Shown piece after piece: positions 1-64,000 of a stretch of 64,000 nt of DNA (position 1 is its first letter; each line of letters opens with the position of its first letter). Source of the DNA: an uncultured Actinomycetes bacterium (GTDB taxonomy: Bacteria > Actinomycetota > Thermoleophilia > UBA2241); NCBI GenBank assembly GCA_963725665.1, contig CAVRZA010000006.1, forward strand, positions 320,001 to 384,000, given 5' to 3'. The position numbers were made by a program, and so were the translations under genes. The notes below the pieces were generated by a model. The model saw nothing but the letters and a program-made list of their open reading frames with translations, had not been told where the DNA came from and did no database searches.

Positions 1-72
1 AACGTCGCCGCCTGGATGCCCGCCCGCCGTTTCACGTCGGCCCTTCCACCATTCCGAGGACGTGCGCACGCA

Positions 73-1350
73 TCATGACTCCCCCCACACAGTTCGCGGG
101 TCCACCGCCGTCTCGAGCATCGTAAGGGCGCGCTCGACCAGGCGGCGGCGCAGCGCCACCTCGTCGGCCCGGTTCTGCTCCGGATCACCCACGGGATTGG
201 TGATGGCCACGCCGCGCACGATGCGGTTGGCGCCGACCATGACGGCTATCGTCGGCAGGGCCGTGATGATCACTGTCGGTATCCCGGCTCGTTCCAGCTC
301 TTTGGCCAGCGTTGCCCCGCAACGCGTCCCCGTTCCTCAGGTTCCTGTGAGCAGCACAGCGTTGATGTGCGCCTCGTGCAGCTCCTGGGCGATCTCCTGC
401 CCGAACTTGGCCGCCGTGGCCACCGGCGTCGAGTTGCCGGTCGTCGTGTAGAAGACGTCGTGCAGCCGTCCGATGCGACCCTCGCGCTCCAGCACCCGCA
501 CAACATCAAGCGGCACGAGCCGGTTGGGATCGGCGTTCGCGACGCCGACATCGTAACCGCCGTGCACCGACTCGAACTCGCCCGCGCGCAGAGAGTCGAC
601 GTCCCTCAGCGAGTAGCGCAGCCACTTGTGCGCGCGGTTCGACTCGAGATGGTCCGGATTGCCCTGCGGGACGCACCCGGCCTCGCTCACCAGCGCCAGC
701 ATAGCAGTGCTCAGATCGGCCACAGGGGCCGGCGGCGGCACGAGGTCTCGCGGTGCTTCGACCTCCGTGTATGTCTTCCCCTCGAGCTTCGCCAGGAGCA
801 TCTCGACGGCGCGGGCTGCGCCGGGCAGCTCGCAGAGCTCGTTGCGGCGCAGCCCGCGCGGCAGGTAGCCCTCCTCGGCCGGTCCGCCGACCGGTTCGCG
901 GGTTCCGAGGCGGCGAGCCAGTGACGCCATCTTGGGCAGTGTGTCGCGCATGGCTGCCACGCGCGACCCGGTCGGCACGACGTACGCGGCGCCCTCGGCG
1001 GCGAGTACTCCCGGGCTCTCCGGCTCCATGCCGCAGACCGCAGGGATGCCGCGACGCGCCGCCTCACGGGCCAAGACGCCGCAGGCGTAGCCGTAGCGCC
1101 CGGAGCCGAACGAGGGTCCGCAGACGAGCACGTCGGGGCGCTCGGCCTCGAGGTGGCGCAGCAGCGTCGCCAGGGCCGTCTCTTCGTGCTCGCCGAAGTA
1201 ATCGTCGCCGCAGGCAAGCGTGGCCGCCACCTCAAGGCCGAGCGCCCGGCCTGGCCCAACGGCACCCTCGAGTCGCAACGGCGCCATACCGGCAGAGTCC
1301 TCACCGCCGAAGCCGGCGAAGAACTGGTTGAGGTAGTGAACGACTCTCAC
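73..1350 (-). CDS. grdB: Glycine/sarcosine/betaine reductase component B selenoprotein subunit (in-frame TGA = Sec at 337-339)
   Basis: N-terminus MRVVHYLNQFF; ORFs 337..1350 and 73..273 are in the same frame and joined by one TGA: LLTGT-U-GTGTRCGATLAKELERAGIP...GANRIV, matching the GrdB-family C-terminus; hairpin 11 nt after the UGA. Confidence 0.92.
309..325 (-). promoter_or_regulatory. Putative bacterial SECIS element
   Basis: mRNA reads UGA + 11 nt + GCGUUGC-GGG-GCAACGC (7-bp stem, G-containing loop). Confidence 0.75.
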
Positions 1351-1359
1351 GATGCGACC

Positions 1360-2655
1360 TTACGCCGGAGCCGCGCGCACGCGCATGTCGCCCGTCTGAG
1401 ACAGTGAGCCCAGATAGCTCACCAGTGGCAGCGGCCGGGGTTCGCGTGCCGGCTGCGCGTCGAGCATGACATCTCCCCCGATGACCTCGACGGGCTCCCA
1501 TTCGGCTACCAGTTCCTCCTCGTTGCCCACGCTCACGATGGCGTCGGCCTCAGGTACGTGGTCGGTGAGACCGGCGTTGGTCTCGGCTACCAGCATGACC
1601 GTGCGGATTCCGAGACGCTCACAGGCGCGGCAGGTCAGCATCGTATCGGTGTGCGAATTGCCCGACGAGAACGTCGTGAGGATCGCCCCTTCGGCGCCCA
1701 GCTGCTGGCCCAGCTTGGCCGCCATCATGGCCATACGTTCCTTCTCGAAGGCCGAGGGCAGGTAGGCCAGCGTGAGCACCACTCCGCGAAGATCGACATA
1801 GGATCCGTGCGCCCGCAGAAGCCTCAGAAGGAGATCGCTGCGCTGGTAGAAGTGCGTTGGGTTGCGTACGCCTGCCCAATCGTACTGGCCGGCCGTCAGC
1901 GCCCCATCGAGGACCTCCCGGGGATCTAGCACAGTCGCGACAGCGCCCTTGAGCGAAGCTCCATAGAAGTAGGTGTCCACCAGGGGGCCCTCGGCCGCGA
2001 CCTGAAGGATCACGCACACCCGGGGCATCTCGCCCGACACGTCACCCCAGTGCAGCACCTCGACATCGCCGGGAACCACCTCCGCCGGCACCTCCGCCGC
2101 CAGGGCTCGCGCGAACGCAAGCGTCACCCGTCGCAAGGAGCGGTCGACGTCTGCTAGCTGCACTGTCGGATCACAGCGGAACGAGAGGACGACGTTCTGC
2201 GTCGCCGACCAGTGCGAGAAGGCCGCCCCCGGGCCGCCCATGTCGACGATAGAGTCTCCGTCGGGAACGACGTCGAGGGCTGTGACATCGTGACTTGCCC
2301 GCAAATCGGCCGTTGCGAGCACCGCCACCCCCGAGAGACGCCGAGTCGGTCCGATGCCGACGGGCTTCAACGTTCCCAGAGCGCCGGGAAACGTGGCCTC
2401 TGGCTCCGCGGTCTTGAGCGCAGGCTCCACTGCATCGAGCACGTTGAGCAGACGGACTGGGTCTCCTGGTCGAACGACGCTCAGACGCACCTCGAGGATC
2501 CCGGGCAGGCCCAACCAGAGCGGCTCGAGCGAGGCTTCGCTCACCGTCAGACGGCCGTCTTCCCAGGCCGTGCTTGACCCCTGGACGAGCCCTCCCACGG
2601 CGTGCGAGCTTATCTCGAGAACGGAAAGTCGGTCTTGAGTCACGGTCTGTCGCAT
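1360..2655 (-). CDS. Glycine/sarcosine/betaine reductase component B alpha/beta-type subunit (GrdE/GrdI-like)
   Basis: Motifs DAVEP, FPG, IVDMGGPGAAFSHWSATQNVV, P.EVLDGA, GAILT..GNSHTDTML.C; ends 9 nt upstream of grdB. Confidence 0.85.
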   Translation of the reverse strand: MRQTVTQDRLSVLEISSHAVGGLVQGSSTAWEDGRLTVSEASLEPLWLGLPGILEVRLSVVRPGDPVRLLNVLDAVEPALKTAEPEATFPGALGTLKPVGIGPTRRLSGVAVLATADLRASHDVTALDVVPDGDSIVDMGGPGAAFSHWSATQNVVLSFRCDPTVQLADVDRSLRRVTLAFARALAAEVPAEVVPGDVEVLHWGDVSGEMPRVCVILQVAAEGPLVDTYFYGASLKGAVATVLDPREVLDGALTAGQYDWAGVRNPTHFYQRSDLLLRLLRAHGSYVDLRGVVLTLAYLPSAFEKERMAMMAAKLGQQLGAEGAILTTFSSGNSHTDTMLTCRACERLGIRTVMLVAETNAGLTDHVPEADAIVSVGNEEELVAEWEPVEVIGGDVMLDAQPAREPRPLPLVSYLGSLSQTGDMRVRAAPA

Positions 2656-2660
2656 TCCAT

Positions 2661-2761
2661 GTCGATAGTCGACAGTTTACAGACTATGGCCTTTGGCGAG
2701 CAGGGTCAACGGACTTCTTGCAGACCGAGGATAGAGTCGCTGCCGACGGTTGACTGTCGAC
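2661..2761. promoter_or_regulatory. Putative GntR operators in divergent promoter
   Basis: GTCGAT-A-GTCGAC-A-GTTTAC (2661-2680) and GTTGAC-T-GTCGAC (2749-2761); related motifs at 7502, 9489 and 16931. Confidence 0.6.
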
Positions 2762-2816
2762 CGAAGCGGCCGTAGCGTACGCACCGAACAGCATCGAGGA
2801 CCGTCAGGAGGCGTCG

Positions 2817-3245
2817 ATGGACAAGTGCCGGAGTCTGTACGCCGCGATGGCAAAGCTGCGCGCCGGCTTCAAGGCCGACGTGGTGAACATGTGCGTCGAG
2901 GAGAACGCTCAACAGCGCGACGGGTATCCCGTCGAGTACACGCTGGCCGGGGAGGGGCAGCTCTTGTGGACGTGCGGCTACGGGATCACGTCGACCTGTC
3001 GGAATCTCGACGCCGCCCACGCGCTGCTGAACTACTACCTAAGCCCCCAAGCGGAAGCCTTCGAGGCCAAGCAGTGGAACTACATGGTGACCAACGAGGA
3101 GACCCTCAAGGTAGTGAGCGACGAGGTGCGCAAGAAGGCGCGCCTGGATCAGGCATACGACCTGGGGAACGCCCTGCCCGCCGCGCCGCCGGCGCAGGGG
3201 TACCCCAACTGGGTCCGCGCCTGGGAGGACTTCAAGCGCTACTAG
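2817..3245 (+). pseudogene. Internally deleted paralog of the polyamine-type ABC substrate-binding protein at 9561
   Basis: AAMAKLRAGFKADVVNMCVEE is joined directly to EGQLLWTCGYGIT...GNALPAAPP; no signal peptide and the middle of the protein is missing. Confidence 0.8.
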
Positions 3246-3255
3246 GAAGGTCGGC

Positions 3256-3723
3256 GTGAGGGCCAGCCTGCTCGCGACGATCGGGTCGGCCCTCGCCATC
3301 GTCGCCGCCTCGGTGGCGCTCGGCCTGCTGACAAACGCGGCGTCGTCGAGCGGGCTGCCTCTCCGTGCCGAGCGAACGGAGCCGATCGGCGTCGTCACAC
3401 TCGGCGAGGCGCGGGCAGCCTTCCTCGACGACGCCGCCCAATTCGTCGACGCCCGCTCCGCCGAAGCGTTCGCCGAGAAGCACATCGGCGGGGCACTCAG
3501 CGTGCCCTTCCTGCAACGCGAGCGTCTCCGCCCGCGGTTGGCCGGAGCGGTGCCCCGCACCCGCCGCCTCATCGTCTATTGTGATGGTCCTGCGTGCGGG
3601 CAGGCCTCCGAGCTCGCGACCTGGCTGCGCAGCCAGGGGTGGCGCCACGTCGGGGTGTTCCTCGACGGTCTGCCCGCGTGGCGCCAGGCAGACTACCCCA
3701 TGGCGACGGGCGGCGAGCCGTGA
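3256..3723 (+). CDS. Rhodanese-like domain protein with N-terminal membrane/signal segment
   Basis: FVDARS..F...HIGGALSVP, VYCDGPAC active-site loop, LDGLPAW. Confidence 0.85.
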   Translation: MRASLLATIGSALAIVAASVALGLLTNAASSSGLPLRAERTEPIGVVTLGEARAAFLDDAAQFVDARSAEAFAEKHIGGALSVPFLQRERLRPRLAGAVPRTRRLIVYCDGPACGQASELATWLRSQGWRHVGVFLDGLPAWRQADYPMATGGEP

Positions 3724-4181
3724 AACGGCTTCTCGGCAGCAGGCACGTTCCCCTGGTGGCGAGGCTCATCCTCGGCGCGCTCTTCATATACGCCGCCTAC
3801 GACAAGGTGCTCGACCCGCGCGCCTTCGCCGACGCGATAGACAACTACCGCCTCGTGCCTGATGGCCTCGTGAACACGGTGGCCGTCGCCCTCCCCTGGA
3901 TCGAGGTCGCAGTGGGCGCCTGCCTCCTGCTCGGTGTCCTTGCGCCCGGCGCCGGGCTGCTCGCAGGGTGCCTGCTCGCAGTCTTCACGTTCGCCTTGGT
4001 CAGCGCCCTCGTGCGCGGCCTCGACATCCGCTGCGGCTGTTTCGGCCTCGAGGGCGGCGCGGCGATCTCGTGGGTCGACGTAGCCGTGCGTATCGCGCTC
4101 CTGGCGCTGTGCGTCGAGGTGGTCACGGCGAGTCACACCATCGACTGGCCGACGGCCGTGCTCGAGCGCCGGCGCAGCTAA
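3720..4181 (+). CDS. MauE/DoxX family redox-associated membrane protein
   Basis: RLILGALFIYAA, LPWIE, GLDIRCGCFG; GTG start overlaps the rhodanese stop. Confidence 0.85.
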   Translation: MKRLLGSRHVPLVARLILGALFIYAAYDKVLDPRAFADAIDNYRLVPDGLVNTVAVALPWIEVAVGACLLLGVLAPGAGLLAGCLLAVFTFALVSALVRGLDIRCGCFGLEGGAAISWVDVAVRIALLALCVEVVTASHTIDWPTAVLERRRS

Positions 4182-4245
4182 GTACGGCGACCGCCGGGGA
4201 CCGGCGGCCTGCGAGGGCCGCGGCTTCGGCCGACGCTGGCACGCG

Positions 4246-5394
4246 TCAACCGGGCGCCGCGATCCTCGTCCGCGAGACCTGCTGCTCGGCGACGGCGTCC
4301 TCGTCGAGCTCCACCCCCAACCCCGGCTTCTCGGGGATGCGCAGTAGCGACACGCCGTCGATCGTCTCTGTCTCGAGGCCCGTGGCAAGATCGCGCGCGA
4401 AGTCCCCTCCCCTCCACGGCGGGTCTGTGTCGCTCGATATCGCGTTGGCCAGGGCGGCGTGCAGGTGGACGACAGGCGCTGTGCCGACGGTGGCGTGACC
4501 CATGTTGCCGACGTGGACTCCCACTCCGGCCGCCTCGGCGATCGCGTTCACCTTGAGAGCGCCGAGGATGCCGCCAGTCTTCATCAGCTTCACGCTGATC
4601 AGGTCGCAGGCTTCGGCACGCACTGCGGCGAGCGCCTCACGTGGACCGCGCACGCTCTCGTCGAGGCACAGAGGGACTTCCACACGCGTCCGTACTCTCC
4701 GGGCGCCCTCCAGGTCCCCGGCGCGCAGCGGTTCCTCTACGAACGCCACCCCATGACGCTCCAGTCTCTTGATGCCCGCCACGGCGCGATGGACGGTTCT
4801 CCATCCCTGATTGGCATCGACGCGTATCTCGGCGCCGGCGCCGACAGCGTCGCGCAGCACGGCCACGAGCTCCAGCCGCTCGTCGCGGAGCTCGCGCTCA
4901 TCGCCTGGGCACAGGTAGAGCTTGAAGACCCGAATCCCAGCGCGCCGAAGCGCGGCGGCTCGGGAGGCAAGAGCCTCCGCCGGCTCGTCGCGGTCGAGTG
5001 GGCAGGCTTCGTGGATCACCCTCCCGTAGAGACCGCCCAGGAGCTCGTACAAGGGCCGCCCGAGAGCCTTTCCCTTGACGTCCCACAGGGCCATCTCGAG
5101 AGCACCGCGCGCGGCCTCGTTCCCGACTCCGGTCTCCTCCCATCGACGGGCGACGGCCTCGATGGCTAAGGGATCTCGCCCGATCAGAGCGGGAGCGAGG
5201 TGGGAGGCGATGACGGCCGTGACGGTCGCCGCCGTTTCGCCGGTGTAGGCGTAACCCGGACACGCCTCCCCGAGGCCTACGACGCCCTCATCGGTCTCCA
5301 CGCGAACCAGGACGAGCTGGCTCCAGCGCCACGCCGAGGTCTCCCGCCGCATCCTCATGCGTAGCGTGTCTGTCTCGACGCAAGTGATCTTCAT
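4246..5394 (-). CDS. Enolase-superfamily enzyme (muconate-lactonizing/epimerase-racemase subgroup)
   Basis: GLGEA, EMALWD..GK..G.PLYELLGG; metal ligands VDAN, VEEP, LDES; SVKLMKTGG. Confidence 0.85.
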   Translation of the reverse strand: MKITCVETDTLRMRMRRETSAWRWSQLVLVRVETDEGVVGLGEACPGYAYTGETAATVTAVIASHLAPALIGRDPLAIEAVARRWEETGVGNEAARGALEMALWDVKGKALGRPLYELLGGLYGRVIHEACPLDRDEPAEALASRAAALRRAGIRVFKLYLCPGDERELRDERLELVAVLRDAVGAGAEIRVDANQGWRTVHRAVAGIKRLERHGVAFVEEPLRAGDLEGARRVRTRVEVPLCLDESVRGPREALAAVRAEACDLISVKLMKTGGILGALKVNAIAEAAGVGVHVGNMGHATVGTAPVVHLHAALANAISSDTDPPWRGGDFARDLATGLETETIDGVSLLRIPEKPGLGVELDEDAVAEQQVSRTRIAAPG

Positions 5395-5506
5395 CGCACA
5401 CGACGCATCGATCAGCATCCCTCAAGCGTGCGCCTGCGGGGCGTTATGTCACGCACGCGCCGGAGCGACCGTCCGAGCCCAGGCCGGCCGGCCCCGACCC
5501 CACCCG

Positions 5507-7153
5507 TCAGAGCGAGGTCCTGCGCCGGCGCCTGTCACGCAGGACCTCACGCACGCAGTTCGTGCCGTTGGCGCCGCTGATGCCGCCTCCGGGGTGCGTG
5601 CCGGCTCCGCAAAGGTACAGTCCGGAGATCGGCGTGCGGTAGTCGGCGTAGCCGCGTACGGGACGCAGGAAGAAGAGCTGATGGTCGCCCATGTCGCCGT
5701 GCAGCGCGTGCCCGCCGGTCACGTTCCACAGCCTTTCCATGTCGAGCGGCGAGAGTACCTGTCGGTGCTCGATGGCGCCGGGAAGGTTGGGGAAGTAGCG
5801 GGCGATCTGGGCGATGGCGCGGTCGGCGACCTCGTCCTTGATGTCGTCCCAGCTCGAGCCGTCGCGCAGCGTGTAGGGCTGCGAATTCATGTCGATCGTG
5901 ACGATGTGCTTGCCCGGCGGCGCCAGTGAGGGATCGAACACGGTCGGGCAGCACAACTCCACGTGCGGGTTCTCGATGGCGGGGATGCCGGCACGCGCCT
6001 GGGCCTGGTTCAGGTCCATCTCGGTCACGGTCGAGTTGCACTCGACGATGCAGCGGTGGTACGGCTGCACGTCGCCCGGGACCTCGTTGAGCTCGTCCCA
6101 GGCCGCACGCGGCAGCTCACCGACGGCCAGGTTCACCTTAATGCTCGTGCCCTCACAGATGAAGGCGCGCAGGGCGTTGACGTAGTCCTCCGGGAGCTCC
6201 CGCTCGTCGACCATGGCGAGCATCGTGCGCTTGGGGTCGGCGTTCGACACCACGACGGGCGCCCGCACCTCATCACCGCCCTCGAGCACGACACCGACGA
6301 CGCGTCCGCACTCAACGAGAATGCGCTCGACCGTCGCCCCCGTGCGGATCTCGGCGCCGGCCTCGCAAACCGCATCGGCCATCAGGGCAGTGAGCGTCCC
6401 GATCCCGCCGCGCACGAACCCCCACTTGCGCACGCCTCCTCCGGCCTCGGAGGAGGCGAACTCGTGCAGCAGCACGTATGCGGTGCCAGGCGTCGAGGGC
6501 CCGGAGACGCTGTCGTTGATGGCGAACCACGACAGCGCGCCCTTGATGACGTCGCTCTCGAAACGCTCGTCGAGGTACTGGGCACAAGAGGCGGCGAAGA
6601 GGTGAGCGGCGCCGAGGAGCTGCTTGCGGTGACGGATGGCCGGCAGCCCGACGCGTGCGAGCCGCTCGAGGTCGGCCCAGCCGCGAATGCGAGGGTCGAA
6701 GGGCGTCACACTGAACAACGGACCGAACCAGCCGGCAAGTTCCTCCAGCTCGTCAGAGAAGCGCTGGTAGGCGCGTGCGTCTTTGCAAGACAGGGGCGCG
6801 ATCTCGCGCCGCATGTCGGCCGGGTCCTCGTGCAGGTAGAGGTGCTCGCCGCCGGCGAACAGATTGAGGCTCGGGCCGGTGGGATCCACCCGAAGCCCGC
6901 GCTCGGCCAAGCGCATGTCGCGCCAGATCGCCTCGCGTAGCATGGCGAGCACATAGGCCCCCGTCGACGCCCGGTAGCCGGGCGCGAACTCCTCGGTGAC
7001 GGCCATGCCACCGACGAACGGACGGCGCTCGAGGATCAGCACCCGCAGACCCGAACGGGCGAGGTAGAACGCCGACACCATACCGTTATGGCCCCCGCCC
7101 ACGACTATCGCGTCGTAGCCCGCTGGTGGCTGTACGCTCAGAGTCGGCTCCAT
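5507..7153 (-). CDS. Phytoene desaturase-like (PYROXD2-like) FAD-dependent oxidoreductase
   Basis: GGGHNG FAD motif, GGMAVTEE, C-terminal YRTPISGLYLCGAGTHPGGG. Confidence 0.85.
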   Translation of the reverse strand: MEPTLSVQPPAGYDAIVVGGGHNGMVSAFYLARSGLRVLILERRPFVGGMAVTEEFAPGYRASTGAYVLAMLREAIWRDMRLAERGLRVDPTGPSLNLFAGGEHLYLHEDPADMRREIAPLSCKDARAYQRFSDELEELAGWFGPLFSVTPFDPRIRGWADLERLARVGLPAIRHRKQLLGAAHLFAASCAQYLDERFESDVIKGALSWFAINDSVSGPSTPGTAYVLLHEFASSEAGGGVRKWGFVRGGIGTLTALMADAVCEAGAEIRTGATVERILVECGRVVGVVLEGGDEVRAPVVVSNADPKRTMLAMVDERELPEDYVNALRAFICEGTSIKVNLAVGELPRAAWDELNEVPGDVQPYHRCIVECNSTVTEMDLNQAQARAGIPAIENPHVELCCPTVFDPSLAPPGKHIVTIDMNSQPYTLRDGSSWDDIKDEVADRAIAQIARYFPNLPGAIEHRQVLSPLDMERLWNVTGGHALHGDMGDHQLFFLRPVRGYADYRTPISGLYLCGAGTHPGGGISGANGTNCVREVLRDRRRRRTSL

Positions 7154-7501
7154 CTCCCCCCGCTGGCACGTCGCCTGAGTCCGGTGTGCCGCCGGCGCTC
7201 CGCGGAGCGGCGGCGGCACACCCTTCGCGCGGCCACGCTAGCCGAGGGCGACGGTCCTGTCAACGCGGTGATGCAACGATATTCGTGGCGGAACCCGCGG
7301 AGAAGGGAGGCATGACGCATAAAGATGGCAGCCGTGTGGACGATTACCGTATCCTCGTACTCCGAACCAGGGCGAGGCCGGCCTCCCATCAGAGCGACGG
7401 GCCTCCCTGCACCCAGAAGCGACGGCTCGGCCCCCCGCTACGCATCTCGCGTCTTCTCCCACCCCGCCCTCTGCATTGCGCAAACGGTGGCCCGGTCTGT
7501 G

Positions 7502-7514
7502 GTAGACTGTCAAC
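7502..7514 (+). promoter_or_regulatory. Operator overlapping the -10 box (TAGACT) of a probably leaderless gntR
   Basis: GTAGACTGTCAAC ends 3 nt before the ATG; no Shine-Dalgarno. Confidence 0.55.
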
Positions 7515-7517
7515 ATC

Positions 7518-8192
7518 ATGAAGCCCCTGCAGACAAGAAGATCGCTGGCCGAAGACGCAGCCGACCGCGTGCGTGAGGAGATCCTTACCGGGGGGTTCAA
7601 GCAGGGCGAGCGTCTGGTCGAGGCGCGCATCGCTCAGGAGCTCGGCATCAGTCGGGGGCCGTTGCGCGAGGCCTTCAAGCTCTTGCGCGCCGAGGGCCTG
7701 GTGAAAGAAGAACCCAATCGCGGGACCTTCGTCGTGCGGCTCTCGGGCACCGACGTGCGTGACATCTTCGAGCTCCGCGAGGCTTTGGAGACCATGGCCG
7801 TTCGCCTGCTCGTCGACCGCGGCCGGGAATCAGGGCTGCGCGAGCTGCGCAAGCTCCTCGATCAGCTGGAGAAGGCGGCGGGCAACGGGGACGTGCGAGC
7901 CGTCTCTCGGGCCGACCTCACTCTGCACGAGGCGATCTGCCGGCTCAGCAGCAATGCGCGCCTGCACGCGGCTTACACGCGCGACTTTCCGACCATGCTC
8001 GCGCTGATCCACATCGACGACCAGCTGTACCCTTCACTTGAGGCCATGGCGCGTGAACACAGGCCCATCCTGGATGCCATCGGCGAAGGCGATGCCGATC
8101 TGGCGGTCACGCACCTCCAGAAGCACATCCGCGAGGCATCAGACCTCGTGGCGGCCTACATCGAAGCTATGCCCGAGAACAGTCCCGCCTAA
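7518..8192 (+). CDS. GntR family transcriptional regulator (FCD domain)
   Basis: GERLVEARIAQELGISRGPLREA HTH; ELREALE, FCD-type His residues. Confidence 0.92.
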   Translation: MKPLQTRRSLAEDAADRVREEILTGGFKQGERLVEARIAQELGISRGPLREAFKLLRAEGLVKEEPNRGTFVVRLSGTDVRDIFELREALETMAVRLLVDRGRESGLRELRKLLDQLEKAAGNGDVRAVSRADLTLHEAICRLSSNARLHAAYTRDFPTMLALIHIDDQLYPSLEAMAREHRPILDAIGEGDADLAVTHLQKHIREASDLVAAYIEAMPENSPA

Positions 8193-8241
8193 CTGGCCCG
8201 TCCTAGCACGGTCGCCCGAGGAGCTGCAAAGGGGGGTGCAG

Positions 8242-9351
8242 GTGGATGACCGCAAGCGTCCGGGGCGCTCTCTCGCAGAGCTTGTGACTGGCCTCACCGC
8301 CGTCCTGCTCGTCCTCATGGCCTCGGGCTGCACCGACACGACACGCGAGACTGCGACCGCAGCCAACGACAGGGTCATCGCCGGCGCCATCACGGTGATC
8401 GCTCCCCGGGGAAGCGTCGACGCGTCGCTGATGCGCGCGTTCCGGCGCGCCTATCCGAAGGTGACGCTCAGGATAGTCACCTGCGACGGCGACCAGATCG
8501 CGCCGCGACTCGAAGGCGGTCTCGCGGCCGACGTCGTCGCCGTCTCGTCGGAGGACACGCTGCCGCTCCTCGTCTCGCTCCGACTCGTGCAAGCCATTGA
8601 TGCCGAGCGGTTGACCGAGTGGGGGTCGATAGTTCCCTCAGCAAGACGCTTCCCCGCCTTCCTGAGCGGTGGACGCACGTACGCTGTTCCCACTGGGGTG
8701 AATCTCGTCGGCATCGCCCTTGCCGCCGGGCGGGGTCCGGACGTCGACTCACTCGCGGACCTCTTCTCGCCCCGGCTGAACGGCAAGGCAGCCATGCCCG
8801 ACCGCGCCGTTCTGGGCATTGACATAGGGGCGCTCGCGCTGGGCTACGACGTGTCTTCTTCGCTCTCAGACGATCAGCTCCTGAACGTCAAGGCACTCTA
8901 CGGCGACAACGAGGACAACTTCAGGCGATTCTGGTCGCGACCGACAGAGCTCGCCCGTCTGTTCAGGTCCGGAGCTCTGCTCGCCAGCCCGTGTGACCTT
9001 GCTCAGGCGACCCGGCTCCAACGCGAGGGGCTCGCAGTGCGCTTCGTGCAACCCTCGGAGGGTATGCTCGCCTCCCTCCGCGGTTTCGCCCTCGCGGCGC
9101 ACGCTCCCAACGCAGCGGCCGCCTACGCCTTCCTCGACTGCGCTCTCTCGCGCCCCGTCCAGAAGCAGGCCGCGAGGGATGCTCTGGCGATCCCGGTGAG
9201 GAGCGATGTGGAACTCCTCGTCCCGCCCGCACCGCTGGGAACGGTCAACATCGAGGGTCTGCTAAGGACCGTCCGTCCCGTGCTCCGACCTGAACGGTAC
9301 GACATGTGGATCGTTGCCTGGGCACAGGCCAAGAAGAAGGGCCGTGGCTGA
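8242..9351 (+). CDS. PotD/PotF-like ABC substrate-binding lipoprotein (divergent)
   Basis: Lipobox LMASGC; similar to the neighbouring binding proteins (YAVP, DLFSP, FVQPSEG, AAYAFLD). Confidence 0.75.
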   Translation: MDDRKRPGRSLAELVTGLTAVLLVLMASGCTDTTRETATAANDRVIAGAITVIAPRGSVDASLMRAFRRAYPKVTLRIVTCDGDQIAPRLEGGLAADVVAVSSEDTLPLLVSLRLVQAIDAERLTEWGSIVPSARRFPAFLSGGRTYAVPTGVNLVGIALAAGRGPDVDSLADLFSPRLNGKAAMPDRAVLGIDIGALALGYDVSSSLSDDQLLNVKALYGDNEDNFRRFWSRPTELARLFRSGALLASPCDLAQATRLQREGLAVRFVQPSEGMLASLRGFALAAHAPNAAAAYAFLDCALSRPVQKQAARDALAIPVRSDVELLVPPAPLGTVNIEGLLRTVRPVLRPERYDMWIVAWAQAKKKGRG

Positions 9352-9477
9352 TGCAACTGAGGGAGCCGCCGGGCGCGGCTCGAGCGCCGGGGACCGGCAA
9401 CCGGACAGCGTTACGAATGCTTCTCGATCGCCGTCTCAGGGCCGCTTCCGCGGGACCCGCTCCAGGCTTCTTGCAGG

Positions 9478-9518
9478 GTCGACTGACGGTTGACTGTCGA
9501 CACTTGGTTACGTAGCAT
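9478..9518 (+). promoter_or_regulatory. GntR operator and -10 box of the ABC operon
   Basis: GTCGACTGACGGTTGACTGTCGAC followed by TAGCAT; 17 bp identical to 2745-2761. Confidence 0.6.
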
Positions 9519-9560
9519 GGCGGGAGATGCGCCATGGGCATCGGGTGAAAAGGGGGGATC

Positions 9561-10691
9561 ATGATGGCACGCAGGTCCGCACGTATTCTGCCTTCTCTGG
9601 CCATCCTGTGTCTGGTGGTGCTCGGCGCCGCTTGCGGTGGTGGTGGCGGCGGCGAGTCGGCTGCGCCCACTGCCGCCACGACAGCGGCCACGACCCCCGC
9701 GGAGATCGCCGGCGACCTCGAACTCTTCGCCTACGAGGACGGCTTCACGCCGGGCTACATCGGGCCGTTCAAGAAGATGTATCCGAACCTCAATCTCCGC
9801 GCTACCGCCTACGACAGCGGCGACGCCGCGATCGCCAAGATGCGCGCCGGGTTCCATCCCGATGTGATCAACCTATGTGTCGAAGAGGACGCGGAGCTCG
9901 CCATGCGTCTCGGCTTCATCCAGCCTATCGACGTCTCGCGCGTCAAGGAGTGGAACAACATGTTTCCCGTCTTCCAGAAGCTGCACGGCGTGGAGATGGA
10001 GGGCAAGGTCTGGATGGTGCCCGTCGACGCCGGCGTGACGGGCATGGTCTACAACACCAAGGCGATCACGCCGGCGCCGACGTCGTTCAAGGACCTGTTC
10101 GACCCGAAGTACAAGGGCCAGGTGGCCATGATCGACTACCCCGTGACCGCTATCCAGGTAGGAGCGCTGGCGCTGGGCTTCAGTGATCCGCTGAACCTCA
10201 CGGACGAGCAGCTCGAGGCAGTCAAGAACCTGTACGTCGACGCGAAGAAAAGCGGCCAGTTCCGCACCTTCTTCCAGAACGACTCCGAGCTCGCGAACCT
10301 CTTCAGGACGCACGAGATCACCTTCGCCATGGGGTATCCGAGCAACGCCCAAGACGCGAAGCGAGCTGGCGAGCCGGTGAAGTTCACGCTCGCCAGCGAG
10401 GGTCAGATCCTCTGGACGTGCGGCTACGGCATCACCACGTGGTGCAAGAACGTCGACGCCGCCTACGCCCTCATCAACTACTACCTCTCCACGAAGGCCG
10501 AGGCCTACGAGGCCAAGACCTGGAACTACATGGTCACCAACGCCAAGACGCTCGACGTCGTTACGCCGCAGGTGAAGCGGGACGCCAATCTCGAGCGGCC
10601 CGCCAACATGGGGAACGCGCTCCCGGCTGCACCTCCCGTGAAGGGCTACAGCAAGTGGGTGCGGCTCTGGCAGGAGGTCAAGAGGAGCTAG
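9561..10691 (+). CDS. Spermidine/putrescine-type ABC substrate-binding lipoprotein
   Basis: Lipobox LGAAC; PotD-like motifs SFKDLFDPKYKG, EG..W, AYALINY. Confidence 0.88.
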   Translation: MMARRSARILPSLAILCLVVLGAACGGGGGGESAAPTAATTAATTPAEIAGDLELFAYEDGFTPGYIGPFKKMYPNLNLRATAYDSGDAAIAKMRAGFHPDVINLCVEEDAELAMRLGFIQPIDVSRVKEWNNMFPVFQKLHGVEMEGKVWMVPVDAGVTGMVYNTKAITPAPTSFKDLFDPKYKGQVAMIDYPVTAIQVGALALGFSDPLNLTDEQLEAVKNLYVDAKKSGQFRTFFQNDSELANLFRTHEITFAMGYPSNAQDAKRAGEPVKFTLASEGQILWTCGYGITTWCKNVDAAYALINYYLSTKAEAYEAKTWNYMVTNAKTLDVVTPQVKRDANLERPANMGNALPAAPPVKGYSKWVRLWQEVKRS

Positions 10692-11627
10692 ATGGCGGTC
10701 TCGACCGAGACTGGGATGCCGGCGGAGGCCGGCACCATCGTTCCCTACGCCAGTGCCACCGCCGAGGAAGTACGGCTGCCCCTGAGCCTGCGGCTCAAGC
10801 GGGCAGCCCCTCACGTCGGCGGCGCGACGATCGCGCTGATCATCCTTCTTGCCCTCTACGGCCCGATCACCGTGCTCGCCGTCTTCTCCTTCAACGACTC
10901 CATCGTGCTCTCGCTTCCCTGGGCGGGCTTCACGACGCGCTGGTACCACGAAGCCCTCGGTAACACCAACCTCCAGGCGGCGTTGCGCAACTCGTTCATG
11001 GTGGCATGTGTCGTAGCCCCCCTCAGCCTGGCGCTCGGGACGCTGGGCGCCTTCTGTATCACAAGGATGCGGTTCTGGGGCCGCGGGCCAGCGGCGATGT
11101 TGATGGCCGCGCCGCTGGTCGTGCCGTGGCTGATTGTCGGCGTCAGCGCCGTGATCTTCTTCAGCAAACTCAACGTCGGTCTGTCGTGGCGAACGGTAAT
11201 CGCCGTGCAGACGGTCGTTACCTTTCCGCTGGTCACAGTCATCGTCTCGGCCCGGCTGGCGCGCTTCGACCGCACACAGGAGGAAGCCGCCGTCGATCTC
11301 GGCGCATCGCAACTGCAGGTGCTGCGACATGTGATCCTGCCGCATCTCGTGCCGGCGCTCGCCGCTTCGGCGATCCTGGCGTTCATGTGGTCGTTCAACA
11401 ACTTCGAGATCAGCTACTTCGTCGGCGGCTTCGACGAGCTCTTCCCCGTGTGGGTGTACTCGACGCTGCGCCACGCCTCGAACCTACCGGTCGTGAACGC
11501 GATCGCCAGTCTCGTCGCCGTGACCGAGGTGATCGTCGTGTACTTCGCCTATCGAGCGATGACGTGGCGCTCCAACGCGCGTACTGCGCGCGAGAAAGCC
11601 GACACCCTAGCGGGAGCGTGGCGCTGA
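10692..11627 (+). CDS. PotC-like ABC permease
   Basis: FSFN...GFTTRWY; EEAAVDLGA EAA loop. Confidence 0.9.
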   Translation: MAVSTETGMPAEAGTIVPYASATAEEVRLPLSLRLKRAAPHVGGATIALIILLALYGPITVLAVFSFNDSIVLSLPWAGFTTRWYHEALGNTNLQAALRNSFMVACVVAPLSLALGTLGAFCITRMRFWGRGPAAMLMAAPLVVPWLIVGVSAVIFFSKLNVGLSWRTVIAVQTVVTFPLVTVIVSARLARFDRTQEEAAVDLGASQLQVLRHVILPHLVPALAASAILAFMWSFNNFEISYFVGGFDELFPVWVYSTLRHASNLPVVNAIASLVAVTEVIVVYFAYRAMTWRSNARTAREKADTLAGAWR

Positions 11628-12520
11628 TGGCCGACGTCGTCGTCGAGCAACGTGGCCGCCCCTTGAGGCGACAGGCGGCACGCAGACTGCGCCCGTTTGC
11701 GTTCCTCTTCGGTCCCATCGGCATACTGCTCGCATTCTTCGTGGCGCCGCTGGTCATCATGATCGTCATCAGCTTCCGCTACGCGTCTCTGTTCGGTTTC
11801 GAGAGCGGCTGGACGATGAGCAACTACGTCAACGTGCTCACCGACCCCATCTACTGGGACGTCGCCAAGGACACGGTCGAGATGGCCACCATCGCCATGG
11901 CCGTGCAGCTCCTTGTCGGGTTTCCGCTCGCGTACTGGATCGCCTTCAAGGCAGGACGCTTCGAGCTCATTTACCTGCTCCTCCTCGTGCTCGCCGACGA
12001 GCTCAACCCAATCATCCGGATCTACGCCTGGCGCATGATCCTCGGACGCGAGGGCATGATCAACCACGTGCTGCAGAGCATCGGCGCGATAGACCATCCC
12101 CTCGACTGGCTGCTCTTCACCAAGTTCTCGGTGATCACTGTGCTCACGACGAGCTGGGTCACCTACACCGTGCTGCCCATCTACGCGGCGATGAAGGCCA
12201 TCGACCCGAGCCTCTTCGAAGCGGCCATTGACTTGGGCGCAAGGTGGACGACACGCTGGCGACGCATACTGATCCCCCTCGCCGCGCCGGGCATCTTCGT
12301 CGCCATCATCCTCGTATACATCCCGCTGTTCACCGACTTCGCCACCCCGGCCCTGGTCGGAGGGGCGTCCTCCTACATGCTAGGCAACTCGGTGGCCGAT
12401 CTGATGATCGCCACCGGAGACTGGGGGATGGGCGCCGCCCTGAGTCTGCTGCTGCTCGCCGCAGTGGCCGGAGTCGCAGTGGTGGCCTACTTCCTCTCCA
12501 AGCTGAACCAACTCGATTGA
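11627..12520 (+). CDS. PotB-like ABC permease
   Basis: IIRIYAW, LFEAAIDLGA, FATPALVGG. Confidence 0.9.
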   Translation: MADVVVEQRGRPLRRQAARRLRPFAFLFGPIGILLAFFVAPLVIMIVISFRYASLFGFESGWTMSNYVNVLTDPIYWDVAKDTVEMATIAMAVQLLVGFPLAYWIAFKAGRFELIYLLLLVLADELNPIIRIYAWRMILGREGMINHVLQSIGAIDHPLDWLLFTKFSVITVLTTSWVTYTVLPIYAAMKAIDPSLFEAAIDLGARWTTRWRRILIPLAAPGIFVAIILVYIPLFTDFATPALVGGASSYMLGNSVADLMIATGDWGMGAALSLLLLAAVAGVAVVAYFLSKLNQLD

Positions 12521-12586
12521 GGTCCGAGAGACGGAACGAAGGGACCAGTTCATGAGACGAGGCTTGGTCGACAGGCAAGGGAGTGC

Positions 12587-13750
<1,164 letters not shown>

Positions 13751-13874
13751 GGCGGCGGAGACCGACCGCAGGGATAGCAGTTCTGCCGTCTCCCGCGGCA
13801 GCCAGGCGTAGAGCGATGCCAGTGAGGCGACGCGTGATGCGGACGAGCCAGCCGCCGGCAGGGGGAGCTGCTGC

Positions 13875-15152
13875 ATGGTGACCGCAGCAGACAGCGCTCG
13901 GCTGTTCTGGGTGCGGCCGGGCATGGAGATCGACCACGGTCGGCTCACCCTGGCCGGCCGCGACGCCGAGCAGCTCGCGAGGGAGCACGGCACACCACTC
14001 TACGCATACGACCTGACCCGCATCGAGGAGCAGGTGCGCGCCTTGCAGGGAGCCCTGGACGATGCTGGACTGCGCTACCGGACGAGGCTGGCGATGAAGG
14101 CACAGCGAGAGCCGGAGGTCCTGGCGTACGTGCGACGCCTCGGCGGGTCGGGCAGCCCCGAGAGCGTGGGGCTCGACGTCTGCTCGCCCGGCGAGGCCCT
14201 GCACGCGCTCTCCCATGGATGGTTGCCCGAGGAGATCAGCTACACGGGCACCAATGTGTCGGAGCGCGACTTAGATGTGATTCTCGCGCACCCTATCCAC
14301 CTGAATGTCGACCTCATCAGTCAGCTCGCCCGAGTCGGCCGTCGCGCGCCCGGCCGGGCCATCGGGATACGCGTCAACCCTAGAGGGGGCGCCGCCTGGG
14401 GAGGCGAGGAGAGCTCACTCTACAGCGGAACGAGACCGACGAAATTCGGTCTCTACGGGGAGCAACTCGACGAGGCACTCGCCCTGGCTCGCCGATACCA
14501 TCTCACCATAGACACCGTCCATTTTCACGTGGGCGACGGCTTCCTCGACGACGGCCTACCGGCTTTTGCCGAGGCCGTCGGCCGCGCCACGTTGATGGTG
14601 CGAGACCTCCTCGACGCCGGCTGCCCCATCACGGAGGTCAACACGGGCGGAGGCCTCGGTGTGCCACAGCTTCCTGGGGAGAGGCCGCTCGACCTCGACG
14701 CCTACGCCGGTATCCTGGCCGCTCACCTGGGTCCGTTGGACGTCGTCGTCGGGGTCGAGCCGGGTGATTTCCTCTGCAAGGAGAGCGCCATCCTCCTGGC
14801 CGAGGTCGTCACCGTTGAGGATCGCCTCGGGGTGCCCTTTGTCGGGCTCGATGTGGGCTGGAACGTTATGAACGACCGCTTCATCTATGACGTGCCCTTT
14901 GAGGTCGCCCTTTGCCGAGCCGCGGACACGCCCAGGACCCAGACGGTAGTGGTCTCCGGGCACATCAATGAGGGCGATGACCTGTTCGCCGAGGACTACC
15001 CCTTCCCTGAGGTCGATGAGGGCGACATCGTCGCCATCATCAACGTCGGCGGCTACAACCAGGCGATGACGATGGCCCACTGCATGAGACCGGCCGCAAA
15101 TGCGGTCTACTTCGAGGACAGGGTCGCGCCGGCTGTGGAGGACGGCGAGTGA
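13875..15152 (+). CDS. Group IV PLP-dependent decarboxylase (DAP decarboxylase-like, divergent)
   Basis: GTPLYAYD, AMKAQ (PLP Lys), TKFG, HFHVG, NTGGG, EPG, GGY. Confidence 0.82.
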   Translation: MVTAADSARLFWVRPGMEIDHGRLTLAGRDAEQLAREHGTPLYAYDLTRIEEQVRALQGALDDAGLRYRTRLAMKAQREPEVLAYVRRLGGSGSPESVGLDVCSPGEALHALSHGWLPEEISYTGTNVSERDLDVILAHPIHLNVDLISQLARVGRRAPGRAIGIRVNPRGGAAWGGEESSLYSGTRPTKFGLYGEQLDEALALARRYHLTIDTVHFHVGDGFLDDGLPAFAEAVGRATLMVRDLLDAGCPITEVNTGGGLGVPQLPGERPLDLDAYAGILAAHLGPLDVVVGVEPGDFLCKESAILLAEVVTVEDRLGVPFVGLDVGWNVMNDRFIYDVPFEVALCRAADTPRTQTVVVSGHINEGDDLFAEDYPFPEVDEGDIVAIINVGGYNQAMTMAHCMRPAANAVYFEDRVAPAVEDGE

Positions 15153-15225
15153 GCCACAGACAACCGCGGGGTGCGACCCTCAGATGCATGACCTCACCGG
15201 AGGCGATCGAGGCGGGGGGAGGTCA

Positions 15226-16883
<1,658 letters not shown>

Positions 16884-16930
16884 GACGAGTGGGTGGTGAC
16901 TGGCAGGCAGAGCGCTGCTGCGTTGCTGAT

Positions 16931-16961
16931 TGTCGACAGATAATTGTCGACAAGATAGCAT
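16931..16961 (+). promoter_or_regulatory. Tandem TGTCGACA operators plus -10 box (TAGCAT) of the OCD-kinase-enolase cassette
   Basis: TGTCGACA at 16931 and 16945; TAGCAT at 16956. Confidence 0.6.
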
Positions 16962-17059
16962 GGAGCGTGTGACTTGGCAGTCGGGTATTACGGACGAGAC
17001 CGCCAACATGGCCGGTGAGCAGCGCGAGCACGGACACAAGAGCGCGAGATAGGAGAGCG

Positions 17060-18220
17060 ATGGCGATGGAGAAGCGAAGTAGATTTCTCTACCTATCTGA
17101 GCCGGACATGATCGAGGCCGGAGTGCTCAATGCAGCGCAGTGCATCGACGTCTGTGAGGATGTCTTTAGGCTCCTCGCCACCGGCGACTACCTGATGGGT
17201 GGCCCTAACCACAATAGCCACGGCCTGGGCATCGACTTCCCCAAGGAGTCGCCGTTCCCCAGCATGCCCTTGGCGGGACCCGACCGCCGCTTCGTTGCGA
17301 TGCCGGCGTACCTGGGCGGGAAGTACGACGTCTGCGGCAACAAGTGGTATGGCTCCAACCCCGCCAACACTTCGCGAGGTCTGCCGCGCTCGGTTCTGAC
17401 CGTGATGCTAAACGACAAGGACACCGGCGAGCCCCTGTGTCTCATGTCAGCGAACCTCCTGAGTTCTGCTCGAACAGGCGCCATCCCCGCTGTAGCCTCC
17501 CGCTTTCTCGCGCGCCAGGACTCCGAGATCTGCGCTGTGATCGGATGCGGCCCGATCAACAAGGCATGCTTCCGGGCCGTTCTCTCGCAGATGCCAAGCC
17601 TCAAGAAAGCTATCTGCCACGACCTCACCGAGGCGACTGCCCAGGCCTTCGCGGATTGGTCAAGGACGAAGTTCGGGATAGACAGTGTCGTTTCTACCTC
17701 CCTTGAGGATGCCCTCGGGGACGCCGATGTCGTGACCGTCGCGGCATCGCGGCTGAAGACGCTCTACGTGCAGGACGCATGGTTCAAGAGTGGGGCAACC
17801 GTGCTACTCACTGGCCCGATGAAGGCGGAGGACTCCTTCTGGATCAACAGCACCATCGTCTACGACAACATCCACCTACAGAAGGCCTACGTTCTGGAAG
17901 CACTTGCCGCCCCCGACAAACTCAAGTACTACGACGGCGTCATTGGCGGACCGCTCTACAAGTTGATCGACGACGGGAAGATGCCGTCTCTGGCTGACTC
18001 CACTGACCTGGGAAATGTCATCCTTGGCAATAAGAGTCGTCGTCAGAGCGACGAGGAACGTATCGTCTTTGTTGCCTGTGGAATGGCCGTCTTCGACATT
18101 GCCTGGGGATTTGAACTCTACCAGTCTGCCCTCAAGCAAGGACTCGGCCAGTGGCTTGTGCTTTGGGATGAGCCCTACCGCGAAGAAGCATCTGCGTCGG
18201 CCATCCCGGCTGGACTCTGA
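17060..18220 (+). CDS. Ornithine cyclodeaminase/mu-crystallin family protein (TynB-like clade)
   Basis: FLYLSEPDMI, MPAYLGG, KWYGSN, RTGAIP, GMAVFDIAW; AGGAG RBS. Confidence 0.85.
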   Translation: MAMEKRSRFLYLSEPDMIEAGVLNAAQCIDVCEDVFRLLATGDYLMGGPNHNSHGLGIDFPKESPFPSMPLAGPDRRFVAMPAYLGGKYDVCGNKWYGSNPANTSRGLPRSVLTVMLNDKDTGEPLCLMSANLLSSARTGAIPAVASRFLARQDSEICAVIGCGPINKACFRAVLSQMPSLKKAICHDLTEATAQAFADWSRTKFGIDSVVSTSLEDALGDADVVTVAASRLKTLYVQDAWFKSGATVLLTGPMKAEDSFWINSTIVYDNIHLQKAYVLEALAAPDKLKYYDGVIGGPLYKLIDDGKMPSLADSTDLGNVILGNKSRRQSDEERIVFVACGMAVFDIAWGFELYQSALKQGLGQWLVLWDEPYREEASASAIPAGL

Positions 18221-18492
18221 CGGGTCGGGGACTAGAAGGTTCTATTCTCCCAGCATCGACGTAGGCGTCCGTCTAGTGGTTCGAGGTGGGGGACAGTCTT
18301 CATAGCTGCGGCTGGAGAGACAGGCGTCATGGCCGTCCGTTCGAGGTCGTCTCTTCCACCCTTGGGGACCAGAGCGGTCGGGTGCATCATCGGCTCGAGC
18401 AAGGCGCAGCGCCCCGCGAAACGGCCGCATGTGGATGCCGATGCCAACGCGGCGAAGGAGCTTGTCGGCCGGAAATGGGAGTGTGGTAGGGG

Positions 18493-19896
18493 ATGCTGAA
18501 GATACGCAACTTCGAAGCACTGATCTCGCACGGAGAGACACATTCCAGGAGGGTGGTGCTGGAGATTGCCGACAAGACGCTGCGACGGCTGGACGCATAC
18601 AGCAGGATAGGGAGCATCGCGCACCTAGACGGGTCTTCCCTGCACATCGGGACACGGACTTGGGACCTCTCGAAAAAGAGGCATGTGTACCTCGTCGGCG
18701 CCGGAAAGGCATGCAACGCGATGGCTGCCGCGCTCGACGAGATCCTCGGCGACAATCTCAGCAAGGGGATCGTGATCGTCAAGGTCGCGGAGGAGGCAGA
18801 CGTCTTCAGGCACACAGACGTCTACGTGGGTGGGCACCCACTGCCCAACCGGACGGGCTACGAGGCCTCTCTGAAGATCCTGGAACTCGCGGACCAAGCG
18901 GGGCCCGAGGACCTATTCATTGCAGTGATCAGCGGGGGGAGCTCAGCTCTGATGAGCTGTCCGGTCCAGGGAATCTCAACACAGGACGAGATAGACGCAA
19001 CAGATGTTCTGCTGAAGTCCGGGGCCGGCATCTATGAGATCAACGCGATTCGACGCCACATATCGCAGACGAACGGCGGCATGCTGGCTAAGAGAATCCA
19101 AGCTTCCGGTGCTGAGCTGATCGGCTTTGGTATCTCCGACGCTGTCGGGAACCCGCCGACGGGCGACATCGGAATCCCGTGCCGGAACTACGCAAGCACG
19201 CCGATCGGTCCCGATAGGACTACCATTGCTGAGGCCCGGCGCGTCATCGCCGACTATGACTTGGCTGATCGGCTGCCCCCCAACGTAGTCCGGTACCTCA
19301 TGGAGGCAGGTGAGGCTTGCGAGACGCCCAAGGCATTCCCGGACAACACCTATTATCTGCTTAACACCGTGCCCGATTCGTGCATCTACGCAAGAGAGGT
19401 GGCGGAGGAGATGGGGATCCCTGCCTACATCCTGACTTCCTTCCTCGAGGGTGAAGGCAAGGATGCCGGCACCCTCTTCGCCTCGCTTGCCCGTGAGGTA
19501 CAGGCCTACGGAAACCCCTTCCCCGCACCGTGCGTTATCCTCAGCAGCGGGGAGACGACGACGAGGATCCTGGAGAACTCCGCTGTTGAAGGGCACGGGG
19601 GACCATCGCAAGAGCTCACCGCGAGCTTCGCGATCAGCGCCACGAAGGCTCCCGGGGTGTGCATGTTGTCGGTGGACTCGGAGGGAACTGACGGGACCAC
19701 AACCGTGGCCGGCGGGCTCACTGACTCAAGCAGCTACGAGGCGGCCATGAAGAATGGTGTAAGCCTGCATGCCGCGTTGCGGGGTCACTTCTGCTACGAA
19801 GCATTGGAGGCTATCGGCGACACCGTGATCACTGGCAACACGGGAACGAATCTCTGCGATTTCAACATTCTCTACGTCCCGACTCTTGAGAACTAG
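18493..19896 (+). CDS. Glycerate 2-kinase-like protein (MOFRL family)
   Basis: GAGKA, GGHPLP, ISGGSSAL, SGETT, DSEGTDG, TGTNLCD. Confidence 0.88.
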   Translation: MLKIRNFEALISHGETHSRRVVLEIADKTLRRLDAYSRIGSIAHLDGSSLHIGTRTWDLSKKRHVYLVGAGKACNAMAAALDEILGDNLSKGIVIVKVAEEADVFRHTDVYVGGHPLPNRTGYEASLKILELADQAGPEDLFIAVISGGSSALMSCPVQGISTQDEIDATDVLLKSGAGIYEINAIRRHISQTNGGMLAKRIQASGAELIGFGISDAVGNPPTGDIGIPCRNYASTPIGPDRTTIAEARRVIADYDLADRLPPNVVRYLMEAGEACETPKAFPDNTYYLLNTVPDSCIYAREVAEEMGIPAYILTSFLEGEGKDAGTLFASLAREVQAYGNPFPAPCVILSSGETTTRILENSAVEGHGGPSQELTASFAISATKAPGVCMLSVDSEGTDGTTTVAGGLTDSSSYEAAMKNGVSLHAALRGHFCYEALEAIGDTVITGNTGTNLCDFNILYVPTLEN

Positions 19897-19947
19897 CCAC
19901 AGGCAGGCTTCAAGGCCAGGCCGCTCCAGGGAGGAGCAGGGTCCCAC

Positions 19948-21216
19948 ATGAAGATCGAATCTCTGCGGGCACGGCAGCTTATCGACTGCATGTGCCGGCC
20001 AATGGTCGAGGTCGAGGTCGTGACGGAAGGAGGATTCGTCGGCAGAGGCGCAGCGCCTACCGGCCAGTCCGTGGGGATGCACGAGGCCTTCGTGCTGCGG
20101 GATAACGATCCTGACGTGTACAACGGGCTCAGCGTTCACCGGGCGGTAGAGAACGTCCGGCACGTAATCGCGCCGGCCCTGATCGGGATGCCGGTCGACG
20201 ACCAACGCGCCCTCGACGACCTGATGATCGCCCTCGATGGGACAGAGAACAAGAGCAACCTGGGCGGTAACGCCATCTACTCGACCTCGATCGCCTGCCT
20301 CAGGGCTGCTGCTGCCGCCGCCGGTCTGCCCCTCTATCAATATCTCGGGCGGGAGCGTCTCAAGACGGTTCCAGTACCAAGTTTCAACATGGTGAACGGG
20401 GGACGATACCGCGACTTCGTACAACCGTTCAATGAGTTCATCGTCATGCCCTACAAGGCAGAGTCCATCTTTGAAGCGGTGGAGATGGCGGTCGATCTCT
20501 TCGACGTGATGTCTGGCGTTCTAGAGGAGCACCTCGGATCGTCTCCGAAGGTGGCGCGCTCCTATGGCTACGTTGCGCCGTCTGAGGATCCTGAAGTCGT
20601 CCTTTCGTTGATGCAGGAGGCGATCGATCGCTGCGGGTACGCGGACAAGATGGCCTTCGCCCTCGACTGCGCCTCGAGTGAGATGTACGACAGCGCGACC
20701 GCGACCTACTACCTCAAGGGGGGGCGGGTTGGCACTGACGAGCTGATTTCCTACGTCAAGGACCTGACCGAGACGTTCAACTTGGTGTTCGTGGAGGACC
20801 TCCTGGACGAGAACGACTGGGACGGCTATCCACGTGCCGTGAGGCAGATTCCCCGCACCATCATTCTTGGAGACGACCTCATCGCTACGAACCTGGCGCG
20901 TCTTCGGAAGGCGACAGCCATGGGGGCGATCGAGGGATTTGTCTTCAAGCCCAATCAGATCGGGACGATCTCGGAGGCCTTGGAGACCTATGAATACGGG
21001 GTCGCACACAACCTCGTCGCAGTCCCCTCTGGGCGCTCGGGCGGTGTTGTCGATGACGTGGTCATGGACCTATCGGTCGGACTCCAGGTTGCATTTCAGA
21101 AGAACGGCGCGCCACGGTCGGGAGAGCGGATCGAGAAGCTCAACTTCCTCATGCGTGCTGCTGACTCAATTCCTGACTGCTCCCTGGCAGATGTAGTCAG
21201 CATCGTGAAGTTCTAG
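19948..21216 (+). CDS. Enolase-like protein with a non-canonical active site
   Basis: KSNLGGNA, LDCASSE, VEDL, GDDL, KPNQIGT, RSG; several catalytic positions are altered. Confidence 0.85.
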   Translation: MKIESLRARQLIDCMCRPMVEVEVVTEGGFVGRGAAPTGQSVGMHEAFVLRDNDPDVYNGLSVHRAVENVRHVIAPALIGMPVDDQRALDDLMIALDGTENKSNLGGNAIYSTSIACLRAAAAAAGLPLYQYLGRERLKTVPVPSFNMVNGGRYRDFVQPFNEFIVMPYKAESIFEAVEMAVDLFDVMSGVLEEHLGSSPKVARSYGYVAPSEDPEVVLSLMQEAIDRCGYADKMAFALDCASSEMYDSATATYYLKGGRVGTDELISYVKDLTETFNLVFVEDLLDENDWDGYPRAVRQIPRTIILGDDLIATNLARLRKATAMGAIEGFVFKPNQIGTISEALETYEYGVAHNLVAVPSGRSGGVVDDVVMDLSVGLQVAFQKNGAPRSGERIEKLNFLMRAADSIPDCSLADVVSIVKF

Positions 21217-21502
21217 TGCCGCGACTAGATCTCGTGCCCCCCGCGCAGCGTACCCACCCTGTGGCGCAAACGCCTGGCTTGGCTTCTCCGACAGGGGAGC
21301 CGTCCTCGCCGATCGGGTGGTGGCCGCCGCCATCCTGAACTGCCTCTTGCACCACGCCACCGCGGTGAACACCAAGGGCAAGAGCTTCCGCATGGGGCGG
21401 CTTCAAGATCAAATCGACAAGGAGAGAGGCGGCGCTGCTGTGGTCCAAGGGAGCTCTGCACTCTTCATGAGCGGCTCACTGCACTTCTCGTGATCGCCTG
21501 CA
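21217..21502 (+). mobile_element. IS21-family remnant (IstB C-terminal fragment and right-end repeats)
   Basis: From 21281: GFSDRGAVLADRVVAAAILNCLLHHATAVNTKGKSFRM, resembling IstB AILDRLLHH..KG.SYR; repeated CTGCACT..TGA.CG units at 21456-21497; TG...CA ends (left end tentative). Confidence 0.7.
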
Positions 21503-21584
21503 GCCGCGGCTCTGGTACTCGGCGCAGCCAGTGGAGAGTGGTCAGCGCCACCTGGCCCACCAGGCCGCTCGCACACAACGGGCC

Positions 21585-21821
21585 TGCGCGCTCTTCACCG
21601 ACTCGGATGGTATCGACGGCGCGACCGACGCGGCGGGGGGCCTGGTCGACGACCTCACCGTGCGCGAGGCGGGCGAGCGCGGCGTCGATATCGGCGCGGC
21701 CCTGGCCGCGCACACCTCGAAAGACGCGCTCGCCCGCCTCGCCGATCTCGTCCTCACCGGCCCCACCGGCACCAACGTCAACGATATGAAGATCCTGCTG
21801 AAGGCCGCGGCAGCGCGTTGA
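21585..21821 (+). pseudogene. 3' remnant of a glycerate kinase (MOFRL domain)
   Basis: TDSDGIDGATDAAGGLVD...TGPTGTNVND; 5' part absent. Confidence 0.8.
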
Positions 21822-21863
21822 TGCCCGGGATCGGGCAGGCCGACAGCTTCGCCGAGCCGCGGA

Positions 21864-22268
21864 TCAGCCGAATCCGAACGGTCCCCACAGGTAGAAGACG
21901 ACCGCGTTCCCGACGCCCGCGGCCAGCGTCATCAGCAGCGCCACGCCTGTGATCCACGCCGATGAAGAGTGCGGCCGTCCGCGCCGGCCCGCAGCGAGCG
22001 CAAGAAGCACCAGCGCCACCGCGTCGGCGGCGCCGACGACGATGTAGATCGCCGGCGTCCAGAGGGTCCGCACCGCCTCATCCGGGTGAGCGAGGAACGC
22101 CCACAGCACGAACGCGAGCGAGGCCATGAGGATGACCAGCGCAGCCACGATGGAACCTCGGCGTGTGCGGCCGACGCGCAGGTTGTGCACGAACAGTTCG
22201 AGCGTCAGCAGCGGCCCCAGCCCGATGAGAAGCACAAGCGCGATGACGAGCACTGCGTTGCGTGGCAC
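21864..22268 (-). CDS. Hypothetical membrane protein (about 4 TM)
   Basis: Four hydrophobic stretches; GTG start after a G-rich RBS. Confidence 0.6.
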   Translation of the reverse strand: MPRNAVLVIALVLLIGLGPLLTLELFVHNLRVGRTRRGSIVAALVILMASLAFVLWAFLAHPDEAVRTLWTPAIYIVVGAADAVALVLLALAAGRRGRPHSSSAWITGVALLMTLAAGVGNAVVFYLWGPFGFG

Positions 22269-22468
22269 GGTACCCCCGTCGGTAGCCTGCGGTCGTCGGA
22301 CCCGCGAGCACTGACGCAATACTACAGGAGGCCGGCAGGGGCGACGCGAGGTTCCCCGGCCCGCGGAACGTTGGCGCCTCATGGCCCCAAGCGCCGTCCC
22401 TCGTCGCCACATGACGCAGACCGCTTATGCAGCGATGGGCACGACGTCGCCGCGCGCGCAGTGAAGAG

Positions 22469-22501
22469 GTGGCGGGCAGTGCGGGAGTTACACCCGCCTA
22501 C
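22469..22501 (-). repeat. Displaced 3' end of tRNA-Pyl (att site)
   Basis: 32 of 33 bp identical to 23701-23733. Confidence 0.9.
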
Positions 22502-22605
22502 GTGATCCAGAATCCTCCTAAACTCATAAGAGATACGGTGAGCGGGTCTTTTCGAGCCTAGAAGCGCAGATTAGGGGAGGCAAACCGGCCTGCGCTGAGC
22601 CTACT

Positions 22606-22628
22606 GTCAAACACCTCGTCAAACACCT
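22606..22628. repeat. Tandem 11-bp repeat, putative integrase arm-type sites
   Basis: GTCAAACACCT-C-GTCAAACACCT about 105 bp inside the distal att repeat. Confidence 0.55.
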
Positions 22629-23701
22629 AGACGCGCTACGCGCGGCCAGTCCGTCCCTCCGCAACGGGCAGCGGCGCTTCATCAGGGCAAGCGGCTATGC
22701 CCCGTCGAGTCCCTTAGGGGCGGCGGGAGGCTCGGCCGGGCGGCCTTGCTCGTCAGCGGGAGGTCGTCAGACGACTGGACGCTCACCTGTGTTGTCGCGG
22801 CGGGGCGTCTATGCAGTTGGAGGCGGCGTCGTCGTGACTGGCAGTCACCTGCGATTCTGCGCCCTTAGGACCAGCAGGCCTATGCCAAGCATGACCACGA
22901 GGGCGACCAGAATGATGAGGGGTCCTATGATTCCGCCTCCTATGTCCGTCGTCTTGGTCAGCTTAGCAGACGGTGGGTCATGACCGGATTGGCCCCCTAC
23001 CCGCCCGCGCCCTGGCCCCTGCGCTCACCCGTGCCGTCGTGGCGGTCGCCTGCTGGAGCCGGAGGCGGGCCGATGGTGGTGGCTATCTTCGCCGCTTCCT
23101 ATCGAGCGCGACCACGGCAGCGATGCCGGTACACAGGAGAGCCGAGAAACCAGTCGAGCCAGCCGGAGAAGACCACAGACGCCCACAGGGACAGCGCCAC
23201 GCACGGGTCCCCCTAGAGCTGCCGCCGGAGCCACGCGGGGTCAGTCTCTTTCCTGAGTAGCGACCTCGGCCCACTTGGCGTCGGAGATGACGCCCGAGGT
23301 GTCGAGTTCGCGTCGGTCCAGTTCACGCTGTTCGTCCATGTCACCTCCCTCGCGCGATGAAGCCGAGCGCGCCGCCCGCAGCGAAGGCGAGGACGCCGAA
23401 GAACGGGAGGGCGAAGATGGTCATGAGGCTATTCCACTGGGTCGTCGTTCGATGGTCATGGGGCTATTCCTCTAGGTCGCGGTTGGCATCGTCGGGCGGC
23501 GGCACGATGGGGAGCTGGATGCGGAGCCTCACGCCCACCGGGGCTACGGGACAGCGGCACCGAGGCAATCGGCGTCGGCCTGAAGATGAAGAGCTACGAG
23601 GGTTGGCCGAAGACAGCGCCGGACGAGTGGTGTCTTGAGTTCGTCGAGCAGGCGACCTGACAAAGGTAGGAGGGCGGCTGTCTATCCGCGGAGTAAGAAA
23701 G

Positions 23702-23774
23702 TGGCGGGGAGTGCGGGAGTTACACCCGCCTACATGGATTTAGAGTCCATGCTGATCTTTCCGATCGACCCCCC
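23702..23774 (-). tRNA. pylT: tRNA-Pyl (anticodon CUA)
   Basis: GGGGGGT C GATC GGAAA GATC AG CATGGA CTCTAAA TCCATG TAG GCGGG TGTAACT CCCGC ACTCCCC G CCA: one nt between acceptor and D stems, 5-nt D loop, 6-bp anticodon stem, 3-nt variable loop, no TTC in the T loop, G73; adjacent to pylD. Confidence 0.96.
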
Positions 23775-23784
23775 GCGGTGCTCC

Positions 23785-23790
23785 ATTGTA
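23785..23790 (-). promoter_or_regulatory. -10-like box (TACAAT) upstream of pylT
   Basis: TACAAT 10 nt before tRNA G1; no clear -35. Confidence 0.4.
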
Positions 23791-23828
23791 CGCCTCAAAG
23801 CAGTGACGGCCGCCATGGCGCCCCTCTG

Positions 23829-24638
23829 CTACCGCAACCCCTCGAGTGCCATGGTCACAACGCCCAGGGCGAGCGGCTCGTGTATGTGGCGCTCGCCGAG
23901 AGCGGCGGCCGTTTCCAGACCCGCCGCCGGCGGGATCCCGGGGGCCGATACGATGCTGTCCGGAGTCACCCACTCTGCGGGGATGAGGTCGCCCACGGGG
24001 GCGGCGTCGAGGACCAGGTGACTGCGGGCGAGACCCTCGGCGAGTTCTACGGGTTGCAGACCGAGCTCCCGCGACACTCGCGCGAGCCGCGCGCGGTCGG
24101 GGTCGGCGGCGAGGGCGGTGGCGCCAAGCGCCACCGCCCTCGCCGCCGCGGTGCTGCCGACCGGACCGAGGCCGAGAATCAGAACCTCCTTGCCTCGCAG
24201 GCCCCCCGCTGCGGCGTCGAGCGCGGCGAGGAAGGCGCGCCCCGTCGCCTCACCGTTGTCGGAGCACACGCCGGTCGTGATATTGAGTGCGATGAAGCGC
24301 TCCTCGTCGGCCGCGAACACAAGCCGGGCGCCAGCCTCGGCGGCCTCGGCGAGGCCGGAAATGTCCGGATGCGCGGTCACCCAGGCATCGCAGCCCACGT
24401 GTCGGCAGATGCTGGCCACCGACTCAGAGAACCCTGAGATGAAGCCCTGGCCAGCGGAGATCGGCAGAGCGACCACCGGGGCATCCCTGAGGCGTTCGTC
24501 GGCCTCGTCCGACCGCAGATCCAGCGCGTGCGCGGCGATGGCCGCCAGACCGAGCCCGGTGGCACGCGCGAGCCGCTCATCGAGCCCAGCGACGCCGTCG
24601 GGCAGCCAGCGCACGTCGTCCTCCGTCAACCTCGTCAT
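23829..24638 (-). CDS. pylD: 3-methylornithyl-N6-L-lysine dehydrogenase PylD
   Basis: MTRLT, PISAGQGFISGF, DISGLAEA, ADEERF, DNGEATG, GLGPVG, PGIP, HEPLALGV; follows pylB and pylC. Confidence 0.93.
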   Translation of the reverse strand: MTRLTEDDVRWLPDGVAGLDERLARATGLGLAAIAAHALDLRSDEADERLRDAPVVALPISAGQGFISGFSESVASICRHVGCDAWVTAHPDISGLAEAAEAGARLVFAADEERFIALNITTGVCSDNGEATGRAFLAALDAAAGGLRGKEVLILGLGPVGSTAAARAVALGATALAADPDRARLARVSRELGLQPVELAEGLARSHLVLDAAPVGDLIPAEWVTPDSIVSAPGIPPAAGLETAAALGERHIHEPLALGVVTMALEGLR

Positions 24639-24696
24639 CCGACGCCCCCCGCTCCTTTCGCGGTCCCTGCTCGAGCCGTGGACGATCCCCTGCGGG

Positions 24697-25914
24697 TCAT
24701 GGCTGTCCACCGCTCGCCACAGTCGCTGACCGAACCCCATGGGGGTTGACCTCAGGAAGCAGCCGCAACCCGCACTCCTCCGCGATGCGCGCCTCGACGT
24801 CGTGGGTGCGGCGGCGCGCCTCTGCGACATCGCCGCCGCGCACGATCAGGGTCGCCACCCACTCCCGCTCGCCCCCGTCGAAGTCCGTCATCGCCTCGTC
24901 GGCGCCGAAGAAGCCTTTGACAAGCTGCAAAGGCGGCGCGGAACCCATGACGTGCTCCCCCACCACCTGCAGCGCGTCTTCGCGGGCGCGCACGTGCTCG
25001 TAGACGACCCCGCGCAGTACGCGCCGGTTCGGTTCCGGTACGGCGCCGGTCGCGAAGGCCGCGACCAGCAGTTCGAGGAGATTGACGTCGTAAGCGTGCA
25101 GCACCGCGGCCGGCGTCTGGCTGGGAAGCCGGGCGTCGATCTCGATGACCTTCGCCTCACGTCCGGCGATCATCACCTCGACGTCCATGATGCCGCTCAG
25201 CCGCAGCTTCGCCGCAAGCCGTTCGCCGCTGTCGGCGAGCGACGCCAGCGCCTCCTCGACGACGTCCGCGTAGAACGCGTCCCCGGCAACCGGAGCCGTG
25301 ACACGCTTGCAGTCGAAGGCGTCGTCGAACTCGAGACCCGTGACCAGACACGGCACCGACCTGCCCTCGAGCGCCAGCACCTCGATGGAGAGCGAGGGGC
25401 CGGCCACGAACTCCTCGACGACGACCTCGTGGCCGGCCCGCTCGAGGTCGAGCCGGGCCTCCTCGAGCTCGCGCTCACTTGCCGCCACGCGCACTCCCTC
25501 GCTGCCGCTGGCGGCGCTCGGCTTGACCACCGCCGGCAGGCCGCACACCGGCCAGGGCAAAGGGGCCGGCACACCTAGCTCGCGCATGAGGTCGTTGGAG
25601 GCCGCCTTCGACGAGGTCACGCGATACGCCGACAGATCGAAAAGCAGCGGTACGCCGAGGTCTGGAGCGAGCCGCGCCAGCCTCTCGAGCGCCGCGTCGT
25701 CCTCACAGGCCGGCAAGACGGCGTCGCAGGAAGCCAGGAGCTCACGCGCCAGCGCCTCGTCACGCGTGACGTCGAGGAGGTGGCTCTCGGTGGCGAGGCC
25801 GGTGGCGGGACGTCCCTCGCGACGGTCGATCAGGACGGTCTCAAAGCCGGCCTTCAGGCCGAGGTAGCAGGCCTCCGTGCCCTGAAGCTTGCCACCGACT
25901 ACTCCGAGACGCAT
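24697..25914 (-). CDS. pylC: 3-methylornithine--L-lysine ligase PylC (ATP-grasp)
   Basis: VGGKLQGTEACYL, TSSK, VKPS..SGSEG, SIEV, DCKRV, EIDARLPSQTP, GEHVM. Confidence 0.93.
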   Translation of the reverse strand: MRLGVVGGKLQGTEACYLGLKAGFETVLIDRREGRPATGLATESHLLDVTRDEALARELLASCDAVLPACEDDAALERLARLAPDLGVPLLFDLSAYRVTSSKAASNDLMRELGVPAPLPWPVCGLPAVVKPSAASGSEGVRVAASERELEEARLDLERAGHEVVVEEFVAGPSLSIEVLALEGRSVPCLVTGLEFDDAFDCKRVTAPVAGDAFYADVVEEALASLADSGERLAAKLRLSGIMDVEVMIAGREAKVIEIDARLPSQTPAAVLHAYDVNLLELLVAAFATGAVPEPNRRVLRGVVYEHVRAREDALQVVGEHVMGSAPPLQLVKGFFGADEAMTDFDGGEREWVATLIVRGGDVAEARRRTHDVEARIAEECGLRLLPEVNPHGVRSATVASGGQP

Positions 25915-25936
25915 GGACCTGCCTTTCGCGGCCGCC

Positions 25937-27028
25937 TCAGACCGCGATCGAGGCCATCTGGCGCGCTTTGGTGGCGTCCACCCACTCGCCGTACTCGGCG
26001 GCGTCGGCGGCCTCGAGCCCTAGAGCCGGCAGGTGCTCGGTGACGCCGGCGACGCTACGCAGACCGGCGTCGATGTCGAGCTCCGACTGCGAGACGCCGC
26101 ACAGGCCCGACGAGGGCGGCACGAGCGAGGTGACGACGCTGGCGCCGGCCTCGAGGCGCGCCTCGAGGCCGGCGATGCCCTCGACGTCGAGCGAGGCCGG
26201 GATAAGGCGTTCGGGCATCACGAGGCGCATGCATGCGATCACGAGCTGCTCCTCGAGCACACCGACGCTCGTGAGCCCCGCGAGCGGCGTGCCCGGCTGG
26301 GGCACGAAGCTCATGACCCGCACCTGGGCGAGCGGCTGGCGGCGCATCTCGAGGATCGAGTTGGCGCGGTCGGCGAAGGTCTCACCGACGCCGATGAGGA
26401 TGCCGTCTTCGACGAGGAGGCCCGAGCGCGCCGCCGCGCTGCGCGCGGCGGCGCGCTCGTCGTAATCCTGCCGTAGCCGAAGGCGCGCGTAGAGGTCGCG
26501 CGTGTGCGTCTCCTGGTAGCATGCGTACCAATCGGCGCCGACGGCCGCCAGCTGGGCGAGGACGTCGTCGGGGACGACGCCCGGAGAGACCATGACCGGC
26601 AGGCCGACCTCGCGCCTCACCGTCGCCACGAGGTCGACGAGAGCGCTGAAATCGCGCGCATCGTGGATCAGGGGATCCTCGCCCATGGTGAGGTCGAGGA
26701 GGTGCACACCCGAGTCCGCCAGATCGCGGCATACGGCGACCACCTCAGCGACCGACTTGCGGTAGCGCGGGCTCTCGGTGTTGTCGCGGCGGTAGAAGCA
26801 GAACGTGCACCAGTTGCGGCAGTACGTCGAGAAGTAGACGAAGCCGTAGAGGAAGACGCGGTGGCCGAAGTTCTCCTCACGCGCCGCGCGCGCGGCCGAG
26901 AACACCGCCTCGGCATCCTCACGCGAATCGATGCCCAGCAGACGCTCGAGCTCGCGAGGTGCGAGATCCTGGCCGCAACGAGCGCGCTCGAGGATGTGAA
27001 CGATCTCGGGGGAGGCCGACCGGGTCAT
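25937..27028 (-). CDS. pylB: 3-methylornithine synthase PylB (radical SAM)
   Basis: YGFVYFSTYCRNWCTFC (CxxxCxxC), DLTMGEDP, MVSPG, YQET, IPASLDVEG, TSLVPP..L.GV. Confidence 0.95.
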   Translation of the reverse strand: MTRSASPEIVHILERARCGQDLAPRELERLLGIDSREDAEAVFSAARAAREENFGHRVFLYGFVYFSTYCRNWCTFCFYRRDNTESPRYRKSVAEVVAVCRDLADSGVHLLDLTMGEDPLIHDARDFSALVDLVATVRREVGLPVMVSPGVVPDDVLAQLAAVGADWYACYQETHTRDLYARLRLRQDYDERAAARSAAARSGLLVEDGILIGVGETFADRANSILEMRRQPLAQVRVMSFVPQPGTPLAGLTSVGVLEEQLVIACMRLVMPERLIPASLDVEGIAGLEARLEAGASVVTSLVPPSSGLCGVSQSELDIDAGLRSVAGVTEHLPALGLEAADAAEYGEWVDATKARQMASIAV

Positions 27029-27040
27029 CGTCCGGCCACT

Positions 27041-27697
27041 TTACCTGAACTCGAGCACGTCGTCGATGGGCAGACGCTTGCTGCGGCGGAGCGGACCGGC
27101 GGGACGCCCGAGCGGCACTAGAGCCACGATCTGGGCGGGCGGCTCGACGCCGAGGAGCTGCTCGAGCTCCGGCGCGGCGATGACGGGCGCCGTCATCCAG
27201 CAGGTGCCGTAGCCCATCGTGTGCGCGGCCGTGCAGAGGAGCTGCACGGCCGCGCCGATGCTCTGCAGGTCCGGCCGCGCGCGCAGCCGGTCGCGCTCCT
27301 CAGCCGTGTAGCCGGCCTTCAGCAGCAGCTCATCGCCGCGGGAGATGTACGGCAGGCCGAGCACGACGACGGTCATCGGCGCCTCGGCGAAGAACGTGGA
27401 GTAGCCCCTCATGCCGTGCGTCTTGGCAGCCTCGCCGCGGAGCGAGGGCCAGGCGGCGATCTCGTCGAGCTTGGCGGCCACGGTCTCACCCATGCGGTGC
27501 AGGAGGTCGCGGTCGTCGACGGCGATGAAACGCCACACCTGCTTGTTGCCGGCGTTGGCCGCTCGCGTAGCGAGCGATATCATCCGGCGCACGTCCTCAC
27601 GAGGAACCGGATCGCTCGTGAAGCGACGCACGCTGCGCCGACCCTCGACCGCGTCCGCGAAGGTCATGGCGTCGGATGTCTTTGCGCGTCGGAGCAT
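27041..27697 (-). CDS. Nitroreductase family flavoprotein
   Basis: RRSVRRF, AANAGNKQVWRF, SIGAAVQLL..AHTMGYGTCW, LVPLG; ends 12 nt upstream of pylB. Confidence 0.88.
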   Translation of the reverse strand: MLRRAKTSDAMTFADAVEGRRSVRRFTSDPVPREDVRRMISLATRAANAGNKQVWRFIAVDDRDLLHRMGETVAAKLDEIAAWPSLRGEAAKTHGMRGYSTFFAEAPMTVVVLGLPYISRGDELLLKAGYTAEERDRLRARPDLQSIGAAVQLLCTAAHTMGYGTCWMTAPVIAAPELEQLLGVEPPAQIVALVPLGRPAGPLRRSKRLPIDDVLEFR

Positions 27698-27720
27698 GGC
27701 GAGGTGTGCCCTCCCGATGG

Positions 27721-27729
27721 ATGGTAGCA
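27721..27729 (-). promoter_or_regulatory. Extended -10 promoter (TG-C-TACCAT) of the nitroreductase-pylBCD-pylT unit
   Basis: TGCTACCAT just upstream of a GGGAGGG RBS and downstream of a strong hairpin. Confidence 0.5.
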
Positions 27730-27783
27730 GAGTCGGGCGTCGGCCTGCGCGCCGCTAGCGCGGTCCGTCACGTACCGCAACCT

Positions 27784-27829
27784 GCGGGGGGCGGGTGGGC
27801 GCCGCTCACGGCGCCCACCCGCCCCCCGC
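27784..27829 (-). terminator. Perfect 21-bp GC hairpin after the AOR operon
   Basis: GCGGGGGGCGGGTGGGCGCCG-CTCA-CGGCGCCCACCCGCCCCCCGC. Confidence 0.65.
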
Positions 27830-27865
27830 CCCCCGGCAGCGCCACTGAGGGTCACGTGCCGCCGA

Positions 27866-28132
27866 TCAGCCTCCGGAGATCGGCGGCACGATGTTCAGCT
27901 TGTCGCCGTCGTTCAGCGGCGTGTCGAGCCCCTGCAGGGCGCGGATGTTCTTGCCGTTGAGGAAGACGCCGACCCACATCTTGTCGTCCTTGAAGATGCG
28001 CGGGCCGAGCCGGGGCTCACGGCGGATGAGGTCATCGAGGGCCTCGCGCACCGTCGCGCCCTCGCACTCCAGTTCCTTCTGCCCCTCGGGATAGGTGAGC
28101 CCGATGGGCAGCTTGAGCAGCGCCTTCGCCAT
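27866..28132 (-). CDS. MoaD/ThiS family sulfur carrier
   Basis: 88 aa, C-terminal PPISGG. Confidence 0.9.
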   Translation of the reverse strand: MAKALLKLPIGLTYPEGQKELECEGATVREALDDLIRREPRLGPRIFKDDKMWVGVFLNGKNIRALQGLDTPLNDGDKLNIVPPISGG

Positions 28133-28133
28133 G

Positions 28134-28586
28134 TCAGACGGTCACCGCCTCGTCGGCCTTGTCGGCCTTCTGCGTGACGGCCAGCACGTGCGGGTTCTGG
28201 CAGAAGGCGACGCACTGCGGATCGCCGTCGCAGAGGTCGCACTTGAAGGCCTTGTTGCTCTGCGGGTGGATATGCATGACGTCCCAGGGACAGACGGGCA
28301 CGCACTGCGGCCCCTCGGCGATGTCGGCGCAGGCGTTGCACTTGGCCTCGTCGACGTAGAGCACGCCGCCCCTGGTGAAGATGGCCTCGTGCGGGCAGAC
28401 GTCCTGGCACTTATGGCAGGCCGTCTGCACGCAGGTCTGGCCCTTGATCACGCCCGTCGTCGGATTGACGATCACGTTGAGGCGGGCCAGCGACGGCTGA
28501 TAGACACCCTCGTGCCAGGCCGAGCAGGCGAGCTCGCACATGTGGCAGCCGGTGCACTTCTTCTTCGAGATCAACACATGCGGCAT
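28134..28586 (-). CDS. 4Fe-4S dicluster ferredoxin-like protein (AOR electron-transfer subunit)
   Basis: CTGCHMCELAC, CVQTACHKCQDVCP, CNAC..CVPVCP, KCDLCDGDPQCVAFC. Confidence 0.9.
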   Translation of the reverse strand: MPHVLISKKKCTGCHMCELACSAWHEGVYQPSLARLNVIVNPTTGVIKGQTCVQTACHKCQDVCPHEAIFTRGGVLYVDEAKCNACADIAEGPQCVPVCPWDVMHIHPQSNKAFKCDLCDGDPQCVAFCQNPHVLAVTQKADKADEAVTV

Positions 28587-28614
28587 GGTTCTCCCTTTCC
28601 CTCGCGAGCCGGGC

Positions 28615-30408
28615 CTAGAGGCGGACGTCGACGCCGAGCGCGGCCAGCTTGGCCTCGCTCGGCACGCCCTTCTCGTCCCACCCGCGCAGGCTGTAGTACT
28701 CCTGCAGGGCCTCACTGAAGCCGGCGCTGGTCTGGGCCTTGCCGGCTGACGGGCCGTCGGCGAACGGCTGGTCAAGCAGCTTCGCCGGCACCGTGTCGGC
28801 CTCGACGCCCTCGCGCAGGTTGAAGAGGCGGCCGAGGTTCCAGATGCGCTCGCCGATCTTCAGGAGCTCCTCCTCCTTGAACTCGCGCGGCCAAACATGC
28901 TTGAGGACCTGCCCCGCCTGATCCGGGTTGATGGCCCAGAAGTCGCACCAGATCCCGCTGAACTTGACCGAGCTGAAGTTCTGGCCGATGTAGCCGTCGT
29001 CGACGTGGCCGTTGATGCACATCTCGGGCTTCTTCTCCAGCGAATCGGGCGGCAGGTTGCCGCTCAGCACCTCGTCGGCGATGGGGTAGGTGCGCATGTG
29101 ACAGCCGCCGCGATCGGAGGTCGCGTACGACAGGCTCATACCGAAGGCGCCACGCGGGTCGTAGCCGGGCAGCTCGAGGTTCTTGGCCTCCATGGCCAGC
29201 TCGGGGTGTCCGTACTTCGTCGCGAGACCGCGGGCGCCGAGCGCCAGCTCGGCGCCGATACCCGTGCGCGTGGCGATCTGCTCCGGCGCCTTGACGTAGC
29301 TCTCGATCTCGCCGAAGCGCAGACCGAAGTCTTTGACGCCGCGCTCCGTAAGGTCCATCGCCAGAGCGACGACGTCGCCGCACGACATGGTGTCGAGCGC
29401 GTACTCGTCGCACTCGGCGTTGAACTTCATGAGTGCGGCGATATCGCCCACGCCGCAGTTCGCGCCGCAGAGGGCGATCGTCTCGTACTCCGGGCCCTCG
29501 CCCTTTACGTCATCGACCTCGTGCCACTGGCGACAGGCGATAGCGCACTGGTAGCAGGCCCTGTTCCTGGTCTTGATCTTCTGGAAGGCGTCCGAGTTGA
29601 TGTTCTCCATCTCCTCGAACGAGCCCGCCGTCCAGTTACGGGTGGGGATGCAGCCGGCATCGCTCATGAGCTGGGAGAGGACGGGCGTGCCCTCCTCGTT
29701 GGCCCATAGGTTGTCGTCGGTCAGCACGTACTCGGCGTGCATGCGACGCATGTCGGCGAGGAAGGCCTTGGCGTCTCCCACCGAGACGGTGCCCGTGCCG
29801 CGGACGGCGATGGCTTTGAGGTTCTTGCTCCCCATGAGCCAGCCGTGACCGCCGCGTCCCGCTTTGTGGTACTGGTCGGTGGAGACGCAGGCCCACGGCA
29901 CGCCGTTCTCGCCGGCAGGCCCGATCGAGGCGACCTTGGCGCCGGCGTCGAAGTCGGCACGCAGCGCAGCCTCGATCTCGGAGGTCTTCATGCCCCAGTA
30001 CTTGGCGGCCGGCCTGAGCTCCACCACGTCGTCCTTGATGCAGACGACCGTCGGCTCGGGTGCGCGACCGATGACGACGATCATGTCGTAGCCGGCGAAC
30101 TTCATCTCGGGCGCGAAGGAGCCGCCCACGTAGCTGTCGTTCAGCATCCCGGTCACGGGGCTCTTGGCACCGATGACCAGGCGCGAGGCCGTGCTGACGT
30201 TGGTCCCCGCTAGCGGGCCGGTCACGAAGAGCATCGGGTTCTCCGGCGCCAGCGGGTCGATGCCGGGCTTGACCTCGTCCCACAGGTAGCGGATAAGGAG
30301 CCCCTTGCCGCCGATGTAGCGCTCCGCCCACTCCATGTTGAGCGGCTCGACCTTGGAGGTACCCGCGCTCAGATCGATCCTGAGCACGTTGCCGGTGTAG
30401 AAATCCAA
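28615..30408 (-). CDS. Tungsten-dependent aldehyde:ferredoxin oxidoreductase family protein
   Basis: KSPVTG, SIGPAGEN, GRGG.G..MGSKNLK, CYQCAIAC, PEYET, DRGGCH, YYSLRGWD; TTG start. Confidence 0.92.
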   Translation of the reverse strand: MDFYTGNVLRIDLSAGTSKVEPLNMEWAERYIGGKGLLIRYLWDEVKPGIDPLAPENPMLFVTGPLAGTNVSTASRLVIGAKSPVTGMLNDSYVGGSFAPEMKFAGYDMIVVIGRAPEPTVVCIKDDVVELRPAAKYWGMKTSEIEAALRADFDAGAKVASIGPAGENGVPWACVSTDQYHKAGRGGHGWLMGSKNLKAIAVRGTGTVSVGDAKAFLADMRRMHAEYVLTDDNLWANEEGTPVLSQLMSDAGCIPTRNWTAGSFEEMENINSDAFQKIKTRNRACYQCAIACRQWHEVDDVKGEGPEYETIALCGANCGVGDIAALMKFNAECDEYALDTMSCGDVVALAMDLTERGVKDFGLRFGEIESYVKAPEQIATRTGIGAELALGARGLATKYGHPELAMEAKNLELPGYDPRGAFGMSLSYATSDRGGCHMRTYPIADEVLSGNLPPDSLEKKPEMCINGHVDDGYIGQNFSSVKFSGIWCDFWAINPDQAGQVLKHVWPREFKEEELLKIGERIWNLGRLFNLREGVEADTVPAKLLDQPFADGPSAGKAQTSAGFSEALQEYYSLRGWDEKGVPSEAKLAALGVDVRL

Positions 30409-30636
30409 GATGCCCTCCTCGTCCTTCGCCCTGGCTCCGTTCGCCCCACGTCGTCGTCGAGACGGTGTGGGAGCGCTGGTTGGTAGGTGTCGCCATTCTA
30501 GCTAAGTGGCCGGTGAGCAGGCAACACGACGGAAATAGGAGCTACGCAGGATGTTCTGCGCCCGCGACGGCGGTGGCCCGCCCGCCCCTCCGCTGGTCGC
30601 GGAGGGCTCGCCAGGCGCGGCGATGCCGGGCCTCGC

Positions 30637-30683
30637 GGGCGCGGGGCGGGGCGGGCCTGTCGGGCTCGCCCCGCCCCGCGCCC
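30637..30683 (-). terminator. 17-bp GC hairpin downstream of the binding-protein gene
   Basis: GGGCGCGGGGCGGGGCG ... CGCCCCGCCCCGCGCCC. Confidence 0.55.
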
Positions 30684-30715
30684 TCACGACCGCCGTGACG
30701 GCAGCGGCGATGGCG

Positions 30716-31885
30716 TCAGGCGCTCTTCACCTTCGCCCACGCCTGCACGTAGTACGTTTCGAACTCGCCCAGGTCCATGGCGATCTCGCCCTGAGCCCAC
30801 TGCGCGTCGGTCGGTCGCAACGAACGCACGATCGGGTCGTCAATCAAGGCAAATGCCTGCTCGTTGGGCGTCTGGTAGCCGATCCAGGTGCTGTTCTGGG
30901 CCGAGTTCTCGGCTTTGGTCAGGAACTCGATGAAGAGGTGCGCCCCGTAGGGGCTGGCCGCGCTCTTGGGTATGGCCAGGTTGTCGACCCAGAAGTAGGC
31001 GCCCTCGCTGGGCAGCACGTAGTCGAGCTTCTTGGCCCCGATGTCGCGCTTGGCGATGGCGGCGTCGCCGTCGTAGCAGTTCACAAGCGGGACGCCCGAC
31101 GCCATGGTACGCGGCAGGCCCGAGGCCTCGTACTTGAGCACCAGCGGCTTCTGCTCGATCAGCTTCGCCGTCGCCTCGTCGACCTGCTTCGGGTCGGTGG
31201 TGTTGAGCGAGTAGCCGAGGTACAGGAGGGTCTGCCCGATGCAGGTCCGCTCGGCGTTCAGCATCGTGATCTTGCCCTTGTTCGCCGGGTCCCACATGGT
31301 GTCCCAACTCGTGACCGGCGTGCTGATGACGTCGGTGCGCACGCCGATGCCGGCGGTGCCGTACATGTAGGGCACCGAGTACTTGAGACCGTCCTGCTGG
31401 GAGGGGTCGTCGAAGACCGGCTTCTGCAGCGGGGTGAGGATCTGCGAGAAGCTCGGGATGTGCTCCATGTGGAGCGGTTGCAGCATGTCCGACTTGCGGA
31501 AGATCGAGACGAGGTAGCCGCCCGGACAGATGAGGTCGTAGCCTCCCTGCCCCGCCTTGAGCTTGCCGAACAGGTCGTCGTTCGAGTCGAAGAACGAGTC
31601 GACGACCGTGATGCCCGTCTCCTGCTTGAACTTCTTCTTGAGGGCGGGATCGATGTAGTCGGCCCAGTTGAAGAAATAGATCTTGTCGGGCGTCGTCGTG
31701 TCCAAGGCGGCCGGCGAAGCCGACGCCGACGCGGTGGTCGTGGTGCCGCTCGTGCTACCGCATGCGGCCAGCACGGTGCCGATCACCGACGCCGAGAGCC
31801 CCAGCGCCAGTGCCCGCTCCATGAACTGGCGCCGGCTCAGGCGCCCGTCTCGCAGCTCCGCGACGAGCCCTTCGAGGTCGTTCAT
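30716..31885 (-). CDS. PotD-like spermidine/putrescine-binding protein with Tat-lipoprotein signal
   Basis: SRRQFM twin-arginine, LAAC, FNWADYID, FDSND, SVPY.YGT, WVDNLAIP. Confidence 0.88.
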   Translation of the reverse strand: MNDLEGLVAELRDGRLSRRQFMERALALGLSASVIGTVLAACGSTSGTTTTASASASPAALDTTTPDKIYFFNWADYIDPALKKKFKQETGITVVDSFFDSNDDLFGKLKAGQGGYDLICPGGYLVSIFRKSDMLQPLHMEHIPSFSQILTPLQKPVFDDPSQQDGLKYSVPYMYGTAGIGVRTDVISTPVTSWDTMWDPANKGKITMLNAERTCIGQTLLYLGYSLNTTDPKQVDEATAKLIEQKPLVLKYEASGLPRTMASGVPLVNCYDGDAAIAKRDIGAKKLDYVLPSEGAYFWVDNLAIPKSAASPYGAHLFIEFLTKAENSAQNSTWIGYQTPNEQAFALIDDPIVRSLRPTDAQWAQGEIAMDLGEFETYYVQAWAKVKSA

Positions 31886-32021
31886 CGTGGCCCCTTTCTT
31901 CCCCCAGTGTGATCTGCCGGCAGGACTCGGTCCCAGCCGGCCCGGTCTCGGGTCCTTCGGGGCAGCCTCCGTCGACGGTCACCCCTCGCCCCGTCATCGC
32001 CGTGATGAGCTCCTCCTGTGC

Positions 32022-32303
32022 TCACCTCCCCTGTGCGCTCTCGGCCGCCTCTCTCCCCGCGGCGGCCGCGGTCACGAACTCCTCGAGCGAGCGCTCGAGG
32101 AAGAAGCCGACGACTCGCATGGCCTTGGCCAGATCGAAGCTCCGCGGGCGGACTGCCGCCTGCACGGCGAGCCCGTCGACGACGGGCACCAGGCGAGGGC
32201 GACGAACTCCTCCCGGTTCTCGGGGGTCACGCGGTCGGCGAGCCCAAGCCACTCGAGGTTCATCTGATAGTACCAGTCGTAGAGCCGACCCGCCCGCTTC
32301 TGC
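32022..32303 (-). pseudogene. C-terminal remnant of a TetR-family regulator (paralog of 44443..45084)
   Basis: RLYDWYYQMNLEWLG...[frameshift]..VVDGLAVQAAVRPRSFDLAKA versus VYDWYRRLD..AVDGFALQACLDPEGFDLDKA. Confidence 0.65.
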
Positions 32304-32306
32304 AGA

Positions 32307-33531
32307 TCACACCCAGCGCATCGTGCGTCGGGCGAATCTCAAGCCGCGGCGCTTGAGCTCCTCGATGTACGCCAGGCGCACCTCGCGCGGCAGCCCCTCG
32401 GGCGGGAGGACGCCCCGGGAGGCGATCGTGCCGTCGAGAATGAAGTCGGCGTACACCGCGGCCGGCACGGAAGTGCCGTACGAGATCCTTGTAGCGCCCG
32501 GCACCCACTGAGTGAGCTCCTGGATGTTCGGTGGGTAGACGAAGAACGTGTCGGTGGCGGGCCCTTGGGCATCGGCATGAAGGTCGACGATGTACACGCC
32601 CTCGTCGACGATCTCGCCCTCGCTCGCCATGCCGGCGATCTCTTCGGGCGCCGGGCTCGGTGGCAGGTTGCTGACGAGCACGTCGATAGGACGCACCGTC
32701 ATGCCCTTCACCCGCCGCGGCTCGGGGCTCGCCATGCCGGATCCTATGACCGCCTGCAGCGTGTCGAGGCCGGCGTCGCTGCCGCCCATCTTGAAGTCGA
32801 CGCAGCGCAACCCTTTGTCCCCCAGCTTCGGCAACCAGCGCGGCAGCGTCGAGACCTCCTCGTGCTCGTGGTGCGTCACCGGTCGCCTGCCGTACGGGGC
32901 CGGGAAGTCGTAGTACTCACGTCCCCCGAAGGGCTCGGCGCGGTCGAAGGCGCCGCCCTCGAAGTAGAGCGGCGGTGTCTGGCAGTCGATGTACCAGGTC
33001 TCCTGCGACCAGACCTGGATGGGCTTGGCCGAGCTGAAGTTCGAGGTCGCGCGCACGTGGATCGCCTCGCAGCGCTCCGCCTCCTCGTAGAGGATGGCCG
33101 CCAGCGTGTTGGTGACGCCGGGGGTCATGCCGGTGGTGATCAGCGCCGTGCGACCCGCGCTCCTTGAAGCGCTCGTCGAGCGCCATCTGCGCTTCATAGC
33201 CGTCGTCGACGGTGCCCCCCGGCGTGCGTGTCGCCATGTCGATGTAGTGCGCGCCCACGGCCAACGCTCCGTGCATCACGGGGACGACCCACTCGGGGAG
33301 CACGGCGTTCACAATGATGTCGGCGCCGACGGCGAAGCGCGCGACGGCGTCGGGGTCGCTGGCGTCGACCTTCGCCGCCGTCGTCTTGCCGGCGCCCCAC
33401 CGAGCCGACACCTCCCTGGCGCGTTGCTCGTCGTAGTCGCCGAGCACGACCTCGCTCACGTCATCGCGCCGCGCGAAGTGCCACATGAGCACGTAGCCCT
33501 GCGCGCCTGCTCCGAGGATGGCAACCTTCAT
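32307..33531 (-). CDS. Saccharopine dehydrogenase/carboxy(nor)spermidine dehydrogenase family protein; +1 frameshift near 33155
   Basis: MKVAILGAGAQG Rossmann fold and HYIDMA, then other frame GRTALITTGMTPGVTN, HEHEE; removing one base restores a single ORF. Confidence 0.8.
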
Positions 33532-33639
33532 CGTCCCTCCCATGCTCGTGCTCGTGATTCTCGGCCGTCGCCGGCCAGTGACGACGGGCCACACGGCAGT
33601 CCAACGTCCCGCCGGACGCGATTCTGGGTACGCGCTCCG

Positions 33640-35337
33640 CTACCTACCGTCGGGCTCCTCGCCGATGTCCACGCCGTAGTCCCTCAGCGCCCCCGCCGCC
33701 GTCACGTAGCCGTCGCGCACGTCTCTGGCGAGGGCAGCTCGATCGCGAGTCCCAGGAGGGCCCCAGCCTCCCCCTCCCGACGAGCGCAAGACGAGGACGT
33801 CACCCTGCACGACCTCGTAGTCCACTTCTTTGCCGCGCATGTGCCGCTCGCCGGGACGGCCGGGATTGAGGAACACCGCCGCCGGCCGTCCCCGCGATCC
33901 TCCCTCGAGACCCCAGGGGCGCGTCTTCTCGAGGGTCTGGTCGGCGTAGTGTCCACCCATGAGCGCATCGGGGGCGAGCAGCTCGTAGCGGCGCTCGATG
34001 GCAAGCCCCCCGCGGTACGTGCCGGCGCCACCAGAGTCGGTTACGAGCTCCGTGCTGAGCACCCGCAAGGGGAACTCGACCTCCATTGCCTCCGCCGACA
34101 TCATCGCGCAGTTGCCCATGTGTGTGTCGACGCCCGAGATGCCGTCCCCGGACCGATGCGCGCCCATGCCGCCGCCCACGATGTCGGCGCACAGGTATCG
34201 CTCGCCGGTCCGGTGGTCGATGCCGCCGAGGTTGAACGTCGGGAAGGCAATCGAGGTGCCGGCAGCCGCCCTGGTCGGCTTGGCTCCCCGCAGCGCCAGT
34301 ATCACCAGATCGGCCACCTTCTGTGCGGTGAGGTGGCGCACACTCACGGCCGCCGGCGACAGGGGGTTCAGCAGCGAGCCCTCCGGTACCGAGGTGGTGA
34401 TGGCACGGTAGAACCCCTCGTTCTGGGGGATCTCGGGATCGATGTAGCAGCGGATCGCGTACCACACGGCGGCTACCGTCGATGCGAGTGGGCAGTTGAG
34501 GCTGCCCTTGACCTGCCCTTCAGTTCCGGCGAAGTCGGCGTGGAACCGGTCGTCGGTGACGGTGACCTTCACCCGCAGCCGCAGCGGCTCGGTCCCGTAG
34601 AAGTCAGGGTCCATGAACCCCTCGGCCTCGTAGACGCCAGGACGCATGCCGCCGATCTCCTGGACCACGCGCCGCTCGGTGTAGTCCCAGAGCGCCTCCA
34701 CGTAGGCGCCCATCTCCTCCGCCCCGTACCGCGTGCACAGGTCCGCCCAGCGTCGCTCGGCCGTGCGGCAGGCGGCGATCTGCGCGCGCACGTCGCCGAG
34801 CGTCTCCTTGGGGATGCGGACGTTGGCCGCCATGATGTCGAGGACGGCCTCGTTCGGCACTCCGGCCTCGTAGAGCTTCACGATCGGGAGGATCAGCCCT
34901 TCCTGGTAGATCTCCTTGTTGTCGGCGGCCTCCGTCGCCACCGACTTGCCGCCGACGTCCATGTGGTGTGCGTTCGTTCCGGCGAACGCCATGAGGCGCC
35001 CACCGACGAAGACCGGCGTCACGATGATGAGGTCGAGCGTGTGCGTAGCACCGAGATAAGGGTGGTTCATGATGAAGATGTCGCCCGGCGCGATCGACTC
35101 AGGAGGGAACTTGCGCAGCATCCACACGATCGCCGACGACATGACACCGAGCTGGGCGGGCAGGTTCTCGTCCTGACTTATCAACTCACCTCGCGCACCG
35201 AACAGGGCGCACGAGAAGTCGAGCATGTCGTAGATGATGGCGGAGTAGGCACTCCGGCGCAGGGCCTTGCTCATCTCCTTGGCCACTGAGATCAGGGCGC
35301 TCGCCACGACCTCGCGCGTGATCGCGTCCTCGCTCAC
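33640..35337 (-). CDS. Hydantoinase B/oxoprolinase family protein
   Basis: DFSCALF, NHPYLGATHTLD, HHMDVGG, EIYQEG, DSGGAG.YRGG, GGGGWG. Confidence 0.92.
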   Translation of the reverse strand: MSEDAITREVVASALISVAKEMSKALRRSAYSAIIYDMLDFSCALFGARGELISQDENLPAQLGVMSSAIVWMLRKFPPESIAPGDIFIMNHPYLGATHTLDLIIVTPVFVGGRLMAFAGTNAHHMDVGGKSVATEAADNKEIYQEGLILPIVKLYEAGVPNEAVLDIMAANVRIPKETLGDVRAQIAACRTAERRWADLCTRYGAEEMGAYVEALWDYTERRVVQEIGGMRPGVYEAEGFMDPDFYGTEPLRLRVKVTVTDDRFHADFAGTEGQVKGSLNCPLASTVAAVWYAIRCYIDPEIPQNEGFYRAITTSVPEGSLLNPLSPAAVSVRHLTAQKVADLVILALRGAKPTRAAAGTSIAFPTFNLGGIDHRTGERYLCADIVGGGMGAHRSGDGISGVDTHMGNCAMMSAEAMEVEFPLRVLSTELVTDSGGAGTYRGGLAIERRYELLAPDALMGGHYADQTLEKTRPWGLEGGSRGRPAAVFLNPGRPGERHMRGKEVDYEVVQGDVLVLRSSGGGGWGPPGTRDRAALARDVRDGYVTAAGALRDYGVDIGEEPDGR

Positions 35338-35374
35338 CCGTCCGCGCACGACGCGCGCGTGCGTGTCGGCTCCG

Positions 35375-37420
35375 CTACTCACTCTGGACCTCCACGATGA
35401 GGTTGCCGCTCTCGTCGGCGTGGGCAACGTCGCCGGGCGGGATCCAGGTCGTTGTGTCGAGCTGCTCGACGACGACAGGACCCTCATAGCGGCGGTCCCG
35501 TTCCAGCGCACCTCGGTCGAGGACGCAGGCGGTCATGTAGCCGCTCCCCTTCACATACACGGGACGCTCGTGCCGTGCGGTCTGCCGGCCGGTCACCTGC
35601 TCGCGCCACACGCCGCGGGGCACCTCGCCGACGCCCTCGACACGCAGGTTCACGAACTGGGTCGGCTCGTCGTCGGCATGATGTCCGAATACGCGCTCGT
35701 GATGCACATGGAATGAGGCGATCAGCCGTTGCAGAGCGTCTTCGTCGCCGGCGAGATCCTCCTCGCACGGGATCGTCAGCTCATACGCCTGCCCGCAGTA
35801 GCGCATGTCGGCGAAGCGCCAGAACGAGAGCTTGTTCTCCGCGATGCCGTCGAGCTGCAGCTTCCGTCGCGCCTCCTCCCGCAGGGCCGCGAAGATGGCC
35901 TCGACTCGCACCAGATCCGCGTCTTCGGTGGGCACTATGTATGGTGCAAGCATGGGGTGGTGGATGTCGGTCATGAGGAGACCGACGGCCGACGTGATAC
36001 CGGGGTGTGGCGGTATGACGACCCGCCGGATGCTGGTCTCGCGAGCGACCGCGCAGGCGTGCATCGGTCCGGCACCGCCGAACGCGATGAGCGTGAAGTC
36101 ACGAGGATCGAGACCCTTCTCGACCGTGGTCACTCGGATCGCGCCGCGCATGTTACTGTTAGCGATCTCGATCATGCCCGCGGCAGCCTCTTCAATCGAG
36201 AGGCCGAGGGGTTCGGCGACCGCTCGACGCACCGCGTCGCGAGCGGCCGCGGCATCGAGGCGCAGATCACGCCCCAGTACGGTCGACTCCGCGAGAACAC
36301 CGACGACGAGGTTGGCGTCGGAGACGGTGGCCTGAGTCCCACCCCTGCCGTAGCAGGCAGGGCCCGGGTCGGCGCCGGCACTCGCGGGACCCACCTTCAG
36401 ACCACCCGCTTGGTCGACGTTGGCGATGCTGCCGCCGCCAGCGCCGATCGTCTCGATATCGACCATGGGGGTGCGCAGCGGGTAACCGCCCAGATCCTTC
36501 ATGTGGGTGCGTCCCGCTTCCCCACCAACGATCGTGGCGACGTCGCAGCTGGTACCACCCATATCGAAGGTGACAAGGTTGCCGTAGCCTGCTGCATCGC
36601 CGAAGAAGCTGCCGCCGACGACACCGCCGACCGGGCCCGACAGGATGGTGTTCACGGGACGTTCCTTCGTCGTGGACGCTGTCATCAGCCCGCCCGACGA
36701 CTGCATCACATGCAGCCCCGCCGCGACTTTCTGTCCTTTGAGGCGCTTCTCCAGCCGATCGATATAGCCGAACACAGGCGGCATGACGTAGGCGTTCACG
36801 GCCGTGGTGCTCATGCGCCAGTACTCGCGATACTCGGGGCTCACTGCGGAGGAGACCGACACCATCACCCTCGGCATGATTGCGGCCGCGAGGGCGGCGA
36901 GACGTTCCTCGTGCGCCGTGTTCATGAAAGAGAACAGGAGACAGATCGCCAGCGACTCGATGCCGTCGTCGCGGAGCTCCTCGAGCGTTGCCCGGGCAGC
37001 GCCTTCGTCGAGCGCGCGCACCACTGAGCCGTCCCAGGCGACGCGCTCGGGCACCTCCCGGCGCAAGCGGCGGGGGACGAGCGGCGGCGCTTTGGACTGC
37101 GTGAGGCTATAGAGCAGCGGCCTTTGCTGCGTTCCGATCTCGAGTACGTCGCGGCAGCCCTCGGTCGTGAGTAGTGCTACCTTGGCTCCTTTGTGCTCGA
37201 GCAGCGCGTTGGTCGCGACTGTCGTCCCGTGCACCAGAAAGCCGATGGACCCGGTTGGCAGCCCGGCCGCCGCGCAAACGCGTAGGACGCCGTCGACGAA
37301 GGCCACCGACTGGTCGTCCGGCGTCGACGGCGTCTTCTCGATCCAGACCTCGCCGGTCTCAGCGTTCAGGAGGCAGAGGTCGGTGAAGGTCCCCCCGACA
37401 TCGACGCCCAGCTTCCACAT
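35375..37420 (-). CDS. Hydantoinase A/oxoprolinase family protein
   Basis: GVDVGGTFTD, HGTTVATN, SGPVGG, DMGGTS, GAGGGS, GPACYG, AFGGAG. Confidence 0.93.
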   Translation of the reverse strand: MWKLGVDVGGTFTDLCLLNAETGEVWIEKTPSTPDDQSVAFVDGVLRVCAAAGLPTGSIGFLVHGTTVATNALLEHKGAKVALLTTEGCRDVLEIGTQQRPLLYSLTQSKAPPLVPRRLRREVPERVAWDGSVVRALDEGAARATLEELRDDGIESLAICLLFSFMNTAHEERLAALAAAIMPRVMVSVSSAVSPEYREYWRMSTTAVNAYVMPPVFGYIDRLEKRLKGQKVAAGLHVMQSSGGLMTASTTKERPVNTILSGPVGGVVGGSFFGDAAGYGNLVTFDMGGTSCDVATIVGGEAGRTHMKDLGGYPLRTPMVDIETIGAGGGSIANVDQAGGLKVGPASAGADPGPACYGRGGTQATVSDANLVVGVLAESTVLGRDLRLDAAAARDAVRRAVAEPLGLSIEEAAAGMIEIANSNMRGAIRVTTVEKGLDPRDFTLIAFGGAGPMHACAVARETSIRRVVIPPHPGITSAVGLLMTDIHHPMLAPYIVPTEDADLVRVEAIFAALREEARRKLQLDGIAENKLSFWRFADMRYCGQAYELTIPCEEDLAGDEDALQRLIASFHVHHERVFGHHADDEPTQFVNLRVEGVGEVPRGVWREQVTGRQTARHERPVYVKGSGYMTACVLDRGALERDRRYEGPVVVEQLDTTTWIPPGDVAHADESGNLIVEVQSE

Positions 37421-38583
37421 CAGCTGGCCCTTCCTCCCCGTTCGCTCGAAACGTCAGGCTGAGACGTGAGGAAGGCTGAATAGTCGATCGGCCGGTATCC
37501 CGTCGTGCACGGGTTACCATCGGCGAGCCAGATGCGGCGTCGGTGGAGGTCGAAGACGGCGGAGGCGATCGTGGCCTCCCACTCCACCGGATCGTGGTCC
37601 TCCTGCACGTGCGTGCAGACTCCCAGCGGGTGTCCATCGTGCAGCGAGAGGGCCTCCTGGAGCGTCTCGGGACGCACCGTTCCCAGGCGCGGTTTGAGGA
37701 ACTCGCACACGGATTGCAGGCGAAACACGCCGTCGGGCATGAGCCAGCGGCCTACGTCGATGGCGTCGAAGCGCGCCGAGAGGAAATGGTTGGTGTGTGC
37801 GATCAGCCCGTCCTGGGGTCCGTCGACAAGCAGGCGGGAGAAGTCACCCGGCATGCCCTCTGCGTCTACCGCGAGCCCATCCTCGTGAGCCAGGATGTAG
37901 TTGGCCGAGGAGGACCTCGACGCGACCTGCAGGCGACTCAGGGCGTCAGTGATGCTCGTGGCGTCGTGGAGCGACCTCAGGACGACATGATACGGGATCC
38001 CAGGCTCGCCCTTGTCGCCGTCACATACGAGGGCGTTGGTGAGAATGCCGAGGCCCGCCGAGTTGAGGCCGAACTTCGCAAGGAGACCGGCCTCGACGAT
38101 GGTGACGAAGCGGGGCCCGTCATCCTGATCGACCTCCAGAACCACGACCGTCTCGCGTGTGTGAGCGAGCCAGTCCCAGTTCTGGGCGATGAGGATGCGT
38201 CCCTGCGCCGTCGCCGAGGGCAGCACGGCGAGCGTCGTGCACTCGGGCGGCGAGCGCCGCAGCTCGCGCGCTGCGCGCGCCTTGGCCGCGAACATCACCT
38301 CCGTGCGCAGGTTGAGGGCCAGGATGTCCTCGAACTCGAGCCCGGCGCCCCGGGCTATGCCTCTCATCTCGTCGAGGTAGCGCTCGTCGAGGGCAGCGAT
38401 GCTGGCGACGTAGCCGCTGGCCAGTCGGCGGGCCGATGCCCACTCGAGCCCGGCCCAGCGTTCGAACACGCCGTGGTAGGCCTCAATGGAGCGCCGCACG
38501 CGCGCCGCGGCCTGCGTGCCGTACTGCAGGCCGCGCTCGTGCGGCGCTCCCGTGACGCGCACGCGCGGGTAGTGCTCGGCCAA
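37420..38583 (-). CDS. C45 family autoproteolytic acyltransferase/hydrolase (Ntn fold)
   Basis: RGLQYG, ECT (nucleophile Cys), AQNWDW, GLNSAG, HTNHF. Confidence 0.87.
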   Translation of the reverse strand: MAEHYPRVRVTGAPHERGLQYGTQAAARVRRSIEAYHGVFERWAGLEWASARRLASGYVASIAALDERYLDEMRGIARGAGLEFEDILALNLRTEVMFAAKARAARELRRSPPECTTLAVLPSATAQGRILIAQNWDWLAHTRETVVVLEVDQDDGPRFVTIVEAGLLAKFGLNSAGLGILTNALVCDGDKGEPGIPYHVVLRSLHDATSITDALSRLQVASRSSSANYILAHEDGLAVDAEGMPGDFSRLLVDGPQDGLIAHTNHFLSARFDAIDVGRWLMPDGVFRLQSVCEFLKPRLGTVRPETLQEALSLHDGHPLGVCTHVQEDHDPVEWEATIASAVFDLHRRRIWLADGNPCTTGYRPIDYSAFLTSQPDVSSERGGRAS

Positions 38584-38586
38584 CCC

Positions 38587-39384
38587 TCAGCCCTCGGCGG
38601 CGAGCATTCGGCGCGCGCGCGACGCGACGTCGCGCGCGCGCGCCACATCGACGCCCGGCGTGCCCAACACGAAGTCGATGAAGTCATCGAGCATGCGCAA
38701 GCGGCCGGGACGTCCGATGATCTGCGGGTGCATCGTGAGAACGGTCAGCCCGCCGAGTTCGTGGATACCGAGGAACTCCTGCTCCCAGATCTCGCGCACC
38801 TCAGACGGAGTCGAGATCTTCTTGGTCCAGCTGGCCACATCGTCGAACCAGAACTGGGGCGCGTCGTCGAGGATCCACTGCACAGGCAGCTCGATGATGT
38901 CAGCGGACGGGTGTCGGTAAGGCCGGATGTCGTCCATCATGTTCGACGAGTAGGTGAGGCCCGCCGCCGCGAGAAGCGACAGAGTGTTCTCGCTGAAGTC
39001 CCAGGAGGGCGAGCGGTAGCCCTCGGGCTCTGCCCCTAGGTCGCGCAACACAGCGAGCGCTCTGCCCAGCTCTGCTTCCTCCTCCTCGCGCGACAGATCG
39101 GTCGGCGAGCGATGGGTGTAGCCGTGCACGCCCACCTCGTGGCCCTCCTCGAGGACGCGACGCACCTGATCCGGGTAACGTTCGGCCACCCGGCCGGGGA
39201 CGAAGAACGTCGCCGGGAGTCCCTTCTCGTTCAGTAGGGAGAGGATCAGCTCCAGACCCACCTTGGCGCCGTAGGTGCCCTGCGACAGGACGCCGGGACG
39301 CGACGCGTTATCGGGGTTCTCGCCGATCCAGACCTCCTCGGCGTCGAAGTCGAACGAGAAGACAAATGTCGACTCACTCGTCAC
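38587..39384 (-). CDS. Polysaccharide deacetylase family (PuuE-like) amidohydrolase
   Basis: FDFDAE, ATFFVPG, HEVGVHGYTH, GYRSP, YSSN, LTMHP. Confidence 0.87.
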   Translation of the reverse strand: MTSESTFVFSFDFDAEEVWIGENPDNASRPGVLSQGTYGAKVGLELILSLLNEKGLPATFFVPGRVAERYPDQVRRVLEEGHEVGVHGYTHRSPTDLSREEEEAELGRALAVLRDLGAEPEGYRSPSWDFSENTLSLLAAAGLTYSSNMMDDIRPYRHPSADIIELPVQWILDDAPQFWFDDVASWTKKISTPSEVREIWEQEFLGIHELGGLTVLTMHPQIIGRPGRLRMLDDFIDFVLGTPGVDVARARDVASRARRMLAAEG

Positions 39385-40510
39385 GACTGCCCCCCTCCTC
39401 GTCTGCCGCCGCGACCGTAGAGCCTTCGCCCTGGACAGCCGGATCCTCGGCGACGGCCGCGGCTGCGGCCCGCTCCGGTTCGTTCATCCACACCCGGAGA
39501 CCTTCGCTCAGCCTGCCGACCAGCTTCACGAGCCCGGTCGGCTGCGACACAAGGATCGCCAGCAGGACCACGCCCAGAATCAGCAGCCGCCACTGGCCGG
39601 TGCCACGCAGGAACTCGGTGAGGATCATGACGAAGAAGGTCCCGACAATGGGACCACTGACGGTGCCCATACCGCCCACGAGAATCATCAGCACCAGCAG
39701 CGACAGCGGCGTAAGGCCCATCACGCTAGGTGAAATCGTCGTGTAGTGGAACGCGTAGAGAGCGCCGGCGATCCCCGACAAGAACGCGGACAGCGTCGTG
39801 GCCGCCACGTAGTAGACGCGCATGCTGATGCCCAGGCTGAGAGCGTAGCGGCTCGAATCACGCAGGCCCTGGAAGGCGACACCGTAGGGCGAGTTCATGA
39901 TCCTCTGGATGATGAGCGCCGTCAGGAAGCAGACGATGAGCGCAAGCCAGTAGAAGGCGCGCTGCTCTGTCTGCACCGACAGGCTGTCGAACGGCCCCGT
40001 TATGTTGGTCAGACCGAAGACGCCTCCCGTCAAGCCGGAGCTGTCGTTGATAATCGTGAGCCTGACGACCTCAGCAAAGGAGAAGGTCAGCAGCGCGACG
40101 TAGATGCCCCGCAGGCGCATTGACGGGATGCAGAGTCCGACGTTCGCCAGCGAGGCCAGGAGTGCTCCGATCAGCATCGCGATCCAAGGGGAGACGCCGA
40201 GCCGTGCTTCGCTGATGCCTGCGCCGTAGCCTCCGATGGCGAACAGCGCCAGCTGGCCGAAGTTCCATGCCCCCGTCATGCCCAGGGTGAGGTTCCAGGC
40301 CTGGTTCAGGATCGAGTAGATGAGGATCAGGATGAGCAGGTCGATGACGTATGAGCTCGACGTGACCAAGGGGATGCCGGCGATGAGCAGGACGGCCACG
40401 ACGATGGGGACGATCGGTGCGCGGTGCCAACCGAGCAGCTGCCCGGTGCGAGCTCGACCGAGGAGGGCCCCCGCCTTCCTCTCCACCCCCGCCGGCGCCG
40501 CAGCGCTCAC
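39374..40510 (-). CDS. Branched-chain amino acid ABC permease (LivM-like)
   Basis: WNLTLG..G..NFGQ, LRGIYVALLT, GGMGTVSGP. Confidence 0.9.
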   Translation of the reverse strand: MSAAAPAGVERKAGALLGRARTGQLLGWHRAPIVPIVVAVLLIAGIPLVTSSSYVIDLLILILIYSILNQAWNLTLGMTGAWNFGQLALFAIGGYGAGISEARLGVSPWIAMLIGALLASLANVGLCIPSMRLRGIYVALLTFSFAEVVRLTIINDSSGLTGGVFGLTNITGPFDSLSVQTEQRAFYWLALIVCFLTALIIQRIMNSPYGVAFQGLRDSSRYALSLGISMRVYYVAATTLSAFLSGIAGALYAFHYTTISPSVMGLTPLSLLVLMILVGGMGTVSGPIVGTFFVMILTEFLRGTGQWRLLILGVVLLAILVSQPTGLVKLVGRLSEGLRVWMNEPERAAAAAVAEDPAVQGEGSTVAAADEEGGSRDE

Positions 40511-41391
40511 AACCGCTCCTCCTGCGGCAGGCCGAACAGACCGTTCGGCCGGATGATGAGCACGACGATGATGATGATGAACATGATCGTGAGCGACCAG
40601 CCGGTCCCGATGTAAGTGGACGAGATCGACTCGACGAGCCCCATAAGGAACGCTGCGTAGATGGTCCCGCGAATGCTTCCCAGTCCCGCCAGGATGGCGA
40701 CGATGAGGCCCTTAAGCAGGGGCAGATCACCGGAGACCGGATTGATGAAGTAGAGCGGCGCGAGCAGAACGCCGGCGATGCCGGCGAGGCTGCCCGCGAG
40801 CGCCATCGTGAGCATGTAGACGCGCGTCGTCTGGACTCCGGCCAGTCGCGCGGCGTCGAGCTCCTGGGCGACCGCTCTCACAGACAGTCCGTGGCGAGTG
40901 TTGTTCAGGAACCAGCTCAGGGCGCCCAGGCTCACGAAGGCGATCAGAAGGATCATGACCGATTGCCAGGTGAGGGTGACCCCGCCGGCGGCTATGCCGC
41001 CACTCACCAGCGGTGGGATGCCCTTCGACTGGGGACCGAAGATGAGGAGAGCGGCCGCCGAGAGGATGATGGTGACGGCCAAGGTCGAGATGTACGCCGT
41101 CATCTCGAAGTCGATGTCCTTGCGTCCTACGAGGGGGCGCACCGAGGTGATCTCGGTGGCCACCCCGAAGGCGCCGGCGACGATGATCGCGAAGAGGAGA
41201 CCGATCCAGGGGCTCCACCCGAACTGATTGAACAGCACGAAGGCGACGTACCCGCCGACCATGACGTAGGACCCCTGTGCCATGTTGAGCGTGCGCAGCG
41301 ATCCGTACACCAGCGTCAGGCCTACCGTCATGATGGCGTAGATGGCCCCGATGACGACCCCGCTGATCAGGGCTTGAAGCAGGACTGCCAC
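40507..41391 (-). CDS. Branched-chain amino acid ABC permease (LivH-like)
   Basis: GAIYA..GLTLVYG..NMAQG, GLGSI.G, RPNGLFG. Confidence 0.9.
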   Translation of the reverse strand: MAVLLQALISGVVIGAIYAIMTVGLTLVYGSLRTLNMAQGSYVMVGGYVAFVLFNQFGWSPWIGLLFAIIVAGAFGVATEITSVRPLVGRKDIDFEMTAYISTLAVTIILSAAALLIFGPQSKGIPPLVSGGIAAGGVTLTWQSVMILLIAFVSLGALSWFLNNTRHGLSVRAVAQELDAARLAGVQTTRVYMLTMALAGSLAGIAGVLLAPLYFINPVSGDLPLLKGLIVAILAGLGSIRGTIYAAFLMGLVESISSTYIGTGWSLTIMFIIIIVVLIIRPNGLFGLPQEERL

Positions 41392-41401
41392 CGGCGACCT
41401 C

Positions 41402-42106
41402 CTAGGCTCCCAGATACACCGACCGGAGCCGCTCGTCGCTCAGAAGGACCGCGACAGTACCCTCGTGCACGATACGGCCGTTCTCCATGAGGTAAACGTA
41501 GTCGGCGATGTGCTGGATGTTCTCGAAGTTCTCCTCGGCGAGGAGGACGGTGGCCTCGCTGCGCGCGATGCGGGCCAGCGTGGCGTAGACCTCCTGGACG
41601 AGGACGGGCGCGAGTCCGAGGGCAGGCTCGTCTACCATAAGCAGACGAGCCTGCCCCATCAGCCCGCGCCCGATCGCACACATGCGTCGCTCGCCGCCGG
41701 AGAGCGTACGTGCCTGTTGCCGACGACGCTCTTTCAGTTTGGGAAACAGGTTGAACACCCTCTCGAGGCCCTCCCCCCGCCGGTCCCAGGCAACCTTGAC
41801 GAAAGCACCCATGAGGAGGTTCTGCTCGACCGTCAAGTCCTGGAAGAGCAGGTCGCCCTGAGGGATGTGCACAAGGCCCTTCGCGACGATGGCGGCCGGC
41901 GAGGCGCCACCGACCGACTCATCCAGGAACGTGATCGAGCCTTCCCAGGGCGGTACAAGTCCGCTGAGGACGCGCAGCAGCGTAGTCTTGCCATGTCCGT
42001 TGGGTCCGGTCAGAACGACGAGCTTGCCCTCGGGCACGTCAAGGCTCACGTCGAACAGCACCCGCGCCCGCCCGTAGCCAGAGGAAACGTTTGCCACATT
42101 AAGCAT
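41402..42106 (-). CDS. Branched-chain amino acid ABC ATPase (LivF-like)
   Basis: GPNGHGKTT, LSGGE, DEPALGLAP. Confidence 0.9.
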   Translation of the reverse strand: MLNVANVSSGYGRARVLFDVSLDVPEGKLVVLTGPNGHGKTTLLRVLSGLVPPWEGSITFLDESVGGASPAAIVAKGLVHIPQGDLLFQDLTVEQNLLMGAFVKVAWDRRGEGLERVFNLFPKLKERRRQQARTLSGGERRMCAIGRGLMGQARLLMVDEPALGLAPVLVQEVYATLARIARSEATVLLAEENFENIQHIADYVYLMENGRIVHEGTVAVLLSDERLRSVYLGA

Positions 42107-42878
42107 CGGCACCTCCCGGGCCGACCCCCGCGGCAACACCCGACGATCCGAGATAGAGACGGATCACCTCGGGATCGGCGACCGCGTCCTCGGGACTCCC
42201 CTCGAAGATCTTGCTGCCCTGATGCATGATCATGACCCGGTCAGAGACGCGCATGAGGACGCTCATCACGTGCTCGACGAGCACGATCGCGACACCTGTC
42301 GATTTCACGTTCTCCACGTGCTCGACGAGCTGCAAACCCTCGGTCTCTGTCAGTCCCGCGACCACCTCGTCGAGCATCAGGATGCGCGGGTTCGTCGCCA
42401 GCGCCGCCGCGATCATGAGTCGTTTGCGCTCGTAGACCGAGAGGAGGTTCGTCTGCGTCCCCAGCTTGTCCCCCAGCTCGAGCTCTTCGGCCAGAACTCG
42501 GGCCTGGGCCACCTCGTCGGACGAGAAGCCAAGGCGGGCAAACCAGTGTCGGCTCTTGCCAAAGTGCAGTCCCGCCAGGACGGTGCCCAGCACGGTCTGT
42601 GAAGGCAGGATCGCGGCAATCTGAAACGTGCGAGCTATGCCGAGCTGACAGATCACGTTGGCGGACAGACTCTGTATCTGCTGACCGTCGAAGCTGATCA
42701 CGCCTGCCGTGGCCCGCGACTGCCCCGTGATGACATCGAACAGGGCGGTCTTGCCGGCTCCGTTGGGACCAGCGATGCCGAGAATCTCCCCCTGCGACAC
42801 CGAGAAGCTCAGATCGTCAACCGCCGCCAGCGCACCGAAGTGCTTCGACAAGTGCTCGACCTCCAGAATCGCTGCCAT
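42099..42878 (-). CDS. Branched-chain amino acid ABC ATPase (LivG-like)
   Basis: GPNGAGKT, GIARTFQ, LDEVVAG, VEHVM. Confidence 0.9.
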   Translation of the reverse strand: MAAILEVEHLSKHFGALAAVDDLSFSVSQGEILGIAGPNGAGKTALFDVITGQSRATAGVISFDGQQIQSLSANVICQLGIARTFQIAAILPSQTVLGTVLAGLHFGKSRHWFARLGFSSDEVAQARVLAEELELGDKLGTQTNLLSVYERKRLMIAAALATNPRILMLDEVVAGLTETEGLQLVEHVENVKSTGVAIVLVEHVMSVLMRVSDRVMIMHQGSKIFEGSPEDAVADPEVIRLYLGSSGVAAGVGPGGADA

Positions 42879-42891
42879 CGCGAGCGAGGGA

Positions 42892-44223
42892 CTACTTGAT
42901 CCAAGGCGGAAGCTGGAACGTCCCTTGCGTGTACGGCTCCGGGTAGATCAGCACCTGCTCCTGGTTCTGTATCTGGAAGGTGAGGTTCGGCAAGCCTAGA
43001 CCCGCATCGAGGGTGTAGACGTTGGGATCACCGGTGCCAGGGTACGAGATCGCTGTCAGGTCGGTTGGGGCGAAGTTGTACGAGCCGCACACGCCGCGGA
43101 ACTGATAGGCCTTGAGCATCTCGATGACCTTGGCGTGGTCGTCGGGCCCGCCTGCCCGGCTGGCCGCCGACCACCAGAGAAAGACTGCGTCGCGCTGTGC
43201 ACCGGCGAGACTGAGCCCCGGCGCCTGCTTGAACTTGGCGGTGAAGTCGGCCTGATACTTCTTACCGATCGCATCGGGGAGGATGCCGATGACGGTCGAC
43301 CAGATGACCCCGTTTGCAGCGTCACCGGTCAACTTCAGGTACTCGGGCACTGACGGGCCGTACTGCTCGTAGAGCAGTGACGGCGTCGGGTCGGCGCGGA
43401 ACTGCTTCGTAAACGAGGCCAGGTCACCGACGATGTAGTCAGCGTGAAAGACGACACCCGGGGGGTTGGCGCGGATCTTGGACAGCACCGGTCCCCACTC
43501 CGAGAGTGGCGCGTTCACCTTCTCGAAGATCGGGACCTGCCAGCCGTCCTTCTCCACGGCAGCCTTGAACTGGTTCGAGATGTTGACCGAGTACGCGTCG
43601 AGGCTGGTGATGATGGCCGCCGTCTTCTTGCTCGGTGTCCACTTCTTCGTCGCCTGCAGGCTCTTGAGGAGGCTGGCGAAGCTCGGGCCGTACGGCAACT
43701 CCGTCGGGCAGATCTGGAAGATGCTGCCTCGTTTCGCGAGATCCTGGGCGACCCAGTTCGCGTTGTCGGTCAGGGTGTTGTTGTGAAAGGCAGGGATGCC
43801 GGCCTGGACTATGGCTGGGTACTCGGCGCTCGCGGTGGTCGTGTAGCCCATGAAGAGCGCGGCGGGGTTGCCGCTCAGCACACGCTCCACCGCGTTCACC
43901 ACCTTGTCGGTCGAGAGGTCTTCGATGTCGCCGTACTCGACCGTGAGCTTGCGGCCCATGAGCCCGCCGAGCGCGTTCACCTGCGCGATGCCCATCTCGA
44001 TGCCAAGCTTCATCTGCGTCCCGTCGCCAGCGTACGCGCCGGTCAGCGGGTATGCCGCTCCCAGCTTCACAGGTGCGGTGTTGGCGGCAGTCGTGGTCGT
44101 GCCGCTCTCCTTGGGCGCCAGCCCGTAGCCGGCCGCGCCACCGACCACGAGACCTGCCACCGCGGCCCCGCCCGTCATTACCACTTCACGGCGGGTCATG
44201 CCCTTCTCAGACGAGGTACTCAT
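42892..44223 (-). CDS. Leu/Ile/Val-type ABC substrate-binding protein with Tat-like signal
   Basis: TRREVV signal, PLTGAYAGDG, N..GGLMGR. Confidence 0.85.
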   Translation of the reverse strand: MSTSSEKGMTRREVVMTGGAAVAGLVVGGAAGYGLAPKESGTTTTAANTAPVKLGAAYPLTGAYAGDGTQMKLGIEMGIAQVNALGGLMGRKLTVEYGDIEDLSTDKVVNAVERVLSGNPAALFMGYTTTASAEYPAIVQAGIPAFHNNTLTDNANWVAQDLAKRGSIFQICPTELPYGPSFASLLKSLQATKKWTPSKKTAAIITSLDAYSVNISNQFKAAVEKDGWQVPIFEKVNAPLSEWGPVLSKIRANPPGVVFHADYIVGDLASFTKQFRADPTPSLLYEQYGPSVPEYLKLTGDAANGVIWSTVIGILPDAIGKKYQADFTAKFKQAPGLSLAGAQRDAVFLWWSAASRAGGPDDHAKVIEMLKAYQFRGVCGSYNFAPTDLTAISYPGTGDPNVYTLDAGLGLPNLTFQIQNQEQVLIYPEPYTQGTFQLPPWIK

Positions 44224-44356
44224 GCTGTTTCCCCCTTGGAACGACATTGCGACGGCGGCAAGGACGTGGTTCGAGAAAGAAGGGAGTGCGCTCCAGCCGG
44301 CCACGAACCATCGAGCTTGCCCCAGCCCCCTGTTTCGATTGGTCGTCCGCAGATTG

Positions 44357-44376
44357 TAGTTCGACCAGTCGAACTA
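44357..44376. promoter_or_regulatory. Putative TetR operator
   Basis: Inverted repeat TAGTTCGAC-CA-GTCGAACTA between the divergent tetR and binding-protein genes. Confidence 0.7.
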
Positions 44377-44442
44377 TACGGGCGCATGATATACCGTAGA
44401 CATGCCGAATCAAGTACGACGTGGGAGAAGCTGGGTGCCGTC

Positions 44443-45084
44443 ATGGAAAGCCTGAGCCCACCGATCGAGGACCTCGCCGCGACTCTCCCACCGACCGCCG
44501 CACGACTCTGCGCGGCGGCCAAGAGGATCCTCTCCGAACGCGGCTTTGCCGATCTCACGATCGATGCCGTCGCGCGCGAGGCCGGAGAGTACAAGGCCTC
44601 GGTCGCCTATTACTACGGCAACAAGTCAGGACTTCTCGCAGCGGTGGCCGACTCTGTCTACCCACGGGACGAATGTATGGCCACGGTGGCCGCGGCCGAG
44701 CAACACCCGCCCGGTGAGGAGCGAGTCCGCGCGCAGATGAAGGGGCTGCAAGCGATGGCCGAGGATCGGGACTCGATGCGCGCCTTCTGGGAGCTTCTGC
44801 CCCACATCCTGCGTGACGACCGGCTGCGCGGTGACTTCGCCGCAGTCTACGACTGGTACAGGCGCCTCGATGTGCGCATGTTCGGCGTCGATTCGCCCGA
44901 CAGCGAGGAACTCATGTACGCAGGCGCCCTCGTCGTTGCGGCGGTCGACGGCTTCGCCCTGCAGGCCTGCCTAGATCCGGAGGGATTCGACCTCGACAAA
45001 GCGTTCCTCGTGCTGCAGCGACTCGTGACGAGCTTCGTGCAGTCGCTGCAGCATAGTGACAGCGCGCCCCGAGCCATCGAATAG
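44443..45084 (+). CDS. TetR/AcrR family transcriptional regulator
   Basis: AAKRILSERGF..TIDAVAREAG....VAYYYGNK. Confidence 0.9.
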   Translation: MESLSPPIEDLAATLPPTAARLCAAAKRILSERGFADLTIDAVAREAGEYKASVAYYYGNKSGLLAAVADSVYPRDECMATVAAAEQHPPGEERVRAQMKGLQAMAEDRDSMRAFWELLPHILRDDRLRGDFAAVYDWYRRLDVRMFGVDSPDSEELMYAGALVVAAVDGFALQACLDPEGFDLDKAFLVLQRLVTSFVQSLQHSDSAPRAIE

Positions 45085-45185
45085 ACACGCCGAGAGCTCG
45101 CACGGCGGACGCGTGTCGCGCGCGTGACAGGAGGACGCGCCCTTACATGTACAGGCCGAGGTTGCGTCTCTCCGTTCACCCGCCG

Positions 45186-46488
45186 TCAGGCTTTGCGCAC
45201 CAGCCCGGGCAGGCGCACCAGGCTCGGGAAGCGGTCGACGCGCAACGGCTGCAGGTCGATGGCTGGAGCCTCGTCAGCGACGACCTGGGCTACCAGCCGT
45301 CCGGTGCCGGGCCCGTACATCACGCCGCTCATGCAGTGGCCCGTCGCCAGGATGAGGTTGTCGTGGCGCGGGCTGCGGCCGATGACGGGCAGTCCATCGG
45401 GCGTCATCGGCCGCAGCCCGCGCCAGATCGCGCGGCGCTCGGCCCTGCCTACGCCGGAAAGGAAGCGCGCCACGCCATCCTGGATGCCGTCGAGGCGTTT
45501 GGGCAGGATGCGCGTGTTCATCCCCGAGAGCTCGAGCGTGCCGGCCAGCCGCAGCTCGTCGCCGAACGGCGTCACGCAGGCGTGCCCCTCGGGCAGGTAC
45601 AGCGCGTGGTCCGCCGGGACACCCTCCGGGCGGCGGATCGTGATGCTGTAGCCCTTGGCCGGCACCACCGGCAGGTCGAGACCCAGCCGCCTCGCGAGCT
45701 CCGTCGACCAGACGCCGGCGGCGAGCACCACGGTCTGCGCGGCGATGCGTCCGCGCGTGGTGGCCACCGCGACTACGCGGCGACCGAGGCAGTCGAAGCC
45801 GACGGCCTCGGTCGCCGTGAGCACGGTGGCCCCGCGCTTCTCCGCCAACCGCGCGAGCTGCCGCGTGAGCGCGCACGGGTCGACGCACGCGTCGTCGGGC
45901 GCGAAGGTACCGCCGGCGACGCCCGGCAATGCTGCCGGCACGCGCTCACGCACGCGCGCGGCGTCGACGATCTCCGTCTCGACGCCGAACGCCGTCCTCA
46001 TCGACTCGCTGTCAGCGGCCGCCGAGTGGAACGACTCCTCGGCGAGGTAGAGGCTCAGGATGCCGGTGTGCCGGTAGCCGGCGTCGAGCTCGCCCAGGGC
46101 GTCGAGCTCGTCGTAGGCGGCGATGCCCTCGAGGCCGAGAGCGCGGAGCGTCGGCATGCTCCTCCTCATCGGCGCCTCGCGCGCGGCCGCCGAGAACATG
46201 AGGAGCCAGCGGGCGAGACCAGCGGTCGAGGCGCGGCTTGATGTAGAGCGGGCTCGCTTCGTCGAGGAGCCACGCGAGCCCTCGGCCGAGGACGCCCGGC
46301 ACCGGGACCGGACGGACGTCGCTGGGCGTGATCAGGCCCGCGTTGCCGTAGGAACTCGCGTCGACAGGGCAGATCGAGTCCTCGCGCTCGATGAGCGTCA
46401 CCGCACGGCCCGCCTGCGCGAGGTAGTACGCGCAGGAGGTCCCAACGATGCCACCGCCGATGACGAGTACCTCGGTCTCACCGCCCAT
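45186..46488 (-). CDS. DadA-like FAD-dependent D-amino acid dehydrogenase; frameshift near 46224
   Basis: IGGGIVG, SYGNAG, SPLYIKP, then other frame LAAGVWS, PAKGY, GLRPMTPDGLP, ATGH. Confidence 0.82.
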
Positions 46489-47623
46489 CGCGCGCCTCCT
46501 TCGTCACCGACCTCACACGCAGCCGATCTCGCCGGCGACCAATGACCGCAGCCTTCTCCCAGTCGAGCTCGAGACCCAGGCCCGGCGCCTCCGGCGCGCG
46601 CACGAGCCCCGCTTCGTCGGGACGGACGGGCGCGGAGACGGCGTACTCCCAGGGCTCGACCGGATACGGCAGCTCGAAATAGCTCACGTTGTCGAAGGCC
46701 AGCATGACGTGCAGCGCCGCGAGCTGGCTCGACGTGTGCCCGTAGCTCACCAGCTCGAGGTCCATGCCGAACGCCGCGGCCAACCGCATGAGCTCAACGA
46801 CCCAGGTGATCCCCAGCGTGCAGCCGACCTCCGCTCGCGCAGCGCTCCAGGGCGGGTCGCGCAGGGCCTCGGCGAACTGGCGCACGTCCCACATGGCGTA
46901 CCCCGCCGGCAGGATGGGTACTGCGACGCGCGCCAGGAGCTCGCGGTAGCCGGCGAGGTCGAAGTCCGGCAGCGGCGCCTCGAACCAGCGGCAGTCGAGC
47001 TCCTCACAAGCGCGCGCGACGATCAGCGCCTCGCGCCGGTCGTAAACCCCCTCCGCGTCGTGCATGAGCGTGAGGTCGAGGTCTTGGGCGCGTAGCCGCC
47101 GCAGCAGCGCGACGTCTCGCCGAGGGTCGCCCCAGGCGTGCACCTTCAACGCCGAGATGCCCTCGGCGCGCGCACGGGCGGCGACGTCCAGGTACTCCTC
47201 CTCCGCATCCATCGTCGTGAGCGACGCGTAGGCGCGAATCGACCCCCGCGTGCCGCCGAGGAACCGGTACAGGGGCAGACCGGCCCGTCGCGCGGCCAGA
47301 TCCCAGAGCGCCACGTCGAGCACGGCCAGAGGCCCCGGCGAGAAGGGGAACACGACCCCGATGCGCATCTCCTCGAGGAACTGCTTGCGCGAGTCCACGC
47401 TGCGGCCCAGCAGCGCGGGCGCCAGCGACCGTACCGATTCGACGACCGAAAGATCCACGTCTGCGGGCGTGTAGGAGTCGAAGCCGCCGACACCCTCGCA
47501 GCCGTCGCTGTCGGTCACCCTGACGAACGTCGTGCTCAGAAAGCAGCGGCCCGCGCGCTCCGTCCAGCGCAAGCTGAAGTCGGGCCTGATGGCCATCGCC
47601 TCGATGCGCGCGATCGTCGCCAC
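46478..47623 (-). CDS. Mandelate racemase-subgroup enolase-superfamily protein
   Basis: DVALWDL, GLPLYRFLGG, AYAS, KVH, WFEAP, PGLG. Confidence 0.8.
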   Translation of the reverse strand: MATIARIEAMAIRPDFSLRWTERAGRCFLSTTFVRVTDSDGCEGVGGFDSYTPADVDLSVVESVRSLAPALLGRSVDSRKQFLEEMRIGVVFPFSPGPLAVLDVALWDLAARRAGLPLYRFLGGTRGSIRAYASLTTMDAEEEYLDVAARARAEGISALKVHAWGDPRRDVALLRRLRAQDLDLTLMHDAEGVYDRREALIVARACEELDCRWFEAPLPDFDLAGYRELLARVAVPILPAGYAMWDVRQFAEALRDPPWSAARAEVGCTLGITWVVELMRLAAAFGMDLELVSYGHTSSQLAALHVMLAFDNVSYFELPYPVEPWEYAVSAPVRPDEAGLVRAPEAPGLGLELDWEKAAVIGRRRDRLRVRSVTKEARDGR

Positions 47624-47661
47624 GCCTCGCCGACCTCTCGCCGGGGGTGATGGGCGCGCGC

Positions 47662-47973
47662 TCACTCCTCCGTTGGCTCCTGCCTCGGCTCCGGCGCCTC
47701 GGGGAGGTTCTTGATGTTCTCGCGCGCCAGCCACTTGCTGTAGTTGTCGCCGATGGCGTCGAGCAGCTCCTTCATGAAGCGCGGCGACATGTTCACCCGC
47801 GTCACGACCACCCCGTTGAGCTCCGGTGTCTCCTCGTTCTCGTGGTCGAGCCTCATGAAGGTGATCGAGAACTCGTAGTCGGAGTGGCTGACGTTGGCGA
47901 AGTTGGCGTACACGCCGGCCATCATCTCAGGCGTGGCGTGGATGTTGATGTGCCGTTCCTGACTCGAGTCCAT
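47662..47973 (-). CDS. DUF3467-like protein
   Basis: GVYANFANVSHSDYEF.I.F, RVNMSP. Confidence 0.7.
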   Translation of the reverse strand: MDSSQERHINIHATPEMMAGVYANFANVSHSDYEFSITFMRLDHENEETPELNGVVVTRVNMSPRFMKELLDAIGDNYSKWLARENIKNLPEAPEPRQEPTEE

Positions 47974-47999
47974 GCTCGCCTCCCAGATGATGTCGCGTC

Positions 48000-48998
48000 C
48001 TAGACGCGCGCCGCGATCGCCCGCGCCATCTCACGCGTGCCGGCCGATCCGCCCAGGTCGTACGTGACGTCGCGGCCTTCGCCGATCACCGCCGCCACGG
48101 CGGCGTACACGCGTTCGGCCGCCTCGGCCTCGCCGAGGTGCTGCAGCATGAGCACGCCCGAGAGCAGCAGGGCGGTGGGGTTCACCTTGTTCTGGCCCGT
48201 GTACTTGGGCGCGCTGCCGTGGACGGGCTCGAAGACGGCGGCCTCGGCGCCGATGTTCGCCCCGGGCGCGACGCCGAGGCCGCCGACGAGCCCGGCACAG
48301 AGGTCGCTGACGATGTCGCCGTAGAGATTGGGCAGCACGAGCACGTCGTAGAGCTCGGGCTTCTGCACGAGCTGCATGCACATGTTGTCGACGATGCGGT
48401 CCTCGAACTCGATGTCGGGATACTCCTCGGCGACGTCGCGCGCCACACGCAAGAAGAGCCCGTCGCTGAGCTTCATGATGTTGGCCTTGTGCACCGCCGT
48501 CACCTTGTGGCGGCCCTGGCGGCGCGCGTAGTCGAAGGCGAAGCGCACGATGCGCTCGCTCGCCGCGCGGGTGATGATCTTGATGCTCTCGGCGGCGTCG
48601 GCGCCCACCATATGCTCGATACCGGCGTAGAGGTCCTCGGTGTTCTCGCGCACCACCACCAGGTCGATGCCCTCGTAGCGGCTCCTCACTCCCTTGATGG
48701 AGCGCGCGGGGCGCAGGCAGGCGTAGAGGTCGAGCTCCTTACGCAACGCGACGTTGACGCTGCGAAAGCCGGAGCCGACCGGGGTGGTGATGGGTCCCTT
48801 GATGGCGACCTTGTTGCGCCTCACCGACTCGAGGACGGGCTCGGGGAGCGGCGTGCCGTACTCCTCCATGACGTCGAGGCCGGCCTGCCGGCGCTCCCAT
48901 TCGATGGGCACGCCGGTGGCCTCGATCACCGTGACGAGGGCATCGACCAGCTCGGGGCCGGTGCCGTCGCCGGGGATCAGGGTCACGCGGTGGGTCAT
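48000..48998 (-). CDS. NAD-dependent isocitrate/homoisocitrate dehydrogenase family protein
   Basis: [49 protein letters not shown]. Confidence 0.92.
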
Positions 48999-49161
48999 GG
49001 CGCTCCTTCTCTCGTGACGTACGCGCGCCGTGACGGCGGTTCATCTCGGAGACGACGACCTCGGCGACGCACTCCAACCTTACACCGCAGAGCCCGGTCG
49101 TTCGACGGGCGCGCAGAGCGACGCGCTCAGAGGCGCGCAGCGCGCGTGGCGAACGGCGACT

Positions 49162-49737
49162 CTAGTCGCCCTCGTCGTGCCGACCGAGTCGCAGTCGCGA
49201 CTCGGTCGGCCCCACTTGCCCCTGGTACTTGCTCTCGAGCCCTGGGGACGCGTAGGGCCGCTCCGCCGGCGTCGTCATGGTAAGGAACGAGATCTGCGCC
49301 ACGCGCATGCCCGGGTAGAGCAGGATGGGCACCGTGGCGACGTTGGAGAGCTCGAGGGTGATCTGGCCCTCGAAGCCGGGATCGACGTAGCCGGCGGTCG
49401 AGTGGATGATCAGGCCGACACGCCCCAGGCTGCTCTTGCCCTCGAGCCGCCCCACGAGGTCGGCGGGCACGCGCACGCGCTCCAGGGTGCTCCCCAGCAC
49501 GAACTCCCCGGGATGCAGCGCGAAGCGGCCGCCTTCTTCGACCTCGACCAGCTCGGTCAGGTCGGTCTGGTCCCGCGCGAGGTCGACGTGCGTGTGCCGG
49601 TGGCGCGTGAAAACGCGGAACGTCCTCGCCAGACGCAGGTCGACGCTCGCCGGCTGGATGGCGGCCTCGTCGAGAGGGTCGATGCCGATCGACCCCGCGG
49701 CAAGGCGTTCACGCAGGCTCCTGTCGGAGAGGATCAT
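49162..49737 (-). CDS. dcd: dCTP deaminase
   Basis: MILSD, QPASVDLRL, EGKSSLGR, TAGYVDPGFEG.ITLE, KYQGQ. Confidence 0.95.
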   Translation of the reverse strand: MILSDRSLRERLAAGSIGIDPLDEAAIQPASVDLRLARTFRVFTRHRHTHVDLARDQTDLTELVEVEEGGRFALHPGEFVLGSTLERVRVPADLVGRLEGKSSLGRVGLIIHSTAGYVDPGFEGQITLELSNVATVPILLYPGMRVAQISFLTMTTPAERPYASPGLESKYQGQVGPTESRLRLGRHDEGD

Positions 49738-49780
49738 CTGCGGCCGAGCGCAGTGACGGCCGGTGGGCCCGGCGACGACA

Positions 49781-50320
49781 TCAGCCCTCGGGCAGAGCGA
49801 ACCCGCCGTGCTTCTTGAGATGCTCGACGAGGCCGCCGTCGCTCAAGATCGTGACCATCACCGCCGGCAGGGGGACGAACGAGACGACGCTCCCCGTCGT
49901 CAGGTCGCGCACCTCGCCAGCGGCCAGGTCGACCTCGAGCTGGTCGCCCAGGCTCACGCCGGACGTGTCGCACTGGAGCACCGGCAGACCGACGTTGATC
50001 GCGTTGCGGAAGAAGATGCGCGCGAACGACTGCGCCAGCACCGCGCCGACGCCGGCCAGCTTGATGATCCGCGGGGCGTGCTCGCGGCTCGAGCCGAGGC
50101 CGAAGTTGCGCCCGGCGACGATGAAGTCGCCCGGCGACAGCTTCTGCGCGAACTCGGGGTCGGCGTCCTCCATGACGTGCTTGGCGAGCTCGGGCAGGTC
50201 GGTGCGCAGGTGGAACAACCGCCCCGGGGCGATGTGGTCGGTCGAGATGTCGTCGCCGAACAGCCAGGCACGGCCGCGCAGAACGGCCTCGACGGCGGGA
50301 GCTTCGGCGTCCACGGACAC
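49781..50320 (-). CDS. LeuD/HacB-type aconitase-family small subunit
   Basis: GDDISTDHI.PG, NFGLGSSREHA, SFARIFFRNAIN. Confidence 0.9.
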   Translation of the reverse strand: MSVDAEAPAVEAVLRGRAWLFGDDISTDHIAPGRLFHLRTDLPELAKHVMEDADPEFAQKLSPGDFIVAGRNFGLGSSREHAPRIIKLAGVGAVLAQSFARIFFRNAINVGLPVLQCDTSGVSLGDQLEVDLAAGEVRDLTTGSVVSFVPLPAVMVTILSDGGLVEHLKKHGGFALPEG

Positions 50321-50322
50321 CG

Positions 50323-50832
50323 TCAGCTCTCCTCGATCTCGATGCGGGTGACGGCGAGACCCGGCTCGCGCGCCGTCGTCGGGTCGCGTTCGGGGATGGC
50401 GAGGACGACGTCGAAGCCCTCGACCACCCTGCCGAAGACGGTGTGGCGGTCGTCCAGGTGCGGCGTCGGTGCGTGGGTGATGAAGAACTGCGAGCCGTTG
50501 GTGCCGGGGCCGGCGTTGGCCATCGAGAGCACGCCGGGGCCGTCGTGGCGCAGTGACGGGTCGAACTCGTCGGCGAAGGTGTAGCCGGGACCGCCGCGGC
50601 CGGTGCCCGTAGGGTCGCCGCCCTGCGCCATGAAGCCCTTGATGACACGGTGGAAGGTCACACCGTCGTAGTAGCCTTCGCGGGCGAGGAAGACGAAGTT
50701 GTTGACGGTCCGCGGCGCCTTCTCGGCGTAGAGCTCCGCGACGATGTCGCCGATCGGGGTGACTAGCCGCGCCGTATAGCGTTTGGCGGGGTCGATGACG
50801 AGCGGGGGCGCGGAGGAGTAGGTCTTGGCCAT
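50323..50832 (-). CDS. Cyclophilin-type peptidyl-prolyl cis-trans isomerase
   Basis: [36 protein letters not shown]. Confidence 0.95.
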
Positions 50833-52115
50833 CAGAGGAGCTCCCTCGGGTCGACGATGGCACCGGCCACGGCGCAGGCCGCGGCGGTGACCGGCGAGGC
50901 GATGTAGATCGTGGACTGGGGGTTGCCCATCCGCCCCAGGAAGTTGCGGTTCTGTGTAGTGACGCAGACCTCGCCGTCGGCCGGCACGCCGGCGTGCACA
51001 CCGACGCAGGGGCCGCAGCCGGGAGTAGTGAAGACGGCGCCGGCGTCGATGAAGACCTCGACCAGCCCCTCGACGATGGCGGCGCGCTGCACGGCTTGCG
51101 AGGCCGGCGTGATGATGAGGCGCACGTGGGGCGCGCGGCGGCGGCCGCGCAAGACGGCCGCCGCCGCGCGCAGGTCCTCGAGGCGACCGTTGGTGCAGGT
51201 GCCGATGAACACCTGGTCGATCTTCGCGCCGGCAAGCTCGGCGGCCGAGTGGGCGTTGTCGACGGTGTGCGGCGCTGACATCGTCGGCACGACGCTGCGC
51301 GCCGCGAAGCTCAGCACGCGCTCGTAGGCCGCCCCGGGGCCGGGCGCGAGCGGACGCCATTCAGCCTCGCGCCCGCGCCCCGCCAGGAACGCGCGCGTCA
51401 CCTCGTCGCTGGCCATCATGCCGGCCTTGGCGCCGGACTCTACCGACATGTTGGCAAGCGTGAGGCGCCCGTGCATCGGTAGCCGCTCTATCGCCTCGCC
51501 GCCGAACTCGAGCGCCTCGTAGGTCGCCCCGTCGGCGCCGATCGTGCCGATGATCGTCAGCATCAGGTCCTTGGCCATGACGCCGGTCGCGAACGGCCCC
51601 CAGGCCCCATCACCGTCGGCGACGGGGTCGGTGACCTCGATGCGCACCGTCTCGGGCACGCGCAGCCAGGTCTTGCCGCTGGCCATGCCGACGGCGACGT
51701 CTGTCGAGCCCATGCCCGTGGCGAACGCGCCCAGCGCGCCGGCCGTGCAGGTGTGAGAGTCGGCGCCGATCACGACGTCGCCGGGCCGCGCGTAGCTCTC
51801 CGCGACGCGCTGGTGGGAGATGCCCTGCTCGATGTCCGACAGCGTCGCGCCCGTCTCGGCGCAGAAGTCGCGGATGGTCCGCTGGGCGTTGGAGAGCTCG
51901 GCGCGCGGCGAGGGGGCGGCGTGGTCGATGAAGAAGACCGACTGCGGGACCTTGAGCGCGCCCCAGTCGAGCTCGCGGATCTGCTGGATGGTGAGCGGGC
52001 CCGTGCCGTCCTGGGCGATCGCGAGGTCGACGTCGGCGACCACGATCTGTCCAGGCCGCACGGGCTGGCCGGCATGGGCGCCGATGATCTTCTCGGCCAG
52101 GGTCTCGGCCGTCAC
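50832..52115 (-). CDS. LeuC/HacA-type aconitase-family large subunit
   Basis: [38 protein letters not shown]. Confidence 0.92.
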
Positions 52116-53333
52116 CGCGCCTGCACCCCGCGCGTGCCGACGGGGACCATGTCGCCCTTGTGCGCCAGCCAGTCCGTGTAGATGTACATGAGCTCCTTGT
52201 CGAAGAGCGCCCGCTTGAGCTCGACGGCCGTCGTGCGCACGAGGGCGAGGATCTCGTTGCACTCCTCCGCCGTGAGCTCGAGCCCGAACTCCTGGAACTT
52301 GCGGTAGACGGCGCGCGACCCCGAGTGCTTGCCGATGACGATCTGCCGCTCGAGGCCCACGTCCTCGGGTGCGAAGGCCTCGTAGTTGAGCGGGTTCTTG
52401 ATGACGCCGTCGGCGTGGATGCCCGACTCATGGGCGAAGACGTTGGTGCCCACGATCGACTTCCAGGCCGGGATGGTGCGCGCGGAGGCGGCGGCCACGT
52501 ACTCGGAGAGCTCGCGGAAGCGGGTCGTGTGCAAGCCGACGTCGACCTTGCCGATGTACTTGAGCGCCATGACGACCTCCTCGAGCGCCGCGTTGCCCGC
52601 GCGCTCGCCCAGGCCGTTCACGGTCGTGTTGACCCAGGTGGCGCCGGCCTTGATGCCGGCGAGCGTGTTGGCCGTCGCCATGCCGAAGTCGTCGTGCGTG
52701 TGCATCTCGATGTCGATGCCCACCTGCTTCCTCAAGAAGCTGATCACGTTGTAGGTGTCGAAGGGATCGAGGATCCCGAGCGTGTCGCAGAAACGCAGGC
52801 GGTCGGCGCCGACCTCCTTGGCCGCCTTGCCGAAGCGCACCAGGAAGTCGAGATCGGCGCGCGAGGCGTCCTCGCCGTTGACCGAGACGTACAGACCCTT
52901 CGACTTGGCGTAGTCGACACAGCTCTTGATCTGCTCGAGGACCCAGGAGCGTGACTTCTTCAACTTGTGCTCGATGTGGATGTCGCTCGCCGACATCGAG
53001 ATCGCCACCGCAGTCGACGCCGCAGTCGAGCGAGTGGTCGATGTCGGCCACGACGGCGCGGTTCCAAGCGAGGATCGAGGTGTGCAGCCCCATGTCGACG
53101 ATCTCTTTGATCGTCCCCTTCTCGTCGCCCCCCATCGCGGGGATGCCGACCTCGATCTGGTGGATGCCGACCTCGTCGAGAAGTCTCGCGATACGCTTCT
53201 TCTCGTGATTGGAGAACACGACGCCGGCGGTCTGCTCGCCGTCGCGCAGCGTGGTGTCATCGACCAGGATCGCCGGGCCCTGCTGCGGCGGTCCCTCTTC
53301 GATGACGAACGTGGAGAGGTCGCTTGCGGACAC
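52112..53333 (-). CDS. Homocitrate synthase/Re-citrate synthase family protein (NifV/AksA-like); +1 frameshift at about 53012
   Basis: DTTLRDGEQ, then other frame AISMSASDIH, HTHDDFG, GERAGNA, HESGIH, GKHSG. Confidence 0.85.
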
Positions 53334-53751
53334 GGTATCACTCACCCTTCTTACGTCTGGACCGCGAGCGGTCGCGCCCGCGGCGGCCGGGGCGGGAGGC
53401 AACCGACATCGCGATGGGGTCCGGCGCCGGCCGAACCGTGACGGCATTGTTCCACACGGCGAAACGGCCGCGCAAGCGCGCGCACCCGCCGCCGTCAAAG
53501 AAGACACCTGCTCAGAGGCGATTCTCCCCCGCTCACGCGGCCCTGAATCGCCTCGCCCGCGCGGTGGCGTACAGCCGCCTCGCCAGCACGACGGACAGCG
53601 GCTTTGGGGAGAGCCCTCTATCCTCGTGCGTCGGCCTCACTCTCCTTGACAGGGTCGAAGCGCTCTGGTCTGCTCCACGGCAGCGCCGCAAGGTAGGCGG
53701 TGCCGTCGCGACAGCGCTCACGGATGGTCGACCTTCGCAAGGGGTGACGAA

Positions 53752-54450
53752 ATGACGAGGTACGAGGCGACCTACCCCAGGCACACGTGGGCGATCGCGA
53801 GCGAGGACAGAGACGGCTTCAAGAGGGATATGCACGAGATCTGCGCCGGGGCTGTCGCCAAGGGTGCGGACTTCGCCGATCTGATCGAGGCCCGCCACGT
53901 GGCGGTCGATGAGCGCGTCACACTGAAGTGCAGGATACCGCCCTGCGAGTGCTACGGGCAGTGCCTCATGGACCCGCCCTACTCCCCCACGGCCGAGGAG
54001 ACGGCCAAGGTGGTCGCCAAGTACAAGTACGGCATCCTCACCGAGGTCTCGACGGCGCTGAGCGACGAGTACTGGGAGCTCATCCAGGGCGATCAGCCTC
54101 TGTGTCGCCTGCAGTACGACGAGCGCGGTATCGAGTTCGATCGCACGGTGCAGCGGCCGCTCTGGTTCAGGCTGCACAACATCGTCATGGAGATGGAGCG
54201 CAAGGCGCACAACCTGGGCTACTTCTTCGCCGTCGGCTACGTGGCCTCCACCTGCTACCTGTGCTACGACCCTGACGACCCGGTCAGCTACTGCGACACC
54301 ACCGGCCTCTGCAAGCGCCCCTACGAGGCGCGCCCCTCGATGGAGGCCGCCGGCATCGACGTCTTCAGCACCTACCACAACACCGGGCGCAGGCTGAAGA
54401 TGGGCTCCAAGGAGAAGTTCAGCTGGAGCGGCTTGGTGCTGGTCGTCTAG
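53752..54450 (+). CDS. DUF2284-like Cys-rich metal-binding protein
   Basis: C....C..YG....PP, CYLC, C..P..ARPSMEA.GIDV. Confidence 0.75.
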   Translation: MTRYEATYPRHTWAIASEDRDGFKRDMHEICAGAVAKGADFADLIEARHVAVDERVTLKCRIPPCECYGQCLMDPPYSPTAEETAKVVAKYKYGILTEVSTALSDEYWELIQGDQPLCRLQYDERGIEFDRTVQRPLWFRLHNIVMEMERKAHNLGYFFAVGYVASTCYLCYDPDDPVSYCDTTGLCKRPYEARPSMEAAGIDVFSTYHNTGRRLKMGSKEKFSWSGLVLVV

Positions 54451-54519
54451 GCGGCGCCGCGGCCGGCGCGTGAGAGGCCCGGCCGCGCGCCAGCCGCGCG
54501 CGGACCGCCGCACCGGCGT

Positions 54520-55977
54520 CTACACCTGCGCCAGCGCCTTGCGCACGAGCTCGTTGACGAGCTTCGGGTTGGCGCGCCCCTGCGTCGCCCTCATGACCTG
54601 GCCGACGAAGAAGCCGGCCACCTGCTCCTTGCCGGCCCTGAACTGCTCGACCTGCTTGGGGTTGTCGGCGATCACCTGCGCGACGACGCTCTCGATCTCT
54701 CCGACGTCCGAGACCTGGGCGAGCCCGTGCTTCACGACAACGACCGCAGGCTCGGCGCGTTCCTCGACCATCAGCCTGAAGACGTCCTTGGCTCCCGAGC
54801 TCGAGACGGTACCGTCGCCGATCAGGCCGACGAGCTGCGCCAGGCGTCCAGGGGTGACGTGGCCCTTGCCGACCTCGAGCCCGGCGGCGTTGAGGTGCCC
54901 CAGGTACTCGCCCATGGTCCAGTTCGCCAGCAGCTTCGTGTCGACGCCGCTCGCGGCGGCCTCCTCGTAGAAGCGCGCCAGGGCGCCCGAGCTGCCGAGG
55001 ACGAACGCGTCGTAGCGAGGCAGCCCGTAGTGGCCGATGAAGCGCTCGACGCGCGCCGCCGGCAGCTCGGGCTGGCTGGCGCGCAGCTCCTCGACCCAGG
55101 TTGAGTCGATCACGAGCGGCACCAGGTCGGGCTCGGGGAAGTAGCGGTAGTCGTGCGCCTCTTCCTTGGAGCGCAGCGGCGTGGTGGTCCCGGTCTCAGG
55201 GTCGAAATGCAGCGTCTCCTGGTCGATCGCGCCGCCCGCCTCGAGGATCTCGACCTGGCGCGGGAGCTCGGCCTCGAGGGCCTGCTGCAAGAAGCGGAAG
55301 CTGTTCATGTTCTTGAGCTCGGTGCGCGTGCCCAGCTCGGCGCTGCCCGCCGGCCGGACGCTGATGTTGGCGTCCCAGCGCACCTGGCCCTCCTCCATGT
55401 TGCACTCCGAGACGCCCAGCTCGACGATCAGGTTGCGCATCTGCTTGAGGAACTCCCCGGCTGCCTGGGGCGAGGGGATGTCGGGCTCGGTGACGATCTC
55501 GACGAGGGGCGTCCCGCCACGGTTGAAGTCGACCATCGAGTAGTCGCTGCCTGCGATACGCCCCGTCTCACCGCCCGCGTGCAGCAGCTTGGCCGCGTCC
55601 TCCTCGAGGTGCACGCGGTGGATGCGGCACGAGAGTGTCTCTTCGCCCAGCCAGTACTCGAACCTGCCGTTCACCGCGAGCGGCTCATCGTACTGCGAGA
55701 TCTGGTACGCCTTGGGAAGGTCGGGATAGAAGTAGTTCTTGCGGTGGAACACGTTGCGCGGCTGCACGGTGCAGTCGAGCGCCAGGGCGATGCGCGTGGC
55801 GTACTCGACGGCCCGCCGATTGACGACCGGCAGAGCGCCGGGATGTGCGAGACACACCGGGCATGTGTGCGTGTTCGGCGGCTCGCCCTTGGTCACCGCA
55901 CAGGCGCAGAACATCTTCGTCTGCGTGTCGAGCTCGACGTGCACCTCGAGTCCGATGACCGGTTCCCACGCAGTCAT
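54520..55977 (-). CDS. gatB: Asp/Glu-tRNA amidotransferase subunit B
   Basis: VIGLEVH, RKNYFYPDLPK.YQISQ, RSKEEAHDYRYFPEPDL. Confidence 0.97.
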   Translation of the reverse strand: MTAWEPVIGLEVHVELDTQTKMFCACAVTKGEPPNTHTCPVCLAHPGALPVVNRRAVEYATRIALALDCTVQPRNVFHRKNYFYPDLPKAYQISQYDEPLAVNGRFEYWLGEETLSCRIHRVHLEEDAAKLLHAGGETGRIAGSDYSMVDFNRGGTPLVEIVTEPDIPSPQAAGEFLKQMRNLIVELGVSECNMEEGQVRWDANISVRPAGSAELGTRTELKNMNSFRFLQQALEAELPRQVEILEAGGAIDQETLHFDPETGTTTPLRSKEEAHDYRYFPEPDLVPLVIDSTWVEELRASQPELPAARVERFIGHYGLPRYDAFVLGSSGALARFYEEAAASGVDTKLLANWTMGEYLGHLNAAGLEVGKGHVTPGRLAQLVGLIGDGTVSSSGAKDVFRLMVEERAEPAVVVVKHGLAQVSDVGEIESVVAQVIADNPKQVEQFRAGKEQVAGFFVGQVMRATQGRANPKLVNELVRKALAQV

Positions 55978-55979
55978 CG

Positions 55980-57494
55980 CTAGCCCTTCGGGCGCAGGCG
56001 CCGGGGACCCGCCGGTGCGCGCGCGCCGTCGCTCGAGTCACGGAACGTGGGCAGTTCGGCGAACCCGATGGCCTGCTCGAGGGCGTGCGCCGCATCGAGG
56101 ATGAGGTTCTCCGAGAACGCCGGGCCGATGATCTGGAAGCCCACCGGGAGCCCCTCCGAAAGGCCGCAGGGGATCGAGATCGCCGGCAAGCCGGCGAGGT
56201 TCACCGGGAGGGTGCAGATGTCGCTCATGTACATCGAGAGCGGGTCGGCCGTGCGCGCGCCGATGCGGAAGGCGACAGTGGGCGAGGTCGGCGCCACGAT
56301 CAGGTCGAAACGCTCGAACGCCTGCGCGAAGTCGCGGCGGACGAGCGTGCGCACCTTCTGCGCCGTGCCGTAGTAGGCCTCGTAGTAGCCGGACGAGAGG
56401 GCGTAGGTGCCGATCATGATGCGCCGCTTCACCTCGGCGCCGAAGCCCTCGCCGCGCGTGTGCTCGTACATCTCGATGAGGTCGCCGGCCTGCGGCGAGC
56501 GATAGCCGTAGCGCACACCGTCGAAGCGCGCCAGGTTGGCGCTCGCCTCGGCCGGCGCGATGATGTAGTAGGCGGGTAGGCCGTACTCGGTGTGCGGCAG
56601 GCTCATCTCCTCGCAGGCTCCGCCGAGCTCCTCGATGAGCGCCACGGTCTCGTCGAAGCGCTCCCGCACGCCGGGTTCGACCCCGGCGGCCAGGTACTCG
56701 CGCGGCACGCCGAAGCGCAGACCGTCGAGGCGCGTGGCGGCCGGCAGCTCGATCTGCGTGGGCAGCTCGACGCTCGTCGAGTCACAGGGGTCGCGGCCGA
56801 CGATGTGCCGCAGCAGCAGCGCGCAGTCGTAGACGCTGCGCGTCAGGGGCCCGATCTGGTCGAGCGAGCTGGCGAAGGCGATCAGTCCGTAGCGCGACAC
56901 GGCGCCGTAGGTGGGCTTCATGCCGACGACGCCGCAGAGCGAGGCCGGCTGGCGGATCGACCCTCCGGTGTCGGAGCCGATGGCCCAGAGCGCCTCGCCG
57001 GCGGCGACGGCGGCGGCGGAGCCGCCCGAGGAGCCGCCGGGCACTGTCGCCAGGTCCCAGGGGTTGTGCGTGGCAAAGAAGCCGGAGTTCTCGGTCGAGG
57101 AGCCCATGGCGAACTCGTCGAGGTTCGTCTTGCCCAACGTCACCACGTGGTCGCCCCACAGCCTGCGCACGGCCGTCGCCGTGTAGATGGGCTGGTAGTT
57201 GGCGAGGATCCGGGAGGCCGCCGTCGTGACCACGCCCTCGGTCACCATGTTGTCCTTGATGGCCGTCGGCAGACCGGCGAGGGCGCCGCGGCCGGCGCCG
57301 GCCTCGCGGTCGATCTCAGTGGCGTAGCGCGCGGCGTTGTCGGCCGTCACGAGGATGAAAGCCCTGACCCTGTCTTCGACGCGCTCGATCTGGCCGAGGT
57401 ACACCTTCATCAGCTCGGCCGCCGAGACATCGCCCTCGACGAGCAGGCGCTTCGCTTCGCGGGCGGTCAGCCGCAGGGGATCGAGGTCGGGCAT
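55980..57494 (-). CDS. gatA: Asp/Glu-tRNA amidotransferase subunit A
   Basis: [39 protein letters not shown]. Confidence 0.97.
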
Positions 57495-57518
57495 GCTCAC
57501 GTCACCGCCTGCCGTCGT

Positions 57519-57800
57519 TTAGCCCATCTTGGGGACGCGGAAGCAATCGTCGCTCACCGCCGGGGCGTTCTTGAGCACCTCCGACGGCCGCCAGCTCGGC
57601 CGCGTCTTGTCGGCGCGGTACACATTGACGACCTCGAGCACGTGCGCCGTGGGCGCGACCTCGCCCAGCTCGAGCTCGCGCATCTTGTCGATGTGGTCGA
57701 GGATCTTGGCCAGCTCGCCGGTCATGCGCGCCACCTCGTCGGGCGACAGGTAGAGCCGCGCCAGGCGTGCGACGTGGCGCACGTCGTCTTCGCTGATCAT
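57519..57800 (-). CDS. gatC: Asp/Glu-tRNA amidotransferase subunit C
   Basis: VRHVARLARL, PTAH, NAP, FRVPK. Confidence 0.95.
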   Translation of the reverse strand: MISEDDVRHVARLARLYLSPDEVARMTGELAKILDHIDKMRELELGEVAPTAHVLEVVNVYRADKTRPSWRPSEVLKNAPAVSDDCFRVPKMG

Positions 57801-57975
57801 GACGTTGCGATCCGCCTCCGTGTGCGGGCAAAACGGGCCGCTATCCTACCACAGCGCGACGCCCTCAGACCGAGGGGGTCGGCCCGCCTCGCCGGTGAGA
57901 AGCTGAGCGGTCGGCCGCGTTCGATGTGACGGCTGATAAGCGTGCACCGTCTTCTACCTACGCTGGCCGTCGCGC

Positions 57976-58013
57976 AACAAAACGGCCCCGGCACCATGCG
58001 GTGCCGGGGCCGT
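57976..58013 (-). terminator. Intrinsic terminator after csp
   Basis: 14-bp stem ACGGCCCCGGCACC/GGTGCCGGGGCCGT followed by TTTGTT on the minus strand. Confidence 0.75.
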
Positions 58014-58038
58014 CGGCGTCGAGCTTCAGGCCTGCTGC

Positions 58039-58239
58039 CTAGACCGGCGTGACGTGCGAAGCCTGCAACCCCTTGTCGCTCTGGGCGATCTCGAACTCGA
58101 CCCGCTGACCCTGGGTCAGGGTCTTGTACCCGTCCATCGTGATCTCGGAGAAATGTACAAACAGATCCTCGCCGTCCTCCCTCTCGATGAAGCCATAGCC
58201 CTTTTCATTGCTGAACCACTTGACGGTCCCCTGCGCCAC
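58039..58239 (-). CDS. Cold-shock protein
   Basis: GTVKWF..KGYGFI, LFVHFS. Confidence 0.95.
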
Positions 58240-58532
58240 GCCTCGCCCCTCCTGCTTGATACACGGGCCACGAATGGCCCTGAGCGCACCTCACAGCGCT
58301 CATAGAGGAAACGACAGTACACCAATCCCAGCGACCGTGTAAATACAGGTAGTAGGAATTCGATGGGTGGAGGATGACCGTGGCTCGCGGTGTCTGTTTA
58401 TGCGCTCGTCATGCGCAGCCCGCTCAAGGCGAAGGTCGCGTATGCGTCGAAACGCATAGAGGTCGCCGGTGCGTCTGCGCGCCGGGCGTCTCACGACGGC
58501 GCGCGGAGTGAGCCGCAACGGCCGCTGACGAC

Positions 58533-58577
58533 GACGGGGGTGGCAAGCGCCCCTCAAGGGCGCCTGCCACCCCCGTC
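58533..58577 (-). terminator. Long hairpin downstream of the nucleotidyltransferase-like gene
   Basis: GACGGGGGTGGCA...TGCCACCCCCGTC inverted repeat. Confidence 0.55.
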
Positions 58578-58617
58578 ACTTTCTCTGGCGACGGCCGCTA
58601 CGGCCGCCGACGAGCGA

Positions 58618-59427
58618 TCACCAGTCGGAGAAGCCCTGGTTGTACCAGATCTTCTCGGTGCCCTTCTTGGCCCGCTTCTCCCAGCCCTTGGTCTTCGGCT
58701 CGGCCTCGATGCGCGCCAGGAACTGATCGGCCACCTGCTTGACCCTGGCCTTCTGCTCGTCGCTCACGGCGGCCACGTCGTCGACGTGGTCCTTCACGCG
58801 GCCCAGGTTCGTCGTCGCCGTGTACCAGAAACCCCAGTCGTCGGCGAAGCGCTTGGCGACGTAGCTCTGGTTGATCTTCTTGGCGTCGTCGTCGCCGACC
58901 TGCGCGGTGATGAACAGGTACTCGATGTCCTTGAGGTCCTTGTCGTTGATCTCCCAGATCTGCAGCTTCTGCAGGAGGATGTCGGCCAGGCTGACGCAGC
59001 AGTCGTCGTACTCGAGCCGACCGTCGTACTTGACCTCATGGCAGTAGTTGAGGCTGTCGAAGAACACATCGATCATCGGCACGGGGCCGGCGTAGTAGAT
59101 ATGCCGCGTCTTGCCCGAGACCATGATGGTCTGCAGGTCTACCTCGTAGCCCATGCGCTTCATGAAGTCCATCATCTGCTTGCGCTGCTTGCCGTAGGCG
59201 GCGTAGTCGATATCGGTGAAGTAGCGGTCGCCGAGGCGCTCCAGCCTCGCGTACAGGTCGACCTGCTCCGGGAAGTAGTAGTGCAGCGCCAGAGGGCCCA
59301 TGACCCTCATGATGAGGCCCTGCTTGCGTGCCTCGTCGACGATGCGCTTGCCCTCGGCCAGGAACACCTCGGGCTTCGGATACTCCTCGAGCGGGATGTC
59401 CTTCGGCAGGATGAACGGCTTCGCCAT
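58618..59427 (-). CDS. Conserved hypothetical protein, probable Pol-beta-fold nucleotidyltransferase
   Basis: MGPLA...RYFTDID, IDVF, LLQKL...KDLKD motif pattern. Confidence 0.55.
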   Translation of the reverse strand: MAKPFILPKDIPLEEYPKPEVFLAEGKRIVDEARKQGLIMRVMGPLALHYYFPEQVDLYARLERLGDRYFTDIDYAAYGKQRKQMMDFMKRMGYEVDLQTIMVSGKTRHIYYAGPVPMIDVFFDSLNYCHEVKYDGRLEYDDCCVSLADILLQKLQIWEINDKDLKDIEYLFITAQVGDDDAKKINQSYVAKRFADDWGFWYTATTNLGRVKDHVDDVAAVSDEQKARVKQVADQFLARIEAEPKTKGWEKRAKKGTEKIWYNQGFSDW

Positions 59428-59496
59428 GCTATCTATCGCCCCCTTGTTGCCCGCGGGATCGGGCGGACGCCTCGCCTCTCTGAACGCCGGACGGCA

Positions 59497-60429
59497 TCAT
59501 CCGGAGGTGAAAACATAGTCCTTGACCTTCTTCTTGTCGAGCACGACGATGACGCCCTTCAGGATGCCCTCGGAGTATTCGCTGCCAGGGTTGATGATGA
59601 GCGTACGGCCGATCTTCTGCGCCCCGCGTGACTCGTGGATGTGCCCGTGCAGGCCGAGGAGCGGCTGGTGCTGCTCGATCATCCGCTTCGCGCCGAGGCT
59701 GCCGGCATGGATCTTCTCCTCCGCCGCCATGGTGAGGTTCTCGTCGAGCTTGGGGCAGAGATCGAGCGAGAAGCCGTGCGGCGGCACGTGAAAGTTGTAG
59801 ATCGCCTTCTCGTTGTCCTTGATGGGCGCGCATATCTCCTCGAGATGCGCGGCGAGCTTGTCCTCGCTCGTCTCGCGCGGCGTGTCCCAGGGTGTGGGGT
59901 TGCTCCACGAGCACGAGACCATCTCGTGACCGTCGATGTCGACGATGATGTTGTCGCAGGGCCTGATGAGCTTCATGCAGGAGATCATGTCGTCGACCTC
60001 CCAGTAGTCGTCGTTCCCCGGGCAGATGTACATCACGTGATTGGTGCCGGCGAGGCGCTCGTCGGCCAGATCGAGCCACTGCTGGATGCGCTGGTAGGCG
60101 AGGTGGTGGAACAGTTTGTCGATCTTGGCGGGGTCGGAGCGATAGTCATCGAACTCCTCGCGCGTCTGGTGCACCCAGTAGTAGCCGGCGTTCTCGACGA
60201 TCTTCTTGGTCTTCGCCAGCTCCTCCTCGGACTCGATGTCGAGATGGTTGCCCATCAGGGTGGTCTCCCAGCTCCCGCCCGGCTTCTCGACCAGCGGTAC
60301 GAGCACCTTGCCGAGCAGGTCGCCGTTGAGGATGGCCACGTCGATTCCGTAGATGGGCAGCGCGTTGAGGAACTTACGGAAGCAGACCATCGAGCCGTGG
60401 ATGTCGGTGACGTAGAAGAGCTTGATCAT
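59497..60429 (-). CDS. Calcineurin-like metallophosphoesterase
   Basis: TDIHG, NGDL, PGNDD, FHVPP, HGHIHE, INPGS. Confidence 0.88.
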   Translation of the reverse strand: MIKLFYVTDIHGSMVCFRKFLNALPIYGIDVAILNGDLLGKVLVPLVEKPGGSWETTLMGNHLDIESEEELAKTKKIVENAGYYWVHQTREEFDDYRSDPAKIDKLFHHLAYQRIQQWLDLADERLAGTNHVMYICPGNDDYWEVDDMISCMKLIRPCDNIIVDIDGHEMVSCSWSNPTPWDTPRETSEDKLAAHLEEICAPIKDNEKAIYNFHVPPHGFSLDLCPKLDENLTMAAEEKIHAGSLGAKRMIEQHQPLLGLHGHIHESRGAQKIGRTLIINPGSEYSEGILKGVIVVLDKKKVKDYVFTSG

Positions 60430-60450
60430 GCACTCACTCCCTCGACGCGT

Positions 60451-60486
60451 GTGTGGGGCGGCGGCCAGAAGGCCGCCGCCCCACAC
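60451..60486. terminator. 16-bp perfect hairpin between permease and phosphoesterase genes
   Basis: GTGTGGGGCGGCGGCC-AGAA-GGCCGCCGCCCCACAC. Confidence 0.45.
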
Positions 60487-60525
60487 AATACCACCATCCA
60501 GCTATCAGGAAAGCGACTCAGTCGA

Positions 60526-62148
60526 TCACTCCGGCGGCAGCTCGCCGTAGGTGACCGAAACGTCGACACCCACGGACTTGCTGCGCTGTTTCCAGATGTA
60601 GTACCAGGCGACGCCCAGCACCCAGACGCCGACGAACAGGATGATGGAAGGCGTCGTAAACGTCGCCGTCGCCGCGTTGTTGACGATGAAGTAGTACAGC
60701 AGGATCACGAGGTAGACGAGGTCCACCAGCGCGCCCCAGACCACCACCGGCAGTCCGAGGAAGTTCCACTTGTTGTACGGCGAGGTGTCCCAGACGCCCT
60801 TGCAGCGTTTCATGTAGGGGAAGAGCAGGGCCGCGATGGCCGTCGGGATGAACACCGAGGTGATCTGCATGCCGGTCACGACGATGTTCTGCATCTGGTT
60901 GGTCAGCCACGCGTAGTAGACAACCAGCAGCGCCTCGCCGAGCACCAGGCAGAGGATGTGGTTCTTCACCGGTGAGGCGAAACGCGGGTTGATGTCCGTG
61001 AACCACTTCGGGCCCATGCGGTCCATGCCCCACGCGAAGAGGATGCGCGGGAAGGCGAGGTACGAGAGGGCCAGCCACCACAGGGTGAAGGCGACGTACG
61101 AAGCGCCCATCATGAAGGCGAGGAACTTCGTCCACGCACTGGCAGTGCCGATGCAGTAGACCGCAAGGTCGACGAAGTTGCTGCCGAGGGGCATCTTGAA
61201 GGCGTCGATGGGGCCGTTGTTGTCGTTCCAGGCCGAGGCGTTCATGAACGTGTAGCCGACGGTCTTCTGAAGCACGATCGCGATCCAGAACATGAACACG
61301 AACGGCACGAGGATCGAGAACAGATTGGCCCAGATGATGGTCTTGTCGGGGCGCTTCACCTCGCCGGCGATGAACGAGATCGAGTAGGCGTAGGCGAAGA
61401 GCCACGACATGGCGACCATCACGCCGAAGGTGGCGCCCCAGCTCCACGTCGTCGGCATGGCCTGGCCGGCCGCGTCGCCGACCTGCTTGATGAAATCCAC
61501 GTACTTCGGCGAACCGCTAGCGGCGGCCGCTGCGTCCCACTTGCCGATGAAGGTCGCCTTGGACGTGAACGTGAGGACGAGCCCGATGATCACACAGCCG
61601 CCGATGCCGAAGACCATGACGATCTTCTGCGTAAGGGCGAAGATCTTGATACCGAACACGACGAAGAGGAACCCGATGACGTTGAAGATGCTGGCGATGA
61701 AGAAGGTGACCCAACTGGAGCTGACCAGCCAGTCGGCCGCACCTGTCCACCCGAGGTACTGGAACGTGATCACCAGGCCCGGGTCGACGGCCAGCGGCGC
61801 CAATACGTACAGCCAGATGAGCCAGATCGCGGCGTCGCCGAAGCTCTGCGCGATGCCGAATACCGGGTGGATGACACGGGAGTTGTAGATGTACTCGCCG
61901 CCCGACCGCGGCATGCTGCCGCCCAGGATACCCCAGACAAGCGGGAAGCCGATGCCGGCCAGCACGGCCGAGATGATGGCGGCGATGATCAGGTTGCCGC
62001 CGAGGAACACGCCGAGCCCGAGGCTGATGGTCACCCAGATGCTGGGTGTGAGCCCCTGGTTCATGAAGCCTACGGCGAACGCGTCCATCATCGAGAGGCC
62101 GCGTACGAGTCCGCTGGCCTTGCGCGCGTAGGCAAACTCTTCAGGCAA
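60526..62148 (-). CDS. APC family amino acid/polyamine permease
   Basis: RKASGLVR, MPRSGGEY.Y.SR, AGEVKRP, R.LFAWGMDR; many TM helices; TTG start after RBS. Confidence 0.88.
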   Translation of the reverse strand: MPEEFAYARKASGLVRGLSMMDAFAVGFMNQGLTPSIWVTISLGLGVFLGGNLIIAAIISAVLAGIGFPLVWGILGGSMPRSGGEYIYNSRVIHPVFGIAQSFGDAAIWLIWLYVLAPLAVDPGLVITFQYLGWTGAADWLVSSSWVTFFIASIFNVIGFLFVVFGIKIFALTQKIVMVFGIGGCVIIGLVLTFTSKATFIGKWDAAAAASGSPKYVDFIKQVGDAAGQAMPTTWSWGATFGVMVAMSWLFAYAYSISFIAGEVKRPDKTIIWANLFSILVPFVFMFWIAIVLQKTVGYTFMNASAWNDNNGPIDAFKMPLGSNFVDLAVYCIGTASAWTKFLAFMMGASYVAFTLWWLALSYLAFPRILFAWGMDRMGPKWFTDINPRFASPVKNHILCLVLGEALLVVYYAWLTNQMQNIVVTGMQITSVFIPTAIAALLFPYMKRCKGVWDTSPYNKWNFLGLPVVVWGALVDLVYLVILLYYFIVNNAATATFTTPSIILFVGVWVLGVAWYYIWKQRSKSVGVDVSVTYGELPPE

Positions 62149-62216
62149 GTCAGTGCCCCCTTTCCTTGACGACGGCGCCACTGAGGCGCGACGACGTCAG
62201 AGACTCCCCGGACCAC

Positions 62217-62723
62217 TTACTCCATACCGCCTCCCTGCTTCGCGCCTTCCTTTGCGTCAAGACCAGCGGGAAGATTCCACTGGTAGACGTCCTTGAGCTT
62301 CCAGGGGACCATGACGGTACGCGTCCGCGTGACCCCCGGCACCTTGCCGATCACCTCGTCGACGAAGCGCAGCAGCTCCTCGTTGCTGTGCGCGTAGATC
62401 TGGATGCTCAAGTCGCCGTCGCCCACGGAACCGGCGACGTAGCTCACGTTCTCGAACTTCACGAGCTTCTCGGCCACCTCGCGGAGTTGTCCCGGGGCGA
62501 CCTCGAGCATGACATCGCCGATCACCGCATAGCCCAGAGCCTGCGGTTGCACAACCGCGCTCACCAGGATCACGCCGCTGCGCACGAGACGGTCGATCCT
62601 GTAGCGCACCGACCGCTCGGAGAGGTGCCCGATGCGGCGCGTGATCTCCGCTGAGGACATACGCCCGTCTCGCAGCAGCAGGGCAACGATCTGGCGATCG
62701 ATCTCATCCAGGCGCAGCGCCAC
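62217..62723 (-). CDS. Lrp/AsnC family transcriptional regulator
   Basis: LDEIDRQIVALL..DGR.S, V..RI.RL...GVI, G..D. Confidence 0.9.
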   Translation of the reverse strand: MALRLDEIDRQIVALLLRDGRMSSAEITRRIGHLSERSVRYRIDRLVRSGVILVSAVVQPQALGYAVIGDVMLEVAPGQLREVAEKLVKFENVSYVAGSVGDGDLSIQIYAHSNEELLRFVDEVIGKVPGVTRTRTVMVPWKLKDVYQWNLPAGLDAKEGAKQGGGME

Positions 62724-62906
62724 CGTCCCCCCTTGAACAGCCGTTCTGGCGAATCACACATCCGTAGTCCGAAACTGTCAAGGGAAAGCGGATTCCGTGT
62801 TGGATTCGGCAGGAACGAGCGACGCGACGGCGCTAGCCCCTGCGCCTGGCATCAGTGTGCGAGCACGAGAGCCCTCGTGGGCGCCAGCACGTGCCCGAAG
62901 ACAGCT

Positions 62907-64000
62907 CTAGCGGCGGGCCGGTGCGGGCGTCGTCGCTGCCGGCGAGTGCACGCCCACGGCGTCGAAGGTGCACACCTGGCGACAGGTGTCGCACTTGATA
63001 CAGAGGCTCGTGTCGATGACGTGCGTCTGCTTCCTCTCGCCGGCGATGCATTGCACAGGGCACTTCTTGGCACACAGCGCGCAGCCGGTGCAGGCGTCGG
63101 CGTCGATGTAGTAGCTGATCAGGGCGCTGCAGCTGCCGGCCGGACAGCGTCCCTCTTCGACGTGCGCGGTGTACTCTTCGCGGAAGAAGCGCAGCGTCGT
63201 TAGCACGGGATTGGGCGCTGTGCCGCCGAGCGCGCAGAGGCTGCTGCGCTTGACCACGCCAGCGAGTCGTTCGAGCCGCTCGATGTCGCCCGCCTGGCCC
63301 TCACCGGCGCAGATGCGCTCGAGCGTCTCGAGCATGCGCTTCGTACCGATGCGGCACGGAACACACTTGCCACACGACTCCTTCTGCGTGAACTCGAGGA
63401 AGTACCGCGCCAGATCGACCATGCATGTGCGGTCGTCGACGACGACCATGCCGCCGGAGCCGAGGATGGCGCCCGTGGCGGCAAGCGACTCGTAGTCGAT
63501 GGGCGTGTCGAGGTGCGACGCCGGCAGACAGCCGCCTGAGGGTCCGCCGAGCTGTACAGCCTTGAATTCGCGCCCACCTTTCACCCCGCCGCCGACGTCG
63601 AAGATGATGTGGCGCAGAGTAGACCCCATCGGCACTTCCACCAGACCGCCGTTGACGATCTTGCCGGCCAGCGAGAACGCCTTGGTGCCCTTGCTCGTCT
63701 CCGAGCCGTGCACCGCGTAGGCAGCGCCGCCGTTGGCCATGATCCAGGGAACGTTGGCCCACGTCTCGACGTTGTTGATGTTGGTCGGCTTGCCGAAGAG
63801 GCCCGAGACGGCAGGATAGGGAGGCCGCGTGCGCGGCATGCCGCGCCGCCCCTCGATCGAGGCGATCATCGCCGTCTCCTCGCCGCACACAAAGGCGCCC
63901 GCGCCCTCCTTGACCTTGAGATGGAAGTCCCAGCCGGTGCCCATGATGTCGGAGCCCAGAAGACCCCGCTCCTCGGCGTCGGCCATGGCCTTGCGCAAGC
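62907..64000 (-). CDS. NuoF/HydB-type NADH-binding flavoprotein subunit with C-terminal 2x[4Fe-4S] (5' end outside the window)
   Basis: GAGAFVCGEETA, NNVET, GGPSGGC, ESCGKCVPCR, CTGCALCAKKCP, CIKCDTCRQVC. Confidence 0.9.
   Translation of the reverse strand, partial: LRKAMADAEERGLLGSDIMGTGWDFHLKVKEGAGAFVCGEETAMIASIEGRRGMPRTRPPYPAVSGLFGKPTNINNVETWANVPWIMANGGAAYAVHGSETSKGTKAFSLAGKIVNGGLVEVPMGSTLRHIIFDVGGGVKGGREFKAVQLGGPSGGCLPASHLDTPIDYESLAATGAILGSGGMVVVDDRTCMVDLARYFLEFTQKESCGKCVPCRIGTKRMLETLERICAGEGQAGDIERLERLAGVVKRSSLCALGGTAPNPVLTTLRFFREEYTAHVEEGRCPAGSCSALISYYIDADACTGCALCAKKCPVQCIAGERKQTHVIDTSLCIKCDTCRQVCTFDAVGVHSPAATTPAPARR

Follow-up and report, generated by a model that had tools for sequence, protein, structure and literature searches.

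Accounts of bacterial pyrrolysine (Pyl) draw on scattered cases from the Bacillota and the Deltaproteobacteria. Selenocysteine (Sec) and Pyl are known together from the Olavius algarvensis delta-1 symbiont, as described in excerpts of PMC1976440, and from marine sediment Deltaproteobacteria, where the excerpts of PMC8318568 stress a formate dehydrogenase selenoprotein. Actinobacteria account for 2 of the 81 bacterial PylRS genomes in the excerpted text of PMC9630628, and its supplement files 2 and 3 name these two as 'Thermoleophilia_bacterium' (with PylSc) and 'Actinobacteria_bacterium'. Excerpts of PMC10805028 report that Actinobacteriota metagenome-assembled genomes (MAGs) from a mire express Pyl-type mttB and mtbB, the genus RBG-16-64-13 being the most active; the supplements place this genus in Thermoleophilia, and it may or may not belong to the order of the host described here. 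Pyl in Thermoleophilia is already in print, if thinly, and the excerpts of PMC9630628 and PMC10805028 make no mention of selenocysteine in these bacteria, of the layout of their pyl genes or of the spread of Pyl in the class.

We analysed a stretch of 64,000 nucleotides (the window) in which a UGA-containing reductase gene lies on the same contig as the pyl genes. The host, an uncultured actinobacterium of a Thermoleophilia lineage, very probably does decode 22 amino acids, as judged from its sequence and those of its relatives. The Sec and Pyl systems themselves were already known; what is fresh is their combination across a whole order.

Results

The features of the locus and of the associated machinery are collected in Table 1. 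The limits given in the preliminary description, 73 to 27028, mark the outer boundaries of the grdB and pylB genes.

Table 1. Features of the locus (window positions) and of the Sec and Pyl machinery elsewhere in the genome (contig positions).
Feature	Position	Strand	Evidence
grdB-type selenoprotein B gene (glycine/sarcosine/betaine reductase family)	73..1350	(-)	Pfam GRDB, end-to-end match, E 2.3e-117
SECIS-like hairpin	309..325	(-)	7-bp stem GCGUUGC / GCAACGC, GGG loop, starts 11 nt past UGA
Component B alpha/proprotein gene (grdE/grdG-like), upstream partner of grdB	1360..2655	(-)	Pfam Gly_reductase, E 2.1e-72
Partial tRNA-Pyl copy (last 33 nt, 1 mismatch)	22469..22501	(-)	Repeat search; 1.2 kb downstream of pylT
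pylT, tRNA-Pyl, anticodon CUA (CTA in DNA)	23702..23774	(-)	ARAGORN, sole tRNA called in window
pylD, 3-methylornithyl-N6-lysine dehydrogenase	23829..24830	(-)	TIGR03911, 211 bits (cut-off 150.05); Pfam PylD_N
pylC, 3-methylornithine--lysine ligase	24697..25914	(-)	TIGR03909, 338.8 bits (cut-off 248.3)
pylB, radical-SAM methylornithine synthase	25937..27028	(-)	TIGR03910, 448.5 bits (cut-off 348.2)
Nitroreductase-family gene, upstream neighbour of pylB	27041..27697	(-)	Pfam Nitroreductase
pylSc	C6:296347-297081		TIGR02367, 314.6 bits (cut-off 178)
pylSn	C6:298938-299198		TIGR03912, 119.9 bits (cut-off 51)
selD-selA-selB	C11:541083-545907		SelD 333.6 bits (cut-off 125); SelA 525.5 (267.9); SelB 315 (242)
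tRNA-Sec (UCA)	C11:550041-550138		98 nt, 8-bp acceptor stem

The in-frame TGA of grdB is codon 338 (window positions 337-339) and lies within the motif LTGTUGTGTRC; translated with TGA as U, the frame remains open up to the stop TGA at 73-75. The product scored 432 bits against the NCBIfam model of the selenoprotein B subfamily, TIGR01918 (cut-off 65), and stayed under all three substrate-specific equivalog cut-offs (GrdF, 447 of 800 bits; GrdB, TIGR01917, 412 of 602; GrdH, 388 of 775). Since it meets only the broad subfamily, we class it as a 'GrdB-type reductase' and assign no substrate to it. Orthologues were found in 10 of the 89 genomes of the order, and the Sec TGA is kept in all eight that are full-length.

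Both the Sec codon and the SECIS-like hairpin that had been claimed for grdB were recovered, the latter at the distance from the UGA that is expected for a SECIS. Its folding energy was no better than that of shuffles (z of +0.25 over 81 nt and of -0.34 over 45 nt), and an Rfam search of the hairpin region returned no family, SECIS included, at threshold. The seven codons of the hairpin are nucleotide-identical in 9 of 9 orthologues from the order (0 of 7 synonymous sites vary), whereas outside the hairpin the same orthologues show synonymous variation in 11 of 13 codons with an invariant amino acid. The hairpin shows no covariation because its sequence never varies.

The grdE/grdG-like gene product weakly resembles sarcosine GrdG (153 bits, cut-off 780). 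Additionally, grdA was located 1.6 kb to the left of grdB, with its TGA in the GrdA motif CFVUTAAGAMD. An apparent one-base frameshift is present near codon 80 of this gene; at the same spot two related contigs, from one sediment run, each have one extra base, so the grdA copy of the host is either an assembly error or broken.

The selenocysteine genes that the preliminary description had proposed to look for are present as selD, selA, selB and tRNA-Sec on contig C11, a contig other than that of the window (C6). SelD itself contains a TGA, in the N-terminal motif GUASK. As a selenoprotein, SelD would produce selenophosphate, SelA would convert Ser-tRNA-Sec to Sec-tRNA-Sec, and SelB would bring the latter to the hairpin-followed UGA of grdB and probably also to those of grdA and selD.

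The complete pylBCD set and the CUA tRNA reported earlier in the window also held up, the three proteins passing their NCBIfam equivalog cut-offs and the tRNA being called as tRNA-Pyl. The alignment of pylD to its family model begins at residue 66, so the true start of the gene probably lies downstream of 24830. PylRS, whose possible absence from the genome had been raised, is encoded as separate PylSc and PylSn 47 kb upstream on the contig of the window. When compared with solved structures, PylSc was most similar to 3dsq/2zni (337 bits), which we take to be the Desulfitobacterium hafniense PylRS (PDB 2ZNI/3DSQ); archaeal forms reached at most 219 bits. The tRNA-Pyl of the host has 73 nt, one more than in the sister family f4 (72 nt) and two more than in a Bacillota locus (L100, 71 nt). 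An alignment of 18 genes gave a consensus fold of 23 pairs, of which 11 show compensatory changes.

The search for amber-interrupted genes yielded 14 methylamine methyltransferase genes in the genome (5 mttB, 8 mtbB and 1 mtmB) with TAG at one motif position. In MtmB (1tv2) and MttB (7xcm) this TAG corresponds to residues 202 and 334, respectively, presumably the catalytic Pyl residues. We propose that pyrrolysine would be assembled from two lysines by PylB, PylC and PylD, that the split synthetase PylSc + PylSn would charge tRNA-Pyl(CUA), and that the active-site UAG of the 14 genes would be decoded as Pyl, with RF1 competing for the codon.

It could be argued that the pyl genes are remnants in decay, along with the TAG-containing methyltransferase genes, and that UAG just terminates: TAG is a frequent stop codon in the host, there is a truncated or frameshifted copy among its eight mtbB genes, and in one archaeon, according to excerpts of PMC12626013, growth was not restored by the pyl genes, which are probably non-functional. 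We regard such decay as very unlikely. All five Pyl proteins exceed their equivalog cut-offs, the pairs of tRNA-Pyl are preserved via compensatory changes, the TAG stands exactly at the catalytic position in 14 genes with long conserved frames beyond it, and PylSc is retained in 82 of the 89 species-level genomes of the order. The expression of Pyl-type mttB and mtbB in some Actinobacteriota MAGs, given in the excerpts of PMC10805028, also speaks against it.

The pyl cluster, normally compact, is split in this genome: gerM and the pylT 3' end are about 43 kb apart, and the grd operon lies in this interval, so that the reductase operon of the host sits between the two halves of the cluster. Blastn of tRNA-Pyl against the whole genome found the partial copy (Table 1) as the only second copy, which may be a scar left when DNA was inserted at the pylT 3' end. 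In relatives of three genera, the order amidase-pylSc-corrinoid-rSAM-pylSn-gerM-pylT-pylDCB-nitroreductase is repeated, and the gap between pylSc and pylD is at most 8 kb in 43 of the 46 relatives in which a single contig carries both genes. The nitroreductase gene lies beside pylB throughout the family (L098, L099, L131, L132, L137 and L138).

The 33-nt repeat of pylT, 1.2 kb downstream, has the look of a classic integration scar, and together with the ~43-kb split it may suggest that the pyl island was gained recently by horizontal transfer, e.g. at a tRNA gene, with Pyl being accessory in the host; bacterial Pyl in general is held to come from archaea by transfer in excerpts of a review (PMC11764691). 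However, the cluster and its flanks (amidase, gerM, nitroreductase and aldehyde:ferredoxin oxidoreductase) are syntenic across the genera of the family, and what was inserted was not the pyl genes themselves but the 43 kb that separate gerM from pylT. A Pfam scan of a hand-picked ORF set found no integrase or transposase domain. In addition, a quick PylSc tree agreed with the genus labels, with 8 label changes for 9 groups, the minimum possible, and the host's family, f1, formed one side of a branch with a support of 99. Recent acquisition, like decay, is very unlikely, and the question of horizontal transfer raised in the preliminary description is answered in favour of an order-wide vertical trait. 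Both systems would be ancestral to the order of the host and passed on vertically.

Two genomes of family f1 (L099 = G038 and L098 = G067) are labelled Actinomycetota, and by name L099 is also assigned to Thermoleophilia and L098 to Actinomycetes, in agreement with the actinobacterial host suggested earlier; the class label comes from the naming of these two relatives and not from a tree of marker genes. The WhiB family is typical of many Actinobacteria. WhiB (PF02467) was not found in the host genome, while a Corynebacterium control was matched.

Among the 89 species-level genomes of the order, PylD was found in 79 and SelA in 78, and a cross-tabulation placed PylSc and SelA together in 72. 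In a sample of the class, PylSc was present in 73 of 79 genomes of family f1 and 9 of 61 of family f4, and in none of 260 genomes from ten other families. A sample of the phylum gave PylSc in 2 of 401 genomes, both from the class of the host. The lineage had been called an uncommon one for Pyl and for dual recoding; this holds for the literature, but within its own clade both are common, and the host is a genuine but unexceptional representative of a lineage that has a 22-amino-acid code and has been little described.

The host assembly consists of 12 contigs with a CheckM-type contamination estimate of 5.04%, and the Sec machinery lies on C11 while the pyl genes lie on C6, as might be seen if systems from different organisms had been merged into one metagenome-assembled genome. 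Such a binning artefact is very improbable, as the UGA-containing grdA and grdB share the 578-kb contig C6 with pylSc, pylSn, pylBCD and pylT, every large contig has 68-69% GC, and PylSc and SelA occur together in independently assembled genomes of the order. Among the RNA runs listed, none contained the locus.

Finally, we looked at the status of UAG. TAG is the stop codon of 778 of 2018 ORFs (38.6%), which were called roughly by a crude GC3 filter, not by a gene finder. After TAG the next in-frame stop lies at a median distance of 49.5 codons, compared with 48 after TGA and 44 after TAA, and no excess of nearby backup stops after TAG was seen in these 2018 rough ORFs. RF1 (prfA) is present (489.9 bits, cut-off 423), and the tuf gene ends with TAG. 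As ~39% of genes, tuf included, end with TAG and RF1 is present, UAG is ambiguous in this organism, not reassigned. A genome-wide reassignment with each UAG read as pyrrolysine, reported for some archaea (cited in excerpts of PMC13695967), is hardly credible here given RF1, the similar next-stop distances, the read-through of tuf that would join EF-Tu to ribosomal protein S10, and the TAG share of stops, which is 34-38% in a Pyl-positive relative (G025, 400-kb sample) and 27-31% in a Pyl-negative one (G024).

Discussion

The genes, the positions of the recoded codons, their conservation and their distribution were observed directly. From these we infer that Sec and Pyl are incorporated into protein and that read-through of UAG is contained at the ~39% of genes that end with TAG.

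It is possible, although we put it forward only tentatively and with some doubt, that this Thermoleophilia order is the first bacterial lineage of order rank in which Pyl is ancestral and near-universal (82/89) and paired with Sec (72/89), with UAG as a routine stop. If so, UAG read-through would have to be confined by new means, e.g. conditional pyl expression or a codon-context signal, and there might be a coupling in which the Sec-dependent GrdB-type reductase frees methylamines and the Pyl-dependent methyltransferases demethylate them. A soil and sediment order that has both Sec and Pyl, with as many as 14 Pyl-dependent methyltransferase genes in a genome, is likely to consist of consumers of tri-, di- and monomethylamine, which would compete against methylotrophic methanogens. 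The order also offers a natural sample (about 80 genomes and Pyl-free relatives of the same genus) for studying how bacteria cope with a UAG of ambiguous meaning. The Sec and Pyl genes of the order will be cut short by standard gene callers, and a PylRS/tRNA-Pyl pair from a 68% GC genome may interest those working on genetic code expansion.

The reductase resembles selenoprotein B of glycine, sarcosine and betaine reductases (GrdB, GrdF and GrdH) in its full-length subfamily match and in having Sec in the UGTGTRC motif. As in those systems, grdB is adjoined by grdE-like, grdC-like, thioredoxin and grdA genes; it differs in scoring below each substrate-specific cut-off. Similarly, the Pyl system is of the D. 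hafniense type, with separate pylSn and pylSc, pylB-pylC-pylD and a tRNA-Pyl(CUA) whose anticodon stem is long. In contrast to that type, pylT in the family of the host comes after pylD on the same strand, and pylSc and pylSn are nearby on opposite strands with corrinoid-protein and radical-SAM genes in between; in the host genome the extra 43 kb also parts the two pyl halves.

The dual code of Deltaproteobacteria, as it appears in the excerpts of PMC1976440 and PMC8318568, shares with our host the presence of both recodings in one anaerobe and of several Pyl-type methylamine methyltransferases alongside selenoproteins. The host, however, belongs to the Actinomycetota, the combination is near-universal in its order, and the selenoprotein adjoining its pyl genes is a GrdB-type reductase and not the formate dehydrogenase stressed in the excerpts of PMC8318568.

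Pyrrolysine machinery and its target genes

The pylB, pylC and pylD genes and the CUA tRNA that the preliminary description had placed in the window were all recovered, and a search for the pyrrolysyl-tRNA synthetase located both parts of the split enzyme, PylSc and PylSn, on the same contig, C6 (see the table). The closest solved structure to this PylSc is 3dsq/2zni (337 bits), which we take to be from Desulfitobacterium hafniense. Outside the genes tabulated, the window (C6:320001-384000) is occupied by gatCAB and by ordinary genes for metabolism and transport.

Features of the selenocysteine (Sec) and pyrrolysine (Pyl) systems in the window and elsewhere on contig C6
Feature	Position	Strand	Remarks
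grdB-type gene	window 73-1350	-	Pfam domain scan; read with TGA = U
SECIS-like hairpin	window 309-325	-	7-bp stem and GGG loop; begins 11 nt past the UGA of grdB
grdE-like gene	window 1360-2655	-	Pfam domain scan
pylT, tRNA-Pyl(CUA)	window 23702-23774	-	sole tRNA in window
pylD	window 23829-24830	-	above NCBIfam equivalog cut-off
pylC	window 24697-25914	-	above NCBIfam equivalog cut-off
pylB	window 25937-27028	-	above NCBIfam equivalog cut-off
Component C beta gene, thioredoxin gene, grdA	just left of window		outside window
grdA	C6:317951-318387	-	1.6 kb left of window; in-frame TGA in motif CFVUTAAGAMD
PylSc	C6:296347-297081		above cut-off
PylSn	C6:298938-299198		above cut-off

Of 41 related loci scanned with ARAGORN, 37 gave a tRNA-Pyl; some genomes are in this set twice, and two of the loci comprise only the pylS side. 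When 18 tRNA-Pyl genes were aligned, 11 of the 23 pairs showed compensatory changes. Three overlong tRNA calls (Cys-GCA, 98 nt; Glu-CTC, 102 nt; Arg-GCG, 88 nt) had unpaired extra arms and weak stems and were judged to be spurious calls by ARAGORN in GC-rich sequence.

We then looked for amber-interrupted methyltransferase genes. The genome search gave 31 MttB-family, 9 MtbB and 6 MtmB matches and, after inspection, TAG was found in one conserved motif per family in 5 mttB, 8 mtbB (one copy truncated) and 1 mtmB, 14 genes altogether. In alignments with the crystal sequences, the TAG falls on residue 202 of MtmB and residue 334 of MttB, the pyrrolysine positions of these enzymes. A sixth mttB match with one TAG (C1:36714) was rejected as a Pyl gene, its TAG lying upstream of the likely start. 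We also noticed that only 5 of the 31 MttB-superfamily matches are of the Pyl type and that two full-length MtmB homologues have no TAG. These non-Pyl homologues form a very large set for a 3.7-Mb genome and are presumably quaternary-amine or other methyltransferases.

Selenocysteine machinery and the grd operon

The genes selD, selA and selB are grouped at C11:541083-545907, on another contig of the genome, with tRNA-Sec 4 kb away. The acceptor stem of this tRNA has the bacterial length of 8 bp and its extra arm is long; selD itself carries a TGA, in its N-terminal GUASK motif.

The Sec codon proposed for grdB was confirmed: with TGA read as Sec the frame runs to 425 codons, Sec is codon 338 in the motif LTGTUGTGTRC, and a second TGA is the terminator. 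The product scored 432 bits against the broad selenoprotein B subfamily of NCBIfam (cut-off 65) and stayed under the glycine, sarcosine and betaine equivalog cut-offs. Orthologues of grdB occur in 10 of the 89 genomes of the order, and the TGA is kept in all full-length copies. The same-frame ORF pairs split by TGA at 37420-39483 (polysaccharide deacetylase and acyltransferase) and 58618-60501 (two proteins without assignment) were considered as further cases of Sec recoding in the window and rejected as separate genes.

The evidence for the SECIS-like hairpin downstream of this codon was mixed. Its stem is present, but its folding energy was no better than that of shuffled sequence, the difference not being significant, and an Rfam scan of the whole window at gathering thresholds gave no match, so that neither SECIS nor any other curated RNA family backs the hairpin. 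On the other side, its seven codons, including CGT and GCA, which are odd for a genome with mostly G or C in third positions, are nucleotide-identical in all 9 sequences covering the site, whereas of the 13 codons outside the hairpin whose amino acid never changes, 11 differ at the synonymous site. This is a comparison among kin genomes rather than a formal test; such frozen codons are what selection on RNA structure would predict.

In the host genome the reading frame of grdA seems to shift by one base around codon 80. At this spot two related contigs, both from one sediment run, carry a single additional base each, which would fit an assembly error or a strain-specific break; the exact-match contigs of run X1 leave the spot uncovered. 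Among the sequencing runs listed, no RNA run containing the locus was found, and the word shares in the runs were small and uninformative on habitat. Just upstream of the grd operon we also noticed genes for a MauE/DoxX-family membrane protein (window 3594-4181, +) and a rhodanese-domain protein (window 3256-3723, +).

Layout, disruption and descent of the pyl cluster

In relatives of three genera the cluster has a common order: amidase, pylSc (+), an MtbC-like corrinoid protein gene (-), a radical-SAM gene (+), pylSn (-) and a gerM-like gene (+), followed by pylT, pylD, pylC, pylB (-), a nitroreductase-family gene and an aldehyde:ferredoxin oxidoreductase gene. The spacing from gerM to pylT was 22-79 bp in four relatives, and pylSc and pylD lay at most 8 kb apart in 43 of the 46 relatives having both on one contig, the exceptions being 10.9, 16.7 and 40 kb. 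In the host genome the end of gerM (C6:300339) and the start of pylT (343702) are separated by a block of 43.4 kb, within which fall the entire grd operon and positions 1-23701 of the window. The 3' end of pylT is repeated, with one mismatch, over 33 nt at a point 1.2 kb into the block and at no other place in the genome, which suggests that the block was inserted at the 3' end of this tRNA gene. No integrase or transposase domain was found among the hand-picked ORFs of the block scanned with Pfam. In the roughly 2.5 kb beside pylT (window 21200-23700) the ORFs are small and hydrophobic, long ORFs matching a family are lacking, and a tandem-like repeat of 34 nt is present (23416-23484); this stretch has the look of decayed or non-coding DNA bordering the inserted block.

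The layout differs in f4, a sister family of the same class, where pylT-pylSn-pylSc-pylB-pylC lie on a single strand, the tRNA is 72 nt, and pylD was found by tblastn in 2 of 5 loci. A PylSc tree was obtained by a quick tree search. The window's own family, f1 (38 rows), and f4 (5 rows) formed separate groups with a support of 99 each, and the genus labels required the minimum number of changes. The f4 group joined the sole Bacillota row, possibly a long-branch artefact. Because the gene order is shared and the PylSc tree matches the genus labels, we read the Pyl genes as probably inherited vertically within the order.

The radical-SAM gene of the cluster (292 aa; C6:297996-298874, equivalent to L063:11996-12874, +) lies between the corrinoid-protein gene and pylSn. 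Where intact in the relatives examined, its product is 70-75% identical, against 58-63% for PylSc, and two f4 loci (L152 and L153) have a homologue of 69-70% identity some 0.1-3 kb away from pylC. In its core the protein is similar to cobalamin-dependent (class B) radical-SAM methylases, without the B12-binding domain, and the gene may have a link with the Pyl or corrinoid system.

UAG as a stop codon

ORFs were called crudely (minimum of 150 codons, high GC3, overlaps removed greedily), which gave 2018 that end in TGA (1127), TAG (778, 38.6%) or TAA (113); the next in-frame stop was equally distant after all three. In 400-kb samples from one genus, TAG made up 34-38% of stops in a Pyl-positive relative (G025) and 27-31% in a Pyl-negative one (G024), and thus TAG usage is not driven down by Pyl. 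TAA accounted for about 30% of stops in the G024 sample, against 6-7% in the two Pyl-positive genomes sampled, G025 and the host.

RF1 was found in the host genome. A 'SelB-like' match with TAG on contig C2 proved to be tuf (EF-Tu; C2:97823-99094, +), which terminates with TAG, its frame continuing into rpsJ (S10). Pyl read-through here would give an EF-Tu-S10 fusion, which makes tuf a sharp case for efficient UAG termination. As TAG is a common stop, RF1 is present and tuf ends in TAG, Pyl insertion must be limited by regulation, context or RF1 competition.

The host lineage and the distribution of both systems

The host genome comprises 3.73 Mb in 12 contigs with 68% GC, an estimated completeness of 97.5% and a contamination of 5%. 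Its order consists of one family, with 11 genera and 89 species-level genomes, in Thermoleophilia, a class within Actinomycetota. A PylSc-based scan of named genomes led to three loci, two of them (G067 and G038) in the same family and both labelled Actinomycetota in the taxonomy of the PylSc tree, so the actinobacterial host suspected earlier is correct. A domain search did not find WhiB in the host genome.

Within the order PylSc was detected in 82 of 89 genomes (80 above cut-off), PylD in 79 and SelA in 78. Seven genomes had no PylSc match, 11 no SelA match and one neither, leaving 72 of 89 with both. Two genomes of genus g3, shared with many relatives (G023 and G024; 1.7-1.8 Mb, 98% complete), have SelA and lack PylSc and PylD, which looks like loss. 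In a class sample of 401 genomes, the host included, PylSc was present in 73/79 members of f1, 9/61 of f4 and 0/260 of ten other families; SelA occurs in 8 of the nine Pyl-positive f4 genomes. In a phylum sample PylSc was found in 2 of 401 genomes, the host and one of f4; the 369 members whose families were absent from the class sample gave no match.

Comparison with known systems

The preliminary description held up in its observations and largely in its interpretation. Its view of the host as an uncommon lineage for Pyl and dual recoding is right as regards the literature, but within the order the two systems together are ordinary. We found no paper on order-wide Pyl, or on Sec and Pyl together, in Actinobacteria; subscription journals were outside this search. 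PMC9630628 puts the number of Actinobacteria at two out of 81 bacterial genomes with PylRS, one of the two being, according to its supplement, a Thermoleophilia bacterium; PMC11764691 gives the same figures. In the sections available, PMC10805028 describes Pyl-type mttB and mtbB expressed by some Actinobacteriota MAGs and names the genus RBG-16-64-13, filed under Thermoleophilia in the supplement portions available; as a lead, this may be the name of the window's order. Dual use of Sec and Pyl is described for Deltaproteobacteria in the excerpts of PMC1976440 and PMC8318568, the latter excerpt leaving Actinobacteria unmentioned. The Sec and Pyl systems themselves are thus known and the host lineage is under-described for them; what this analysis adds is their order-wide pairing, the conserved yet unusual layout of the pyl cluster with its disruption in the host genome, and the tally of 14 TAG-bearing Pyl genes alongside high usage of TAG as a stop.

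Follow-up and report, generated by a model that had tools for sequence, protein, structure and literature searches.

A probable decayed attL/attR scar of a tyrosine-integrase element at the tRNA-Pyl gene of an uncultured Thermoleophilia bacterium

The DNA analysed here, a 64-kb stretch referred to below as the window, comes from an actinobacterium of soil or sediment and contains the gene for tRNA-Pyl (pylT) and, downstream of it, a displaced partial copy of its 3' end. We interpret this arrangement, with a probability of roughly 0.78, as an attL/attR pair that a tyrosine-integrase element left at pylT and that has since decayed to a scar. The partial copy forms a direct repeat with pylT, the repeated sequence occurs nowhere else in the organism's own genome, arm repeats accompany the core, and relatives carry integrase-bearing elements at the same site. 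Since no integrase was found between the repeats or elsewhere in the window, the structure is read as a decayed scar rather than as a live element.

The only tRNA gene called by ARAGORN in the 64 kb was that for tRNA-Pyl (anticodon CTA), and the intact gene at 23702-23774 on the minus strand, confirmed by alignment with pylT of 14 relatives, is the proposed attL. An earlier note on this DNA had suggested that standard tRNA scanners often miss this gene, which did not hold for ARAGORN and did hold for an Rfam scan of positions 21800-24000, in which nothing was returned at E values up to 1, pylT included. Upstream of pylT, and likewise on the minus strand, Pfam identified pylD (23829-24830), pylC (24697-25914) and pylB (25937-27028), and this pylB-pylC-pylD block (23829-27028) is the host side of the proposed attL. 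A gene for the PylS catalytic domain is located on the same contig, 47 kb from pylT. On the opposite side, just past the distal copy, is a 182-aa membrane-like ORF (21864-22412, minus strand) with host-like GC3, which presumably represents the host flank (B'). Beyond the distal copy and this membrane ORF, GC content was 0.56-0.63 at 17400-21400 as opposed to 0.68 genome-wide, and this segment, which carries ornithine cyclodeaminase-like, DUF4147/MOFRL and enolase genes, may be acquired DNA.

The repeated sequence is a 33-mer at 23701-23733 that extends from the last base of the anticodon stem through variable loop, T arm and acceptor 3' strand to CCA plus one base. Its distal copy, the proposed attR core, was located at 22469-22501 (minus strand), at a distance of 1.2 kb past the end of pylT. 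The two copies have the same orientation and are identical at 32 of 33 bases, the single mismatch being a C to G change in the acceptor 3' strand. This recurrence, pointed out in the earlier note, was borne out by shuffles and by a genome search. Thus, none of 100 dinucleotide-preserving shuffles of the window gave any match to the 33-mer at up to 3 mismatches, and only the two copies were present in the organism's own genome (3.73 Mb, 12 contigs) even when up to 6 substitutions were allowed. A chance or low-complexity match, favored by the GC-rich background and nothing more, is vanishingly improbable in the face of these shuffles and of the register of the copy with the tRNA 3' end. The pair has the form of the direct repeats of tRNA attL/attR pairs, i.e., an intact tRNA gene is followed by a second, like-oriented copy of its 3' part.

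Likeness between pylT and the distal copy faded beyond the 33-mer. A repeat finder extended the pair to 50 nt at 86%, and this result together with alignments defined an extended distal copy (22455-22515, minus strand), which adds a diverged anticodon-arm part with 4 changes and 1 deletion (22502-22515) and 14 nt of trailer-like sequence (22455-22468). With one gap, the likeness is carried into the anticodon arm (GGATTCTGGAT-CACG versus GGACTCTAAATCCATG). Past the 33-mer, 9 of 15 bases agree, for which the expectation is 0.257 per site (P about 0.005); in view of this match and of the mostly pyrimidine-rich trailers of pylT genes, that part of the repeat could be host sequence on both sides. 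Between the distal copy and the 5' half of the tRNA (acceptor 5' strand and D arm), alignments revealed no likeness. The copy has the sharp inner limit of tRNA att sites, being near-perfect from the variable loop on and diverged in the anticodon arm before it. As to the trailers themselves, the first 10-15 bases after the pylT CCA in the printed loci of relatives were mostly pyrimidine-rich (TCTTC-like), and no such trailer was present in contig L033, where the integrase side abuts the tRNA.

The limits of the att core were evident from partial pylT copies in relatives. All five of these copies (in L191, G011, L168, L237 and L236) extend over 46-47 nt from the anticodon stem to CCA and, when aligned, start at the last bases of the 5' strand of the anticodon stem. 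The same limit was indicated by two Logan contigs, which cease to resemble the window pylT at 23747. The 3' 47 nt of pylT (23702-23748) are the att core as it occurs in relatives. Hence the 33-nt repeat, taken in the earlier note as the att unit, describes the window and falls short of the repeat in relatives, which runs from the anticodon arm to CCA; provided that divergence of its first 14 nt is allowed for, the distal copy in the window fits the 46-47-nt frame. Each partial copy bears the T-arm variant of its own host.

These limits bear on a different origin of the repeat, namely that the distal copy is a decayed second tRNA, produced when a segment with pylT was duplicated in tandem or when an element with a whole pylT recombined by homology, the 5' half being lost afterwards. 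Something of this kind is seen in the metagenome contig L232 (6013-9903). Besides the intact gene this contig has, 3.8 kb further downstream, a second pylT of full length whose anticodon loop is mutated (CCCAAAAGCC in place of CTCTAAACCC), and the lower-GC insert between the two encodes a 984-aa FG-GAP repeat protein and no integrase. The weak likeness that continues into the anticodon arm in the window, like the agreement at 9 of 15 bases past the 33-mer, could be taken in the same sense. However, identity at 32 of 33 bases beside a 5' half devoid of any likeness is incompatible with uniform decay, the sequence past the distal copy is unlike the interval, where a tandem unit would need likeness, and the start position shared by the five partial copies in relatives indicates a site-specific limit. 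Origin of the window copy by tandem duplication is therefore unlikely, as is its origin from a decayed second tRNA of either kind, and the scenario named in the earlier note as the one that would overturn its reading has a counterpart in the family, in the decayed full-length pylT of L232, and not in this window.

Tandem repeats in the arms of the cores also argue against a decayed second tRNA. The tandem GTCAAACACCT pair that had been noticed about 105 bp inside the distal copy proved to be exact, with its members at 22606-22616 and 22618-22628 on the plus strand (period 12), and is proposed to represent arm-type integrase-binding sites of the P arm. Tandem exact 8-mers spaced 9-14 nt apart were present in 7 of 10 arms as opposed to 11.6% of background windows (20,000 random 260-nt windows of the organism's own genome). 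In P arms these repeats precede the core by 103-124 nt, and in P' arms they follow CCA at 61-84 nt. The arms of L033 and L168 have the tandem motif GGTGCTCC in common, and similar motifs were noted in G011 and G022 (CGCCAACA), L237 (CTGCCAAC), L191 (TGCAAACA) and the window (GTCAAACACC), that of the window being on the opposite strand relative to the motifs of G011, L237 and L236. Thus, of the two window arms, the P arm contains an exact pair of the type found at tRNA att sites and the attL arm contains no tandem repeat.

Integrase-bearing elements at pylT were identified in several relatives, which supports the attL/attR reading. A degenerate pattern of the pylT 3' end matched one contig in IMG/VR, L033. 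This contig has a full pylT and, convergent with it, the gene for a 389-aa tyrosine integrase (PF00589, E 3.1e-28), which ends at a distance of 14 bp from the pylT 3' end. Behind this integrase are genes for a large terminase, a Mu-type portal (Portal_Mu), a Mu-like prophage I protein and capsid E; searches with the integrase returned itself alone among viral contigs and one 29%-identical match among genome contigs. A metagenome contig, L168, whose name bears the same dataset prefix as L033, carries a run of replication genes (helicase, exonuclease, Sak4-like annealing protein, SSB-like protein and primase) followed by a 47-nt pylT copy that is 100% identical to the 3' part of the L033 pylT, and the flank past this copy is unlike the integrase side of L033. 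The two contigs, which none of the contigs analysed joins, are read as the probable attL and attR ends of one prophage.

A second such element was found in genome G022, where a 454-aa integrase (phrog_1, E 3.8e-61) is encoded about 110 bp from pylT. This protein gave weak N-terminal matches to arm-binding and SAM-like domains in addition to the catalytic domain and was 27% identical to Paenibacillus phage integrases across 97% of its length. A Toprim/AAA (primase/helicase-like) protein and a large terminase (Terminase_6N) are encoded nearby, and the element adjoining pylT is, judged by these genes, prophage-like. Thus, both L033 with L168 and G022 combine phage structural, packaging and replication genes with an integrase. 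A search for the attR of the G022 element revealed no shared 12-mer in 40 kb downstream, of which about 3 kb reads N; an N stretch in the island next to pylT is located at about 177500-180500 of G022:C8 (L022 5000-8000).

The third case, L191, has a pylT that is 98.7% identical to that of the window. Downstream of it come, in this contig, a 105-aa fragment of an integrase C terminus (PF00589), a 288-aa ORF of unrelated type and more integrase-like fragments, then a partial pylT copy (30/33) at 1.86 kb and a host Germane/Gmad2 gene; Germane/Gmad2-type genes also follow pylT in G096 and L232. L191, a near relative, offers the best match to the window, with a 1.8-kb remnant in which a broken integrase lies between pylT and the partial copy. 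An integrase between the repeats, absent in the window, thus has its counterpart at pylT of L033 and G022 and, in broken form, of L191. With these three loci and the copy in L168, the search for integrase-linked pylT 3' copies that the earlier note had called for succeeded, and its interpretation of the layout is largely supported. A look for amber-interrupted genes within the elements, which it had also proposed, revealed none, by an author-defined GC3 criterion, in L033 (14.2 kb), L168 (7.9 kb) or 10.2 kb of G022.

The frequency of such elements was assessed among relatives consisting of uncultured Thermoleophilia and other Actinomycetota MAGs as well as metagenome contigs. A pylT match was present in 70 of 89 genomes of the window's family, and the stretches downstream of pylT were compared for 63 relatives' loci, with 0.2 to 19 kb covered in each. 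With 12 integrase sequences as queries, an integrase adjoining pylT was detected in one of these 63 loci, that of G022, and integrases adjoined pylT in 2 of the 120 metagenome loci listed among the at least 120 that matched a degenerate pylT 3'-end pattern. None of the 63 loci contained a second pylT copy at up to 6 mismatches in 30, and their flanks differed from those of the window. The pylD-pylT order was kept in 14 of 14 relatives' loci; of 16 window proteins compared with 16 relatives' loci by tblastn, only pylD and a small Cys-rich gene were matched, and no syntenic downstream genes were found. Because genes downstream of pylT are not conserved, no relative with an empty site was found. 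A comparison of pylT with 50,697 GenBank phage records gave no match.

Other copies of pylT were noted in the course of this survey. The partial copy in G011, which is 46 nt long, is on a different contig, where it adjoins an IS66 transposase and an integrase is found 2.7 kb away; this integrase belongs to a family with multiple copies in the window's genome, so its link to pylT is weak. Two further partial copies are those of L236 and L237. An apparent second copy in G096 was rejected, since it consisted of two contig ends overlapping inside pylT, with ordinary genes downstream. In the metagenome contig L244, a pylT-like gene (about 1690-1763, minus strand) has the anticodon loop CTCTGAA (CTG for CTA) and a broken D stem, and was not called as tRNA-Pyl by ARAGORN.

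The interval between the repeats in the window (22502-23701), which appears to be the remnant of the element, contains no integrase and no ORF of more than 95 aa. It has no second copy elsewhere in the organism's own genome, no integrase remnant was detected in it even at E values up to 10, and its short ORFs had no match in PHROG or Pfam. The 64-kb window as a whole gave no match to PF00589. According to the earlier note the interval held only broken membrane-protein fragments; short hydrophobic ORFs, for which no relatives were found, are indeed present, and in addition there is a truncated gene for a small Cys-rich protein (23502-23661, plus strand) that matches residues 17-67 of a 69-aa relative. 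Only the 3' part of this gene is present in the window, the start codon and the N-terminal Cys pair being gone. The intact 69-aa relative is encoded in G012, where a mobile context is not evident. The gene is patchy in distribution (3 of 89 family genomes), and G012 and G075 share it as a 221-nt piece (82%; L284 1507-1727 and L285 1478-1686) between unlike flanks. Among the hydrophobic ORFs, one of 27 aa (23341-23424, minus strand) has a codon-position GC that fits coding, and a 35-nt tandem duplication (23416-23484), with copies 85% alike, repeats the region of its start.

Short contigs of related populations, from public runs, hinted at changes within the interval (likeness threshold 88; the runs contained at most 0.12 of the sampled words). 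In these contigs, all of low cover, 144 nt at 22975-23120, 95 nt at 23351-23447 and 711 nt at 22987-23699 were skipped or replaced. The irregular sizes of these differences look like those of an interval undergoing loss. Contigs of four public runs showed no joint of the two cores, the cover of 22386-22790 being nil.

Like a CIME, the interval is bounded on either side by proposed att sites and lacks recombination genes, and one might suppose that it is still a mobilisable, non-autonomous unit, the 1.2 kb being excised, or serving as a landing pad, through an integrase acting in trans. Both cores and the tandem sites of the P arm are nearly intact, and the organism's own genome gave 18 PF00589 matches, the nearest of which is 72 kb from the interval. 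One of the integrases in this genome (C6:270427) is 82% identical over 179 aa to that located 2.7 kb from the G011 partial copy, but its family is a multi-copy one that is not tied to pylT. Further points against a mobilisable unit are the diverged anticodon-arm part of the distal copy, the attL arm with no tandem sites and the differences of 95, 144 and 711 nt, which look like decay, and altogether we consider this explanation quite improbable. Outside the window, two other features of integrase-family sequence were noted in the same genome, in which TAG is decoded as Pyl. A 329-aa integrase-family frame with one in-frame TAG is present at G000:C1:513312-513857, and more than 20 pieces of 90-440 nt in G000:C1:473000-550000, each 75-88% identical to the 3'-terminal part of the G011:C261 integrase gene, look like an array of integrase-gene remnants.

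From the evidence for a decayed scar we infer that integrase action gave rise to the repeat in the window, and the steps of entry and decay would be as follows. What entered the 3' part of pylT would have been a temperate phage or a small integrative element, equipped with a tyrosine integrase of the lambda type. In its attP, a copy of the tRNA 3' part would have started in the anticodon arm or T arm and included CCA and a few trailer bases, so that a working pylT (attL, 23774-23702) would have been rebuilt by recombination and the former 3' end shifted downstream (attR, 22501-22469). Deletions that came afterwards would have taken the integrase and nearly all cargo, the remainder being a 1.2-kb scar with the tandem sites of the P arm (22606-22628), a truncated accessory gene and a few short ORFs. 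The loci described above are best accounted for as a decay series that leads from a whole prophage (L033 with L168; G022) by way of L191, with its broken integrase, to the bare scar in the window. Counted against this interpretation are the lack of an integrase or recognisable remnant of one in the window, the failure to find an empty site among relatives, the length of the strict repeat in the window, which is 33 nt and not 46-47 nt, the reversed orientation of its arm motif, the attL arm with no tandem repeat, the likeness past the 33-mer that could stem from host sequence, the intact Cys-rich gene of G012 with no evident mobile setting, the rarity of integrases at pylT and the occurrence of whole-tRNA duplication in the same family (L232).

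No description of pylT as an integration or attachment site was found in full-text searches of openly accessible articles, and in portions of two genome papers (PMC5011839, PMC4153887), pylT comes up in a context apart from that of the integrases or prophages. Since relatives carry whole prophages at the same spot, pylT, although a rare tRNA gene, is an ordinary kind of phage landing site, and it is an addition to the list of att sites that was not noted before in the literature searched. The gene is special as a target, since all Pyl decoding relies on its product, a suppressor tRNA encoded in single copy. An element landing there must restore it exactly, and the partial copies do match the T-arm variant of their own host. 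In practical terms, the 46-47-nt core and the candidate arm motifs provide handles for prophages of uncultured Pyl-decoding actinobacteria, and in annotation a stray pylT 3' fragment should be taken for an island border rather than a second tRNA gene.

A broader and decidedly doubtful proposal is that Pyl-decoding Thermoleophilia have temperate phages and small elements specialised on pylT, each of which supplies the 3' 47 nt with the T-arm variant of its host genus, so that the tRNA-Pyl of lysogens is part phage. If this were true, the tRNA-Pyl trailer and 3' processing context would be replaced in lysogens, lysogeny could be coupled to the level of amber read-through, and the phages could be confined to Pyl-using hosts.

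Prophages and islands commonly integrate by means of tyrosine integrases into the 3' part of genes for tRNA, tmRNA and tRNA-Sec (selC), and the sublocation classes of such sites within tRNA genes were reportedly reviewed by Williams in 2002. The window conforms to this pattern in the intact tRNA gene at attL, the displaced same-orientation 3' copy at attR, the identity block from the anticodon arm to the 3' end, the tandem arm-type repeats and, in intact relatives, the integrase beside the tRNA gene. It differs in that the target is pylT, the single amber-suppressor tRNA gene of a Pyl-decoding actinobacterium, and in that the scar has neither integrase nor cargo. The CIMEs of streptococci are att-flanked remnants of integrative elements that lack recombination genes, and the interval in the window resembles them in being a short unit between attL and attR with no integrase. 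In contrast with streptococcal CIMEs, neither mobilisation nor accretion with another element is indicated for the scar, and its origin appears to be a phage or small element rather than an ICE. As for the integrases, the three linked to pylT are only 29-43% identical to one another, so that more than one lineage is represented. Likeness to lambda-type heterobivalent integrases is seen in the G022 protein, with its weak arm-binding and SAM-like matches in addition to a catalytic domain, and in the tandem repeats 60-125 nt from the core, which are putative sites of integrase binding.
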